Part shown: positions 1 through 64,000 of the stretch, piece after piece | Layout of the letters: each line of letters begins with the position of its first letter | Position numbering within the stretch: the first letter of the stretch is position 1 | Source of the DNA: Isurus oxyrinchus | Taxonomy: Eukaryota | DNA: 64,000 nt | Reading direction: 5' to 3' | NCBI GenBank assembly: GCA_026770705.1 | Contig: JANJGN010000034.1 | Span: forward strand, 4,464,001 to 4,528,000 | The notes under the pieces: generated by a model | What the model saw: only the letters and a program-made list of their open reading frames with translations | What the model was told of the DNA's origin: nothing | The model's database searches: none | Program-made: the position numbers and the translations under genes

Positions 1-494
1 AGGTCTATAGTTGTCGCTCATTCCAAATAGCTACTTGGAAGAGAACTGAAAACCTGGTGCAGTGTGTGAAAGAAAATCTAACCGCATTGCACCATATTAG
101 CGTTTTTTTTCGAGGCGACACACTCTGTTCGAACACAACGTAGGAATGGGATAAGAAAAGGCAAATTATTCTATCAAACTTTCAATAAGATCATGAATGA
201 GTTCTACTCAGCTACTTGTATCGCTTTAGTTAAGTCAGACTTAAAAACTGGCCATCCATAAAAGAATGATAACATCACTGTCACGACTTTAAATTACTGT
301 ACAGGGTTCAAGGTTCTGCGCGCTCTGTGACGGACTCTTCCATGGGCCACGTAGACCTACTGAGAAGACTTTCGTTTTTCTCCCTCATATCAACTCAAAA
401 CGCTTTCGACACAAGCAATTTAATGTTCATCATCCCGACTCGGCCATCAGTGGATTTGTTTTAAGCCTAAGTAAGTGATCAAGCTCTCTTTCAC

Positions 495-851
495 ATTTTT
501 TTGATTCATTCATGGGATGTTGGATTAGCTGGCTCAGCCAGCATTAACTTCCCTTGTTCAGGGGGTAGCTAAGAATAAACAAATTTGCTGTGAGCCTGGA
601 GTCAAATGTGGACCAAATCAGTTCAAACCAGGCAAGGCCAAATCATCAGTGACATTAGTGAATCAAGTGGATTTCCTCCCTGAAAATCGGCATTGGTTTT
701 GTGATTATCATCAGGCATGTAATTCCAGACTTTTTTTGAATTCACATTTCACCATCTGCCACAGTGAAATGCGAACCCACGTGTGCAGAGCATTACCCTG
801 AGTCTCTATAGGACTTGCTCAGTAAAAATACCATTCCATCGCCGCCTCCCT
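495..851 (-). mobile_element. tRNA-derived SINE, elasmobranch HE1-like
   Basis: Minus strand begins gggaggcggcgatggaatggtattt...ggttcgcatttc (tRNA-like A/B-box head). It ends in a tail (attcattcatgggatg...gctggctcagccagcatt on +) that resembles the LINE tails at ~8010, ~14190 and ~31190. Family name from recognition, not a search. Confidence 0.75.
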
Positions 852-1176
852 CAAATTTTAATCGGATCATTCATTTTCGTCCTGAATTCAAATGATTTAA
901 TTTATCATCTTGGAAACATTATCCCCACTGTACCATTTTAAACAAAGCTATCGTTGCAGTGAGTCTTCATTTCCTGTTTTTCAAGACGGCTATATCCTTA
1001 ATTAACAGTGGCGCCCTTCAGTGAAAATAAAATTCAAAACAGGGTTCAACAGTTAATATATCTAACTACAAAATTTATGTGAGAGAGCTCAACTAAACAC
1101 CATGTGCTTTACAAGTCCAAATCTTAATGACAATGTGTGTTGTTTTTTTTTTTCTATTTTGAATGCAATGATACAG

Positions 1177-1203
1177 AACGAAATGATGCTGCAAGAGAAG
1201 AGG
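1177..1203 (+). CDS. 27-nt phase-1 micro-exon, type D (ERNDAAREE), of coiled-coil repeat gene
   Basis: atacag|aacgaaatgatgctgcaagagaagagg|gtaatc. The intronic 'ggttcaac' motif ~130 nt upstream is shared with the D copies at 7221, 16289 and 20469. Confidence 0.7.
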
Positions 1204-3515
1204 GTAATCGGAGGAGCAATTTTATGTTTATAAGGGCAATATAAATTTATTTTGCTGTACTTTTTTCGGAAAGCTATGAACCAGAAATTCCTTCTAGTGG
1301 AGGCTAATTGGTAGAATGGTTTGTTGTTTTTGCAGCTTTGATTCAGAAGTAAGAGCAACCACTCCTGAGGCAGATGTCCTTCGTTAAAATTGATACCATC
1401 AACTTCGGTTTATAATCCAACATGATAATCCAGTGAAATGTATGATTCGTTTCTGTACCATCTGAAAGAATATTTCTTACAGAATGCCTCTCTTTTTCTT
1501 TCAATTAGAGCGGGAAAACTTTAAAATATAAATAATAATATGTCTTTTGACGCAATATACGACGTACATGTACATGGTTTCCTTCCATGCCTTAATATAA
1601 AACTGCCTGAGGAAAGTAGGCATTTTGGCGCAAATTGATGAATCCCAGTTGTGACTGAATAACACATTCATGAAAAAAGTTGAAAAGGTCTAAGAACAAA
1701 TAGCAATTCTCGGAAATTGGAATAAAACCGACTTCACTTCAAACTGAACCTTAGCATGACTTGGTAGTTCTCCGCGGTGGGATGAAAACAGAATGGTGGG
1801 CGGTGGAACGGCAATTTCCTTTCCCACTTCGCCTCCCCGATCCAACTGCATCCTATTCTAAAACAGGACATTTAAGTCCTAGAATGTGGTAGCAAACCAT
1901 TCGGAAGACCTAAGTGTCCATTGTTATTCCTGCCAACTCCAGTCAGTGCACCTGTGTGCAGAAAATCACCCTCAGAATCTGAGAGTTTGTGTGCAATTGT
2001 AAACTTTAGCATGCTTGAAAAGTAGCAATTTCAAATCATTGAGATCATTTGTAATGCACCCTTGCAATGTTTACACCTTCTCGTTCGTGCAAGTTTAATC
2101 ATTCTACGGAATTCCCAGCAGCAGCTTCAGTGTAAAATATTGAGTCGGTTGTTTATCACTGAATTATTGGCTTCTTGTTCGAAACGCATTGTCACCTGAA
2201 TCAATGTCAAATAACAATTATATGATTGAGAAATGAAAGTCAATCATATGCTCACTGATCTTAAGATGTTTGGACCGTTATATTTTTGTCGACATTTTTG
2301 TGCCAATTGCACTAATAATGCTATGTCTTGTGTATTGAAATTACAGATACATTTTGTGTTGACCAATATTTGATGAGAACGACTAACTTGACACTTTCAT
2401 GATCTTAGCATTTTCCGAGCCAGTGAAGAAAACGCATGAGCCCAGTGGCGCATTGCCACTTTAGAAAATGGTAGCATGTCACATAACCACTCAAGCACGC
2501 CTGGGGCAACAAACAGAGTTTTAAAAGGGAGATTCAGGACGACTTTAGAGCTGTTTCCTGCTTACTTTAAATTTTCAGAACGGTGGGAGGAGCTTAGGAG
2601 GGGGTCAAACTGAGAGTTTCACCCTACCCAGACCTGGAGATTTAAAAAGGAGAGACGCAAAAAAACATTTGCGGTCCCATCTCCAAACCTGACGAATCTC
2701 ATTGTCTCCTTCTACATGCGTACAAAAGTCTGCCTGTAAGACCCTGGAATCTTCATTATGACCGTCTTGTGCTCACCATCAACTCTTGTTGCCATCTCCA
2801 CAGGCTGAAACACAAACACTCACCAGGTTTTGGACTCCGAAACTTGGATTCTGGGGGCTGCATGCAATTCCCGTCTTTGTCACCCCCAATTTTCCGCTGC
2901 TGTCACTAAAGAGTTGCCTCCAACTGATTGGCCGGCAGCACTCTGAGGTGCGACTTCATCCCCAGTCATGATCACAAGTCAAAACCTCAATTAAAGAACA
3001 CATTTCAGACCTTTGTCTTTCGACGGCATGAGGTCACCACTGACTTCAGCAGGCGGGGCGCCAAATACACCCGCTGTAAAATAGTGTCTCGTGCGTTTCA
3101 ATTCGACCGAGGATTTCTAAGTAGATCACACTGCAACTGCCTCCAGCACAGGAACACGACAAAATGTTGGCTCTCCTTCAATTCTGGCAACTTTTTTTTT
3201 TCTCACCAGTTTCAATCAATTGATATCTGCCGACATATTAGGCACCTGCTTGGACACTGAATTTTGGAGACCCTTTGGTTAACTTTCCTTTTTTCTCTCT
3301 CCATACCTCCCATGCAATGCGACTAATTTAAATCCCCTTATTTGAGGGAACATTATCCACATGATCCAACGTCCCTACGAGGCAAGATGCCACATTAAGT
3401 TGGGATGGAGTCGGGTCGTAGGATTGACTTTCGTTTACTGTAAGGAGCCATATTTAGGCAAGTTATCAGTGTTTTTAATGGACGTGTTCCTTGATTTGTT
3501 TTCTCATAATTTCAG

Positions 3516-3551
3516 AGCTCAACATATGTAAAACATCATTGAAAGTTTTAG
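3516..3551 (+). CDS. 36-nt phase-1 micro-exon, type A (ELNICKTSLKVL)
   Basis: ttctcataatttcag|agctcaacatatgtaaaacatcattgaaagttttag|gtgaga. Canonical splice sites, no stop, paralogous to exons at 11151, 17966, 35214 and 48076. Confidence 0.85.
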
Positions 3552-3992
3552 GTGAGAATGTTGACTATTTTCTTTTGAAATTGTCGCATGCTTATAAGGC
3601 AAGATTTGACGTTGCATTGAGTCGCAACACAGAACGTATCATATTACCCGCCAGCTTTAAACTCGGCAGACCTATCAGTTCTTTTGATTTCAACGCATAT
3701 AAATATAAATTGCAGTGTAGAACTGGCAGACCATATGCGAGAGAGGACTCACGACGGATATTTCACAAAATGGGATCACTGAGGCCTGAATTGCTGGGTG
3801 TGGGGTCTTGGGGCGAGCGGGAAGAGCTCCGAATTTTGTGTTAATTGGCGTGGAGGAAGATGGCGTTGTAGTTGGGGGGGGGGGGGGAGGGGGCGCAAAA
3901 GCAAGCAAAATAATAATTGCTCCTTTGGATGGCGTTTTGCAGGGCTCAGCTTTGCTGTTGAATTTCATCTGCATTAATATGCTGCATTACAG

Positions 3993-4019
3993 AAAAAAAG
4001 CTGAAAGACAAAGATGACG
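3993..4019 (+). CDS. 27-nt phase-1 micro-exon, type B (EKKLKDKDD)
   Basis: ttacag|aaaaaaagctgaaagacaaagatgacg|gtatct. Lies 441 nt after exon A, similar to the spacing in the other cassettes. Confidence 0.8.
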
Positions 4020-6147
4020 GTATCTGGTTTTGAAATTCAAGTGCTACGGATTCAATATGTCAGGAGTTAGCATCAAAATCCTGGAAGGCCGAGGTCAAAC
4101 GAACCAGTGTGCTCAAGGCAATAATTTTAATAACGCTCCAATCAAACTGATGCAGAAAACAATATTACAAGGCAAATCTGCACACAAACAGAACGGCCCT
4201 CAGCTGATTATAACTATTTGTTGTTGATCGCACTGATGATGTTTATAAATTTACTCAAAAAAAAATAGACACAGACATCATATTTGCAAAATTTTTCATC
4301 TGATGCCCCCTGGGCCAGCAAAACCTTTTCTCATCCCTCTGGTGATTCCCAATTGATAACTTCTTGAGGCAAATGATTCTTCTGAAAAAAAAAGTCTTAT
4401 TCATCTTTAGCACCAACAACACATCACTGTGCTCCACTTTCTACTTGCGAAAGATGGGCCAGTTTCTTTGTGTCTGGAATGGAAAAAACAATTTCATGGA
4501 ATGAAACTCCTCACTTACTACATAATTGATTTCAATTTTTTGAATGTTTGTGGTTGAATGGAATGCACTGAAAGAATAAATTATCGCAGTAAAGAGGCAC
4601 AGATAATTATGTTTCTGAAACGTTATCAGGGCAAACATATACAATCTTCTGGACTACAGATGCGTAACAAAACACACGTTAATATCGGTGCACACAAGTT
4701 GTTGCAACACAATTACATGAAGAGGAATATTATTGAAATTATTTCAGATGCTTTATCTGGACTATCCTTCCACATTGCAGAATTGGAGCAAGCCGAGTAT
4801 ACCTCAAATTTTTCACCTTAGCACTGGACGATTAGGATTGTGATGGAATTCCATTTCAGGAAAATTAATATTGAGGAATCTCAGATTATCAGTTGATTAT
4901 ATGACGATGTTAATCTCACACTGTGTAACATAGCCCATGCAAGTAGTCTGCGAGCAACATTGATTGAGCTGTTGTGAAATTTAGGGAAAATTCAATAATT
5001 CTCACTGATCATTGCTGAAACAATAGAAACAGATAAGGGCCGGTTACCACTTAAAACAGCCATCATAAGTGCAAATCATATGTTCAGGTTAATGGAGCAG
5101 AGGGCGTGCGGTAGAGATAGATGACAGATCATCTTCGAAAGGCACCTTTACCAATGATAAATGTTAGCCATCCCTGCATCATGAACAGTGGAGAAGACAA
5201 CGCCTCATGATTAGGTCAGAAGGAATAATAGCAGGATTAGGCCATTCAAACCAGGGATCTGTTTCCGATCTTCAACAAAATACTGGATGATCTGTTTAAA
5301 AGCATGGCATCACTTTCCTTCACTTCCACGTTATTTTTTGAAAGCATGGCATATTAAAGAGTGGGTATGAAGAGGCTTTGAACTTATTAAATAACAGCAT
5401 CTTTGCGCTTTTTGCAGGATATTTCCATCGACCTCTGAACATCTGGGGGATGACATACATCCTAATATCAGCATTACTTGTGAAAATAATTATCCATCTT
5501 ACTTGATAAACATCTCCCATGACCTCAGTTGGGGGGTCGACCTCTTAGAATCGTATGAAATATAATAAAGTCGCATTGCTGGAAAGAATGTGGTTTGTTA
5601 GGGATGAAACCTTAGAAATTTGTATATTTAAGTAGAGTCAAGTAAACAGGAATAATTATTTCTTTCATCAATAATAGATCATGTACAATATCTATTCTGT
5701 GGGGTTCTTCTGTTGAACTATCCAATTCAATGAAATATAGTAGCAAAGAACATAAGATATTCCTAGCGCTGTATATAAATATTATATGCCCTGAATGAAA
5801 ATGAGTGGAAAACATCGATATATTGTTAAAGCACCGTGGTTCTATTCAGGAAGATGGCGGTTTCCAAACAGGGCTCTTCGCTTCCAGCATTGCAACACTG
5901 ACGATTCCTGTAACTTTACTATTAGAGTGGAAAGAGCTTCTGGAGTCTGCGGGGAGAGAACATTGACACAGAAATGAAAGTGTTGGTTGAATTCTTTTCC
6001 ACACTTTTCAGTAGTGCGACAGAAGTGTGGGAAGTGATCTTCTAAATTGAAAGAGAGACGTTTTCTATGTTAAATGTGGAAAGCGTGAAGTAATTATTGA
6101 GAACTGAATTGGGATGAAGGTGCTGATTTTGATACTCTGTGACGCAG

Positions 6148-6183
6148 AACTCAAGGCGTGCAAGCAAGCTTTGAATGATCTGG
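6148..6183 (+). CDS. 36-nt phase-1 micro-exon, type C (ELKACKQALNDL)
   Basis: gacgcag|aactcaaggcgtgcaagcaagctttgaatgatctgg|gtaagt. Consensus donor; paralogous to 15207, 43536 and 51232. Confidence 0.85.
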
Positions 6184-7220
6184 GTAAGTTAGAAATGTCC
6201 AAGGATTTATTTGGCATACTCAATTGTTCTATAAGTGGATTACAGCTAAAGACTTGTTTCAAAGGTCAGGTATATTCAGACAAGAGTTACAGCACAGTTT
6301 CCTTAACATTTTGTTGCATGTATAGCCTCGAACACCCTATATGTACTTAGCATTAAATTATGTGTTCGCATGAGCTATTTTTAATATTCCATGGGCTGTG
6401 CGCTTCCCTGGCAAGATCAACTTTATTTTCCTCCTCACCCCAAAGCTGTCTTGGGAAAAAAAAATGTAACCTGTCAAAGTGTATGATAAAAAGGGCAAAC
6501 ATAAGTCGCCTAAGTAACTGGTGTCCTCGTCTAACCACGTGAAATAAGCACATGTGGTAATATGCAAACAGCAGAAAATGTAACTCTTCCAACTTTCACT
6601 GAAATTGTGGATGAACAAGGCTCAACTACACCTAATGGCTTGGTTAAATCAAACTTATCAAGTCATGGAACAAAAGGATTGGCAAAAAAAAATCGCTGCC
6701 TCGGTTTTGAAATAGTCCACTCATGCCGGGGATTAACAGAAGCTGTGAAGAACTATTCATGTTCCCGATACAACTACTGAGATATATTGCATTTTCTATC
6801 CAGAGTAAGCACTAAACACGTTCTGTACAACTAATTTGACTGAGCTCTTTCAGTGTCGAACACGAGTGGAAATATTTTATCTCTACAAAAAATATTTATT
6901 TGTCTTGATCACGCGAATTGTAACATCAGTTAACGTTCTCAATTCAAACGTGCTCATACTTCGTTTTGCTGGCGTTATTCACGTTGCATAATGTGAAGCT
7001 AAGTTTACTGAATCTGCATTTCCTCACTTCCAAGACATTTAAATACTTGATCAGCTGCTTTGCTCATAACAGACTGGAGAACACTATTTGCGGTTCAACC
7101 TATGCTTTGCCTAGCAAAAGGCTTCATTTGCAATATGTCAAGTTAAGCAAAGTGACTTACCCGTCCTAGGTCTTAACAATAATGCCTGTCACTTAATGAA
7201 CTTATCATGCTATTATGCAG

Positions 7221-7247
7221 AAGGAAGCAAGGGAGACAAACGGAATG
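7221..7247 (+). CDS. 27-nt phase-1 micro-exon, type D (EGSKGDKRN)
   Basis: tattatgcag|aaggaagcaagggagacaaacggaatg|gtaagt. Lies 1037 nt after exon C. Confidence 0.75.
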
Positions 7248-8004
7248 GTAAGTGAATGTGACATTATTTGTTTCCAACGACAATGGAGGTCTAGTATGCA
7301 CCATTTTACGCGAACATCTATACACGAGAAATCCCTGTTGTGCAAGGGTGTTAGTTAAAAGACTCCGCATATCTTTCTGCTTTTGCACGTATAATTCAGT
7401 TGCATGGACACGAACACCAGAGTCAGATGTTCTAACTTATGCATGAGCATCACAACGATTTGACATAAACAGTGATAACCCCATGCTCTACTGAGGCCCT
7501 GATGCCTTTCTGCTTTCTGCAACTGACGTATTATTTGCCGAATGTCTGTCATTTAAGTTTCAAATTGGGTGGATATCTTTCAAAATAAAAAAAATATTAA
7601 TTCCTTAGTTCTGATAATCCATGACCGGTTGTCTACTTAGCTTACTTTGGGTAATGTAAATCTTCACAAGGAAAGTTAGCCTTTCGATGACATTCAAAGT
7701 ATCCAGCGCTTGCTCGGCCCCAAAGGCCCACTTAACAATAAAAAATGACAAGCCTTGAACAATGATTTTACACAGCTCTCAAAGCGGCAAAAAAAGACTA
7801 GTGGGCCATGGACATGCGTTTACAGTGCCCTGTCGGCCAGTTTGAAGGGTGGAAAGTGGGGGAAACGTAAAGATTCGGAAATGCCCTTCTGAGCAACACC
7901 CTCCCTGCCCGACAGCACTCCAGTAATACTGTGCCGTGTACAGTTCCAAGACATCATACCAGCGATTGCTACTATTGACATAAATATTTACTATGCAATG
8001 TATT

Positions 8005-10480
8005 TATCAACGCTGGGGTTGAAGGGTCGGTTGATTGGCTGACTTTTTTTTCCCATCCCTAATTGAATTTGCGAAGTTGGTGGTGAGCTAAATACTTCAA
8101 CAGTCCACGTGGTACAGGCAAGAACAGTGTTCTTAGGGAGGTAGCTCCGTGATTTCGAAAGAGCAAAGAATTAGAAGCGATATATTTCCCGGTCAGGATG
8201 GTGAGTGGCTTAGTGGGGAATTTCTTGCTGATGCTATTCCTATCTGTTTGCTGGCCATGTCTTTTGAGATGCTAGTGACTGTAGATTGGAAGGTGCTGTC
8301 CAAGGAGAATTGATACTACTCTGCACTGCATCTTCTCGGTGGCATATTCTGCTGTTACTTTGCACCTGTGGTGGACGGAGTGAATATTAGCAGATGATGT
8401 GCCAGTCAAGCGAATTGCTTTGTCCTGGGTGGCTTCAAGCTTTTTGAGTGTTGTTGGAGCAGCACTCATCAAGGCATGTGGAGAGTACATCATCAAACTT
8501 CTGACTTTTAGCATATAGAATGTGGACAGATTTTGGCTAGACATAATGTGACTTACACCGCAAGGGAGCCTAGCTTCTGACCAGCTGCTGTAGCCACATT
8601 ATTTATACGGTTAATGCAGTTCAGTATCTGGACAATGGTAAGACCCAGGTTGTTCACATTGGGCGTTAAGCAATGGCTAAGCCATTAAACGCCAAAGGGA
8701 TGTAATTAATTTCTATCTTGATGAACATAGTCATTTCCAGGCAATTGTGTGGTGCAAATGTTCATCGTTGTTCGTCAAACCAAGCTCGTATAGTGCGAAT
8801 GTTTGCTGCTTTCGGACCTGGACTGTTTCAGCATCTGAGGAGTCGCAAATGGTGCAGAGCATTGTACAATTATTAGTGCACTTCCCCAGTCCTGACTTTA
8901 TGATGGATAGAAAGTAATTCCTGTAGAAGCTGAAGATTGTTGGGCAGAGGACACAGCACTGAAACTCCTGCAGTAATATACTGGGATTCAGTCGAATGAC
9001 TTCCAAGAACCACAACCAACATCATTTTTGCCAGGCATCACTCCAAATAGTCGGGCATTCCGCCACGCCCTCCGCCCCATGCCCCGGGCGTCCCATCCCA
9101 CCAACAAACCCCTCCCCGCCCCGATTCCTGTTGCCAGCATCTTTTCTGGGACACCTTTAGGCACATTGTGTCAAATGCTGCCTTGATGCCTAGGGCAGTC
9201 ACTCTTACCTCACCGCTGCGGTTTAGCTATGTTATCCATGTTTTAAATAAAGACTGTAGAGATGTTAGGAGATGAGTGACACTGTTGCCACACAAAGTGT
9301 GCATCAGTGAGCATGTTTCTGCTTATCAAGGACCCTTGATAGCACTGCTGATGATATCTTCCATCATTTTACCGATTTTTAGAAGTATACAGATTGTGCA
9401 GTAATTGGCCAGCTTGCACTTCTATGGTTTTTCATGCAGTGAAAAGACCAAAGTGACTTTCCACATTCCGGCTTAATGCCTGCCTTGTAGCTGTAGTGGA
9501 GCAGCTAAGTTAGTGGCAAGCAAGTTCCAAATTACAAGTCTTCACTCCGATTGCCGGATTGTTATCAGTACCCATTGTCTTTACAGTTTTCATTGTCTAC
9601 AGCCGTTTCTTGACATCACTTGAAGTGAATTGATCTGGCTCATCGCTACCATTTCTGCTACTGTGGGCCTCTGGAGGAGGCCAAAATGGATCACGCATTC
9701 TGCACTTCAGGCTGAAGATTTTGCCGACTGTTTCAGCCTTATCGTGTACACTGATGTGATGGTTTCTACCATCATGGGGCATGGGGATATCTGTGGAGCC
9801 GCAACATACCGTGTGTTTATGTCACTGTCGACCAGCATTCACAACCTAATATGGCAAGTTTGCTGAGCATTGATGTGATTGGTTGTTTGTGGAATCACTT
9901 AGCTCTTCCATTAACATGCTGCTCATGCAATTTGGTATGCAAGCAGTCCTGAGTTCTCGCTTTACCAAGTTGATACTTTTCTATTTTTTTTTTTGCCTTT
10001 TGATGCTCTTGTTATGCCGCGCTAGATTTCTCATTGAACCCAATTGGAACAATCACATTTTGGTAATGGTACTGTGGAATGACTGCCAGACTATGACGCA
10101 ACAGCTTACGATTATCTAAAATTCTGCTACTGCTGGTGGCCAACAGCTCCTTGTTCATTCACTAATCAACAGCAACTGAGCCAGCCTAGCAGCCAAACCT
10201 GTTCCAGCTCTCAGTCAGATCAGTAGGCGCTGGTGCGGCTGAGCCACTCTTGGTGGTGGATATTTTTGCACAACGCCACCCTGCCCCAAACAAGCACCAC
10301 AACTACCCAGAGTATATTCTAAACACCACTGCCCTCAGGGCTTCATCCAAATGGTGTTAAAGATGTTGGAATGATGATTAATCAACTGAAGACGGGGTGA
10401 GGTTGTGGTATCTAATAATCAGCCGGTGTTTACTTGCTCAACGTGTCATTAAGGATTTCTTAAGGGCTTTTAACTGTCTA
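8005..10480 (-). mobile_element. Decayed HER1-like LINE (RT region and 3' tail)
   Basis: Tail cccatccctaattgaa...ggtggtgagc at ~8050. Minus-strand ORF fragments KKLEATQDKAIRLTGT...IHSVHHRC and QCCVLCPTIFSFYRN resemble RT motifs (PQGSVLGPTIF). Many frameshifts. Confidence 0.75.
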
Positions 10481-11150
10481 GCTTCAATTTGCAGGATGCC
10501 GGGAAGAGTTTAGTGGTGGGAGGAAATCAAAAGCCTGTCCCTCCACAGGCCCGGTGGGTTAAAAGGCTGAAAATGTCTAATATTCTGCACCTCATTACCA
10601 CAATCGACATTGGATATGCCAAGCATCCTGAATGCCCTCACCAACCGCAACACCTCCCACAAACTGTAATCCACTATATGTGAATGTTCAGCCACTCAGA
10701 TACTGGACAGTCCTCTGTCCACCATTCATCCAGCTGCCAACCTCTGTGGTCTGAGTCGCACGAACTTACCTCATCCTGAGTTCTGAAACTTTACTTCTGG
10801 GGACTGTTTTCATTCCAATCATTGCCACCGCAGTTTTGCCATGGTTGTGACTGCAGATTTGCCACCAAAGTGAATGGTCCTGTGTTGACTGAGGCAGGAT
10901 TTCATACCGATAAAGGGTAGAAAGTTAAATCCCCAACAAATGATGCCCCTTGGAGACTGGAATGGCTCGAGGCAGCAAACATCAGCGAACCAGTTTGCCC
11001 GTGGATCATCACAATTCTTTTGTTCAAGTACTTTAGTTTCATTGAATGCAGTTTTCTGAAACATGTCTTCTGTTTAAGGCACCATGTATAGGCAACTTAA
11101 TATCTTTTGAAATGGCACTGATTAACGTTTTCTTACCTCCTTCATAGTAG

Positions 11151-11192
11151 CTTTCGAGCTCAACATATGTAAAGAAGCATTGAATAATTTAG
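11151..11192 (+). CDS. Type A micro-exon with shifted acceptor, 42 nt (AFELNICKEALNNL)
   Basis: The homologous acceptor tttcag|ag reads tttcgag here. An in-frame AG lies 6 nt upstream (catagtag|ctttcgagctcaacatatgt...ttag|gtgagg). Confidence 0.6.
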
Positions 11193-11645
11193 GTGAGGAA
11201 ATTGAGTTTTCCTTTGGAAGCTCTCCACAAATACAGAGTAAGACTGTTAGAAGTTATGGAAGCGCAGCGACAGCGATATCATATTGTGCATCAGTTACAA
11301 AATTCTCCCGATTTTCCATTCAACGAACTCGGATCTCTTTAAATATAAAGCAGTACATGGAAATGGCATACCGTACAACACATTCCTGCCTGCACCTTTG
11401 CCCTGGAATGTGTGCGTGTGCTTGTGGGTGTCTGCATTGGGTTGAGTAGTGGGGCACGGAATGTTTAATGTATTCATCTTTTATGTCGAAAATGTTCACA
11501 TCCCTATGACCTATATTGCAGGATACAAATGCTCAACATAATACAGCTGGTCTGTAGGATAGCATTTTTGGCGTTGAAGTTCGCTGTTGAATTTTATGGA
11601 AAATATTTTCATTGCAGAATAATACTTTACTTTTTTTATTTTCAG

Positions 11646-11672
11646 AAACAAAACTGAAAGCAAAAGATGACG
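11646..11672 (+). CDS. 27-nt phase-1 micro-exon, type B (ETKLKAKDD)
   Basis: ttttttattttcag|aaacaaaactgaaagcaaaagatgacg|gtactg; strong polypyrimidine tract. Confidence 0.85.
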
Positions 11673-13349
11673 GTACTGTCTTTCGCAATCAATAGTTAAA
11701 ACTGGATGAAGGATAGGCGTGGAAATTTGCCAGGATCATTTTTAGCAAGCATTTTATGTGCAATCTGTATATTAATCTTAAAAGAACACAGAGGGTAGGG
11801 GGAAGTTAAATGGCGAGTCATCTGTAACAGATCTCCATTTTGCCAATTATATATATTTTTTTAAAAAATAGCCGTATTTGCCAAATGAGCAATATAATAA
11901 AGACTTTGCTAGATCCTTAAATCATATGTAATAAGTTCAGGAGTGCGCCATTCAGCTCCAACGTTCAATAACACTATCCGTGTCCTATTTATTTGTTTAA
12001 CTCAATTTTTCTGCCATTGCCCCATAGCCCGTAATTCTTGGCACATCACACAATTTTTATTTACAGGCCTAGAGTTCACTATATAACACAGATTCCACAA
12101 ACATTTGTAGAATATGTCGACTGACGTGCACTTAATAAAAAATAAATACATAAATAGTTAAATGAGTAAATTTATACTAAGCTCTGTATTACTTCTGACA
12201 AATAAATCATTATGGATTCAAACACGATCTGTCTTGACATATGTGGACGGTGTGTGAAGTTCAGAAAACCAATGCCAATATATTCACGTTCTTGAAGAGA
12301 AAGTTGTGCATCAGGATTGAACGTTGAGAAAAATACAGTAATGAATTACTATACAGTTGGTAAGCAAGGAAAACTTGGATAATGAGGGGATGATCGCCAA
12401 ACAATTAAAGATAAGTTAGAGTTTCTGCAGATGTTAAATGCAAAAATGACTGAGATCAGACAATCAACGTTGGTACAGCAGGAATTATGCATGGGGAATT
12501 AATAATGAACTACAATGAAAAATTTGTATGAAATAAACAAGACTGGTGCATCAATTTGCACTATGTATGATAAAAGTAAAATTCCATAAATCGCTGTTAA
12601 TCAATCTAATCAAGGAATGGAGGAGCTGAACAAAATTTGAATTGCCAAGGAACTGGGGGCGCAAGATTTCATTATTTCTACAAATTTCATGTATGAATAG
12701 ACAAAATATATTTTTGATAAATTTACTCAAAATATAAAGGTATATATGAAAGTAAGATGCCATAGTGTCATAAGGGTGCTGCGAACAACTTGCTCCAAAA
12801 ATTGGGATATATCGATTTCGGATTATTATTGTGATCCCTTCTTCGTCTGGTCAGAATGGGAAGTGGTCGAGCATGCAGTTAATGTATTAGTTGAGCTCAC
12901 AACGATCAAATTGTGTTCCCAATCTTTTGGGGACAAAATTACATTTTGAGAGCCTCTCACTGGCGGTACATTGTAAGATTGTGTTAAACACAGTGAAACA
13001 CTTTATTTGGCAGGGTTCATAAGATGCATGTTTCGTTCAATATTCTCAGTCGAATTTCTACCTGCATGTTATGATGTTTAGGGGGAAGCTAACATTAACC
13101 CCCAATCACGGAGGGTGCAATAGAAACCGCTCAAATGCCAGTACATGCTGGGAATGGAAAAGAGCCATGACCACTTTTTTTTCTCCAGACAGCATTTGTG
13201 CAAGCCAAATTTGAGGTTAAAGGAACAGAGAGAGTGGGCGAGAAATATGTTACACATTGTCTTGGAAAAAAATATATTTGTCTCGATCAATCAGATCAGC
13301 TCCACGGTATCACTGCAAAATTACCTCAGATTGGTTTTCAAGGCCGAGC

Positions 13350-14225
13350 AATGTTTAATTGTTTCACCAATGTGGATGATCGAAAATGTGAACTAATTTG
13401 AGAACCATTCAAGACTCCTCAGATACAGAAGCAGTCCATGTCCAAATGCAGCAACACTTGGACAATATCCAGACTTGGGCTAACAAGTGGTAAGTAATAT
13501 TCACGCCGCACAAGTGCCAAGGAATGATAATCTCCAACTAGAGTGAATCTAACCAAGGCTGCTGGCTTCCAATGGCATTACCGTTATTGCTTCTCCTATT
13601 ATCAACATTCTGGGGATTGCCTTTGTCCAGAAACTGCACTGGACTAAGCCTATAGATTCTCTGGCTAGGGGAGCAGGTAGGTGGCTAGCAATCCCGTGGC
13701 GATTAGCTTACTTCCTTACTATCCAAAGCCAGTTCACCCTCCACAAGGCACATGTCAGGAGTGAGGTGGAACGTTCCCATTTGTTTTGCCTACTGGAGCT
13801 CAGCAGCACTCAATAAGCTTGGTCCAGTCCAGGACAAAGCAGTGGCTTGATTGGCACCCCTGCTGCAAACATTCATCCCCTCCACCTGCGATGAACAATG
13901 GCAGCAGTGTTTACCATCTACAAGTAGCAGTGCCGAAGGTCACGAATACCCCTTCATAGCTATGAAAACTGCAAACTTGAAGGGCAATGACAAAAGATAC
14001 ACGGAAAACCATAACCAGGACGTTTCCTATCAAGCTCATCAACATTCTGGCTTGGAGCCATATCGCCATTCCCTCACCATCGCTGTGTTAAAATGATGGA
14101 ACTCCCTCCCCAAATGCAGTGTGGTATAAGAAGTGAGATCTCCACCTCCTTCTCAGTGGCAGTTACGGATGGGCAATAATTGTTGTCTTAGCCAGCGACG
14201 CCCATGTCCGTTAAATTATTTTATT
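13350..14225 (+). mobile_element. HER1-like LINE, 3' fragment
   Basis: gactcctcagatacagaagcagtccatgtccaaatgcagcaa..., ending in tail ggatgggcaataa...gccagcgacgcccatgtcc. Homologous to the reverse complement of 8005-8900. Confidence 0.75.
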
Positions 14226-15206
14226 AAAATTATTTTTTGGAAAAAATGGGCGATAAGCAAAATAATGAGACGTAAGGCCTTCTTAGAAGAGGAGTTATAA
14301 GCTCTTGCATGTCATACGGTAGATAGACGTCCCTTTGTGAAAAATAAGAGCATGCATGACCTTATCATATGCTTACTTCAATGCTCCCAGTTCCTCGACT
14401 AGTGGTTCACTCCCTTGTATGTCAAACATTGGTAGAACCACCCCTTGAGTATAGTAAATGACATGAATGCACTATAATTTGTGGAAGATTGTTCCATTGA
14501 CAGCCGCACCCCTGAGAGATGATGATGCTTGTATTATTTTTATCAAATGTGAAGAAAATTAATTAATTTTATTGGTGCAAAAAACATCTGAAGTGAACTG
14601 GGATGATGGTGGTTCTTCTCAGGGAACCTTATGTCAAAACTTTCATCTTACCCAGGAGAAAGAAACATTTAAAAAAGTATTTCAGCAGATTGAAGAGCAA
14701 TCAAGGAAATTAATGAATAAGTCATCCAGTCCTAGTATGAGCCAGCGCAAAACGAGCCAATTTTAGGAATTGATGCTTTGTCAGGTTTTTTGACTGACAG
14801 AAATTTATGTGATAAGTGCAAAGTGTCATTTCTCTCACTGGGATTTAATGTTACTTCCCCTCAAATTATATCAGTAAAAAAACAAAAAAAAAAAGTATAT
14901 TTGCATTTTTAAGTGTTGCAGTAATTTGCCTCGATGCTCCGGTTTGCATCCGAGCCCCACATTTCCAAAATGGCAACAGTGGCAAAGCTTCATGCGCAAC
15001 TCGCAGTCTGGAACCAGCTTGCAGATTTATTTTTCTAGAATGTCAATACAGAAAGTTTTTTTTTATTTTTTAAAAGTATTATCGTTATTCCATTAAGTGG
15101 CTTCCTGTCAATTGAAAGGCACTAATTCGTTTTGCAAGCGTGAAAAGGAAACATAATTATTTATGAACTAAATTGGGATAAAAATGTTTTTCATTCAATC
15201 ATGCAG

Positions 15207-15242
15207 AACTCAAAGCATGCAAGAAATCTTCAAAAGATCGAG
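15207..15242 (+). CDS. 36-nt phase-1 micro-exon, type C (ELKACKKSSKDR)
   Basis: catgcag|aactcaaagcatgcaagaaatcttcaaaagatcgag|gtaagt. Confidence 0.85.
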
Positions 15243-16288
15243 GTAAGTTAGAGATTTTGATGCGCAAAAGGCTAATAATAAAGAAACGTTGCAATGCTCA
15301 CACACATCAAGTGAGAAACACATCTGCATGTTTCTTAAAAGCGGTTTAACTACGGCTGCAAGTATAGAGAACACACGAGTTTAATAGGTGGTATTAAGTT
15401 ATGCGGAGCTATTAGTTATTCTTATTCTCCCAGAGGATGTTGCTATCTCTTGCAAGGTCGACATCTGTTATTCACCCCACCCCCCAAATTAACCTTTGGA
15501 GCAGTACTGGAATATGTCACAGGTTATGGCAGAGAGGCAAAAACCGCCATTTCATATTATCATACTTCCTAGGTTACGCAATTACTGAAAAACAACGTGG
15601 TAATGTAGGAAGTTGAGACAAGCGATGCCCTCCAACTTTCACTAAGATCATAGATTATTTGCACTCCACTATGTGTAACTCTTTAGTTATGGCAAACTTA
15701 TGAACTCACCTGGCATAAAAGTAAGAAGAATAAAATCAGTGCCTCGGTTTCGAAATATCACACTTATCTCGCCATCCAGCACCGTCTGTGTGCCAATATT
15801 CCCTTCTTCTCATACACTGTTGAAAAGACTTTATTTCTGATCCTCACCTCCCCACAATGCTTCAGGTATCATTAATTTCGTGTCCTTCTTTCTTTCACGG
15901 CTGTCAGTGGAAAGGTTTAATGTCTATCTCTTTTTCTTGAATAATTAAAAAATATCACTCAATAACGTGCTTAATATTTCGTGCTTCAGCTTGGAAAGTT
16001 ATTACTGTTGTACCTAGCTAAACTAAACTATCGCTGTAGCGAATCTGCATTTCCTCACTTCTAAGGCATACATGCATATATACATATACATATAATATAT
16101 AAATATATATAATCAGTTGTGGTATCCTTTACTGAAGGAAAAAAAAAAACTACAAGTGGTTCAACGTGTGATTTATCCAATTGCATAACTGATACAGAAA
16201 CGCTCAGCGTAAACACAACGTTCAATTTATGTTCTAGGGCTTCAAAACAACGTTTATTGATTATTCTGTTTTAAATGGAACCATACAG

Positions 16289-16315
16289 ATGGAAATAATG
16301 AAGCAAAAGAGCAGG
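16289..16315 (+). CDS. 27-nt phase-1 micro-exon, type D (DGNNEAKEQ)
   Basis: catacag|atggaaataatgaagcaaaagagcagg|gtaaat. Lies 1046 nt after exon C. Confidence 0.7.
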
Positions 16316-17965
16316 GTAAATTAACGTGAAACTAATTGTTTGCAATTGTAATAACGGTCTATTTTTTTGTACGTTTGCCAAAGCTCCAAACTAGGTCAAT
16401 TTTTGTTTGAGGAACGTTGGAAAAATGATTAGCCGCTTTTGCATGCCATCATCAGATATAGACGCACTAACAGATTAAACAGTTCTGGTAGTTTGTGGAT
16501 TATCAGCACTCCCTTCGATTAGTATCCTAGGATGTTTTTGCTGTGAAGTACTGAAGATGCAATTCGTTTAGCGGCCCTCTGATTGACGTATTCATTTCTA
16601 AATGTAGATTTTTTTAAAACATTTTGGACGGAAAACTTCCTAAACAAAATCGAAGCACCTGCAACGGCGTAGTCGTAAACTGATGATCGACTTGCTTTGC
16701 ATTTGTTAATATAGGTCTGAATCAGGATAATAAAAATTTGGATGCAAGTGAACAATCCTAGTGCTTGTTGTGCTTCAAATATCCACTTCACAAGAAAAAT
16801 TAACCAGTCATCATATATGATATTGGAAATCTCTGAAATCTGAAAACCCGCATTTTCTTTCTTGAAACTGACCCAAGCGCATAACTTCACAGTCCGCAAC
16901 TGGAATGTTTGCATTTGGGGATGTAGGGATGGGCAGCGTAAAAATCCTGCGTTGTCTTTCCCACCACAGTCCTTCCCACATCGACCTTCCCGAGTTGTAT
17001 ATTGGCACGAGACAAGCATAACAGACCTTGTTCTCAAAAAGGCCAATAAATGGGCGATTCACCGACATTTTAGAGCAGTCTATACGTAGATTCAGCCTCG
17101 AGAATGTCGAGAGATGACGAGGATCGGGGACAGGGGGTGGGGTGATGGCAAAGGTGATGTGATAAGTCATCCTTTTCTGGCCTCGGGCGTTCAACGCCAT
17201 ACTACACAGGACTGTCCATTAAGAAATGTCTCTATCATCTGTCTGGGTCTCCAAATCAACTAGCTGAGGAAATAATATGCACCAGCTGCTGGACTCGGAG
17301 ACTTTCATCCCCGGAAATCCTTGTAATTAAAGACATTACTATGTCTATTTTGCCGCTGCTGCACCCGCAGTGCTGCCGCCAAACTGACTGGCTTGCCGAT
17401 ATGAGTAGAGGGGGCGGACGCACAGTCTCCATGCAATTAGTGGTCATTGGGTCTTTGAATGGACATTGGACCGCCAGTCTACCTGGTATAAGCTTGGATG
17501 GGAGGGACAGCAAAACACATCATTCGAAAAATTCTGCACACGGGACTGCATGTCCTGCTCAATCTATTGTTACCCACAATGCGTTGAATGCATCATCCTT
17601 CAGCGTGATAATTCTGTTAAATGTTCGCCTTGTCCCTATTCTGCCAGGTTTTATATCACCAATTGCGGTCGCTTGATATCTGCCGACATTTTCTGCAGAC
17701 ACGTTAAATTTGCACCCCTGATTCCAACTGCAAACCATTCCGCAAATCCAATTCTTTAACGAAGCTATCCCGCAATTCACACAACATTCTACATGGATCT
17801 TTTTGACAGATTTTTTTTTTAATTCAACCGCGCTGGGGTCACTTTGTAAGGTTGACTATAGTTTTCTATTTGAACTTAAACGAGTTGTGTCTAAAAGCAG
17901 CGTATGGAGGCAAGTTAACTTGTTTGAACTGGACTTCATCATTGATTCTTTGTTCAAAATTTTAG

Positions 17966-18001
17966 AACTCGAAATATGCAAACGAGCTATGAAAGATTTA
18001 G
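17966..18001 (+). CDS. 36-nt phase-1 micro-exon, type A (ELEICKRAMKDL), weak donor
   Basis: aattttag|aactcgaaatatgcaaacgagctatgaaagatttag|gtgaca. Open frame, but the rest of this cassette is decayed. Confidence 0.6.
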
Positions 18002-18413
18002 GTGACAACATTTACTTCTTTCAACTTTTGTAAATCTCCCAACATTATTGAGCACGACTTTTACCTGGATTGGAAGGGTAGCGCAAGACGTATCATGTTG
18101 GCCGTTACGTTTAATCTTTGTCTATTCTCAATTGAATTGACGCCTACAGAACTAAATGTTAAACGGGGTGTAGAACTTGTAGATCATACATTGCAAACCA
18201 ATTAGGACATTCTCGCGAAAGCGTTCGGGGGTCGGGAGCGGGAAAAGTGGTGAGAAAGACGTGATATTAATGCAGTGACGTTTATTGACGATAATATTCA
18301 GCACATGAGGGGTGTTCCGGGTGGTGAATTTAAAAATTGCTTGCCGGACGCCATTTTTGGCGCAATCATATGCTGTTGAATTTCACCCTAAAAAAAATAA
18401 TGCTGTTTATCAG

Positions 18414-18440
18414 AAATAAAGCTGGAAATGAAAAAACTGG
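18414..18440 (+). pseudogene. Decayed type B micro-exon (EIKLEMKKL), donor lost
   Basis: atcag|aaataaagctggaaatgaaaaaactgg followed by ttttgaaattc. The gacg|gtat donor of the paralogues is deleted, while the flanking intron matches 3940-4090. Confidence 0.7.
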
Positions 18441-19422
18441 TTTTGAAATTCAATTACTGCAAAAGCCTGTGATAAGAGTTAACATTAAAATATTGACATG
18501 ATTATCTCACTCAAATCAGTCGGCGTCTTCATCCGTGTTATTTTTAATAATGTGCCTTTCAACATTAGGCAGAAAACAATTGTGCAAACACGGAAAAAAT
18601 GGCGCTTTGCGGATTATAGGTTATCTGCATGTAACCGTACTACGATGCTTGTAATGATAATTAGTGCCATTTTTGACATTAGAGATCACAAATGTCCAAT
18701 TGTGGTCAGATAGTGCAACGTGGCTAAGAAAATTTTCCCTTTCCTGTCGCCCACTTCATACCTTGGAGTTTCAAGTGTTTTTATTTTTTTTTTTTACTAT
18801 CTCCTCCATAACTGTGGGGCAAGTTTGGCATTACTTAGCCATCACTGGAAAAATAAATTCAAGGAAAGCAGTTCACCTCTTAGTAATCAACGATTTTCAA
18901 TTGAAATAATAATTGCAAATGAATGGATGGATGGACCAAAAAAAGAAGAATGTCGCCACGCAGATAACATTTGAGGAATGTTATGAACTGTAATGAGAGC
19001 AATTCCGTGTAGTTCAAGAGCCTGAAATTAAATACGAAATAATAGCAAATATTTTTGCATAGCAGGCAGAGACGAGTTACTGAAATTCAAATACAATATT
19101 TGAGGCTTGAAGTTACCCGTCCTTCTGCTTTCCAGGACTGGAGTATAGAGCACAATATCTGATGCCTCAGTTTAACACGCAGCGATTAGTGTTGTGATGA
19201 CGATCGTTTTAGGACAAAATTAAAACTGACCAGGCTATCAATGCCGCAGATTATGAAATGGTCCCATACTCAGTTAAATAATTGCTGGCACATTAAATGT
19301 ACTAAATATTTTGTTCAATAATTTGAAGCAAATTTCTCCCTGTCTGTGTTGAAGTTTTGGGAAAATGAAATATTTAACACCTTCACAGTTTTAATAGTCA
19401 ATTATAATTTTCCATAACACAG

Positions 19423-19458
19423 AACTCCTTGGTTGCAGACAATCTATAAGAGACCCAG
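19423..19458 (+). pseudogene. Decayed type C micro-exon (ELLGCRQSIRDP), donor GT>AT
   Basis: cacag|aactccttggttgcagacaatctataagagacccag|atacgt. The downstream intron (~19800-19950) resembles ~6560-6700. Confidence 0.7.
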
Positions 19459-20468
19459 ATACGTCAGTGATTTATAACAGCTTATTCGTTATACTCAATT
19501 ATTCCAGATGAGAAAAAAAAGGCTAAAATTTCTTTTCAAAGCTCGACTGCATCAGCACGACAGTTACACTGGGTTTTTTTCTTATCTGCTGCTTGAAAGC
19601 CTAGTATGACTATCACTTATGAATTTGATGTCACGTCTTGTTGAGCTATTGGTTATCATTAAACTTCCACCGGACATGAGTATTGCTAGCGAATTCAACA
19701 TTTGTTGCCCACCCCACAGATGGCTTCTAAACAGAACATTTGTCACAGGGTATGAAAAAAGGCCAAATCCACAGCATTTTTCATATTTTAGATTTGTATA
19801 TTTTCTAGGTGAAACAGACAACGGAGGTGGTGCAACGTGCAGGGAATTCATCCTCACAACTTCCATTTAGAACGTGGATGATTTGCAGTCAACTGCAACT
19901 AACGCCTTAGTTGGCTCACTTATAAACTTGCCGAACATAAAAAGGACCGCCACGGATTGCAATACTGCACTGATCATATATTCTACATCCTATGTGAGGG
20001 AATATTCCATACGGCCCCTGCAGCTGCTGAGAAGTCCTATTTTTATACTCCACACACCACCACCCAACTTTCTCGGTATAACTAATTTCGTGCTCCTCTT
20101 TCATTCTCGGCCATCAGTGGAAATTATTCAAAGCTATCTAGCCAATCTATTAGCCTGAGGACCTGAATTGGATCGTCCATTATCATTCTGAATTCAAATG
20201 GATTCATGATTCGATTTCGAATTGATATTCCAATTTTAACGTAAGATACGCCATTGCATTATTGAACTGTTTTGCCTCTTTTACAAGTCCAGTATTTTCT
20301 TAATCTGTTGCAACGTCCATAAAAAGATGGGAAAACCTAAATAGGGTTCAACATGTGATTTGCCTAACTATATACTTTCTGGCGAGAAAAGCTCCACGTT
20401 ACACAAAAGATCTATATGTTCTACATCTGATCTGTGCCTGCATGAAGTATTTTAATACATTTATACAC

Positions 20469-20495
20469 ATGGAAATACTGCAGCAAACGAGCAGT
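20469..20495 (+). pseudogene. Decayed type D micro-exon, both splice sites mutated
   Basis: atacac|atggaaatactgcagcaaacgagcagt|gcgatg versus atacag|atggaaataatgaagcaaaagagcagg|gtaaat at 16289. The ggttcaac motif is ~125 nt upstream. Confidence 0.7.
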
Positions 20496-21520
20496 GCGAT
20501 GCAAAATTTTGTGTTTACAATCGCAATGAAAGTCGACTTGGTGATTTTTCTCCCAAAGTAGAGCGACGGAAAGTTACATTTGGGTACATTATTGGATGAT
20601 GTTTAAGACGCAATTACCTACTTTTGGAACTGTTAACTTTGTGGGGATGGTACGGAGGGATATGATCTGAGAGAGAATTGTGGCATGTTGATTCAGAGCA
20701 CAATTCCCACATGGTACTTGGATAAGCATTGGCTTGTAAATACAGTTAGTATGCCAGTTCAGCGCTAAAAGTGTGATTAGTTTGTGTAGTTGTGATACGC
20801 AGATCAAATGTTGAATGGCCTGATTTGAGCTGAAATAAATCAACAACTTATTCAAACATATATTAGCCGTAGTAATGCCCCAAAACTACCGACAAAATGA
20901 ATGCATAACTTTTAGTAATCTATAACTGAGCAAATATTTATTTAATATTGTAGAGCCTAATTGCGCTTGATGGAAACAGATCATTTGGCGAAACTGGTCT
21001 ATGCACATCATATTTTATTTGACCGCTCGGCCATTTAGCAGTCCAAAGTGACTCACAAACAGCAGCAATTTTAGTACTTTATGGAAAAATATGCTGAATT
21101 GTACCCAACCTGATTTCTCCATACCCTCGAGCTACCATTTCTCTGAACCTTTCTCCAAACTAGCTCATGTTGCGCCCATGAAACGCTGTCCACTTGAGTA
21201 TCAAGAATTCCCACATTTTGACTGCGACCATAGCTAACAAGATCAACGGGAAACAGGGCTCTCTTTCGACTATTCTCAGAATCCCAATTCCCATTCCAGC
21301 GTAAAACCATCTCACTTAAATGGTGCTTACGCCAGATTTATTTCCAATGCCAGGGGACAGAATCAGATGAGATTTAAAGGAGCATACCGTAGAATTCATT
21401 CATTGAATATGTTCAGTTTGTCACAAAAAATGCTCAGACAATAACAGCTGCTTTGTAAAGTGGTATTTCTACAACAAAACATTATTGTTGTACCCAAGTT
21501 AACAATTCGCTATTATATAC

Positions 21521-21547
21521 AAGAAAAGCTGAAAACAAAAGATCGCA
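21521..21547 (+). pseudogene. Decayed type B micro-exon (EEKLKTKDR), both splice sites mutated
   Basis: atatac|aagaaaagctgaaaacaaaagatcgca|atattt; closely resembles the B copy at 35626. Confidence 0.6.
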
Positions 21548-22411
21548 ATATTTAACTTTGGCTTTCAACTTGGAATCGGAATAGATCTTTCAGCAAGTCA
21601 CGCATTACAAAGGAGAATTAGGGATGGGCAATTAATGCTCTTCTAGTCAGCGATGTTTCGAACTAAGAAAGAATGATGGCAATTTCCACTCCAAAAAGAC
21701 ATATTTCTTAAGGGCTATTAAGGAAATAAACGGACAGAAGAAACCATTTATCCAAGTACCATTTGGAAATTCTCTTAATGTTGTGACAAAAATATTCTGC
21801 GAATGTGGTGCAATATTATTTACAATTGCGATCCTTCAGTCGCTTGATTTAGGCAAGCTGACGTGGTCTGTTCTTCCGCTATCCACAACTGGAAGTTTTC
21901 AATAAAAGGCCCAATTGTTGAGATTTGCACGGGTCAATTAGCATTGGATGTGAGTACCGTGTTGGGCGCTGTTAAAATTTAACCATTTCATACTGGCAGC
22001 AGAATAAAGACGATTTTCAACAGACTCAAACATGATGTCTGGCGTGCTTTACAAAACGAATATTTTACTTAGTATCTTTAACAATTTTCTGCCTAATTAT
22101 TATGAAATTCATATGTAGGTGATATGCAATCACGATTAATTCTGATTCAGTGCAGAGGATCAATTTCAAAAGCCTCGAATAGACCTGGCAAATTAGCAGA
22201 ATGACTTTCTGCAGCCGTGTTTTGTGCAAGTCATTTTTTCAGCTGAATATGGAGGGACAGGTAGAGACTCATCGATGGTAGACCTTCAGTATTGCATGTC
22301 TCAATGTTAATCGTATTTGTGATTTCGGGATAACGCCATTAACAAAAACATTGATCATTATTTCAGCCTTTAATCTGTGGAAATTTTAAATAGCTGGATG
22401 TATTTTTGCAG

Positions 22412-22447
22412 AATCTGGAAAGTCGCTGATAGAACTGAAAGATGCAC
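22412..22447 (+). CDS. 36-nt phase-1 micro-exon, divergent type (ESGKSLIELKDA)
   Basis: tatttttgcag|aatctggaaagtcgctgatagaactgaaagatgcac|gtgaga. Same length and phase as A/C but not an obvious paralogue. Confidence 0.6.
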
Positions 22448-24173
22448 GTGAGAGAACTGAATAATATTTACCAAGTTGTATGAAATAATGATGTGCTTAT
22501 TATAGTTGCAATTGAAAAAAAGGAACATCCCTGTTTTAACTATCACAGCAATATTACGAAAGAGAATGCAAGGTGTTTAGTATTAATTACACTGCTCTTC
22601 CAATAGATTAATACTAGTACGAAGGCCCACAGATCCACCTGCCATGTTTTTTTTTATATACTGACATTTTATGATAGCCAGCAGTATCCATCAGCCGCCT
22701 GTTATTAGAACATCCTTTATGTCTAGTGTCGTTATGCTCAGGAACAGTTAATATGAAGTGCAGGTCCACGTGGAATCCGCCTATTTTCACCGTTAAAATG
22801 CCTAGGCATGTCTCCTCTTGCAACTCGTTAGGGAATTTATACTCTTCTCTCTCAATTTGCTCTTTTGACACCGTTTATGATCTATCAGTTGTCCTCGGTC
22901 CCTTAGTCCAGCCATTCAGGCAATTGTACAATGAATGCAATCTACTTAGTTGTTAAATACGGTGTGATACTCCTACACATCAACTCACTGACTATGTTGA
23001 TGTATTATTCGGATTCCACATCTGAAACCTACGGCTAACAGTTATAGTCCCCAAGGACTACCTCTCCGAATGAATTCATTTTCATTGAAGTATACTTTCA
23101 GATTCTGTGAGATGAACATGCAATGGTGACCTAATTACCTTCATGCGAATGTGGTGGCAGTGGGAGGCAATTTGCTGGTGGGGGAAGTATCAGAATCCGT
23201 AGGTGGAAGCAACAGCACATTTAGAACTTTTTTCAAAAGCGTACTTTCCAATTGTTGAATTGCACCGTGTAAAACGGATTCAGTAAATCATTGGATGATC
23301 AAGAGAGAAGGACACCATTCTGAATGTCTTTTTTCTTCTTCTGGACCCTTGAAAGAGCTATCACGCTAGACCCTGCTCTCGCCCTTCCGTCGCAGTCAAG
23401 AACACATCCCGTAAGATAATAGTAAACCTCCCCTCACATCCCCCTGCGCCATCATTTCAAATTCCCTTTTGAATGGTATTGTAGAATCTGATTCGACCAT
23501 GTGTTTTTGTAATATGCTCCTGAACAAAATTATTCGTTGCGTGAAGCTATTTATTATCTTCTCCCTTTATCACTTATTTTCGCAAGTTTCCACTAATTGG
23601 CTGCTTGATGACAGCGGAGGATGCAACTGTCTCCCGAATTGAGCTAAACGTTCATTATTTAAAATGAGTTAGTTCATCGATAACTAATCGTCTTTAACAT
23701 AAATTGAGTGATCGTACTTCCTCGAATCTTCCAAGATAAATAAGATTTCTGAAACGGAAAAAAAAAAAACATATTATAAGCCTTCAGTGTCATCTCCAAG
23801 CTTTTCCATTCTGCCTTATCTGTGGTGCAAACATTGCGTGGATAATTCTACCTGAAGAATGACACAAGTTTTACATAGTGCTAGCAATCCTTGTCCTTTT
23901 CTCGGCCACTCCAAGACTATTCATAAACATTTCAAACAAGCTGTTCCTGCATTGAATTCTTTATCGATATGTGTGGAGTGTTGTGCATCGTTGTAATACC
24001 ACACCTTTAAAATAATTGTTCAATGAACAAACAAAATAACGGTGGACAGCATGCTGCAAGAGACGGCCCCAGTAAGGGAAAGCTTCTTTTTTATTGATAA
24101 ATTAATGCAGTTAAATGCTATGTGATGATGTGACAACAAGACAATGTCCTGTTTCATTCATGCCTTATTTCAG

Positions 24174-24200
24174 AGGCCAAGCTAAGCCATTGCCAGAAAG
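24174..24200 (+). CDS. 27-nt phase-1 micro-exon, divergent type (Q/E-AKLSHCQK)
   Basis: gccttatttcag|aggccaagctaagccattgccagaaag|gtaagc. Strong sites, and KL sits at the same position as in B exons. Confidence 0.75.
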
Positions 24201-24699
24201 GTAAGCTAACAAATACATTTTTAAAAAGTAATATTTTAAAAACATGAAACTCTTACTTGTGCTTTTTCAGTCGATTTCACTATGCATGCATGTATCAGAC
24301 TAAACTCAATTTTTAACAAATCTCATTATCTTAATTTGTGTAGTTACCAAAAAATTATCCTGCATCTTGGTTGTACCCAGCAACTGATAAACCAAAGCTC
24401 TCAAGCCAGATGATTCTAAATATACAAAGACCTGTGTGTGGAGGGTATTTTGTTCTTTCATTCTGAACAGCGCCAGCTGCCGTTCTGAGGCTGCAATCTC
24501 CATTCTCCATGTGATAATGGAGGAGTTTTAAAAGCGAACTTACCCTTTCAATTTCCTTAATAATTATATATTCGTTAATACAGCATCTCATATCCGTTTC
24601 AATTCCCCAGTTCGTAAGCTCAATATATTCAATTTTAACTCTTTGGACAACACCTCACCCAAGGCACCAGCCGTTCAATATCAGATATAATCATTCAAA

Positions 24700-26300
24700 G
24701 CGGCTATAACTGATAAGGTGCTGGATTTGTCAACCAGAGGCCAGGCTAATGCTGTCATTTTTTTGCGTTCAGATTCCACCAGGGTAACTGGTGGAATATA
24801 AATTATATTAATAAACCTCCAATAAAAAATGCCTCGGTAGTATGTTCATTTATACTCCTTCGGGATAAAAACCAGGTGTCCTTATCTGTCCTGTCCTAAA
24901 AATTGCACCAGAAGCAAAACAATGTCATGAATTCTTAAAACCCTCTGAACTGGCCAAGCTGTGCATATAGTTCCATCCAACCTCTGACAGGTCTATGACA
25001 AAAACATAAAATGCCTCCAAAAGCAAAGCATCAATCTAAGGAGTGGAAATGACAACTGCAAACCCAGCACTGCAAAGATACCCTTACTGCCATTTCGGGA
25101 AGGTGCCAAAATTAGGGTCGCTGCTGCAAAAGCTAGTGAAGAATAGCCTGACATGTTCATACTTTCCGAAGCATAATTGTAATTTGCCAGGTACCACTGT
25201 TAACATCCATGAGTACTACGTGCACCAGTGGCATGAACGCGCCACTAAAGGTGGTGGCACAGAGGTTACAACATTGACTCGGTACTCTATAAATTCTCAT
25301 GGTGTCCCATCAAGGTTGGGCAAGGAAACGTTATCCTGGCTCCCAGATCACCATTTAGAAATCCTCCAACGCCCACTCAGCTGATGAATCGCTTCTCCTC
25401 CATCTTGACAACAACTTGACAGAAACACTTTGTTTGGCACTGCACAGAATTAAGTCTGGCTGGAGGGCTCCAATATCTCACAAGATCAGTGACTTGGTAT
25501 AATAAATACTCACGCTGCTAGCCGAGTCCTGAAAGAAATAGTTGCTATATTGAGTCTTTGGCAGGTGGTTAGAATGAAAGAAGTATATATCCGCTTGAAA
25601 TCTCTTTCACCAATCTGCATTCGGGGATGCATTTGCCAATGCTAGAATGGGCTAGACTTCAATGTCCTTGTGAAGGGGATGTTTCACTATCATATCTCGG
25701 CTGCTCTGCAAACTGTTGTCTAGCTCTACCACATAAAAATAGATAGATTGTGAACACGCCTTGCAACCCAAAACTCGGCATCTATTAGGTCCTTGGGCCC
25801 AGCAGCAGCAGAATTATGCTCAACAGCAATCTGTAACCTCAGGTCAAGGTATATCCCCAAGCCAACCCCTTTGTAGGCAATGAAGAGTGCATTGAGCAGC
25901 AGTGAGCATAACTAAAAAATACATTTCAACCTCGCAACCCTACCATTCAAGACGAGTCGCAGGCAAAACAGCGAAGGCAGCATGCCACAGTAAGATCATA
26001 TCACACAGCTAACATAGCACCCTTAAGTCTGCAGCCTCACCACATCCAGTTATGAATTCTAATGCACAATTAAAAGACTAATAGGCGGGGAAAGTGCAAA
26101 ACTATGTGAATCCTCAATGAAGGCGAGTCTATCATATCATGCAAAACAAAATCCGGAAACATGCGCACCAGCATGAGCCAAAACCTCCGAGTGCATAATG
26201 CATCTTGCGTTCTCCTCATGTCCCCCACATGATAGCTGCAAGCCTTCAGACAATTTGCAACAATCTGCATCATGTAATTTACAAAACGGCTGAGGGTGCT
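24700..26300 (+). mobile_element. 5' part of HER1-like LINE (SINE-like head followed by decayed APE endonuclease region)
   Basis: Head ctggatttgtcaaccagaggccaggctaatgct...gttcagattccaccagggtaactggtggaat resembles the SINE at 495-851. It is followed by ORF text FGKVPKLGSLLQKLVKNSLTCSYF, like the start of a LINE endonuclease. Confidence 0.6.
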
Positions 26301-29164
26301 TCATCCTACAGAAGTTGTTCTCTCTGATGACATTCCAGCAATAACAGTGCTGATTCCTTCCCAAGTTCAGCCAAGTTCTTCCTGTACATATGCCAAGGAA
26401 TTGAGACATTCACGCAATGCAAGGCAGAACCAAACATTCCAGTGACTGACCCTTAATCAACTATTGCTCTTCAGTAAAGCGGTGGAATTTTCGTTGACAG
26501 CGAAACATATACATTGTGTTGTACCTGTTGCTCAGAACTTAAGGTCCGTGCAGTTGGAATTTCAGGTGGGAAGAATGAAAGGGATGATCTGTAAGGGTTT
26601 TGAGGGCAGGAGAGGTTGCAGGGAAAGTACTTAAGGTTAAGAATCTGAAGCTAGTGCTAACGAACTAATTAAGGAGAGGAAAAATAAAACATGGAATCAA
26701 TTAATCACAGATAGTAGGCCATAGGATGTAGTCACTGGCAGTTTCAATCAACAGCATATCCCTCCGTTGATCACAATGGGCAGAATTGTGACTGTAGTCG
26801 GTCGGCCAGCGCTTGCAGAACACAGAATGTAATTTCACATGAATGAATAGCTCTTGCTGAACAATCCAGGGTCTTGTCCGGATTGCTTTAACAACCAAGT
26901 TAAAATTAACAGTTAGGCACATGACGTAGCGCACTTACGCTTGCTCTGAGTTAAATATATTCATGTGCAGGGGCATGCCTTCAATAGGCAAAATATATAT
27001 CGTGCAAGACACCTTAAAAACAGAAATATAAGCATTGGTTTTATTAAGCCTCTGATGGACTCTCCAAGGCAACGAATGAACTAATCAGAGTTAACTTGAA
27101 GACAGACGTGGTCCCTTTCCTTATGCATGATATATTATTACATCCTTTGAAATTTGGTATTTCTGCATTTCTCCTGAATACGAGCGGCTTTGACCATTTT
27201 TTTCAAGCAATGCTCAACTTATGTAATGCTAGGGAAAATATGTTCTTCATTACACGTCTCCAATTGCAGAGAAAATCAGTTTTAATATATTAAAAGTGCA
27301 ATATTTAAATAGGCAATATTAATTAAATTACCTATGTTGTCTTTGATGCTTCAAAGTACATTCTTCCCACATAATCTTAATATAATCTTCCTTTTTACTT
27401 ACACTTTCAAAAATGATCAAATGTACTGTATTTTGTATATGAAACTAGGGTCAGCTAATGAATAAGGCAGTCAGGTCCAAGTGATAACAGATGGAAATAT
27501 GTAGTACTTCAGACTGAATTGACTTTTTCCATCGTTTCCTGGCTGTACCTTTTTTCGGTTCCCACGTTTGTTCTCTTCTTAACACGTAAAAATAAGTAAT
27601 TATTTATCCTGTAAGTTATTTTCAGCAGCTGTAAAACCTTGGTGGTTCTAGTTTCAGACTCTCATCCATCGGGAAAAAGTCTAATTTTTCTGACGGTGTT
27701 TACATTATTTTTTACTTGCTTCTATCAATAATGCATTTTTTTTTACTTTCATTGATACCTAAATATTTTGATTTCTTTGAAACAGGGAGATACAAACTTT
27801 GCATTGTATACTATAGTTATCATTGCAATTTTCAGTACAGGTTTAAAGAAAACACGCTCCTACTTTCTTTCAACTATATGCCCATGTGTGCACCCAATAA
27901 GGCACTCTTAGTAGCGTATTTGTAAATTGTGCTATTTTCCTTTCGAGTATTACACTTTCTTACCTGGGTGCAAAACGAATTTTTTGCAAACAAGGCAACA
28001 TTCAGTAGTAAATGTTTCGGAGACTGAAATGCAGAGAAACAAGATATTGGTTACTTAAGAAAATTCCTATTGTGCTGCACTTCAAAAGTCGCTGAGAATG
28101 ATTACCAAAATGCATATGGTAGAGACAGAAATTCATGGAAATGATGACCCATCAATGATTGTGTTCTCTCTTTTATGAATAATATCATCATAATTTGTCC
28201 GGAAAATTATCAATGCAAACCAAATACTAATGTTTCTAAAATGTGACCAAGAATATCTTGCAGATAAGAATGAGACATTAGCGAATATCTTGACACTGTT
28301 CTCTTTGAATTACATTTTGTGCTTTTTTGAAATATTTCAAAACAGTTGAGACCTGTAGGAAATTTTGCCAGTGACAGGGACACAAGAAAGTGCATATCTG
28401 TAAAATGTTGAACACGCCAACAAAAACGTATGCAAAGTAGTTTGCTTATGTTCTTGGAAATATTTTGCTAGCGTGCGTTGAAAGAAAATTGGCTGTGAAG
28501 CCGATGGGGCAGTGCAGATGTTGAAAATGAAAAATGCTGCTTAATGAAGCGAGAATATTGCACATTAAAAGACGATGCAGTCATGTTAGCTTAAAATGAG
28601 CATGCAAGTAGGTACCAGGATGAATGCAAAGGAAGATTTATGATGATTGATTGTTTAAGCACAAAGAAAGAGGAGAAGGTTGGTGAACAATAGGTCAAAA
28701 TAACCGTGAGTGAACCATAGATGTTAATAAAACGAAATATGTGGTTTACAATTGATGACTTCCGGGCATAATATATTCAAAGTAAAAGGAGGCCAGAAGG
28801 AATAGCAAAATGAAAAAAATATATATGAATGATAGTGATGTGAAGGGTAAATGCTGCCTTTTTAAAAAGAGCCGGAGTCCAGAAAAGGAGCGAATGGAAT
28901 CTCTCCGTAATTCCTATGTTTCGAAACTGCCATGAGGAGTCGTCTCAGAATTGGAACAGACACTCTGGAGGAAATGGCACTCTTTCTGTGTTGGAAGATG
29001 CTGTTACATGCACAAATGCAATTTGAAAACTACTATTGGTGCCCGCAAATCATTAACACCACTTTTTAAAATCTACACGTTTGGATGGAATGCTAGCGTC
29101 AACATGATTCTTTGTTCCACTTCAAGCAAGTGCATGATATTTTTTTTTCAATTGTGCCCTGAAG

Positions 29165-29200
29165 AACAAGACGTTCTGAAGAAAACAATTAAATTTCAAG
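29165..29200 (+). CDS. 36-nt phase-1 micro-exon, divergent type (EQDVLKKTIKFQ)
   Basis: ttttttttcaattgtgccctgaag|aacaagacgttctgaagaaaacaattaaatttcaag|gtaagg. Confidence 0.7.
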
Positions 29201-30389
29201 GTAAGGAAACTATTTTACGAAAGCAAAATATATTGAGTTTTTCTGCAACCGAAATTCACATTGTGATAATGTCATGAAATGTAATTTGATTTTCTCACTT
29301 CAGATTTCGGTGCAGGACTATCTCAGAAAATGCTGGGTAGATTGTACCGGAATGACGCAGGCCGTTCCTAATGTTCCAATCGGACAGCAATGTCAGGCAT
29401 AAAATAGGTACGACATTGTGAATAATGCATAATTATTGTATGGAATTTCCAATGAAGCTCCCAGGCCGAGTAGAGTCGTGAAAAGGTGGTGTTTAACGGC
29501 ACTACGTTGTCAGTAGCTGCGTAAAAATAATAAATGTAATTTCCTAATATTGTGTTTATTTCCTCTCTCTCTCTTTTCGCTCCTTTTGATTTTGTTTTGA
29601 ATAACGGATTTGACTTTAATTATACATGCCTCTTGATCCATCTTCTCTCTCTATCGAAACATTCGACAACCCTGATTCTGCTTTTATTAACTGAGAACTT
29701 CAGCACTGTATTACACATAGCTGGCCTTTACCTCGTCGCGTCCACAGCAAAAGACAGCCCCAAAAAGTTATTTGATAGATGAAAAATAGGAACAAATATA
29801 GCAATTGGATTTTCTGCCTCTGCAAGTTAAGGACCAATTAAATCATTAAGGTGGCATCACTTTTCTCCGCATTGAACTCCATATGCCGCTTAAACGCCCA
29901 TTGCACCAAATTCTCGATAGCCTATCCAACCTAATCACCCTCACAATTCGGAATGCTTCTCCGTTTAGTAACGCCCCTAAAGTGTGCTATTATGCCCGCT
30001 AAACCATTGTGTAAGTGATGAATGCATATCAGGACGAGCAATGGTCACAAATATGATTTCTGGGGACACTGGTATGAATCTTGATGCATCCCTTAAAATA
30101 TCAGTTAGCACCATACTGCATTTCTTATAACCCAGGCAATTTTGCAAGCATGTTGATAATATCCCTTTTGTTCCATAGGCTATAGCCATGCACATAAGTG
30201 ACTTATGCGGCAGTGTATCAGATGCCATTTTTAAGTCATGTCATTTGAAAAATATCACTGCCGCAGTTTCTTGTGTAGCACACTACTAACAAACATCTTC
30301 AACTAGTTCACCAATAACCTTCATCCCATCGTAAGGACAAAAGGTTGTTGTGGTGAGAGGGGCGGTGGTGGGGGACGTTTGTCTGATGA

Positions 30390-31228
30390 AAACACAATGT
30401 TGACCACTAGTCACGACACCGCAGAAATGAAGCAGTCTGTGTCCAAATGCACTAAGACTTGACAATATGCAAACCGAGCCTGACAAGTGGCAAGCACCAG
30501 TCACGCTGCAAAAGTGCCAGTTAACAGCAACTACAACAAGGGAGGATGTATTCATCGTCCATCGAAATCCAAGTATTTACCATTGTTGCAGACCCCACAA
30601 TCATCATACTAGGTCTCTCCACTGAGCGGAAATTGAACTGGGGACTAGCAGTTTAATGCTTAGTTACAAGAGAAGGTCAGAGGGTAGGAATCCGTTCGTG
30701 CATAAATCACCAGCTTTATCCTCAAAACCCATCTAGGACGGGTATGTCAGGAGTGTGATGCAACATGATCCATTTGTTTGGATGTGGACGTCTCAAACAA
30801 CACTCAAGAATTTTAACAACATCCAGGGCAACACATTTTGCTTGATTGACACCCCTTCCACAATCATGCAGTTCCACTGGCACCGATGAAATATGGAAGC
30901 AGTGTGTAACAAGCTCCATGAAAGAATTGACCGGCATTCCTGCGACAGCACCTTCCAAGCACAAGATCGCTGCCATCGAGGAGGACAATGTCAGCAAATA
31001 CATGGGAGCACCAGCATCTGGACGTTCCTCTAAAAGCCACCACTATTCGCACTCAGGATTATATTGACGTTCCTTCACTCTCACTGGATCAAAATTCTCC
31101 TTATGAGGAATGTGGGTGCATCTACACATTGTAGACTGAAGCGGACCAAGAAGGGAACTCACCACAGCCTTCTCAGGTACAATTAGGGAGACGCATTCAA
31201 TGCTTGCCTAGCCAGAGATGTTGGGTAC
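30390..31228 (+). mobile_element. HER1-like LINE, 3' fragment
   Basis: gaagcagtctgtgtccaaatgcactaagacttgacaatat..., tail caattagggagacgcattcaatgcttgcctagccagagatg. Colinear with 13430-14225. Confidence 0.7.
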
Positions 31229-31229
31229 G

Positions 31230-31318
31230 TTAATAATAATAATAACTATTATTACTATCATTGTTAATAGTAATAATACATATAATAATAATATCATTAA
31301 TAATATTAATAAAAATTA
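31230..31318. repeat. Degenerate (AAT)n low-complexity tract
   Basis: taataataataataactattattactatca... Confidence 0.8.
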
Positions 31319-32132
31319 AACAACAGGGCCACAAATTTATCCTCATGCAAGTTTGCTCTTGTCTCTGCAAAGAAAACAACCAATAAATAATTGAAAGTTA
31401 TTTTCTTATGACATATCTGCAATGGTTGCCTTTGTTAACACGGAGTTATCGAAGTGTTAAGATTATTGTCCAGATTATTTGTATTTCTACACTGCCTAAG
31501 TGAAACTGACAGGGGTGTAGTCACAGGGGTTTCCTTTATATCATTTGTTGAACAAGCTTTAAAATGCTCAAAACTCCACTCGTCCTCTACCGCCACTGAT
31601 TCAAAGAGTGAATAATATTAAATCTGCACATTCATTGTTCTCAGCATATTTTGATGCAGCTCATCAATTCCTGATGTGTCATTGGTTGTATTTACTGACA
31701 ACACATTAAAAACACCATTTTGGAATATTTAAACCTTCGATGAGAGTGAGTTTTCTGGGTTGCATTATCTTCTTCAATGATGATAGATGCCCCATGTTTA
31801 TTTGATGCCTCAGCATTGCCCCTTGTGACAACACGTCAATCACTTAACGGTCCCTAATTTTCCCCACCCTATCTTTTACAGGTCTTAATGTATATACTGC
31901 AATCCAACATTGGTGCTCCTCATTTACTGTTTGCTGTCCATCTGTGGTCACACTCCTCATTTGCCTAATTATTTTGCATATTCACTTTCGCTCAGTATCC
32001 TCCGAATTCATGATGGTGCTGCAGTATTATCCGGCTGGCATCTGTCATAAATGCCTTTATTTTCATCTTAATTTTCATTGTCTTTTATCCAATGGCTGCT
32101 GTTGTTGTTTCTCTGCAATTTGCATGAACTAT

Positions 32133-32136
32133 CTCT

Positions 32137-32168
<32 letters not shown>

Positions 32169-32295
32169 TTCTTCATATTCTTTCCCCTTCATCTTCTTCA
32201 TCATCGTCATCTTCCTCTTCTTTTTCAAGGTTCCTCTTCTCCTTCTTCATCTTCTTCATCTTCTTCTTCTGTTTCCTCTTCTCCTTCTCCTCCTC
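32133..32295. repeat. (CTT)n-type polypyrimidine microsatellite
   Basis: ctcttcttcttcctcttcttcttcttc...; it explains the spurious poly-F/poly-S/poly-L ORFs. Confidence 0.9.
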
Positions 32296-32689
32296 TACCA
32301 CAAGGTATGAGCATTGTTGGCAATATCACCATTTATCGCTGAACCTAAATCTGCTTTGGAAGAAAGAATAGAAGGAGAAACAGGCTCTGACTAAAGGTCA
32401 ATAAATAATCCCCGATTAGAAAGAAACAAGTGTTTTGCCAAGATAAATGAAGCATAGCATAGTAATGTGAGAAGCGCTGTTTTTTACCCTCCTACTTTCA
32501 GCATGATCGTGCATAATCTTTTACTCAGCTTCATCTAATCCTTTGGTGAAACCAGACAATTAATATCAACATTATTTTTAAAAAGACAATAAATAAATAA
32601 ACTACGGTCTCTTTTCTCTTTCCATCTCAATGCATCGGTCTGTCTGCCTGTCCTCATGTTTTTTTTTTATTTCCCTCTTTATTACTGTA

Positions 32690-33120
32690 CCTATTTATCT
32701 GTCAATTAATTATTAACTTACTTATTTATCTACCAATCTACCTATCTAACTATCTTCCTATATAACTATCTATCGATTTGTCTGCCTCTCTTTGTATCCA
32801 GCNNNNNNNNNNNNNNNNNNNNNNNNNNNNNNNNNNNNNNNNNNNNNNNNNNNNNNNNNNNNNNNNNNNNNNNNNNNNNNNNNNNNNNNNNNNNNNNNNN
32901 NNNNNNNNNNNNNNNNNNNNNNNNNNNNNNNNNNNNNNNNNNNNNNNNNNNNNNNNNNNNNNNNNNNNNNNNNNNNNNNNNNNNNNNNNNNNNNNNNNNN
33001 NNNNNNNNNATGTCTGTCTATCTATGTAATAATCTATCTATCTATCTATCTATCTGTCAGTCTGTCTGTCTGTCTGTCTCTGTATACATATGTCTATCTA
33101 CCTGTCTATGTATCGATTTG
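32690..33120. repeat. (TATC)n/(TGTC)n simple repeats flanking a 207-N assembly gap (32803-33009)
   Basis: tatctaccaatctacctatct...NNN...tgtctgtctatctatgtaataatctatctatc. Confidence 0.9.
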
Positions 33121-33818
33121 ATTATTTAATTGCTTACTTACTTATTTCTGCTCACAACACACCGAAATTGATTTTTTGTCGCAGTAATTCACTGCTCCCT
33201 GTCAGGCTCGACCAGCTCCCTCACTTGTTTATGTCCATCTAAATGAACCTTTTATTGCATTTGTGTCGGACATTTCTTAACATTATGAGCTCTTTGATCG
33301 TCTTTGATCCTTTATTTATGACGCAGACGAAAATGTTGACCATGCTGGCTATGTAGAACTAAAGAAAGAGAACTGGAAATGCGAACACAACTCAGGGCAT
33401 TTGTGGAGAGATGAACGTTAATCGTTCCGTGTCCATTATTACCCTACGTTGAAAATCTACTTCCTGAAGCAGTGCTGATGCAGAGCAAACACATTTTCTC
33501 TCTTTCTCTAAATAAATTTCCAGAGCTGCTGAGATTTTTTGATCACTTGTTTGTGCTGATTCAATTCCTTTATTTCCAATGCCACTATTTCCGCATCTCT
33601 ATCATTGAAGTGAAGCTGCATTGCTTTGCTTCTAAGGTCATTATATCAAAATTGGGCTGCATTATTGTAAATTTCGTATAACTTGTGATTTTGTTTTCTA
33701 TCCGGACAATTGACGCACTCTAACATTCAGAAAAAAAGACAATGTGTGCTATATATTCTACGTGTCAAGAATGTCTGCTTTGCAGTTGTTGCTAATTCTA
33801 TTTTATGCTACGTTGCAG

Positions 33819-33845
33819 AGAAACAAGTTAACTCAAAAGTGAAGG
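33819..33845 (+). CDS. 27-nt phase-1 micro-exon, D-like (EKQVNSKVK)
   Basis: ttttatgctacgttgcag|agaaacaagttaactcaaaagtgaagg|gtaattgatcgtgaaa. Its donor-side intron resembles the gtaattgatgatgaaa at 46928. Confidence 0.75.
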
Positions 33846-35213
33846 GTAATTGATCGTGAAATTAATTGAGAATCACAGCAATCTAAGACTCATTGGCTGA
33901 TATGCTTTCCCCCAAGTGGATAGACTGCAAATGACTGTTAGGTAAACGAGTGCTGCGTGATAAAGAAGTGATTAGGGATCTTGCCATTCTTAGGTCAGAT
34001 GGTCGCTCACTGGCATTTTCATGAATTGTTATTGGTTCCCACTGAAAATAAGTTACTTTGGGTGGTAATTTCGAAATACATACTAAAACATCAATGCAGG
34101 ATGATTAACCTAAAAATACGTATTTTCATGTATCTATTTTGAAGACTTGTCAGCCCCATTTAACTTCCGATTTTGGCAGGAATTTTGCATTGCATTAACT
34201 CTGTGATATGTTAGCAGCTTTCTTCTCCTGATTACTCTGCCCCATTAATACCTCAAATATTGTCATTCCTAAAAAGGTAATCATCTTATTTTACAAGACC
34301 AGTGCCTTGTTTAACTTTTACTGATGAACCCAGTTCTCCCTTGGAGCCTTCGGTGATTTCAATTGTGACATTTATAAAACAATGGCCCCTTCCCTCCTCA
34401 CTCGCTTTCCACTGTGTCCTGAAGGGAAATGGAGGAGGTGGAGTAGAGAATGGCGAGGGGAAAAATATGGATAAAATGGCTTAGTTGGTGAGCATGTGTT
34501 TTTTTTTCTCTCTCTGAGTGCTGGCACTACAGTACGTGCTGCCAGTGCTGAATTTCACCAATTTGGTACAGAGAAACAGGCCATTCGACGAAACAGGCCA
34601 ATGATCTTTTTTTTTCCTTTTTGTCCCACTTGCCCAGTTGAGAGGAGAAAGTGATCTGTACCTACATACAATATCAGAAATCTTTGGAGCCAGGAACAAA
34701 GAATCTTTTTTTTCGTAATTGATCTCTTCATAGTCTCAGGCACTTTTATTTACTGGAGCTTCCCCTAAAAAGATTAAATATTCAAAAAATAACCCTGTAA
34801 TGCTGGTCACTTTTTTTTTCAACTGTCGCAGTTTGCAGAATTCTACAGATTTTTTCAACTGCATAAACCTTATACGTTAGATTTCCATCTGGAAGAAAAA
34901 AACACTCACCATCTCTATATTATACCTCAATATAAATTGTTTGACTAAAACTATCGTATTTGATTAACTGTTCGCTAATCTGACCCAATACATGACTTGA
35001 GGATTTTGGCTAACATTTATTTTCAGCGGATATACCTGGTGCTTCTTACGTATACATTTACTTTTGCCTGCCTGTTTGTTTTCTTTATTGTTTACTTAGT
35101 TACTTATTAATCAATCAATTCATTCATTCATTTCTTTCATATTTTGTATTTGATTTATTTTTTTTTGATTGTTTGTAAATGACGTCCACAGTGATTTATG
35201 TTCCTCATTTCAG

Positions 35214-35249
35214 AGCTCGCCGTATGCCAAGAAGCTTTGGAAAATTTAG
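35214..35249 (+). CDS. 36-nt phase-1 micro-exon, type A (ELAVCQEALENL)
   Basis: ttcctcatttcag|agctcgccgtatgccaagaagctttggaaaatttag|gtaagg. Confidence 0.85.
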   Translation, partial: SSPYAKKLWKI

Positions 35250-35625
35250 GTAAGGAAAAAAGTCTAGCTCCATTTGAAACTCTCGAAGAATAATCAAGCA
35301 ACATTTTCAATTAGGCAGGAGGCGCATTGACTGCGCATTTAAAACAACTTCCGGTCCCGAATCATTGATTTTAATAGACCTGATAAACAATTGCATATTC
35401 GAAATGGGGACTCAAGCTGTTGGCACCATTAAGCGTTTTTATTCCAGAATATTTTGCTATATCACAGCAGTCATTGTGGTATAGTATATATGGATACAGT
35501 TTAACGAATCTATGGAATTTACGAAGTGTGAAACATTTGTTAAAAAAATCAAGCTGGTTTATCGAATGGCATTCTTGATGCCAGCCTTTGCTGTTGGATT
35601 TCAAATGCACGAATTTAGCCTTTAG

Positions 35626-35649
35626 AAAAGCTGAAAACAAAAGACGGCA
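35626..35649 (+). CDS. 24-nt phase-1 micro-exon, shortened type B (EKLKTKDG)
   Basis: cctttag|aaaagctgaaaacaaaagacggca|gtattt. In frame but one codon short, with a weak donor. Confidence 0.55.
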
Positions 35650-37699
35650 GTATTTGGTTTGGAAATTAATTTATTGCCAATTAACTAAGAGGGAGTTAGG
35701 AATAAAATCGGGAAATAAGTAGATCATTCAACCAGTAGGGTACTTCGACCCTGATTTATCTTCAATATCATCTCATTTATGCCGAATAAAAAGAACAAAA
35801 TCGTGCAACTCCAAGGTTAATTCAATCATATTGCATTTAGGCGATGATGGAGGGGTTGAATTGATAATTGCAATTTTATTTATCAAATTAATTAATCATA
35901 AGAATATCAATGTCAACCAACCCTATCCGTTTTTCGGCAAAAGTCCTAACTGACGAGTACAAATACCTTCTGCATTTATTAATATTCACTTCAGCTGTTA
36001 GAGAGGCGAATACTTACTCTCAGTGGGAAAGGATGGATTCGGTCCACATGCAGTTTGCCCACTGAATGGATGAACGGAAGGAAAATAAACGGCAAATAGC
36101 ACAAAACACCTAATTCATGACAGCTATTAGGATACTGTAATAGCAGAAGGTCGTGCTCTGGTGAATTATTAATAACCATTTCAAATGGTCTACCAATTAT
36201 GTTAGCTTGATGTGCAAGAAAATGCTGGTTGGTGGATTTTGAACCTATTCATTGTGGATATATGATGTGTTCTTTGTTTTTCTCGTTCCCAAACTGGACG
36301 TTCTCAAAAGACTTCCAATAACACAAATCAGTTTGCAGTTAATTGTCCTCGTTTGGGAATGTTCCTTGTAACAAATCCAATTGGAGAATAGTGATATTGC
36401 AAACAGAGTGATAGCTGAATATTAACTTAACGAAACAGAATGGCTGCTAGTACTTAAAATAGGTTCATTATGTTCAACATTCTGAAGTAACAGTTGAAAA
36501 TGCTTCTTCTGCCCAAATTAGGTTCAGGATTCACATGTCAGTCATATATCAATTAATTCAACACCTGGGTAACGTGGAGAAGTATAAAATAAGGTTTCGT
36601 ACGGTTTTTTTCAAAAAATAACAGTTAATGCTTTAAACGGCAATTCATTCTGTGACACTTAAGGCTCATCATAAGGAGTTGGCCAGTGTAGCGTTTTATT
36701 GTATTTTTTCCTTTGTAGGTTTTATCGTGTTGCGAGGTTGTCTATAAGTATGGTGACAGGTATTTAGGATAGGCATAAATTGAAATGTAATAAAGACAAT
36801 TATTACCTAATACATTATTGAAGACACAATTAAGATGGCAAAGCAGTTTAATTCCTCCAGGGGCAGTGTATGGGCTCCTGTGTACACCAGTGTGATCTTT
36901 GTAACAATCCTTGAAGTACATGTCAATGGTGCTTTCAGCTTCGGCCAAAGCTCAAAGAGTTGGAGCCCAATATCCAGGGAGTAGGATTCATAGAGCGTGA
37001 AAGTTATCTTAGCACAATGTCCAGGAAGCAACAACACCCATTATGGTCGTGTCTTTATTTTGGCCAGTCCTCAGCGGCAGAGTTGGGATTGCCAGTGCGG
37101 CAATTAACTGATTATAGAGACATATTAAGAGGAGGGGAGGCTCAGCTCTTGCAATTGACAGACAGGTGTCAAGAGCGTTCAAATTGTCTGGTTGAGAGCG
37201 GGTAGGCAATGCGGGTGAGTGAATTGAGGATGGTACCATGGTACACAAAGCCATTCAAATGACCGATTAAACAAGAATTAATGATTGTAGATGATTGTCC
37301 AGTCAAGGGTTTAAACGGTTTTCTCTTGTCGAGAGCAGTAACAATCAGCTTCTGATACCACCCTATTGACACATTTCACAACATCTGTTAAGGCTGCAGA
37401 GTACCCTGCAATGGCAGGGAAAAGTTCCATTTGCCTCTTTCCATGTAGGTACCAGTGGCAACAATGGGACTAGGGAAGTACTTATGTTTAAGCAATTTGC
37501 AGCCTGGGCTACATTAAATTGTACAAACACGAGCGTAATAATTGCTGTATTGTTCCCTGAGCAAGGATGGAACTGACGTGGGTAAAACGCATTTAGAAAA
37601 ATGAATTTGCACTTCAATTATTGGTTTGGGAAGAATGGTTTGCACTGGCACCACTTTTACGGAAAGTGCTGGATGTAACATTGGTATGGTCTTCCCCTG

Positions 37700-40600
37700 A
37701 TCACTCGTAAGGTCTGTGTGCTACCTAGTCGCATGACTCGAGCCTTAAGTTAATTAGTGGTTGTGGTGGAGAAGTGGCATGATCAAGTGAGGGTGGGCTT
37801 GATCAATTAATTTGAAAGGAGAAGACAAACGACCACGTGTAGTGACAAAAGGAGCGGGAAAGGAGGGGTCAGAAAATGTATAAAAAGTTTAGTGCATCAG
37901 CTGGTTACTCCAGGATTTCGAGAACAGAACTTAAAACAAAGAGATAAAAACAAATCACAATTGATTGTGATTTGCTTTAATATCATGTCGGACCAATGGT
38001 CAGCTCAAAGGCAATTAAATAGCTATAAGATGAAAGCTCCTGCGGAGACGAGGCTGCAAGGTGAGCAAGGCTCAGTCAAGAATCTTCAAGGGTATTTGTC
38101 ATTTGGGAAGGATAGGACAACAGGCAAATGTGCTGTGAATTTTTTGTTAGATAAGGACATTTTCCTGTAATAATGACACATGATTTCAGTGTAAAATCCC
38201 AGGAGTCTGATCAGTTTTGGTACAGATAAGAAATATGAAATGTAAGAATTCAATTGTTTGTCATAGCCCAAGCAACCCATGACACCGGTCCCGACCCACA
38301 CCGCCCTAACTGAAGCTGCACTCTGAACCATAGTGTGCAGGAAGTGAAAAATAGGCGCTTACCGGAAATGGTGCTGAAACAATAATGTTATCTTTCAATC
38401 AATATATAGTGCAAATGATTCAGATTGGCAAAGGTAGCATGGAAGATGAGTGCAAAGTGTGAAAAGAAGACAATTTCTAAGAGCATTCCTCTACAGAGCG
38501 AAACTGAAAGCAGAATAACATCGACCTAGTAATGCACATTGAGAAACTAATAATTTATAACCTCATATTAAAGAAGCATCTAGGTAGGAGTCATAATTAC
38601 GTGAATTAGTTTTGCAGTCTTTTTGATTGTGAGATGAGTGTGTAACACCCCTGTTTGTAAAGATTGCAAAACAATGCAATTGCCTTCGTCTACAGAATGA
38701 ATTGATTAAAGTGAACGGAGAATTTAAATTGCAGTTTCGTGCAGCCTCATGATAGTGGCAGAACGTTAAGGAGCCATTCAGTCAAGAAAGAGATATAAAT
38801 TGCCATGATCAATAAATATGGTACCAATGGAGGACCATCCGTATTGAAGTACGGAATTTATGGTTGCTGCCAAAATGTAAGAAAGTGCTTATAATTCTGT
38901 GAAATATAATGGCTGAAGATTTGTCTGCTGGAGAAAAACAAAAAAGAATGACGATGAAAACATGGAGTCACAAGTAAAACTTAGAAAGGACGTTAGCTAT
39001 AAATAATAAGAAAATTGAGAGCATAATCTTCTGCAAATATTCTTCAAATTTAGAGGAAAGTGACCTCGAGTTAGTATCCCGGGAATTAATAACGGGCAAT
39101 ATGAAAAAAGTGAGAATCGTTGAAGTGATATTTTATGACTGCATTCACTGTGGAAGATACACAATAAGTTTCCTGAAATAACTGTGTTGTAGCCGTAAAA
39201 TAGAAAGAGGAACTTTAAACAACAACAGTAACCAGGAAAAGATCAGTGTGGAAAACCTATTAGAACCAATGGTTCTCAATCACAAAAACTGGTGTCTTAC
39301 ACGTTATGGACTTAGTCAGTGACTGAATAGTTCATGGATGCACTGGTTATAATTTGACAAACTTCACTCTATCCCAACGCGTTCCCATTAGATCGGAAAC
39401 TCACAAATGCATCTACATGACTCAAGACAGGAGCGTGTCTCAAAGTCGGAAAATGAAGGCTAGTTAGCCTTACGTCTCTAATAGGCGAATGCCAGAATCA
39501 ATTATTCATTAGGTTTTATTTGGGCGCTTAGAAATTCAAATTGTGATCAGACAGTGTGAGTAACATTTTGTGGAAGGGAAATTGTTAAAACGTTTGTTGG
39601 AGTTATTTGATTAGTTAACATGCAACGGCACTACAGCAGAAGCTGTCGATGTGATATAATTGTTTTTTTTTTGAAAAGCATTTGCTAAGGTACTATTTAA
39701 ATTTTACTGCACAACATTCAGGCTCATCGTGCACTCTTAACACATTAGCAGGGATTGGGGAATTTCAGCAAAATGGTAGCAGAGTATAAGACAGTTGATC
39801 ATTTTCGGGTTAGCAAGCTGTAAATAGTTGTCTGCCACAGGGATCAACACTGGGGAATTAACATATTATCTGTATCAATGATTGTTTGAAAGGACAGGAT
39901 ATAAGCTTGACAACGTTGCTGCCAGCACAAAAAAGTGGGAAAGTACCTTGAGAAGAGAGCACAAAAATTCTTCAAAGAACCGATGGCAGATTAAGGGACT
40001 GGAGAACACATTGCACAATCGAATATTTGTTGAGAGATTATGGACATGTCTACTTTTACAAACAAGAAAAGATAAGCAGCTTTTTTTAAATCTTGCTATA
40101 GATAACTTGGTTAACACTGCAGCACAAAATGTTCTGTGCTTTCTGAATCACATAATTTATTGAATTTGAATCACCGTGTTTATGGAATGGGACGAGAATA
40201 TAAAAGCAGGAATATCTGCTAAAATTGAAAGGTTCATTGCTGAGGCGACATGTGGAGTGCTGTGTAGATCTTTGTCCTGCTTAGGTTACATAGTATATCA
40301 TTGTCTTGGAATCGTTTCAGGAAATGTTCACTCTAGTAATCCCAGGGAAGAGTGGCTCATCTAATGATGTTATTTCGTTAGGATGGGCTGCCGTTCTTTG
40401 TTGTTTAGAATAATTAGATGCGCATTTGTTGTAACGTGTACCATCCTGAAGGTAATCTAATGATTACACTCGCAAAATCACAGCACAATAGAGGCTGTTC
40501 GGCACAGAAACAGACCATTTTCCTCAAAGAGCCACACAGATTAGTGCGCAGTTGCAGAAAGTAATTAGCAAATAATGTTACCGTTAAATGCAAAGGGGAA

Positions 40601-41200
40601 TTGATCACCCAGTTAGTGAGCTAATACTTCACTCCTTAAGTGCTTTGTTGAGACTGGAGTACTATCTCAATTATTTATGGAAAATAAAAATATTTTGGAA
40701 GCAGCTCATAAAATGTACAACCTGGAATGGGCGGATGATAACCTGGAATGGGCGGGTTGTGCTGTGAGAATTTTTAGACAGACTAAGCTTGTAGCCGCTG
40801 AAGTTAAGGACCCTAACACATGACTTTGTTGAAACATATAAGACCCTGAATGGATTTGACAGAGTGAATGGAGAAAGGACAGGTCTTCTTTTGTGTGAAC
40901 CGAGAAATGGGGGCCACAGAGGACTATGAGGATCGTGGATATTTTCTATAACTTAGCAGATTGTTGAGACATTGGAATTTCATTCCTCAATTGATATCTA
41001 AAACAAACAATTTGAAAACCTTTAAGACAGCAGAAAATATATTCTTAATAAACAAGGAGGCGAAATGTCATCGAACAATGCTAGAAATTTAAAGTGGACG
41101 TTGACATTTGATCAGGCTTGTTTTTTATTGAATGGCACAGCAGGCTCCAGGGGCTGAGTGGGCTCGTCCTGCAAATGTTTCATATGCGTGTATGTTCGTA
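37700..41200 (+). mobile_element. Old, heavily decayed CR1 LINE (ORF2 and 3' tail)
   Basis: gccacagggatcaacactgggg (PQGS.LG motif) at ~39835. The 3' end attgaatggcacagcaggctccaggggctgagtgggctcgtcctgc is CR1-like. The 5' boundary is uncertain. Confidence 0.6.
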
Positions 41201-41339
41201 TATGCAACAACAAAACAGCGGACTTAGTACTGAACCTACCAGACACCCCACTAGAAACAGCATTCCAGTCACAAAATCATTCAGCAACAATATGGCGATG
41301 TTTCTTGAGACATTTTTGCACTCAACTTGTGAGGTTCCT

Positions 41340-42900
41340 CTGCATTACATGAAATTATACTTGGTCACCAGGCTGCCATTCAAATGCTTTGTTAGTATAT
41401 AAGTGAACTACATGAACTGCAATACATTCATCAATCGTCATGGTTACTTCCTCAAAAATGAAACAAAAACTCAATCAGGCCCGACCTTGATGACACGCCT
41501 TGAGTAGCCCTTGCCTTTCAAAGTGATTATTTAACCTGTTCATTGGTATTCATTCCAATAGTTTACCCACTACTGCATTCGGAATGACAGGCCTAGAACA
41601 ATTTGGAATATCCTATGCTGCCTTGTTAAGCAAAGGTGCAACATTAGCAGACGTCCAATCCTGAAACTAATCTGTCGCCAGTCCAAATAGGAAAACTATG
41701 TTCAGAGCTTCCGTTATTTCCTCCCTTGCTTATTTTTAAAACATGGGATATATTTGTTATGTTATTAGTGATGTATACGCTTTCAATAATGCCAATCTCC
41801 TTAATACTTCCATTCCCACTCTGCCTATGACGTCTAAAACCTGACAGATGTCCTCCTTAAATATCATAACTACATGATGCCCCTCTATAGTTAAGGAAGA
41901 CGCAAATTATTAATTAAAATCATACCCACATCCCCTGCATCCTCATATTAGTACCCACTTTTGTCTTATACGTGCTGTACTCTTTTATCCATTGCCCCCT
42001 TAGTCCTAAGTTTTTAATGAAAAATCTTTCTTTCTGCTTCATTTTGCTGTCAATATTCTTGCATGCCCTGTCCTTCCTTCCCTCATATCCTGTCCCACTT
42101 TATATACCTCACTGTTTTCTGCAGTATTCATTGCTCTATGTTTGGCTTGAGTTTTCATTTTCTGCCTATGCTTACCCTGTAAACACTATGATATCCAGGG
42201 GGCATTAGATTTCGCCGTGTCACATTTTTTTTTCTTTGTGGATAAATGTTTACTCTGAACGTTCTGAACCCGCATTTGAATGTCTCCATATGCTCAGACA
42301 TTGATGTACCTTCAATAAACTCTTTCCTGTCTACTTTAGCTAAATTGCACCTCAAATTAGCATTGCCCTAATTTAGGACGTTAACTTCTGTTTTCATTTC
42401 CCGTTTCCATCATGAATTTAGGATTAACGGAATTATGACCAGAACAAGCAAAATGCTCTCCAATTACTTATCGTCCCATTTTACGTGCCTGATTTCTTAA
42501 AATCAGTCCACAATCTGTTATTGGACTTCTTACAATCTAGTCGAAGATTTTCAGCTGAATACAACTTACTAATTCTGTTTACTCCATTTCTTATGAATTC
42601 AAACAGTTCCACTCTAGATTCAGGCAATTCAAGCAATGTGATATTATTGCCCTACATTTTATTTGCACTTATCAGAGATTTGTTTGCATATTTGCTCTTG
42701 TACATATCTATGACTGCTTCGGTAATCAAACATGCTTCCAGACGTGATTTAGTATTATTTTGTTCCAAAGCTGAATCACATTGGTTTCATATCATGATCC
42801 AGATAACATATCAACCGGCCTAACTTATCTACCAAACATTGCCGAGTGCCCCTTTTCGTAACCCTGTAGGAGGCCTGTAGAGCGTCATCCATGAAGGAAC
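41340..42900 (-). mobile_element. Decayed CR1 ORF2 fragments
   Basis: tcaaatgctttgttagtatataagtgaactacat...cttcctcaaaaa reads on the minus strand like the CR1 RT segment FFEEVT...DVVY.DF.KAFD. Confidence 0.55.
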
Positions 42901-43535
42901 TGTCCGGTTTTGTTTCAACCAATGGCAATTTTCCAAGGTACATATATGATCGTGTAAAAAATGTCATGGCAGCAATTGTCTTGTATAATTAAGTCTGGTT
43001 CAAACAGCATTACGATCAAAACTACACATTATAAAAGATAAAGTGATATTTTTTAAGATATTATTTGCAAAGGCGTTTCTTAAAATCTAATCACTCTTTT
43101 GAAGGAACACATCCCATGGAAGTATATGGGAAACAAGAACGGGCGACTGTCTTGCGTCATATGATAGCATGTTTTTCATCCGATGCAAAATCAGAAGACG
43201 TAAAACATGTGGTGGTCTCGGATTTAAATAGCCTTCTGGGTCTTTTCTTCTCCGCAAATAGACAGGTTCCTTTTGAACATTGAAATTCTGACAACATTCC
43301 AACTCTACTATTTGGCTGCACTGCGCATGTAGACGTCCTGTAGCAGTTACAGAAATGTATGTTCTCTCTGTCTCTCTATCTCTTTCTCTCTCTCTCACTC
43401 TCATGGCACTGCTTGGCACTGGAACGCAATACACTTCAAACGAACGTGGAGAAGGAGAGCGAGGGAGAGAGACGATAAGATTGCAATTTCCAGTTCGAAT
43501 GAAAGAGATGATATTCCTAATTTACTGTTCTGCAG

Positions 43536-43571
43536 AACTCAAGGCATGCAAAACATCTTTAACATATAAAA
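43536..43571 (+). CDS. 36-nt phase-1 micro-exon, type C ((E/K)LKACKTSLTYK)
   Basis: actgttctgcag|aactcaaggcatgcaaaacatctttaacatataaaa|gtaggt. Confidence 0.75.
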
Positions 43572-44199
43572 GTAGGTCATAACTATTCCAAAAATATAGC
43601 AAAAACATTCTCTACATAGATTTATATTAACACAGGTTTTAACACCACGTGTGTAAGAACAAACCCTAAAATCATTTTTTTTTCTGCTGTGCCTGTCCAG
43701 AGTTATAGGTCTGCCTCCAGATTCATCCTTGTCATTCAGTTCCATGGAGGGAATTATTTTTATTATTATTATTAAATAACCTTCTATGATATCTATAATA
43801 ACAATAATAATAATAGCTACACTAATGAAGCTACCACTATTATTATTAATAATAAAAACAAATCTTATTTGTTTGTACACCGACACCATCCTTATGGCGT
43901 CATTTGATGCTTCTTCTACAATAGCATTCATCTTCATGACTGTAATTGCTCCTCTGACCAAAGTGGTCACGCCCCTCCATTTTTGCATCCATCTATATCT
44001 TGCCTGATAAGGCTGCGTCCAGGAAAGTTGAGATGGATTTCCAGTGGCTCTTAAATAATTGTCCTGTAAGAGAAGTATCAATATCCCCCCATTTATGCCT
44101 TTGCACATACCGTGCCAGTGAGATTTACTATGTACCTTGCTTTGAGATGTACAGCCTTGAGCACGGCCAAACGATGTTGCCATTACTTTTATTGCAAAT

Positions 44200-45200
44200 A
44201 CTTCGTTCTTTCTGAATTCCAGAATAACTGACTATTTTTTTTCTGTTTTCCAATGCAATTTCTGATATTTTCCCAATTTGTGTCAACACTCGGGTTCCCC
44301 TTCCGCTAACAAGTTGGTTTCAATACTGTCAAAAGGATGTGCAAAAAATGCAGAAAAATATTGGTCTCAGCCTTATTACAGCACAAAAGCTTTTGACATA
44401 TAAATGTCTCAGCTTCCTTGGAACTGGTCCCGCTGACACGGGAATCAGAAACTCTCGCTCCTGCATTGCCACATCAGCCATGAACTCATTGGCTCTAAGC
44501 TGTTATTTCTGTCCTCACTGGCACTTGGCACACAGGGGTAACCGGAGACTATTACTAAAAATGTCCTGCATGTACATATTGTATTCATGGCCATGGAGAG
44601 TAGTTCTTCAGGACCCGTTTCCACTTTTTATCCAAAGTGTTGATAGCAATTTGAACCCCTACCCCTGGCTGCTCATCCTCCATCTTAGTAATGCCCTACA
44701 AGCTCACTTTGACATCGTTAAAACTGGCAGCAGGTAGGCAATTGACATTCTGCAGTCAAGTCAACTGCAGCAAAATCCCTCTCACTATCCATGTTCTACT
44801 CGGCGTTCTTTCTGCTCATGCATTTGAGCCACGGAGCTACGGAGAACACACTGTTGCTGCACATTTTTGAATAACAATAGTCCACATCAGCGTCCAAAAT
44901 GGAATAACGGTTCATGAGCATGACGGACTAGAAGGACCATGCAGAATCCTGCTAGATTTCCTGGTGTGCATTCATTCCCCTTCTGCCTTTAGGTTTCTCA
45001 CCTGTGGCAACGGCACCTCCGTAAGCGTGCTATCAAATCATCCAAAGGCTTACAGTTGCGCCACAGCGACCATACACACTGCTCGAGTTCCGTAACCTGG
45101 AGCTCAATCTTCTGCAGCAGGTGATACTTTCTGCAGCCTGTCCGTCAAAACCATTTAAAACCTTCACGTTTTGTGCATACCACAAGTCAGGCCTCTGATA
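44200..45200 (-). mobile_element. Decayed CR1 ORF1 region
   Basis: gctcgagttccgtaacctggagctcaatcttctgcagcaggtgatactttctgca reads on the minus strand CRKYHLLQKIELQVTELEQ, like the ORF1 N-terminus at 55324-55470. Confidence 0.55.
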
Positions 45201-45599
45201 CATTAAACTTAATTTTGTGCAAGTTGATGATAGAATGTAGATCTCGGACCTTCTCTCATGAATCAGGTCCTTTTTTCCTCTCTGGTAGGTAATTCAGGAT
45301 TGTTTAACATAATTTATCACTTGTATATTTGGATATTTATTTCGGTGTTGATTTTCACTCACCTCAAATAATTCAGCAAATAATGCAGACTGAAAAAAGT
45401 CGAAAAATATGTGAGCGATTCACTACCTGTTCACCAATCCCCTCCATCAAAAATGACAAACTTCACTGAGTATCCTTGTACGCCATCACTGAAATCAAGT
45501 GCAGGTGCAGCAAACAGTTTACAAGGCAACACGAATGTTAAAACACATTGTGAGAGGACTTGAGTACTGGAACAGTGATGGCTTAATGCAGCTCCGCAG

Positions 45600-46330
45600 G
45601 GTCTTGTGTAGGCCACAACTTGAGTATTACGTGCAGCTGACGTCTTATTAGCTAAGAAAGGATATACCTGCTATAGAAGAAGTGCAGCGGAGGTCCACCA
45701 GTCTGATACCTGGGATGATAGGAATGTCTTATGAGGAGAGAGTGAGCTGACTAGGCATGTATTTACTGATTCCTAATGGAACGACAGGAGATCCGACTGA
45801 AACATGTATAATTCTTAGAGGGGTGCGCAGACTGCGTTTGATTTGGAGGAGAACTCCCAGGTGGTGGTGTTCCCCATCTTTCTTTTTTTTCCTTGGCCCT
45901 CTAGATAGTAATGGTCGTAAGGTAGGAAGGTGCTGCAGAAGATTCTTGGTGAATTCCTGCAGTGCATCTTGACATGGTAGCAGGAAGTGAATTTTTTTGG
46001 ATCTGGTGGCAATCCAGTGGGCTGCTTTGTCCTTGTTCGCGCCAAACTACATGACTGTTGTAGCAGCTACACTCATCCAGGCAAGTGGCTGTATCCCATT
46101 ATACTCCTAACCTGTGCGTCGTAGATGGTGGACAGGTTATGGGCGCACACAAGGTGAGTTACTAGTGGCTGTTATCCTAGTCTCTGACCTGTTCTTCTAG
46201 CCATGCTATTTGTATCGGCAGTAAGGTTCAATTTCTGTTTAATGTTAACCCCAGAATGTTGATATTGGGGGATTACGTGATGGCAATGTCATTGAACGTG
46301 AAGGGGCAATGATTTCACTGTTAGATCGTG
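45600..46330. mobile_element. Adjacent short CR1 3' fragment (+, ~45600-45840) and HER1-like fragment (-, ~45845-46330)
   Basis: atagaagaagtgcagcggaggtccaccagtctgatacctgggatg...tatgaggagaga encodes IEEVQRRSTSLIPGM..SYEER. The following sequence is colinear with 8215-8700. Confidence 0.65.
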
Positions 46331-46900
46331 AAAGATCTGTACTCTGCTCTTCCAGCCCGCATTGATGACCTCACTATCTAATATTGACTGACAGGGAATG
46401 ATGGTCTACATTTTAAAATGTTGCATTGAATCCGAACCTCAACACTGCATTTCGGTGAGCAGCACAATTTCACTTTACACCTGGAGAGACACAGTTTTCT
46501 CGACAGCAGCCCTCCGTGCCAAATGCATGACACGTTTTCTCATTTTTTTCCGCGGCTTTGGTCATCAGTAGAAATGATTAATGTCTATCCATCCTACCGA
46601 ATATTTCATTCTTCTTGAACTGGATAAGTACCAACATACTTTTCTCAAGTGAAATCAAACATATTTTTTAAAATATTATTCATAATGTAATTATTAGCGC
46701 CTCAAAATAATTGTGGTGCATCTGCAGTGGGTTCCCTCGAAAGCAAGACAACCCTTAATCAGCTGCTTTGCCGATGGCGGAGAGCATGGATTTTGCAAAG
46801 GTATTTTTCATGTACAAAATAACTGAACGAAACTGAAAACGCATACGATGCTGTGCACTGTTTGCTCTGCGTATTAATTGTTTATCATGCACTTTAACAG

Positions 46901-46927
46901 AAGAAAAAATGAAAAATAAAGAGCAGG
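46901..46927 (+). CDS. 27-nt phase-1 micro-exon, type D ((E/K)EKMKNKEQ)
   Basis: cactttaacag|aagaaaaaatgaaaaataaagagcagg|gtaatt. Confidence 0.8.
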
Positions 46928-48075
46928 GTAATTGATGATGAAATCATTATATAACCATAATGTAAGCTAAATCGTTCGCGTTTGCTTTTTATTCGTTTGT
47001 TTGTTTTGCTTTCCACGTGTGTGAAACTTAAGTCGTTTTTTTTTACATTCCTGGAGGGGAGATTGGGTTGTGTTTGAATATTTTGCCAATCTTGATTAAG
47101 AAAAATGTGGGCTCCCACCTGCCTGGTTTATTACTGTCCTGAAGTTAGCTCACTTGTTCCGTTATCATAATATTCCAGCATAGTAGAGAATCTGTGATCT
47201 TTTGATGCATGCGCACTTTGAAGCAATTGATGCAGCATGATTGCTGAGCCAATTTGCGTTCCGAATTAGAAGTCACATTTCTGAGCAACTAGGATTTTGA
47301 GAGCGTGGGTTTTTTCAAGATTTCCAGTTCAACTTAATTATCCCAACTGTCATAATGTCTAGCCGACTAACTTCATAAATTTCTTTGAGTTATATTGACT
47401 TGTATTAGGGAAAATGCTACTTCATTCCAAACAATCCAAATCCAAGTTCTGCTGTCTTACTCTAATCCTTGAATATGTAAAGTGACACACTATTAGCTGA
47501 AATGTTATTTTCGTACCTTCTGAAAGGAGGATATAATCAACTTCATTTGGAACTGATCAAGCTTTCAAACTCTTCAGCCTGTCGGCCTTCTCCACAATTA
47601 AAAGCCACAAGGGCATGTTAGCCCCACGATATATTTGCACTTCTCCAATTCTGGCCAGCTGTGCATCACCGATTGTCAACAGTTGGGAGGTTTGGGCGTT
47701 TCTTTGAGCTGCTTGAAATCTTTTCAATGAAATATTGGCGTGAAGCTCACCCAACATGCTCACACATCCGCAGCTCGCCACCAAACCTCGTCCCCCATTC
47801 CCGCCACTCCCCACCATCACCTCCAGCCAACAAGCGACGCTAATTCACATTTTTCTGTCTCAAGCTATTGCACTCCTTAACATCTACGGCATTTAAGTGC
47901 ATATCCAAGCACCTCTTTTTGTCTCATCATCCCAATTATTGTGAATATTTTCTTTGAGTAATATTGACTGCAATGGAAGAAAATTTATAATGTAGTTGGA
48001 ATTCAACCGTTACATAAAGGCAAACTAATCTGGTTTCAAATGGTTGTGCTCACAAGTTCATTTTAATCCTCCCAG

Positions 48076-48111
48076 AGTTCTCAGCGTGCAAAGAAGCTTT
48101 GAAAACTTTAG
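48076..48111 (+). CDS. 36-nt phase-1 micro-exon, type A (EFSACKEALKTL)
   Basis: ttttaatcctcccag|agttctcagcgtgcaaagaagctttgaaaactttag|gtgagg. Confidence 0.85.
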
Positions 48112-48377
48112 GTGAGGAAAATTAAATCTTTATGAAAAGTCTCATGCCATTATAGGGCAAAAGTTTCACATGTGGCACAAAAGCAGCAATTTGATATTGC
48201 TTTGGCAGGTGGTAGTACAACAATAACACTTTTTCTTAGTTTCATTCATTCCTACGGATGCAAATAGAAATGAAATAATGAAAAGTTGCTCCGTACAATA
48301 TCATATATTTAGCACAATTGCTGGAGTGATATTTCTAGGGCCACAAAATTTTTGGGTTGATGTTAAATTGTGAGTCA

Positions 48378-48430
48378 TTATTATTACTGTTCTTAATAAT
48401 AATATAAGAACAATAGTATTAATAATATTG

Positions 48431-48466
<36 letters not shown>
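48378..48466. repeat. (AAT)n microsatellite
   Basis: ataataataataataataataataataataat. Confidence 0.9.
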
Positions 48467-48617
48467 CTCATCTGGATCCAGTGAAGTTCTATTGAGTTTA
48501 ACAGTTACCGCAAATTTGGCCCATATTAGCTAAGGGGCTGAAATAATCAGGAGTTACATTTCTGTTGGCTGTCATCTTTCCTCTTGAATCACAAAGGCAA
48601 TAAATTTTGCATTACAG

Positions 48618-48644
48618 AAAATGAGCTGAAAGCAAAGGAAAAAG
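48618..48644 (+). CDS. 27-nt phase-1 micro-exon, type B (ENELKAKEK)
   Basis: ttttgcattacag|aaaatgagctgaaagcaaaggaaaaag|gtacta. Confidence 0.85.
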
Positions 48645-49085
48645 GTACTAATTTTTGACATTCAACAATTGAATACAAAAGATGCTGATCGTCCTCTGGG
48701 GAATAAAAGCACGATGCCGTAATTCAAACTGTCCTGCTGCTCAGCTTACTTACTTTTCTTTAATAATATAATGCTACATATGCGATTTAGTGCAACAATA
48801 CATATTTTCGGGCAGGGATGGGGGAGTGCGCTGTTGATCTAGCTCCACTACTCCACAAGCCCTTCTTTTAGTCCAAACGTTTAACTGACTCAAAAATGGC
48901 GAAAACTGGTTGCTCCACTGCTGGAACACACAAAAAATAAGTTTTAATCAGGCGGATTTTGAATAAGCAGCAAACATATTGTTTATTATCAAAATAGCCT
49001 TGTCAAATGCAAAGGCAATGCTTATCAGCATCCAGTGTGGAACATGAAAGTAAAGTAATTATTCATTCCTGGTATCGTAACTCCC

Positions 49086-49106
49086 CCTCTCTCTCTTCCT
49101 CGCGCG

Positions 49107-49137
<31 letters not shown>

Positions 49138-49160
49138 ATACACACATGCTCGCACACACT
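49086..49160. repeat. (CT)n/(CA)n microsatellite
   Basis: ctctctctct...gcacacacacacacacacacacacaaacacacatacacac. Confidence 0.9.
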
Positions 49161-51231
49161 CATTAAGCAAGAGAAATCAAACAGGCATCGATGAAATCGC
49201 CCAAAGATTAAAAGTCATTGGTAGGAAGGCAAAGGATAGATGGTGGAGCTGTTTAAATGACGTCCGGGTTTTCCGCTTGGTTGACATTGCTAATCCATGA
49301 AAAAGTCAATGAGTCTGGTGCTGCTTTCCAGGCGAACTCATAGAAAACTCGAGGGTACTCCATTCCAGCATGTTAAGTACCTCAGGAGCAGCGTAAATTC
49401 GCTTCCGATTTGGACTGCTTCTTGGGTGCTGGAGACTGCTATATTCCTTCGGGAGCAGTTTGGCGTTCCCTTCTCAAAGCAATGCCAAAAGCAACATCTA
49501 AAAGTCAGTCTTCCAGTTATGTTTTTCTCCCTTTTCCTTCAAGCCACAAAACGTGCAGTGCAAGCCGGTCAAGACGTTGATTTTTTTTTTCAGCTGCTTA
49601 ATTACTCTATCTTTGGCGCGTTTTTTTTTCATGCGTAACAATCAGAGATCAGCATTGACAATTTAAATAAGCTTTGAGAGCCCTAAGCCGTTGAAGACGA
49701 ATTAATTTTTATTAAAGTGTCCATGGCACATATAAAATGTAAATGTATTCTCCAGTGATATGACATTCAGCTGGTGATTGTGACTTTGTCGGTGATAGTA
49801 GTGATATATAGATGTTGGTAATTATTAAAACTGAGCTATTTCCGTTCTAAGGTATGTGATTTTGGATCATATTTTTCAAGTATGCCGGTTAACATCTTTA
49901 CTCATTTATGTACTTCAAAGAGAAGCAAAATGTTCATCTTGCAAAAGGCAAAGATCTCCATTTCCCTGCAGAGTAAATGAAAAATTGTTGCTTCATAACA
50001 CTTTTAACAGGCCACACAGGTGTCTTTCCATTTGTCATCAACAGAAATGGGGAATCGTGAAAATAATTACCCATTTAAAAAGTTTTAATTCGATTAATAT
50101 CCATCATTGAATTGTGTGACGTATGGGAAAGGACCACACTAACATAAAGAAGCCTTGAATTTACTTAGTGTTATAGAATAATTTGAAAGCAAAATGACTT
50201 TCTGTGGTGACTTATTAAACTATATTCCAAGTCAGGCAACACTGATGTGCATGAGAGCCATGTACATTTATTTGCGTTCACATGACTGCGTACAAATGAA
50301 GGGATCTTCCTACAAGAACTCGGCAAAGTCAAAAAAGCCACCAATGACTCTGGATAGCTCACAATGAATAGGCCAAAGTTTGGAAATTCTCCATGGGTAG
50401 GAGATTCGAAATGAGGTGTGCAATGCTGACCGCAGTTTATAAGGTGGTGATAACTCAACTTAACAATTTTTATGTTCATAAGAGATCAGTTTCCTCGAAG
50501 CCCTGAGACAAACGCTTTTTATTTCCTAAAGTTCAGATACAAGTTAACATTCCTGTCAGCTCCCAATCGTTTCCACAGATAAGAGGGATGTCAAAGGCCC
50601 TGGGTCGACATGGACAATTTGAAGGTTCATGTTTAGAAACCACTATAGGATCAGCTGAATTACTGACATTATTAAATTGAAGAAGCTGCAGTGGTCGAAA
50701 CAGTTCATCACTGAGGGAACTTTTGCTTTCGTCTCCAGCAGTGACAGATGTCAAAGGTATATATCTGCTGTGAAGTTAACAAAGAGAAATTAAGACATTG
50801 CGAAAAACAATTCAGATATCTGCTGATGGAACAACAACGGTTCATGTAATGGAACAGGCCCCATTGCATATCGGGGAATTATACTGGAGACGCTCTCTCA
50901 ACCAACCTCGGTTAAAGTCATAACTGTGCAGCTCAATTAGTTATTCATTATCAACTCATTTTCGGTGCAGAATGTGCGAACTTGTTTTCCAGCATTGAAT
51001 CACGGATAGATTCTCAAACATAGTTATTTTGTTGCAAAGAAAACAACAATGCTTTTGGACATTTGTGTTTGGAGAAAGCCCGTATGGATGTGGAACATAC
51101 ACTCTTATGTAATGCTGCCCATTTGGCGTAAAAGAAAAGATACGTTTTTACAAAATGTGCAATGGGTGAAGTGAGAAGGTCATTTCCTATTCCTAGGGAA
51201 TATATGCAATGTTTCATTACAGCTAATGCAG

Positions 51232-51267
51232 AACTTAAAGCATGCAAAGAATCTTTCAAGGACCTGT
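51232..51267 (+). CDS. Type C micro-exon (ELKACKESFKDL) with damaged donor; pseudo-exon or terminal exon
   Basis: aatgcag|aacttaaagcatgcaaagaatctttcaaggacctgt|gcaaga. The GT donor is replaced by GC and the last exon base G by T. Confidence 0.5.
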
Positions 51268-52153
51268 GCAAGAATAGTTTACTGCCTGAGCAAAACTCTA
51301 AAAAGTTTATTCCCTCAATATGATTAGCGTAAAATACCATGCCAGAAATAGTATGCAAGGAAAAAGGAAAAAGGCAACATAACGTTTTCCTGCCGTTGGC
51401 GGCAGAAATAGCGTGAGATATTTATTATATGCTTTGGAATTTACTTCCCTGGATTAGCCTAAACTAATTTAAACCCTCATTGTTGAAGTCGAATTTATGA
51501 AAATATGGGGATGAGGCAACTTAGCTCCAGTGTATTTCATGTAGATTGTGGATGATCCTAACTGAGTTCCTCCAATCCGGCAGGGTAACTACCATTTTAA
51601 TAAATTTGAACAGCAACATAACGTACACGGTTTCGGAAAGCTTCATTGACGCACAACCTCAGCGGTGCATGTCGGTCAGTGTTAAACATCCCCTCGCACC
51701 TCGTTCGCAATGATTTAGTTGTATCATGACCTGACACTTTATGTACAATTTTAATTTGCCTCCTTTGTTTTTTTTTACTTTAATTTCTCCATTGGTGGAA
51801 ATGTTAACTCTATATCTAACCGGTCAAATAACTCAATTGCCTCGAATATGTCAATTTGATAAACATTTGAATTTCCACTTGCAAGTCAATTCAAACATCT
51901 TCTGGAAAATGGTACTCATAATGTAATTTTCAAAGTTTCCATCTATATGTGTTGAACCTCACTGTGATCGTTAAGGCCACTATTTCATTGGTCAGGTGAC
52001 GTGCCCAGAAGCAGAAGCAACAATGCAATCATGCCTCAGCTTTATTTTAATGCATACTTGTGGTATGTAAAAAAAAAATCAATAATCTCAAAAGGCAGTG
52101 CCACTTCTATTATATTATCTCTGTACTCTAATTGTTTTAATCCATTTCAACAG

Positions 52154-52180
52154 AAGGAAAAATAAAAACAATTGAAAATG
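52154..52180 (+). CDS. 27-nt type D micro-exon (EGKIKTIEN), weak donor
   Basis: catttcaacag|aaggaaaaataaaaacaattgaaaatg|gtcatc. Lies 886 nt after exon C. Confidence 0.55.
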
Positions 52181-53149
52181 GTCATCAATTATGAAATTAG
52201 TACTTCAAAACGCCAATGGACGTCATATTGTTTCACATTCTTTGTGCGATTTAGCTGCAGTTTTGGGGGGATTAGAGAATATGAGTTGGATAATGGATTG
52301 GAAATTGTCGCCCCCTTGATTCGCTCATTGTTGAGCTGACATTTCAAACAACCTTCGAGGTTTAAGGCCAAGTAGCACTGAAGTTGCCTTGTACATTCTG
52401 TGAATGGACATAACAATACGATCATGCACTCTGACTTCTGGGTCTGCCGTAGGTATGCGTCCGAGAATAAAGTAATTGCTGTAATTCAGATTTACATACC
52501 ATCACCCTCCCAATGAGTGATGGAGGGTGGGGTGTCCTTTCTCCTGGAGAAATTGTACCCTGCATTCTTCTACTTTCCATCCAAGTCACAGACCTGTTGA
52601 ACGGTTCCCCACATTTTATGACTCACGCCGGTAGGGATGGGGCGATAACAGACCGCTCTCTGAGGCCTAGTCCTAATTCACAGCAAGGAAATTACAAGCA
52701 ACTTAAAGGCCGCCCTGCCACGGCAAGTTTTTACTGACCTTGTATTTGACCATAACCGTGCATCTACTATATATAATAAAGGATTGCGCATTTTCCAGGC
52801 TGGGCAACTCAGTTAATTTCAAATTTAGCTCATCTTTGTCAAGCATTTCATTCTCCATAGGTGGCAACATTTCTTAAAATAAGCAAGTCACCTTTCTTCT
52901 GGCATGAGGAGTTTTCTATTTATTGTACATTTCCATGCATAGATTTCTGCTCAATTTTAGCAGCGGACAGTCGAGCTAGAAGGGAAAAAGCTTTGTCTAG
53001 ATTCAGTGAGGATGCCCTTGTTCCCATGCTCTGTGTAGCGTATGAGCGACATGAGTAAAACATGCCAAGAACTAGACAAAGGAGGGCCAACAGTTCACAA
53101 AACAGCTTTTGCAGCAGCCGCAATTTGAAGTAATAAAAACACTGCCATA

Positions 53150-53400
53150 GAAGGACAGCAGCCATGTTACTACCATCCATAAGATCATGGCTAGGATAAA
53201 TGGCAGGAGAAAAGTCCTGGTCCCTCAACTGACCACCACCCACCTTCGCTGAGGATTTTCTCCAACTTATTGTGTGATCATCCTTCAGGGCATCCCGTCT
53301 TTGGATGGTGATGTGATGTAGTGCACAGTAAGCCACAAGCATCAGAGGCAGAAGTAAGAGCGTGTAATGCTTTGGACTTCCAAATCTGTCTAGGCAGAGG
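53150..53400 (-). mobile_element. Possible PIF/Harbinger (HARBI1-like) transposase C-terminal remnant
   Basis: ORF text LVAYCALHHITIQRR resembles the C-terminal 'I.ACC.LHN.A..RG' motif of Harbinger transposases. Short match only. Confidence 0.4.
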
Positions 53401-53989
53401 AATCACATTTTTGGTAGACACGTAGAATGTTACACAAGGTGTCTACTAATAGTGATTCCTTCATTACATCATTTATAGCCACTCTGACATTGGGCATTTA
53501 TTCAGCGGATAGCCCCAATGACCTATTACGCATCCCTCCACCCAGATGGAATCTGGTCGAGAGAAAATGATTGCAATGTGTGAGTTCATAAATAAATGTG
53601 TGTTGTGACTGTTGCCCGGGTACCTTTCACATATTTGCCTGATCCATCGATGACCCTCGCAAAACAGCTGCATAACAGTTACATTCATCTTTCACTTTAT
53701 ACTTTGCACTCTCCAGTGAGCAGCCCCAGCAGTCAATACCGGCAAACTGAGACTCTGTTCCGAGCCACAGTTTGAAATACTCCAAATCAAGCTTGCCCTT
53801 GGAAAAAGGGTTGTTCAAAAGATCTAGTCCTCTTTATCAAGGCAAGTTATTACCTCCTAACTGCATCCGAAGATCGGTAGCTAATTAGACAAAATGGCTT
53901 TTGAATAAATATGTAAGCAACGTGGACCTACTCTTTGACCAACAGACTACCATATCATCACAAATCAGCGTGATGACGTCATAAATGGC

Positions 53990-54655
53990 AATCAAAATCT
54001 GTCCTGAAAAGTGTGAGGTGAGACGCTTTGTAACGAGTAATTTAGCATGGATTTAATTAATGAACGACATGACATTAGCAAATACTGATGTACAAAGGGA
54101 ACTTGGCGTCTGTGCCCAGACATCTCTGAATTCAAAGGGATTTGTTAGTGGGATTTTGAAAAAGGCATATGGGTCAATTGTGTTTTTCAATCGAGGCATA
54201 CATTACAAAAGCAGGGAAGCTATGTTGGAGTTGTACAGAAGTTTGAGAGGCCACAGTTGGAGTAGTATGAGCAGTTTTGCTCGCTACATTATAGGAGAGA
54301 AGTGATTGCACGGGAGCGGGTACAAAGCAGATTCACCAGGATGTTACCGGGACTGAAACATTCAAGTTATGAGGAGAGTTCGAATAGGCTTCAGTTGTTT
54401 TCGTTGGAGTGGACAAGACTGAACGGCGACCTCATCGAGGTGTCCAGTATTATGTCGGACTTCGACAGGGTGGATAGGGAGCATCTGTGCCCCTCGGTTG
54501 AAGGATCAGTCACAAGTGGGCATAAGTTCAAGGTGAGGGGAAGGAGAATAGCGGGAATTGATTAAACTCATTTTTATCCAGAGGATGTTCAGTGTCTGTA
54601 ATGCAATCCGTCAGAGCATGCTGGAGACGGGTTGCCTCAGATCTTTTAAACAATT
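53990..54655 (+). mobile_element. CR1 LINE 3' ORF2 fragment
   Basis: ORFs DVQRELGV...KKAYGSIVFFNRGIHYKSREAMLELYRSL and ERVQSRFTRMLPGLKHSSYEE...LFSLEWTRLNGDLIEV, typical of the CR1 ORF2 C-terminus. Confidence 0.9.
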
Positions 54656-54659
54656 CGCT

Positions 54660-56135
54660 GGACTGCAGTGTGCTTGCAGATGAACATACCAGCCAGCACA
54701 TCCTGAGAGAGACACAGGCAGTGGGCATTCAGAATTTGCTGAAAAGTGGCAATTGAACTGTTTATTCTCTCCCTTTAATTTCTCATTTTTCTTAAGTTCA
54801 GAAGTTTTGTTAAAAGATTGTTAAAGTAGCTTAAGCAGCTGACTGTGTGACACTTAACACTGAATTACTTGGAGCCTGATTAGGGCCTGAATAGTGTTAA
54901 TTACTATTTGACGCTTAACTAGTGGACAGTCAGCTCAGTTCCATTTAACAAATAAACTATATGAAAGCGCACTACAGTGTGCTTGCACAAGAAAAGGCAT
55001 CATGAAAGAACATCCTGTGTAGGACACAGTCAGAGTGGGCATTCAGAATTTGGTGCAAGGCCGGAATTCAGTGCATAGGGCACAAGGTTCCCTTTGCAAT
55101 TTTCCTTGTTATGCAACATATGTCTTCAGGGCGAGCTGCAGCAGGAAAGGCTACAAGTGAGAAGAATCACCACTAAGTAGTGGGTAAGCTATCGACTACA
55201 TTAATTGCTTAAAGTTTAAGGTCTTATTGTTGTTTACAGTTTGTATATTCTGAAGTAACGAGGATCAGGAAAGATGGTCCCTCGAGTAATTTTCTTAACA
55301 TTTTTAATGTAAAGGGATATGTCATGGCGGGAGCGCTCAGATGCATGATTTACACCTCGTGTTCCATGTGGAATCTGGTGTCCGGGATCAGCATGTGTTC
55401 AGGAAGTGTGTCCAGCTGCAGCTCGTCGAATCTCGCGTTTCAGAGCTGGAAAGGCAGCTGGGGACACGGTGATACATCCACGAGTCTGAGTGCATTGTGG
55501 ATAGCATGGTTAGAGATGAAGTCACAACGCAGATAAAGGGAAGTGAGGAACGAAGCGAATTGCTGACCACGAGGCAGTCCAGGAGAAAGAGGCAGGTAGC
55601 TGAAGTATCCCTTGCCACCCAGAAGCAAATCGGTATTCTGTTTGTGAGGCTGATTATTACACTGGTTCCTCCATGCAGTGCAGACAGAGCCAACCTACTG
55701 GCCCCAAAAGCAGCCTGTCTATAGAGGAGGGGAGGAACGGCAGAGCAGATAGCCGCTACTGTGGCTGTAAGCGCGACTCCAGGATGGTAGGTTGCATCCA
55801 TGGTCTGGGATGTTGCTGAATGGCTGCAAGGAATCCTGAAATGGTATGGTGATAAGGGGGAGGTCATTGAGCATGTTGATTCTAATGACAGAGATAGTAA
55901 GAGGGATGACGTCTTCCATCAATAATTCAGGCAGGTAGGCAATAGATTACAAAGCAAGACCGCTATGGCAGTAACTTCTTCATTAATCCCAATGCAACTT
56001 GCTGGCGAGCTGAGGAATAGGAGAACAGCACAGATGAATATGTGACTTAAGAGTTGGTGCAGGAGCGATAGTTTTAGATTTCTGGATCACTGGGACCCTT
56101 TCTGGGGAATGTGGGAACTGTAAAAGCAGGACAGT
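54660..56135 (+). mobile_element. CR1 LINE 5' UTR and first part of ORF1 (Cys-rich head, zipper, SGNH-esterase-like domain)
   Basis: MAGALRCMIYTSCSMW at 55324, then caggaagtgtgtccagctgcagctc (RKCVQLQL), gatgttgctgaatggctgcaaggaatcctg (DVAEWLQGIL) and FRFLDHWDPFWG.W near 56075. Confidence 0.8.
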
Positions 56136-59100
56136 ATAAATTAGAAATAGAATATTCGAAAAAGGCAGCAAGTCAGGCAGCATCTACCTGAAAAGTAACT
56201 AATGAAAAATAGAAAGGAAGGTGAAATATGAAATATACGATGGAGTAAGAGGGGATGGGACAGGTAGAGCTGGATAGCGGTTAGTAGTAGATGGAAATGG
56301 GCAAAATATGTCCTATATAAAAGGACAAAAAGATATTGACGGTGGTGATATGAGCTAAGACATATGCTAATGGTGATGTTAAGGGTAGAAAGCAGGACCG
56401 GCAAGGAACACGTAGCCCTAATGGGGGTTTAGGTTGGGGGGGGGGGGGGGGGGTGGGGGGGGGGGGGAGGGATCTCAAAAAGGAAAAGATAAAAAAATGC
56501 GTGCAAATATATTTAAAAATAATTTAAACGTGAGGAAAAGAAAGTATATACATCAATTATTGGCAAAAGGGGGATAGGATATAAATCAATATTCAGTCTA
56601 GAAGGCTGTAAAGTGCCGACTTTCTTTTGAACTTCACTGGAGCATTGCAGCAGGTCATGGATGGATATGTCGACATCAGAGCAGGGTGGTGTGTTGAAAC
56701 GGCAAGTGATGTTGAGGTCTGGTTCAGGCTCGATGACAGACTGAAGGTGTTCCAAAAGTGCTCACCCTGTCTAGCTTTGGTCTCTCCAATGTGGAGGAAA
56801 CCGTATTGGGTATAGCGAATTCAGATGACTAAATTGAGGGAAGTGCAAGTGAAAGGCTGCTTCTTTTGAAAGTCGTGTTTGAACAATTCGACATTGAAGA
56901 GGGGGCCATGTAATGGGGCAGGTATTGTACCTTCTGTGGATCAATGGAAAGCTTTCGTTGGAGGAGCTTGAGGTGTAGAAGGTAATTTAGGAGAGGACCA
57001 GGGTTTCCTGGAGGCAAGCATCCCTGTGGAATAACGCCATGGGAGTGGAAAGGGAAGATGTGTTTGGTGATGGCATCATGCTGGAGTTGGCGAAAATGGC
57101 AGAGGATGATCATTTTTAAGTGGTGATAAGTGAGGGAAAGGGACACCCTACCATGATTCCGGGAGTGTGCAGAAGCGGGGAGGGGATGCTCAGGAGATGT
57201 ACGGAAAATGGTTGAAGGCCATGTCAACTAACATGGGCCAAAAACCTCGGTTAAGCAAGAAGGCTGAGGAATTATTTTTTAAAGTGGCATCATCAGAAAA
57301 CATGGGACGGAGGCCACTGATCTGAGAGAATAGGATGAATTCCTTACAGGAAGCGGGGTGTTTGGAGCTGTTGGCAAGGTAGCTGGGGGTCGGTAGGCTT
57401 GGAATGAACATTGGTATACCGTCTATTACCAGAGGTTGAAACAGAGACGTCAAGAAGGCAAGGGAAGTGTCTGAAATGAATCAGGTGAAAATGATGGAGG
57501 GGTGAAATTTGGAAGCACTGTACTGGATGTACTGGAGAAAGAGTTTTGTGTGCGGGGGCGGGGGGGGGGGGGGGGTGTGGGGGGGCGGTGGTCGGGGGTG
57601 GGCGGTGCTGTTGTAGGATTGGAACAAGAAATGCTCCACATATCCCATAAAGAGACAGGCATAACTGGGTCCAATGCAGGTACCATTAGCCACTTATTTT
57701 ACTTGGAGGAGCTGAGAGGAGATTTCGGAGAAATTGCCCAGTGAGAGAAAAAGACCAGCCAGATGGAGGAGAGTAGTGGTGGACAGTGATTGTTCATGCC
57801 TCTGTTGGAAAAGAAGCAGAGAGCCTGCAGACCTCCCGGTGGGTGATGTATGTGTAAAGGGATTGGACGTCCATGGGGAAGAGGAGGCGTTTGGCAGCAA
57901 GGAACTGGGAATTGTTCAAGTGATGTAGGGTACCAGAAGAATCGCGGATATAGTTTGGACGAGTTTGGACAAGGGGAGAGAAAATCGAGGCAAGATATGC
58001 GGAACTGTGTTCCGTGGGGCAGGAAGAAACTGGCACAATCGGCCTGCCAGAAAGGCCTGATTGTGGATTTTGGGAAGGAGGTAGTATTGGACCATCCGAG
58101 GTTGGGAGACTATGAGTTAGGAAGTTGTGGAGGGAAGATCTCTAGAGTGTTTGAGGTCAGTGAAAGTCTTGGACAAAATGGTTTGATGTTCAGTGGTGGG
58201 GTCATGGTCGAGGCAATGTTAGGAGGAACAGTGTGTGAGTTGACGGTCAGCCTCAGAGAGGTAGCTGTCAGTGTGCCAGACAACATATGCCCCATCCTTA
58301 ACAGCAGGTTTGATGACAATGTCAGGTTTGGACGTGAGAGGACAGAGTGCTTAAATTTCCAGGAGAGTCCAGTTCGATTGGTCAGAGGAGCAGTGAAAAT
58401 GAGATGACTGATTTCCTGCTGAGAATTATCAGTGAAAAATCAAGAGCAGATAAGAATCCAGAAGGAGGGATCCCCATGGAGGGAGAATATTAGAGGCGGG
58501 TAAAAGGAACCATTGCAAGTGTTGAGGACTCCTGCGCAATGAAGTGAGCATGGAGATGAAGGCAGAGAAAGAAGAGTTCAGCATCTTGCGAAACTCGAAA
58601 ATCATTCAGATGAGCATGTAAGGTTATGAAACTGATTCCTTTAATGAGCACTGAACTTTGAACATCAGAGAGGGGAAGGGCATGGGATTGGGTAAAGCCA
58701 CACCCACGGATAGGATTGGAAGACGGGATGGGGACACAGGGAATGGGATGTGTGGAGGTTCTTGGATGTGTGTTGGTGTCGATGAGTTATTGGAGCTTGC
58801 GTTGCTTTGCACCTGAAAGAAAGAGACACAGTACCTTGTTGAGGCTTTGGATGAGAAGAAGAATAAAATTAAACTGTGGGCAAGGGCTGTTAGAAATAGG
58901 GTGCTTCGCTGCTGCTGGAGGAAGAGATGGAGTGTGTTCATATGGCGGGTCAGTACTCTGAGTGTGGATCTCAGGATGCTATGAGAACAGGAGTCTGAGG
59001 AGTGTTGTATGACCCGGAGATACCTTTAATCCTGGGTGGGTTCCAACCATGAGGGATAGAATTTCATTTGAATGCCACTTGGGGTAATTTGGAGAGAGAG

Positions 59101-59290
59101 ACTGTCACTGAGGATGGAAATATGACTGTGTATGCGACTTTTAGTAAATACCTTATCAAACACCAGGAGAGAAATGGAAAGCAATGAAGGTAAACAGGGC
59201 AATGGTGAGAGGCAGAAATCCTGCCGGCGAGAAGTGCATTGCTCTTACAAGCTATACTTCCCTTTAAGTGAAGTTGCAGTCAATAAAGCA
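56136..59290 (-). mobile_element. Penelope-like retroelement (RT + GIY-YIG), decayed
   Basis: Minus-strand ORFs LLFPMDVQSLYTYITH (RT) and MANGTCIGPSYACLFMGYVEH (RT). A GIY-YIG-like segment CTSLNLVI.IRYTQYGFLHIGETKARQGEHF lies at ~56755-56850. Confidence 0.85.
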
Positions 59291-59294
59291 CTAA

Positions 59295-61479
59295 GGAAAA
59301 AGCAAAAAAAACTGCAGATGGTGGAAATCCAAAAGAAACACAAAAATACCTGGAAAACAACAATGCCTAGATGAATACAGTTAACGTTTCGAGTCTGAAT
59401 GACTCTTCAGCAGAAAAATAGAAAAGAGGTAAAATATAAGCTTGTTTAAGGATGAGGGTGTGGGGGCAGAAAGGGAGAGCCTGGCAGACGATCGTGCCAA
59501 GTTGTTACTGAGCCACAGAACTCATTTCCTGCTATCTTGACTCGATTCGCTCTCCTTTTGTCAAGTCTCTTCCCACCTGCATCCCGGATTCCTCTAATGC
59601 CCTACATTATATCAACCTGGTACCCTGGCCCCAACCGCCTCCTCTTCTCCATGGACATCCAACCGCTCTACACCTCCATCCCCCACTTGGATGGGCTAAG
59701 GGCTCTCCGCTTCCTCCTCGAACAGTGGTTCTAACGATGTTCATCCACCACTACCCTCCTCTCTCACTGAACAATTTCACCTTCAGCTCCTCTCATTTCC
59801 TCCAAAGAGAAGCTCTGTCTATTGCTACCTTCTTTGGACCCCAGTTTGCCTTTCTCTTTTTGGGCTACTTTTCCAGCCCTGGAACAACTGCCTCCCACAT
59901 CTCTTTCTCCAGTACATCGACGACTGTTTCAATACTGCTTCATGATCTCATCTGGAACTGCAAAAAAATATTAATTTCGCTTCAAATTTCCAACCTTCTT
60001 TCATGTTAACATGGTTGATCTCTGACAAATCCTTGATCTCTCTGTTTCCATTTCTGTTGATAGACCAATATTCTTTACGAGCCTAGCAACTCCCACAACT
60101 TGGTACATGTACGACAGCCTCTCACACCCCGCTTCCTGTAAGGACTCCATCCCATTCTGTAAGTTCCTGTGCCTCCTTCGCATGTGTTCTGAAGAGGCCA
60201 TTTTCAAAAGCACTTCCTCGGACATGCCTTCTTCTTACTTTACCGAGGTTTTCCATTCACGGTGGTTGATGTGGCCCTCAACCATGCCCGGCCCATCTTA
60301 TCGCGTCCGCCCTCACACCTTCCCCTCAATCTCAGAACCCCTGTTCACACTTTCCCCCCCCAGCAAACTCCGCATTCAAAATATCATCTTCTGCTATTTC
60401 CACCAACTTCACCATCATGCCAGCATCAAAGACATCTTCCCTTCACACTCACTGGCGGCCTATCACAGCTATCATCCCCTCTCGGACAACGAAGTTCAGT
60501 CATCCATCACTCCTTACACATCAAACCCCTACCAACGCACCTTTCGTGCAACCACAGAAGCTGCAATAGCTGCCCCTAAACTACACCCCCCCCCTCCCGG
60601 CACCATCACCGTCCCAGGGCCCTAACACTCCTTCCAAGTGAAGCAGCATTTCACTTGTACTTCCCTCAATTAAGTGTACTGAATTTGCTGCTGCCAATGC
60701 AGTTTCCTGTACATTGGAGGCAGCAAACGGACACTGGATCACCACTTTTCAGAACACCTTTGGTCTCATCACAAACCTGACTCAGACCTCCCTGTCGCTT
60801 GCCATTTCAACACTCCACCCTGCTCTCATACTCACATGTCTGTTCTTTGCCTGCAGCCATACTCCAGTGAAGCTCAAAGCAAAGAGCAGGAAAAATAGCT
60901 CAACTTCCGACAGAGCTCTTTACAGTCTTCTGGACTGAATGTTGAGTTCAACAACTTGAGATCATGACCTCTCTCCTCCATCCCTACCTACTTTCTGTTT
61001 CCCCTTTTGTCAATAATTTACATATCTTCCTCACCTATTTCAATGATTGTTTAATGTATTTCCATCCATTGCTTTATCTCTAAGTTTTTGCCTATTTCGA
61101 TCCCTCCCTCAACCCACCCCCACTATCTGCACCTTGCACGTCCTGCTTTCTACTCTTAATGTCAACATTACCACTTTTCTTAGGTAATATCAGCACCGTC
61201 AACAGCTCTTTGTCCTTTTGTCTATAACATTCTTTGGCAATAATCACGTATCGCTTTCTTTCTATCCAGCTCTAACTGTCCGACCTCCCCCAACCCCCGT
61301 TCCCCACCTTATACCTGCTTATATTTCACCTCTTTTCTGTTTTTCCTTGATTGATGAAGCATCATTCGTGCTCGAAACGTATTATTTTCCCTCGCTGCAC
61401 ATGTTATCAAACCTGCTGAGTTTGTGCAGGTATTTTTGACTGTGTTTTGGATTTACAGCATCCGCAGTTTTTTTCCCTT
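59295..61479 (+). mobile_element. Second Penelope-like retroelement, 5'-truncated, with inverted terminal segment
   Basis: ORFs GPNRLLFSMDIQPLYTSIPHLDGLRALRFLLEQ and SHPASCKDSIPFCKFLCLLRMCSEE, GIY-YIG-like region at ~60650-60780. 59295-59350 is the approximate reverse complement of 61425-61480. Confidence 0.85.
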
Positions 61480-64000
61480 TTACATCTGAACCACAGGGGG
61501 ATTAATATTCTTGCGGGTGGATTTCCTAGTGCTGTTGGGAGGGGTTTAAACTAATTCGGTAGGGGGAGGGACAAAAAACTGTTAGGAAAATAGGGACACA
61601 TCATAATACAGTAAAACAATCAAGTCAGGTGGATTACAGCTGCAATAAGCTTCGAGGGAGTAAGCCAAGGCTGGATGGCTTCTTTTTTAATGCCAGTAGG
61701 ATTACAACTAAAACGGATGAGTGAATTGTCAGGATTAACACTTGGCAGTGTGATACAGTAGCCATCACTGAGAATTGAATCATGGAAGTGAATGATTGGG
61801 AGCTCAACATTCCGGGATAGAAAATCTTCTGTCAAGACAGTGGAGTAGGCAAATGAGGAGCAGGCATTGCTGTATAAGTTATGGAGTCGTCACTGCAGTA
61901 AGTAGAGCCCATATGTTCGAGGGAGCATCCACGAAAATTTGTGGTTAGAGATTTCGAATAAGAAAGGTGCAACAACATTATTAGCAGTTTTTCGATAGAC
62001 CCCCAGGTAGTCAGAGGGAAATTTAGGAGCACATATGTGTACACGTTGTGGAATTGTGTAAAAATAATAGCAGTACGGGCATTTCTACTTTGCCAACATT
62101 AATTGGGGCTGACAAATTGTTAAGTGCTTGGGTAGTGGATTTCTTCAAATGTGTAAAGCAGAATGTTTAGATCAATATGTAGATTGTCCAGCAAGTGGCG
62201 GTACATTACTCGACTTAATTCTAGGGAATGAATCCAGACAGGTGGCTGAGGAGCTGGTGGGCGAGCATCTTAGCAGTAACGACCACAACATGATGAATTC
62301 TAAGTTAGTATTGGACAAAGAAATCAATAGCTTGCAAAAAAAAAAAAATGATTCGGGTTGGGGAAAGTGGATTTTAGTAAAACAAGGCAGCACCAGGCCA
62401 AGTTAGGGAAATGTTACTTGTTGTGAGCTCTACAGAAAAACTGTTGTGGCAGTTGAAAAATGAAATGGAGCAGGCACAGGCTCACCATGTTACCTCCAGG
62501 GTGATAGGAAGTACTAACAAGCCCAGTATAGCATGGATGGCTTGATATATTCAGACTGTGATGAGAAACAAAATATAGGCTTTTAGCAGGGGAAAGGGAA
62601 GCAACTCAGCAAAAGCATTAGTGGAGTACAGACAGTGTAGGGTGCAGGTTAAGAAAACAATTTGGAGTGCAAATGCGGAAAGGAGAATGCTGTGGCAGGT
62701 AAAAGTAGGGAAAATTCCAAGATAAATTATCAGTATTACAATGGGAATATGATAATCAGCGAAATAGTAGGGTCCTTATGGGGCCAAGGGAGCAATATAT
62801 TGGTAGAGCCAAAGGAAATCGCTAGAGAATTCAATGAATACTTCACCTCCATCTTTACCCAAGAGAATGAGAATGGAGGTTTCGAACTCGGGGAGAGAGA
62901 CTGCGAGCTTCTTATGCAAATTGATCTAGGGAGTGACAAGGTATTGCAGCCATAAATTTGGACACATCTCCAGATCCCGGTTATTAGTGTCCCAGACTGC
63001 AGAGGTAGGCAAAGGAGGAGATCGCAGTGGCTCTGACACGAATTATTACATGCTCTCCCGCCACGGGGGAGGTGCCAGACGTTTGGAGATCCGTTGATGC
63101 GGTTCTGCTCTTTAACAAAGGTTGTAGAGATAAGTCAGGGAAATTCAGGGAAGTGGGCCTCAAATCAGTGGCAGGGAATCTTTTGTAGAAAGTTCTGAAG
63201 GTGAGTATCTATCTCCACTTGGAGAGCCAACGTTTTATAAGGGATAGCCAGCATGACTTTCTCAGAGTGAGATCATGTCTATCAAATTTGTTTATTTTTT
63301 TTGAGGAGGTGACCAAGTGTGTAGATGAGAGTAGAGCAAATGATGCAGTTTATATCCATCTGAGTGAAGACTTTGACAATGCCCCACATGGGATATTTAT
63401 AAAGAAGGCAACTGCACATGGGACAAAGGGTATTTTGATAAGATAGATTCAAATTTTGCTTAGTTGTCGGAAGCAGAGTGTGATGACAGAAGGATGCTTT
63501 ATTTATTGGAAGCCATTGATGATTTGCGTAACACAGGGCTCTGTGTTCGGTCCCCTCATCATTTATCATTTATATAAATGACATAAATGCTTCCTTCGGG
63601 ATTGGACCAGTGTGCTTGCGGGTGACAAAAATATTGGCCGGTTTGTTGAATGTGAGGTTCAGTGAATTGCGATACAGGAAGATATAGTCATGATGATTAA
63701 ATGTGCAGATAAGTAGGAGTTGGAATTTAACCCTGAAAATTGCGAGCTGATACACTTTGGATGGATTATCTGACAAGGATGTATTCAATGAAAGGTTTGG
63801 CACTAGGACGTTTCGAGGAACACAGGGACCTTGGCGCTTGTGTCCATATATATCTGCAGACAGGGGGGCACATTAGTGGCGTGATGAAAAGGTCATATGG
63901 GGCAAGTGCCTTTATTATTCGAGCTGTAGTTTACAAAAGTAGGGAGGACAAGTTGGAGTTTTAAGAAACTTTGCGATGCCATAGCTGGAGTGCTGTGTAA
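61480..64000 (+). mobile_element. Continuation of the CR1 at 54660: end of ORF1 and decayed ORF2 (endonuclease + RT)
   Basis: LHLNHRGINILAGGFPSAVGRGLN* (61480-61554), then LDQYVDCPASGGTLLDLILGNE...SSNDHNMM (endonuclease) and IRDSQHDFLRVRSCLSNLFIFFEEVTKCVDE (RT). Runs off the window end. Confidence 0.9.

Follow-up and report, generated by a model that had tools for sequence, protein, structure and literature searches.

A tandem array of four-exon micro-exon cassettes in Isurus oxyrinchus that probably encodes a coiled-coil repeat region

The stalk of CD23 (FCER2) is built from 21-residue heptad repeats, each encoded by one 63-nt phase-1 exon, and only three to four such exons precede the lectin domain. 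Multiplication of whole exon blocks within one gene is described for nebulin, where a four-exon block with paralogous sub-repeats forms a super-repeat of seven domains with exon borders inside the domains (PMC1553488). It is likewise described for the NBPF genes, where the two-exon DUF1220 (Olduvai) unit is embedded in the higher-order HLS triplet, a unit of six exons and 4.7 kb (90% intron) that was amplified intragenically together with its introns; in the account cited, the triplets are insertion-free and 96-100% identical within a clade (PMC3429928). The cytoplasmic tails of chicken BG proteins form a coiled coil encoded by phase-1, single-heptad micro-exons of 21 nt, which vary in number (13 to 36) and carry a conserved Cys, with stops supplied by intron read-through (PMC5938342, PMC4046983). 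Finally, a symmetric exon of teleost fish, the zinc-finger exon of piccolo b, was multiplied within its gene in a lineage-specific manner (PMC3484663).

We analyzed a 64,000-nt stretch of Isurus oxyrinchus DNA (the window) that combines several of these features. As in nebulin, a four-exon block with paralogous sub-repeats is multiplied within what appears to be one gene, but the cassette here comprises 126 coding nt of micro-exons, which make up two three-heptad repeats, and we found no sequence link between the two. As in NBPF, a two-exon unit sits within a higher-order unit that was copied with its introns, but the cassettes here are old, carry many insertions and have dead copies among them. 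Whereas BG tails use single-heptad exons, this locus uses 36+27-nt pairs within a four-exon higher-order unit, and it differs from piccolo b in that the latter amplifies a single-exon, phase-0 unit encoding a zinc-finger domain. Unlike in CD23, an intron divides every repeat, and the window yielded no lectin exon. The locus has a tandem multi-exon unit, class-by-class intron homology and paralogous sub-repeats, the features of a higher-order exon block; because exon-block copying is already known from nebulin and NBPF, it is a clear new example rather than a new mechanism. BG genes, too, display this mechanism, and the biological payoff is for now limited. The locus is, however, an unusually legible record of length change in a coiled-coil protein: its introns tell which unit was duplicated, in what relative order events took place and how an in-register contraction followed, and its live and dead paralogous micro-exons would permit direct tests of the cis-elements that keep 27-nt exons spliced.

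Exon positions and order were taken from an exon-plus-splice-site PWM scan, for which the 95th percentile of the shuffle maximum was 12.8 with the 36-nt and 15.8 with the 27-nt model; the non-seed hits C5, C6, Bx and D6 scored 29.7, 25.3, 24.9 and 19.2, respectively. By PWM scan, intron lengths and profile alignment, the plus strand carries seven A-B-C-D cassettes arranged head-to-tail in one orientation, two of them incomplete, in which 36-nt (A/C) and 27-nt (B/D) micro-exons alternate, all in phase 1 (Table 1). A preliminary description of this DNA had proposed at least five amplifications of a four-exon cassette; repeated amplification holds, and the number becomes seven with the left partial and a cryptic fourth cassette. 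The lengths it gave for the A-B introns (441, 453, 412, 376 and 506 nt) and C-D introns (1037, 1046, 1010 and 886 nt, plus an expanded one of 3329 nt, quoted as 3.3 kb) are exact. It had also read positions 1-1100 as a C-D intron of an array extending to the left, and indeed positions 1-1176 are C-D intron (matched by blastn to the intron between C2 and D2, E 7e-22), so that a partial cassette 0 lies at the left edge of the window and the array continues beyond it. In cassette 3, B3 has a deleted donor, the C3 donor is AT, and D3 has neither splice site. Sites are weak or shifted in A2, whose native AG is gone and which has two AGs in frame, 6 and 9 nt upstream, in B5, which is 24 nt long and in frame, and in C6, which has a GC donor.

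Table 1. Positions of cassettes, candidate exons and intron elements within the window.
Feature	Position	Strand	Description
Cassette 0, partial	1-1203	+	3' part of C-D intron with ~350-nt insert; D0 1177-1203, 27 nt, intact
Cassette 1	3516-7247	+	A1 3516-3551, B1 3993-4019, C1 6148-6183, D1 7221-7247; AG/GT at all
Cassette 2	11148-16315	+	A2 11157-11192, B2 11646-11672, C2 15207-15242, D2 16289-16315
Cassette 3	17966-20495	+	A3 17966-18001, intact; damaged B3 18414-18440, C3 19423-19458, D3 20469-20495
Cassette 4, decayed	21400-33845	+	B4 21521-21547 (both sites lost); D4 33819-33845, intact
Cassette 5	35214-46927	+	A5 35214-35249, B5 35626-35649, C5 43536-43571, D5 46901-46927
Cassette 6	48076-52180	+	A6 48076-48111, B6 48618-48644, C6 51232-51267, D6 52154-52180
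Exon E	24174-24200	+	27 nt, phase 1, open; TGC at -13 as in B/D exons
Exon F	29165-29200	+	36 nt, phase 1, open; diverged A/C type
Candidate G	32230-32304	+	75-nt open Ser/Pro-rich stretch within CTT microsatellite
Presumed LINE-like insertion, D1-A2 intron	8100-8870	-	Related pieces 13380-14230, 30380-31250, 45960-46320
Conserved 12-nt element GCTGTTGRATTT before B exons	3954-3965	+	Four occurrences; also 11583, 18372, 35590

That the cassette was duplicated together with its introns, as previously proposed, is supported by blastn, flank tests and profiles, all of which reveal class-specific, collinear intron homology. In intron-only blastn, same-strand matches stay within their class (D-A with D-A, A-B with A-B, B-C with B-C, C-D with C-D), and the strong cross-class matches are inserted pieces, present in both orientations, that we take to be LINE-like and that account for part of the intron expansion. 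Similarity between cassettes remains in a self-comparison of introns after repeat masking: with these pieces masked, z reached at least 5 for upstream flanks in 15 of 51 same-class versus 0 of 180 different-class pairs, and for downstream flanks in 11 of 51 versus 1 of 180. The shared blocks lie on the same strand, once per cassette, at a fixed distance from the matching exon and collinear over ~1 kb, and none was found in the window beyond 52.3 kb. LINE-like pieces do recur in four introns, and a 207-N gap lies inside cassette 4, as might be expected if the similarity were an artefact of interspersed repeats or assembly. Given the arrangement of the blocks and their survival of masking, together with homology that is collinear on both sides of the gap and copies only about 45-58% identical, far from a false duplication, we regard such an artefact as very improbable. 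Only within the group of cassettes 1-3 does whole-intron identity rise above that of shuffles (0.54-0.57 versus 0.41-0.44); 8 of 10 A-B pairs and all three C-D pairs with cassette 6 are within ~0.07 of shuffles, or lower, so that the older copies are visible only by profile search.

Such a search located B-C-type homology at 21400-22300 and C-D-type homology at 32294-32557 and 33599-33944. By this intron homology, what had been described as a decayed B followed by a separate segment of exons E, F, G and D is instead a decayed fourth cassette, for which no A exon was found within the window. E, F and G had been named without coordinates, and we infer their positions as listed in Table 1. E has a splice-site score of 18.1, the highest of 1868 untrained candidates (best of 1765 minus-strand controls, 16.9), and no class-level DNA homology was found for it (exon z 1.3-1.5). 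F gave exon z values of 3.0 and 3.2 (0 and 1 of 150 nulls) with a splice score of 11.6, within background, and is possibly the displaced C of cassette 4. Another candidate for this C, X (22412-22447), was rejected, as it sits in the middle of the B-C intron with a score within background. G is unsupported as an exon, its score of 8.5 falling inside the background.

The array is probably the repetitive part of one protein-coding gene, predicted to encode a parallel coiled-coil rod of 21-residue repeats that would act as a dimerising spacer. With modelled splice junctions, the D0-B6 frame joins 19 exons into 199 residues without a stop; in a 21-exon model, the other two frames carry 20 and 16 stops. 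Each 36+27-nt pair amounts to 63 nt, or three heptads, and it is this coding logic, missed when the four-exon cassette was correctly recognized, that explains the unit. Because all exons are in phase 1 and each pair supplies three heptads, adding or removing whole pairs would disturb neither the reading frame nor the helical register. Hydrophobic residues occupy 44 of 60 a/d positions and 8 of 150 others (Fisher p 1e-23, for repeats that are not independent). The model contains no Pro, and of its ten 36-nt exons, again as non-independent repeats, nine have Cys at d and all ten have Glu at g; the 29 g-e' pairs comprise 13 attractive, 1 repulsive and 15 neutral. An in-register parallel dimer would be favoured by Leu at the a/d positions, pairing of Glu(g) with Lys(e') and one d-position Cys per repeat, and it might be disulfide-laddered were the rod extracellular. 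Interruptions affect the coil in its 5' part, as D0, D1 and D2 have no hydrophobic residue at a and C2 carries Ser/Arg in the core, and both use of an upstream AG by A2 and the short B5 would shift the register locally. Joining C6 to D6 creates a stop, and read-through of C6 stops 18 codons further; in the model, C6 or its vicinity is the likely end of the coding frame, and the functional domains likely lie to the left of the window.

Both AG and GT are kept in 17 of 25 exon slots, where neutral decay expects ~0.3 per slot (p 1e-4), and 8 slots are damaged or lost. Six consecutive slots are dead or lost (p 0.003, post hoc), or five (p 0.008, post hoc) if F is C4, and the 36/27 register survives across the run. 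In intact exons dN/dS is 0.19 for C and 0.48 for B, and, from few codons, 1.11 for A, 1.47 for D and 0.83 overall; with values around 1 or higher for A and D, amino-acid constraint is uneven. These values and the damaged slots are what a decaying pseudogene with a remnant open frame might display, but such a reading is improbable given the retained dinucleotides, 19 modelled exons free of stops and frameshifts, and intron divergence near saturation, with which only a very recent death is compatible.

The trinucleotide TGC occurs at exactly -13 before 7 of the 14 exons in the 27-nt class and before none of the 12 in the 36-nt class, where 1.8% of 1812 background YAG sites have it, and within -20 to -5 before 9 of 14 and 1 of 12, respectively (background 24%); it is common to B, D and E exons despite introns that are otherwise unalignable. 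Of the microexons that depend on SRRM3/4, 74-79% are marked by a UGC located between the branch point and the AG (10.1101/2024.09.17.613571), every exon here is a multiple of 3, and B, D and E fall within the SRRM3/4 length limit of up to 27 nt. The array could be an alternative-splicing menu, its 27-nt exons being regulated microexons of SRRM3/4 type that yield tissue-specific rod lengths or register breaks. We consider this unlikely, since B and D are paralogues that may have inherited the TGC, skipping one 27-nt exon would break the heptad register, and B2, D2 and D6 are intact without the TGC.

The 21-residue, 63-nt, phase-1 repeat units resemble those of the CD23 stalk, Cys at d suits interchain disulfides, and D6 keeps its AG and a weak GT donor. 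The array might be imagined as a disulfide-linked stalk outside the cell, belonging to a receptor that is either secreted or a type II membrane protein, resembles CD23/C-type lectins or tetherin, and has its head to the right of the window. This is rather unlikely: the 108 frames searched, out of 187 with at least 70 codons, gave no Pfam domain at E<=0.01, and no convincing exon was found in the 12 kb after D6 (best score 13.7, below the minus-strand control of 15.2), although lectin or transmembrane exons could lie outside the window. Moreover, including C6 makes a stop, and the model has no N-glycosylation sequon, which is weak evidence because about one is expected by chance. The blank after D6, the phase-1 heptad micro-exons and the probable stop at C6 would also suit a butyrophilin/BG-like type I membrane protein whose cytoplasmic heptad tail has no globular end domain, and BG tails are described as having their stop in the penultimate or last exon (PMC5938342, PMC4046983). 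However, BG exons measure 21 nt (18-24) (PMC5938342) rather than 36+27, no Ig or transmembrane exon lies within the window, which the array overruns on the left, and no sequence link to BG was found, making this identity distinctly unlikely. Equally doubtful is a bolder combination: an undescribed lineage-restricted cartilaginous-fish gene encoding a Cys-laddered coiled-coil ruler, its length set by hierarchical duplication (two to four exons, then at least seven blocks), by in-register shortening in which six consecutive exons died at their splice sites instead of being deleted, and by tissue-specific inclusion of SRRM3/4-type 27-nt exons. If true, adjacent dead and live copies would form a natural experiment on the upkeep of micro-exon splicing.

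For the dimerising coiled-coil rod that we favour, the first unit would have been the 36+27-nt pair, later doubled to ABCD. The doubling from two to four exons had been proposed earlier, and the exons favour it: intact A and C copies share 56-69% nucleotide identity, equal lengths and phases, and a dN/dS of 0.31. The introns lend it no support, with z of at least 5 in 0 of 60 A-versus-C and B-versus-D flank pairs on either side; as A-B and C-D introns share nothing, it is from the exons that we infer this step. ABCD may then have been copied with its introns through unequal crossing-over with breakpoints in introns. The phylogeny of intron segments suggested as a check, an unrooted tree near saturation, splits cassettes {0,1,2,3} from {4,5,6} (support 95.8/97). 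We call cassettes 0-3 younger because of their shorter JC distances (0.63-0.71 versus 0.83-1.0), and these 5' copies may have arisen after 4-6, in a burst. Branching inside cassettes 0-3 is not separable in the tree, and an eight-exon doubling (0,1 to 2,3) is unsupported (quartet columns 33, 35 and 37 of 1065). No cassette is recent: intron identity is 0.39-0.60 in all pairs, and near-identical copies of the kind left by ongoing NBPF-like hyperamplification were not found among them. At 7e-10 per generation, the rate given for the epaulette shark (PMC10587355), the ages obtained were impossible, so we claim no date. Later, the rod may have been shortened by splice-site decay of the contiguous six-slot block, after which A3 would be spliced either to E-F-D4 or straight to D4, in register either way.

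An exon-frame profile searched against 1.84 billion representative proteins gave two matches, both from an intron-derived tail and unrelated on inspection, and two further exon-frame searches gave 0 relatives among 263 and 912 candidates. Simulated homologues at 80% identity were detected by the first two profiles in 16 and 56 of 100 cases, and by the design of the third in 96 of 100 (60 of 100 at 70%). A control search with the window's retroelement frame returned 0 of 45, so vertebrate proteins may be poorly served, and the blanks of the protein searches are weak evidence. The C6 read-through peptide gave no lead in the ESM Atlas (best 0.77), and Rfam returned 0 matches; the Pfam search showed a weak RVT_1 match (E 0.11) and a sub-threshold IFT80 match that we take as chance. 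In the open-access literature, by title and abstract start, we found no described shark gene of such build. Four DNA sequencing runs of one sample contain 86-96% of the words of positions 3300-7400 and may be those from which the assembly was made, and no RNA run containing them was found among the sequencing runs listed. Also listed were 16 rows from a second organism, at a word fraction of 0.06, which we do not count as evidence.

Three short intron motifs had been pointed out in the preliminary description. The block around CAACTTTCA aligns in cassettes 0-3, but the short word alone is not enriched (29 found versus 33 expected with one mismatch). GGTTCAAC recurs as reported on the plus strand, at 1043, 7092, 16158 and 20345, and these copies precede D0-D3 by 124-134 nt; the bare 8-mer is insignificant (5 found versus 2.2 expected), and its significance lies in position only. 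GCTGTTGRATTT occurs four times, each just upstream of a B exon as claimed, where 0.03 occurrences are expected, and 11 of its 12 columns are identical across the four introns, compared with 75 of 343 columns in the whole alignment.

We derived a PWM from 14 seed exons and their splice sites; scanning the window (GC ∼40%) with it revealed the remaining array exons, on the plus strand only. With letters denoting exons of a four-exon cassette, numerals the cassette and E and F candidate exons, the order is D0, A1 B1 C1 D1, A2 B2 C2 D2, A3 B3 C3 D3, B4, E, F, D4, A5 B5 C5 D5, A6 B6 C6 D6, where B3, C3, D3 and B4 have lost splice sites. A and C are 36 nt and B and D 27 nt (B5, 24 nt, is the exception), and every array exon is in phase 1. 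The ten intron lengths in the preliminary description were all exact, and its motif before B exons recurs as a 12-nt element (found four times versus 0.03 expected); its two shorter C-D intron motifs are not enriched as words but do hold fixed positions inside aligned blocks. From the sequence, we regard this architecture as nearly certain. The native AG of A2 is gone, and two in-frame AGs lie 6 and 9 nt upstream, possibly a compensating acceptor shift.

Intron-only blastn gave same-strand matches inside each of the four intron classes (A-B, B-C, C-D and D-A, named by flanking exons); strong cross-class matches came from fragments of a single LINE-like element, present in either orientation. 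Once LINE-like pieces and microsatellites had been masked and the splice signals cut off, 350-nt flanks were compared, and z≥5 was reached by 15 of 51 same-class versus 0 of 180 different-class upstream pairs, and by 11/51 versus 1/180 downstream. The proposed retention of intron homology thus holds, as class-specific matches survive repeat masking. A C-D intron profile trained solely on cassettes 0–3 matched four segments and nothing past 52225 in the window, and a B-C profile matched one. These remnants identify the region previously written as an inactive B followed by E, F, G and D as a fourth cassette, which apparently lost A, had B inactivated and grew to ∼12 kb, although whole-intron identity clearly exceeds shuffles among cassettes 1–3 only, which counts against this assignment. 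The array of four-exon units therefore stands, with the earlier count of five or more becoming seven, including cassette 4 and a left-edge partial. C-D homology runs collinear through a 207-N assembly gap.

An intron-only tree (945 columns; unrooted, distances near saturation) splits cassettes {0,1,2,3} from {4,5,6} with support of 95.8/97; distances within the two groups are 0.63–0.71 and 0.83–1.0, respectively. Cassettes 0–3 branch star-like (quartet columns 33, 35 and 37 out of 1065), thus giving no sign of eight-exon doubling or recent homogenisation. The suggested doubling from two exons to four is partly borne out: intact A and C exons are 56–69% identical (dN/dS 0.31), but the flank test detected no similarity between their introns (0/60 pairs), and we infer this step from exons only.

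Consecutive exons of 36+27 = 63 nt encode 21 residues, or three heptads. A 19-exon model from D0 to B6 has 199 open codons, and the other two frames of a 21-exon model contain 20 and 16 stops. In the 21-residue register, the modelled protein is hydrophobic at 44/60 a/d positions versus 8/150 others, with Cys at one d position in 9/10 and Glu at the first g in 10/10 36-nt exons, and no proline; the 29 g-e' pairs comprise 13 attractive, 1 repulsive and 15 neutral. Such a pattern typifies parallel coiled coils with chains in register, the fold it predicts for the array product. The a-position hydrophobe is missing in D0–D2, so the younger part of the coil is likely more interrupted. AG and GT are both kept in 17/25 exon slots (∼0.3 expected per slot under neutral decay, p = 1e-4). 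From few codons, dN/dS is uneven (C 0.19, B 0.48, A 1.11, D 1.47); thus length, phase and core residues look more constrained than the whole sequence. With splicing modelled, the locus is probably a live coiled-coil gene, and its product is, somewhat less firmly, predicted to be a dimerising spacer. C6 has a GC donor, C6-D6 joining makes a stop, read-through of C6 reaches a stop 18 codons on, and no convincing exon follows D6 within the window. The frame therefore likely ends near C6/D6, and the domains that would be informative are probably encoded beyond the left edge of the window.

One run, B3, C3, D3, A4, B4 and C4, is dead or missing (p = 0.003, or 0.008 if F counts as C4; both post hoc). 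A3 could then join D4 directly or through E and F, preserving the 36/27 alternation either way, a putative shortening of the rod in register. E is the top untrained splice-site candidate of 1868, scoring above all 1765 minus-strand controls; F is A/C-like (equalled by 0 and 1 of 150 nulls) with an ordinary splice score. Candidate X is unsupported by sequence comparison. G, previously listed as an exon, is unsupported, its splice score lying inside background. At G, a CTT microsatellite gives both a pyrimidine tract and 75 nt of in-frame Ser/Pro-rich sequence with a good donor at its end, possibly a young hinge exon.

TGC occurs at exactly −13 before 7/14 exons of the 27-nt class and 0/12 of the 36-nt class, compared with 1.8% of background sites. 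The 12-nt element upstream of B is identical in 11/12 columns, within introns where 22% are. UGC near the acceptor is typical of SRRM3/4-dependent microexons (10.1101/2024.09.17.613571). Regulated inclusion of this type is nevertheless unlikely for the 27-nt exons, whose TGC could stem from shared ancestry, and a regulated ruler, with coil length set by duplication, in-register shortening and tissue-specific SRRM3/4-type inclusion, is more doubtful still.

Three profile searches, Pfam (108 of 187 long frames), Rfam and ESM Atlas yielded no name for the gene; the blank protein searches are weak, since simulated homologues were partly missed and a control search was also blank. CD23 has one exon per repeat, which the array does not, so the array was not filed there. 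Nebulin's repeated four-exon block (PMC1553488) and NBPF triplet amplification (PMC3429928) work alike, and the heptad tail of chicken BG resembles the array product (PMC5938342, PMC4046983); BG exons are 21 nt, a length that array exons do not share, so the array was not filed as BG. The array is real, and growth of this kind, by copying of exon blocks, is already known from nebulin and NBPF.

Features in and beside the array (window coordinates)
Feature	Position	Detail
B-flank profile match	5222-5285	weak, E 0.008-0.018; inside B1-C1 intron; perhaps small local duplication
Second interspersed element	9600-10143; 25600-26299	opposite orientations, in array introns
A2 upstream AGs	11148-11156	
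B5-like region	21402-22091	
B-C profile match	21858-22285	E 5e-11
Candidate exon X	22412-22447	
Candidate exon E	24174-24200	
Candidate exon F	29165-29200	
Candidate exon G	32230-32304	
C-D profile match	32294-32557	E 5e-16, intron only
Assembly gap	32803-33009	tetranucleotide repeats on both sides
C-D profile matches	33599-33944; 46314-46976; 51501-52225	
CR1-like LINE remnants	54003-54600; 61600-64000	
Short direct repeat	54662-54744; 54971-55058	76% identical; where LINE-like element begins
Decayed reverse-transcriptase-like copies	56620-58050; 59481-60884	inverted; 67-69% identical over ∼1.3 kb
RVT_1 match	63189-63443	weak, E 0.11

The decayed retroelements of the window are presumably cartilaginous-fish-like, and we take the inverted pair to be Penelope/GIY-YIG-like; that a retroelement is present has the RVT_1 match as sole tool support.

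Follow-up and report, generated by a model that had tools for sequence, protein, structure and literature searches.

A predicted shark gene that joins about 240 heptad-coding micro-exons to a terminal B30.2 exon

The window analysed here, a 64,000-nucleotide stretch of Isurus oxyrinchus DNA, sits inside a predicted array of 238 phase-1 exon calls (27, 36 or 21 nt) spread over about 810 kb and ending in a B30.2/SPRY exon. As predicted from this DNA, the gene holds about 240 micro-exons, 22 of them in the window, and its product would comprise about 2,500 residues, a heptad rod that bears binding heads at its end. An earlier note on the window had proposed a hidden heptad micro-exon gene; the array and the B30.2 exon support that proposal. 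The part then seen amounts to ~9% of the array.

Results

The note had described about 20 phase-1 micro-exons on the plus strand. All 21 peptides of its joined string were located, each bounded by AG...GT/GC, in phase 1/1 and free of stops, and a 22nd segment, of 27 nt, lies beyond that string (Table 1). Ten segments measure 36 nt and nine in the joined string measure 27 nt; the off-length ones are a single 45 (or 42) nt and a single 24 nt segment. The segment with a GC donor ends in T, so that joining it to the one that follows creates a stop codon, and this exon is likely skipped or dead. Profiles trained on 75 and 87 exons taken from beyond both the window and its nearest duplicate picked out 10 of 380 plus-strand candidates for the 36-nt type (scores 21.5-50.7; next candidate 10.0) and 10 of 403 for the 27-nt type (20.4-44.0; next candidate 12.2), against reverse-strand maxima of 12.4 among 372 and 11.4 among 381 candidates. 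With splice-site scores alone and lengths of 15-69 allowed, 14 of 20 strong forward pairs in the window were 27 or 36 nt long, compared with 0 of 6 in reverse. The heptad register previously read from the 36+27 unit is borne out by hydrophobic fractions of 0.89, 0.87, 0.70, 0.44 and 0.84 at positions 2, 5, 9, 12 and 16, and position 19 is mostly Lys. The alternation of the two lengths is strong but not strict, being kept in 163 of 196 steps across the array (shuffles: mean 98, maximum 124).

Table 1. Features of the predicted gene; unprefixed positions count from the first letter of the window
Feature	Position	Strand	Held-out score	Remark
Predicted gene covering whole window	1..64000	+		both gene ends outside window
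Head exon, 111 nt	C34:4005537-4005647	+		458 kb upstream
27-nt micro-exon, phase 1/1	1177..1203	+	20.4
36-nt micro-exon	3516..3551	+	40.9	Cys at unit position 5; duplicate 26.6 kb upstream
27-nt micro-exon	3993..4019	+	35.2
36-nt micro-exon	6148..6183	+	32.6
27-nt micro-exon	7221..7247	+	23.9
36-nt-type exon	11148..11192	+		usual acceptor lost; 45 or 42 nt from acceptors farther upstream, each in frame
27-nt micro-exon	11646..11672	+	39.3
36-nt micro-exon	15207..15242	+	39.1
27-nt micro-exon	16289..16315	+	27.5
36-nt micro-exon	17966..18001	+	39.9
Decayed 27-nt-type exon, 26 nt	18414..18439	+		end and donor deleted; absent from the earlier note
Probable decayed 36-nt-type exon	19423..19462	+		weak; score 11.1
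36-nt micro-exon	22412..22447	+	21.5	divergent
27-nt micro-exon	24174..24200	+	28.4
36-nt micro-exon	29165..29200	+	23.4
27-nt micro-exon	33819..33845	+	33.4
36-nt micro-exon	35214..35249	+	50.7
24-nt in-frame variant of 27-nt type	35626..35649	+		targeted look only, outside the 238 calls
36-nt micro-exon	43536..43571	+	29.8
27-nt micro-exon	46901..46927	+	44.0
36-nt micro-exon	48076..48111	+	44.9
27-nt micro-exon	48618..48644	+	40.4
36-nt-type exon, GC donor	51232..51267	+		ends in T; stop at junction with 52154
27-nt micro-exon	52154..52180	+	33.3
Last 27-nt rod exon	C34:4814251-4814277	+
Terminal B30.2/SPRY exon	C34:4816507-4817027	+		352 kb downstream

Across the array, each of the 238 calls outscores all 13,555 reverse-strand candidates, and 234 of the calls are 21, 27 or 36 nt long, lengths that also account for 179 of 195 strong forward hits in a length-free scan as against 0 of 6 in reverse. 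Codon position 3 is the most variable in each of the three exon types (21, 27 and 36 nt). Concatenation of 232 exons gives 2,283 residues without a stop and with six Pro, and the hydrophobic periodicity of the joined residues peaks at 3.5 with a power of 90 (13-23 in five shuffles). Single-heptad exons of 21 nt (n=35) lie upstream, at roughly -400 kb to -272 kb, and Cys occupies position d in 35 of 91 36-nt exons. Six of the 238 calls are broken: two carry in-frame stops, one of them, at +337745, resembling by eye a block of a skate protein, and four further exons end in T and would give junction stops; the scarcity of stops is in part a circular result, hits with stops having been excluded from training. 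Chance or a repeat artefact was rejected as the source of the segments, as was the presence of two genes within the 810 kb, there being no second head exon and no second family-type B30.2 exon among the 150 of 299 candidates that were scored.

The array has grown by tandem duplication, in units of 26.6 kb and 7.4 kb. The larger duplication overlaps the window start, and in all 8 of its pairs the exons diverge less than the intron beside them (means 0.089 versus 0.149). Over 36 duplicated exon pairs dN/dS is 0.84, indicating weak constraint; nearest-neighbour exon pairs, a biased set, give 0.40-0.52. Decayed exon copies are present in the array, in the window at 18414 and probably at 19423.

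The B30.2 exon directly follows the last rod exon, with a rod-free gap beyond; the domain has the C-terminal PRY-SPRY feature and contains no Cys. Its best sequence match among solved structures is BTN3A1 (E 3e-34), and the best fold match of the predicted model is the TRIM7 B30.2 (TM 0.75). Seven related B30.2 exons occur in the genome, the frame is intact in all seven paralogues, and they form one clade with models from shark, skate, ray and chimaera. Of 56 genome-wide matches to a 27-nt exon pattern, 47 have one of six family B30.2 exons downstream of them on their own strand (a control pattern gave 21 matches). A quick tree with midpoint root, no bootstrap and members picked by similarity groups 16 family domains in a single clade (SH-aLRT 100), separate from 53 others that include 22 TRIM and 9 Ig-bearing proteins and 12 other domains of the same genome; the family domains do not nest among TRIM or butyrophilin B30.2 domains.

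Gene models of the same clade are GCB73088, XP_055510696, XP_038668997, XP_038672308, XP_038671249, XP_069775384, XP_042191566 and XP_078422387. These eight span 175-945 aa and consist of coiled coil and SPRY only, some with a weak PRY and none with another Pfam family; GCB73088 (60% identical) and XP_078422387 hold little beyond the B30.2 exon. Their RefSeq labels ('TRIM39-like', 'TRIM69-like', 'TRIM58', 'A33-like') appear to derive from the B30.2 alone and are automatic and misleading. Abutting blocks of 9, 12 and 9 residues in the skate XP_055510696 match exons near the 3' end of the array; its top four matches all fall within the last 65 kb, and only the best exceeds all of 20 shuffles. 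Matches of catshark P0010 to array exons are no better than shuffles. Isoforms of relatives in RefSeq differ by 9-residue blocks (catshark, ray, chimaera). Folding the skate relative from its single sequence gave a poor model (pLDDT 45), with helices across most of residues 3-105. A protein search with the single domain gave no longer relative at E 1e-20 among 440 candidates; a profile search found seven, one of them in the family. A shark skin mucus 'A33-like' protein (PMC10707392) has a different accession, A0A401NX33, and was not taken as a member. The literature that we searched yielded no description of such a gene family. A search with positions 3300-12000 of the window gave no RNA data set, only five small same-species read runs of guessed type; over the 10 kb with the last micro-exon and the B30.2 exon, four of these runs covered only short stretches resembling interspersed repeat, with no cover or joint on the exons there, and are uninformative either way.

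At the other end, the 111-nt head exon begins with a hydrophobic run of ~9 residues that includes a Glu, and this start is better conserved than the rest of the exon when set against the paralogue; sequence searches with the exon found at most two copies. A first coding exon upstream of it was searched for and not identified, and candidates of the form ATG-hydrophobic-donor number 3-13 per 40 kb in ordinary introns. An apparent run of 33-nt hydrophobic exons was judged an artefact of donor-encoded Val, and a conserved patch at C34 3.9757 Mb is accompanied by several similar copies in its vicinity, with no evident shared reading frame. The inspection of flanking DNA for domain exons suggested in the note revealed B30.2, but neither Ig nor RING. 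For Ig, RING and B-box, Pfam gave 0 hits in 72 of 87 listed plus-strand ORFs of at least 80 aa (C34 3.949-4.044 Mb), a scan that leaves out two end stretches and could miss border-cut ORFs, and none in 115 ORFs of at least 70 aa around the head of the next paralogue. None of 37 genome matches to the butyrophilin-type IgC (C2-set_3; 110 candidates scored) falls within C34 2.7-7.5 Mb or C21 89-91.4 Mb.

Discussion

What might such a gene make? If spliced into one mRNA, the ~240 predicted micro-exons between the 111-nt head and the B30.2 exon would specify a heptad rod of up to ~2,300 residues with B30.2 heads at its far end, likely exported by means of an N-terminal signal sequence, a reading that we credit about as readily as we doubt it. 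We envision that one 36-nt and one 27-nt exon together supply three heptads, with position a filled by Leu and d by Leu, Cys or Lys, that two or three parallel chains associate, and that Cys at d would cross-link them in an oxidising compartment. Given a coiled-coil rise of 0.15 nm per residue, the rod would extend ~340 nm and would serve a B30.2 cluster as a long spacer. The presumably secreted product might then be a multivalent binder or cross-linker of a putative ligand, with defence the most plausible role because of its family. All exons share phase 1/1, and nearly every one, singly or paired, spans a multiple of seven codons, so that duplication, skipping and loss keep the frame; rod length would consequently be tunable and dead exons tolerated. 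Against this model stand the weak constraint indicated by dN/dS, the in-frame and junction stops, the decayed copies, the short named relatives, the lack of a signal-like start in most rod-bearing relatives and a B30.2 without Cys.

Only tentatively, and with some doubt, do we extend this to the proposal that, since before the shark-chimaera split, cartilaginous fishes have possessed a family of their own of B30.2-tipped coiled-coil ropes, secreted, cross-linked by disulfides and hundreds of nm long. These would be extracellular multivalent binders that arose from the half of a butyrophilin-type gene coding for its cytoplasmic part. Megabase genes with exon counts among the highest in vertebrates would encode them, and their length would be set by adding or skipping heptad micro-exons.

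Alternatively, the same gene may yield a cytosolic heptad rod with B30.2, comparable to guinea-pig enterophilin or the chicken B-G 'zipper protein' and acting as a cytoskeleton or trafficking scaffold or as a RING-less TRIM-like sensor. Five of six rod-bearing relatives (P0010, P0161, P0166, P0158 and P0154, possibly 5'-incomplete) lack a signal-like start, and N-glycosylation sequons are few, six in 2,283 joined residues. Consistently, butyrophilin B30.2 is described as intracellular (PMC12841164), TRIMs as working inside cells (PMC8813856), and a soluble B-G tail as displacing tropomyosin (PMC5938342). We nevertheless consider a cytosolic product rather unlikely, given that the hydrophobic head-exon start is conserved in two paralogues, that the closest rod-bearing relative has a signal-like start (the skate model XP_055510696 begins with a signal-like hydrophobic run), and that Cys recurs regularly at d. 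The hydrophobic stretch might also be the end of a transmembrane helix begun in an unfound exon, either in a protein with a B-G/butyrophilin-like cytoplasmic tail or in a type II protein whose rod is extracellular. The exon architecture is that of a butyrophilin tail, where heptad exons precede a 27-nt exon and a B30.2 exon. The domain order of butyrophilins is given in PMC8813856. Gar and bowfin models combine a hydrophobic segment, coiled coil and B30.2, though outside the family clade. Membrane anchoring seems improbable all the same: the hydrophobic run is very short and has its Glu, no Ig exon was found upstream in either paralogue, and the cluster holds no butyrophilin-type IgC match.

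It is conceivable, too, that the complete rod is produced rarely if ever, and that the array is a reservoir of alternatively used and decaying exons for short isoforms, or a copy turning pseudogene. Stops, dead donors and a dN/dS near 0.8 in recent duplicates are in line with decay, as are the short RefSeq relatives with their many isoforms and the chicken B-G tails often shortened by intron read-through (PMC5938342). We give this possibility little credence, since broken calls are so few, exons are better conserved than introns and the B30.2 frame has survived in seven paralogues; Atlas clusters of SPRY proteins of 1,277-1,802 aa that resemble the catshark relative offer a lead in the same direction. 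That the segments are non-coding remains left behind by tandem duplication or a mobile element is extremely improbable: the array does expand by tandem duplication, but strand, length, phase and frame specificity, the codon-position signal, the B30.2 link and the cross-species matches all oppose such an origin.

If the gene is expressed as modelled, about 240 coding exons would reside in one gene, a count in the range of titin and nebulin, and five such genes would occupy about 4.8 Mb of one contig. Public models of the family each consist of a lone B30.2 exon or a short 'TRIM-like' protein. The gene would then represent an unstudied B30.2 clade, so far observed only in cartilaginous fishes and possibly extracellular, and would bear on how the butyrophilin, B-G and TRIM architectures of jawed vertebrates arose. 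The array also lends itself, as a natural experiment, to asking how long runs of 21-36-nt exons are recognised and how exons arise and die in a rod of tunable length.

How does the gene compare with known systems? Two parallels raised earlier, with the CD23 stalk (or another lectin stalk) and with triadin, are unsupported and were rejected because the terminal domain is B30.2, with no C-type lectin at the array end. The parallel with butyrophilin and B-G micro-exons gained from the 27-nt exon followed by B30.2 at the array end and from the 21-nt exons upstream. However, the gene is neither a canonical butyrophilin nor a B-G gene, because no Ig exon (IgV or IgC) was found in the regions scanned, nor a canonical TRIM, because no RING or B-box exon was found there. 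With BTN3A1 and its relatives it shares a heptad region followed by B30.2, but theirs is short and the shark gene's runs to hundreds of heptads, and the family B30.2 forms a clade separate from the IgC-linked B30.2 domains of the same genome. TRIM7, TRIM21 and TRIM39 likewise combine coiled coil and B30.2, whereas the shark head regions and eight relatives gave no hit to RING, B-box or the TRIM coiled-coil family. Enterophilins, with about 30 heptads and a B30.2 and neither Ig nor RING, come close in plan (a heptad rod with terminal B30.2), but are about ten times shorter than the shark rod, mammalian and cytosolic. Enterophilins are listed in PMC13749957. Chicken B-G genes build a coiled coil from ~27-37 split-codon exons per gene, of 21 nt with a few of 18 or 24, in variable number (PMC5938342), and their tandem cluster expands and contracts (PMC8813856). 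B-G has an IgV and a transmembrane helix but no B30.2, whereas the shark gene has B30.2 and no Ig that we found, and B-G exons are mostly 21 nt, whereas those of the shark array, ~240 over ~810 kb, are mostly 36+27 nt. Both nevertheless have tiny split-codon exons for a long coiled coil, which in the shark is predicted and includes 21-nt exons, and both lie in tandem gene clusters.

Results

The earlier note had picked out about 20 short phase-1/1 segments with AG and GT borders within 4464001-4528000 of C34 (contig JANJGN010000034.1 of the 4.98-Gb assembly GCA_026770705.1), and all 21 that it joined are present, one of them with a GC donor; a 22nd segment of the same kind lies at window 52154-52180. 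To guard against circularity, profiles were trained only on exons outside both the window and its nearest duplicate. With these held-out profiles, 10 of 380 window candidates of the 36-nt type score 21.5-50.7 (reverse-strand best 12.4) and 10 of 403 of the 27-nt type score 20.4-44.0 (reverse-strand best 11.4). Consistently, a free-length scan of the window based on splice-site scores alone returned 27 or 36 nt for 14 of 20 strong forward pairs, versus 0 of 6 on the reverse strand. The segments are individually stop-free, as claimed, but splicing the one at 51232 to the next exon creates a stop. Cysteine occupies position d in 9 of 11 36-nt-type exons in the window and in 35 of 91 overall.

For the array scan, a continuous 944 kb (C34 3.944-4.888 Mb) was assembled from the window and neighbouring stretches, and the exon-call threshold was set just above the top score among 13,555 candidates on the reverse strand. 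This gave 238 above-threshold calls from -454 kb to +350 kb (signed coordinates are window-relative), a set that will miss weak exons and may contain a few false calls. By length, 27-nt exons number 105, 36-nt exons 92 and 21-nt exons 37, and the remaining four measure 15, 18, 24 and 45 nt; introns have a median length of 1.9 kb. With length left free, 179 of 195 strong forward hits, and 0 of 6 reverse hits, measured 21, 27 or 36 nt. The alternation of 36- and 27-nt types noticed earlier is borne out at 163 of the 196 steps, whereas 2,000 shuffles averaged 98 and reached at most 124. Between roughly -400 and -272 kb the array is made up of 21-nt exons. One kind of these is similar to the 5' 21 nt of the 36-nt type and the other to the 3' 21 nt of the 27-nt type, and profile scores tell the two apart only weakly. 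The array is densest at +65 kb to +160 kb, where it forms a higher-order four-exon repeat with Cys-bearing and Cys-free 36-nt exons mostly alternating.

Inspection of the flanks for domain exons, which the earlier note had proposed, revealed a B30.2 exon directly after the last 27-nt exon. Its fold, modelled from a 12-sequence alignment, is all-beta and fairly confident (pLDDT 82, pTM 0.82); the best fold matches are the B30.2 domains of TRIM7 and BTN3A1 (TM about 0.75), and BTN3A1 leads the sequence-profile comparison. At the opposite end, the first rod exons are mirrored by those of the next paralogue, and the hydrophobic first nine codons are the best-conserved part of the 111-nt head exon in the two paralogues. 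No exon preceding the head exon was identified, candidates occurring at background rate only. Neither Ig nor RING nor B-box was found in 72 (of 87 listed) long ORFs around the rod gene's head or in 115 ORFs around that of the next paralogue, and none of 37 genome matches to butyrophilin-type IgC lies within C34 2.7-7.5 Mb or, on a second contig, C21 89-91.4 Mb.

Positions of the gene ends and of further features in and around the window
Feature	Position	Strand	Phase	Remark
111-nt head exon	C34:4005537-4005647		1/1	ahead of first rod exons
Paralogue's homologous 111-nt exon	C34:4859457-4859567		1/1	70% identity, E 1e-8
Last 27-nt exon	+350251 = C34:4814251	+		micro-exon call
Terminal B30.2 exon	C34:4816507-4817027	+		open; after last 27-nt exon; Pfam SPRY E 3.4e-14
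Two decayed micro-exon copies	window 18414 and 19423			
Microsatellites and G-rich tracts	window 32134-33114, 48394-48465, 56435-57607			
N run	window 32803-33009			207 bases
Tandem duplication, 26.6 kb	window 1177-6183 and -36.8 to -20.6 kb			~15% intron divergence
Tandem duplication, 7.4 kb	+162.7 to +176.1 kb			~1% or less divergence; could be assembly artefact

Once the two stop-carrying exons, at +122107 and +337745, and four giving junction stops are left out, the joined rod of 232 exons is 2,283 residues long, contains 6 prolines and has a hydrophobic period of 3.5 residues (power 90 vs 13-23 in five shuffles). The other two frames contain stops in 166 and 97 of the 238 exons, a contrast that is partly built in, because stop-bearing hits were left out of profile training. 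Third codon positions are the most variable. Exons diverge less than flanking introns (0.163 vs 0.211 in 36 overlapping, non-independent duplicated pairs; Wilcoxon p 0.002), and all 8 of the 8 independent pairs from the 26.6-kb duplication show better conservation in the exon than in the intron; splicing signals could contribute to this conservation. A dN/dS of 0.84 in duplicated exon pairs points to weak constraint on the rod sequence.

The genome contains at least seven B30.2 exons of this family, five on C34 and two on C21, which stand clearly ahead of every other scored match (150 of 299 candidates scored). The 27-nt exon pattern matches 56 times genome-wide (control pattern 21); 40 matches on C34 (2.89-7.48 Mb) and 7 on C21 (90.2-91.3 Mb) each lie upstream of, and on the same strand as, a family B30.2 exon. 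Identical pattern matches at C87:943685 and C219:407737, on two other contigs, are either unplaced family members or chance. The C34 members form a cluster (2.71-7.50 Mb; two on the - strand, three on +), in which the rod gene of the window lies in head-to-head orientation to a paralogue on the - strand near 3.95-4.0 Mb. Two of the cluster's B30.2 exons, at 6.40 and 7.50 Mb, closely resemble each other, and the one at 6.40 Mb terminates a gene of ~1.5 Mb, provided no exon was missed. The C21 members, at 89.7 and 91.3 Mb, lie within a very large B30.2 cluster (82-118 Mb) that accounts for the majority of the 150 SPRY matches scored and includes Ig-bearing butyrophilin-like genes at 95-113 Mb.

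All closest named proteins are from cartilaginous fishes (two catsharks, skate, electric ray, basking shark and elephant shark), and a domain scan of eight related proteins detected SPRY and, in some, a weak PRY as the sole domains. A quick tree of 69 B30.2 domains groups the 16 family members into a single long-branched clade (SH-aLRT 100), separate from the domains of TRIM and Ig-bearing proteins, and one C21 paralogue's domain is very close to that of basking shark. Bowfin, gar (P0072, P0086) and sterlet (P0143) models, which combine hydrophobic segments, coiled coil and B30.2 with no Ig or RING seen, fall outside this clade; they may be a case of parallel architecture among early-branching ray-finned fishes.

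The skate model XP_055510696, a RefSeq prediction, has abutting 9/12/9 blocks that best match exons +291178, +336207 and +297861, of which only the single best match exceeds all 20 shuffles. Directly after +336207 lies the stop-bearing exon +337745, by eye like the +297861 type and outside this comparison. RefSeq isoforms of related models, also predictions, vary by 9-residue blocks. As a lead only, long models may already sit in databases, since Atlas contains clusters of automatically named SPRY proteins, 1,277-1,802 residues long, that are similar to the catshark relative (scores 0.93, 0.91, 0.76).

Discussion

The micro-exon array is a real feature of the genomic sequence, extreme in scale; that a real gene of rod plus B30.2 architecture exists is a prediction we hold with high confidence. 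In the reading we favour, the chains would form a parallel coiled coil, a rod up to ~340 nm long that carries B30.2 heads C-terminally; the rod would act as a long spacer and the heads would make it a multivalent binder. The symmetric exons would render rod length adjustable via duplication, skipping and loss.

Where would such a product reside? Export appears the likelier of three options, as judged from sequence features, because the head exon has a conserved hydrophobic start and the skate model a signal-like one; the absence of a signal-like start from five rod-bearing relatives counts against it. The other two options are a rod kept in the cytosol and a membrane-anchored one; a further rival reading is a full-length rod that is seldom or never made. 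We consider the chances about even that rod gene, B30.2 heads and export all hold together. If the rod were exported, the regular cysteines at position d would be predicted to cross-link chains. Somewhat less likely than not is the wider reading that cartilaginous fishes secrete disulfide-cross-linked coiled-coil ropes tipped with B30.2.

How does this gene relate to known systems? It is a B30.2 / heptad-micro-exon variant without a description found in print; our search found none of the family, covered subscription journals and supplements little, and genome-paper supplements could mention it. Identity as a TRIM gene was rejected, as no RING or B-box was found in the ORFs scanned around the two heads or in the eight related proteins. 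The nearest domain plan is that of the enterophilins, which a table in PMC13749957 lists. Identity as a butyrophilin or B-G gene was likewise rejected, since no Ig was found in the ORFs around the two heads and no butyrophilin-type IgC match lies in the C34 and C21 intervals given above. The parallel that the earlier note drew with both stands for exon build and domain order. The order of the rod gene is that of the inner half of butyrophilin (PMC8813856, PMC12841164). Chicken B-G tails comprise about 27-37 split-codon exons of 21 nt per gene, with frequent truncation (PMC5938342), and the rod gene is built alike, from small split-codon heptad exons.
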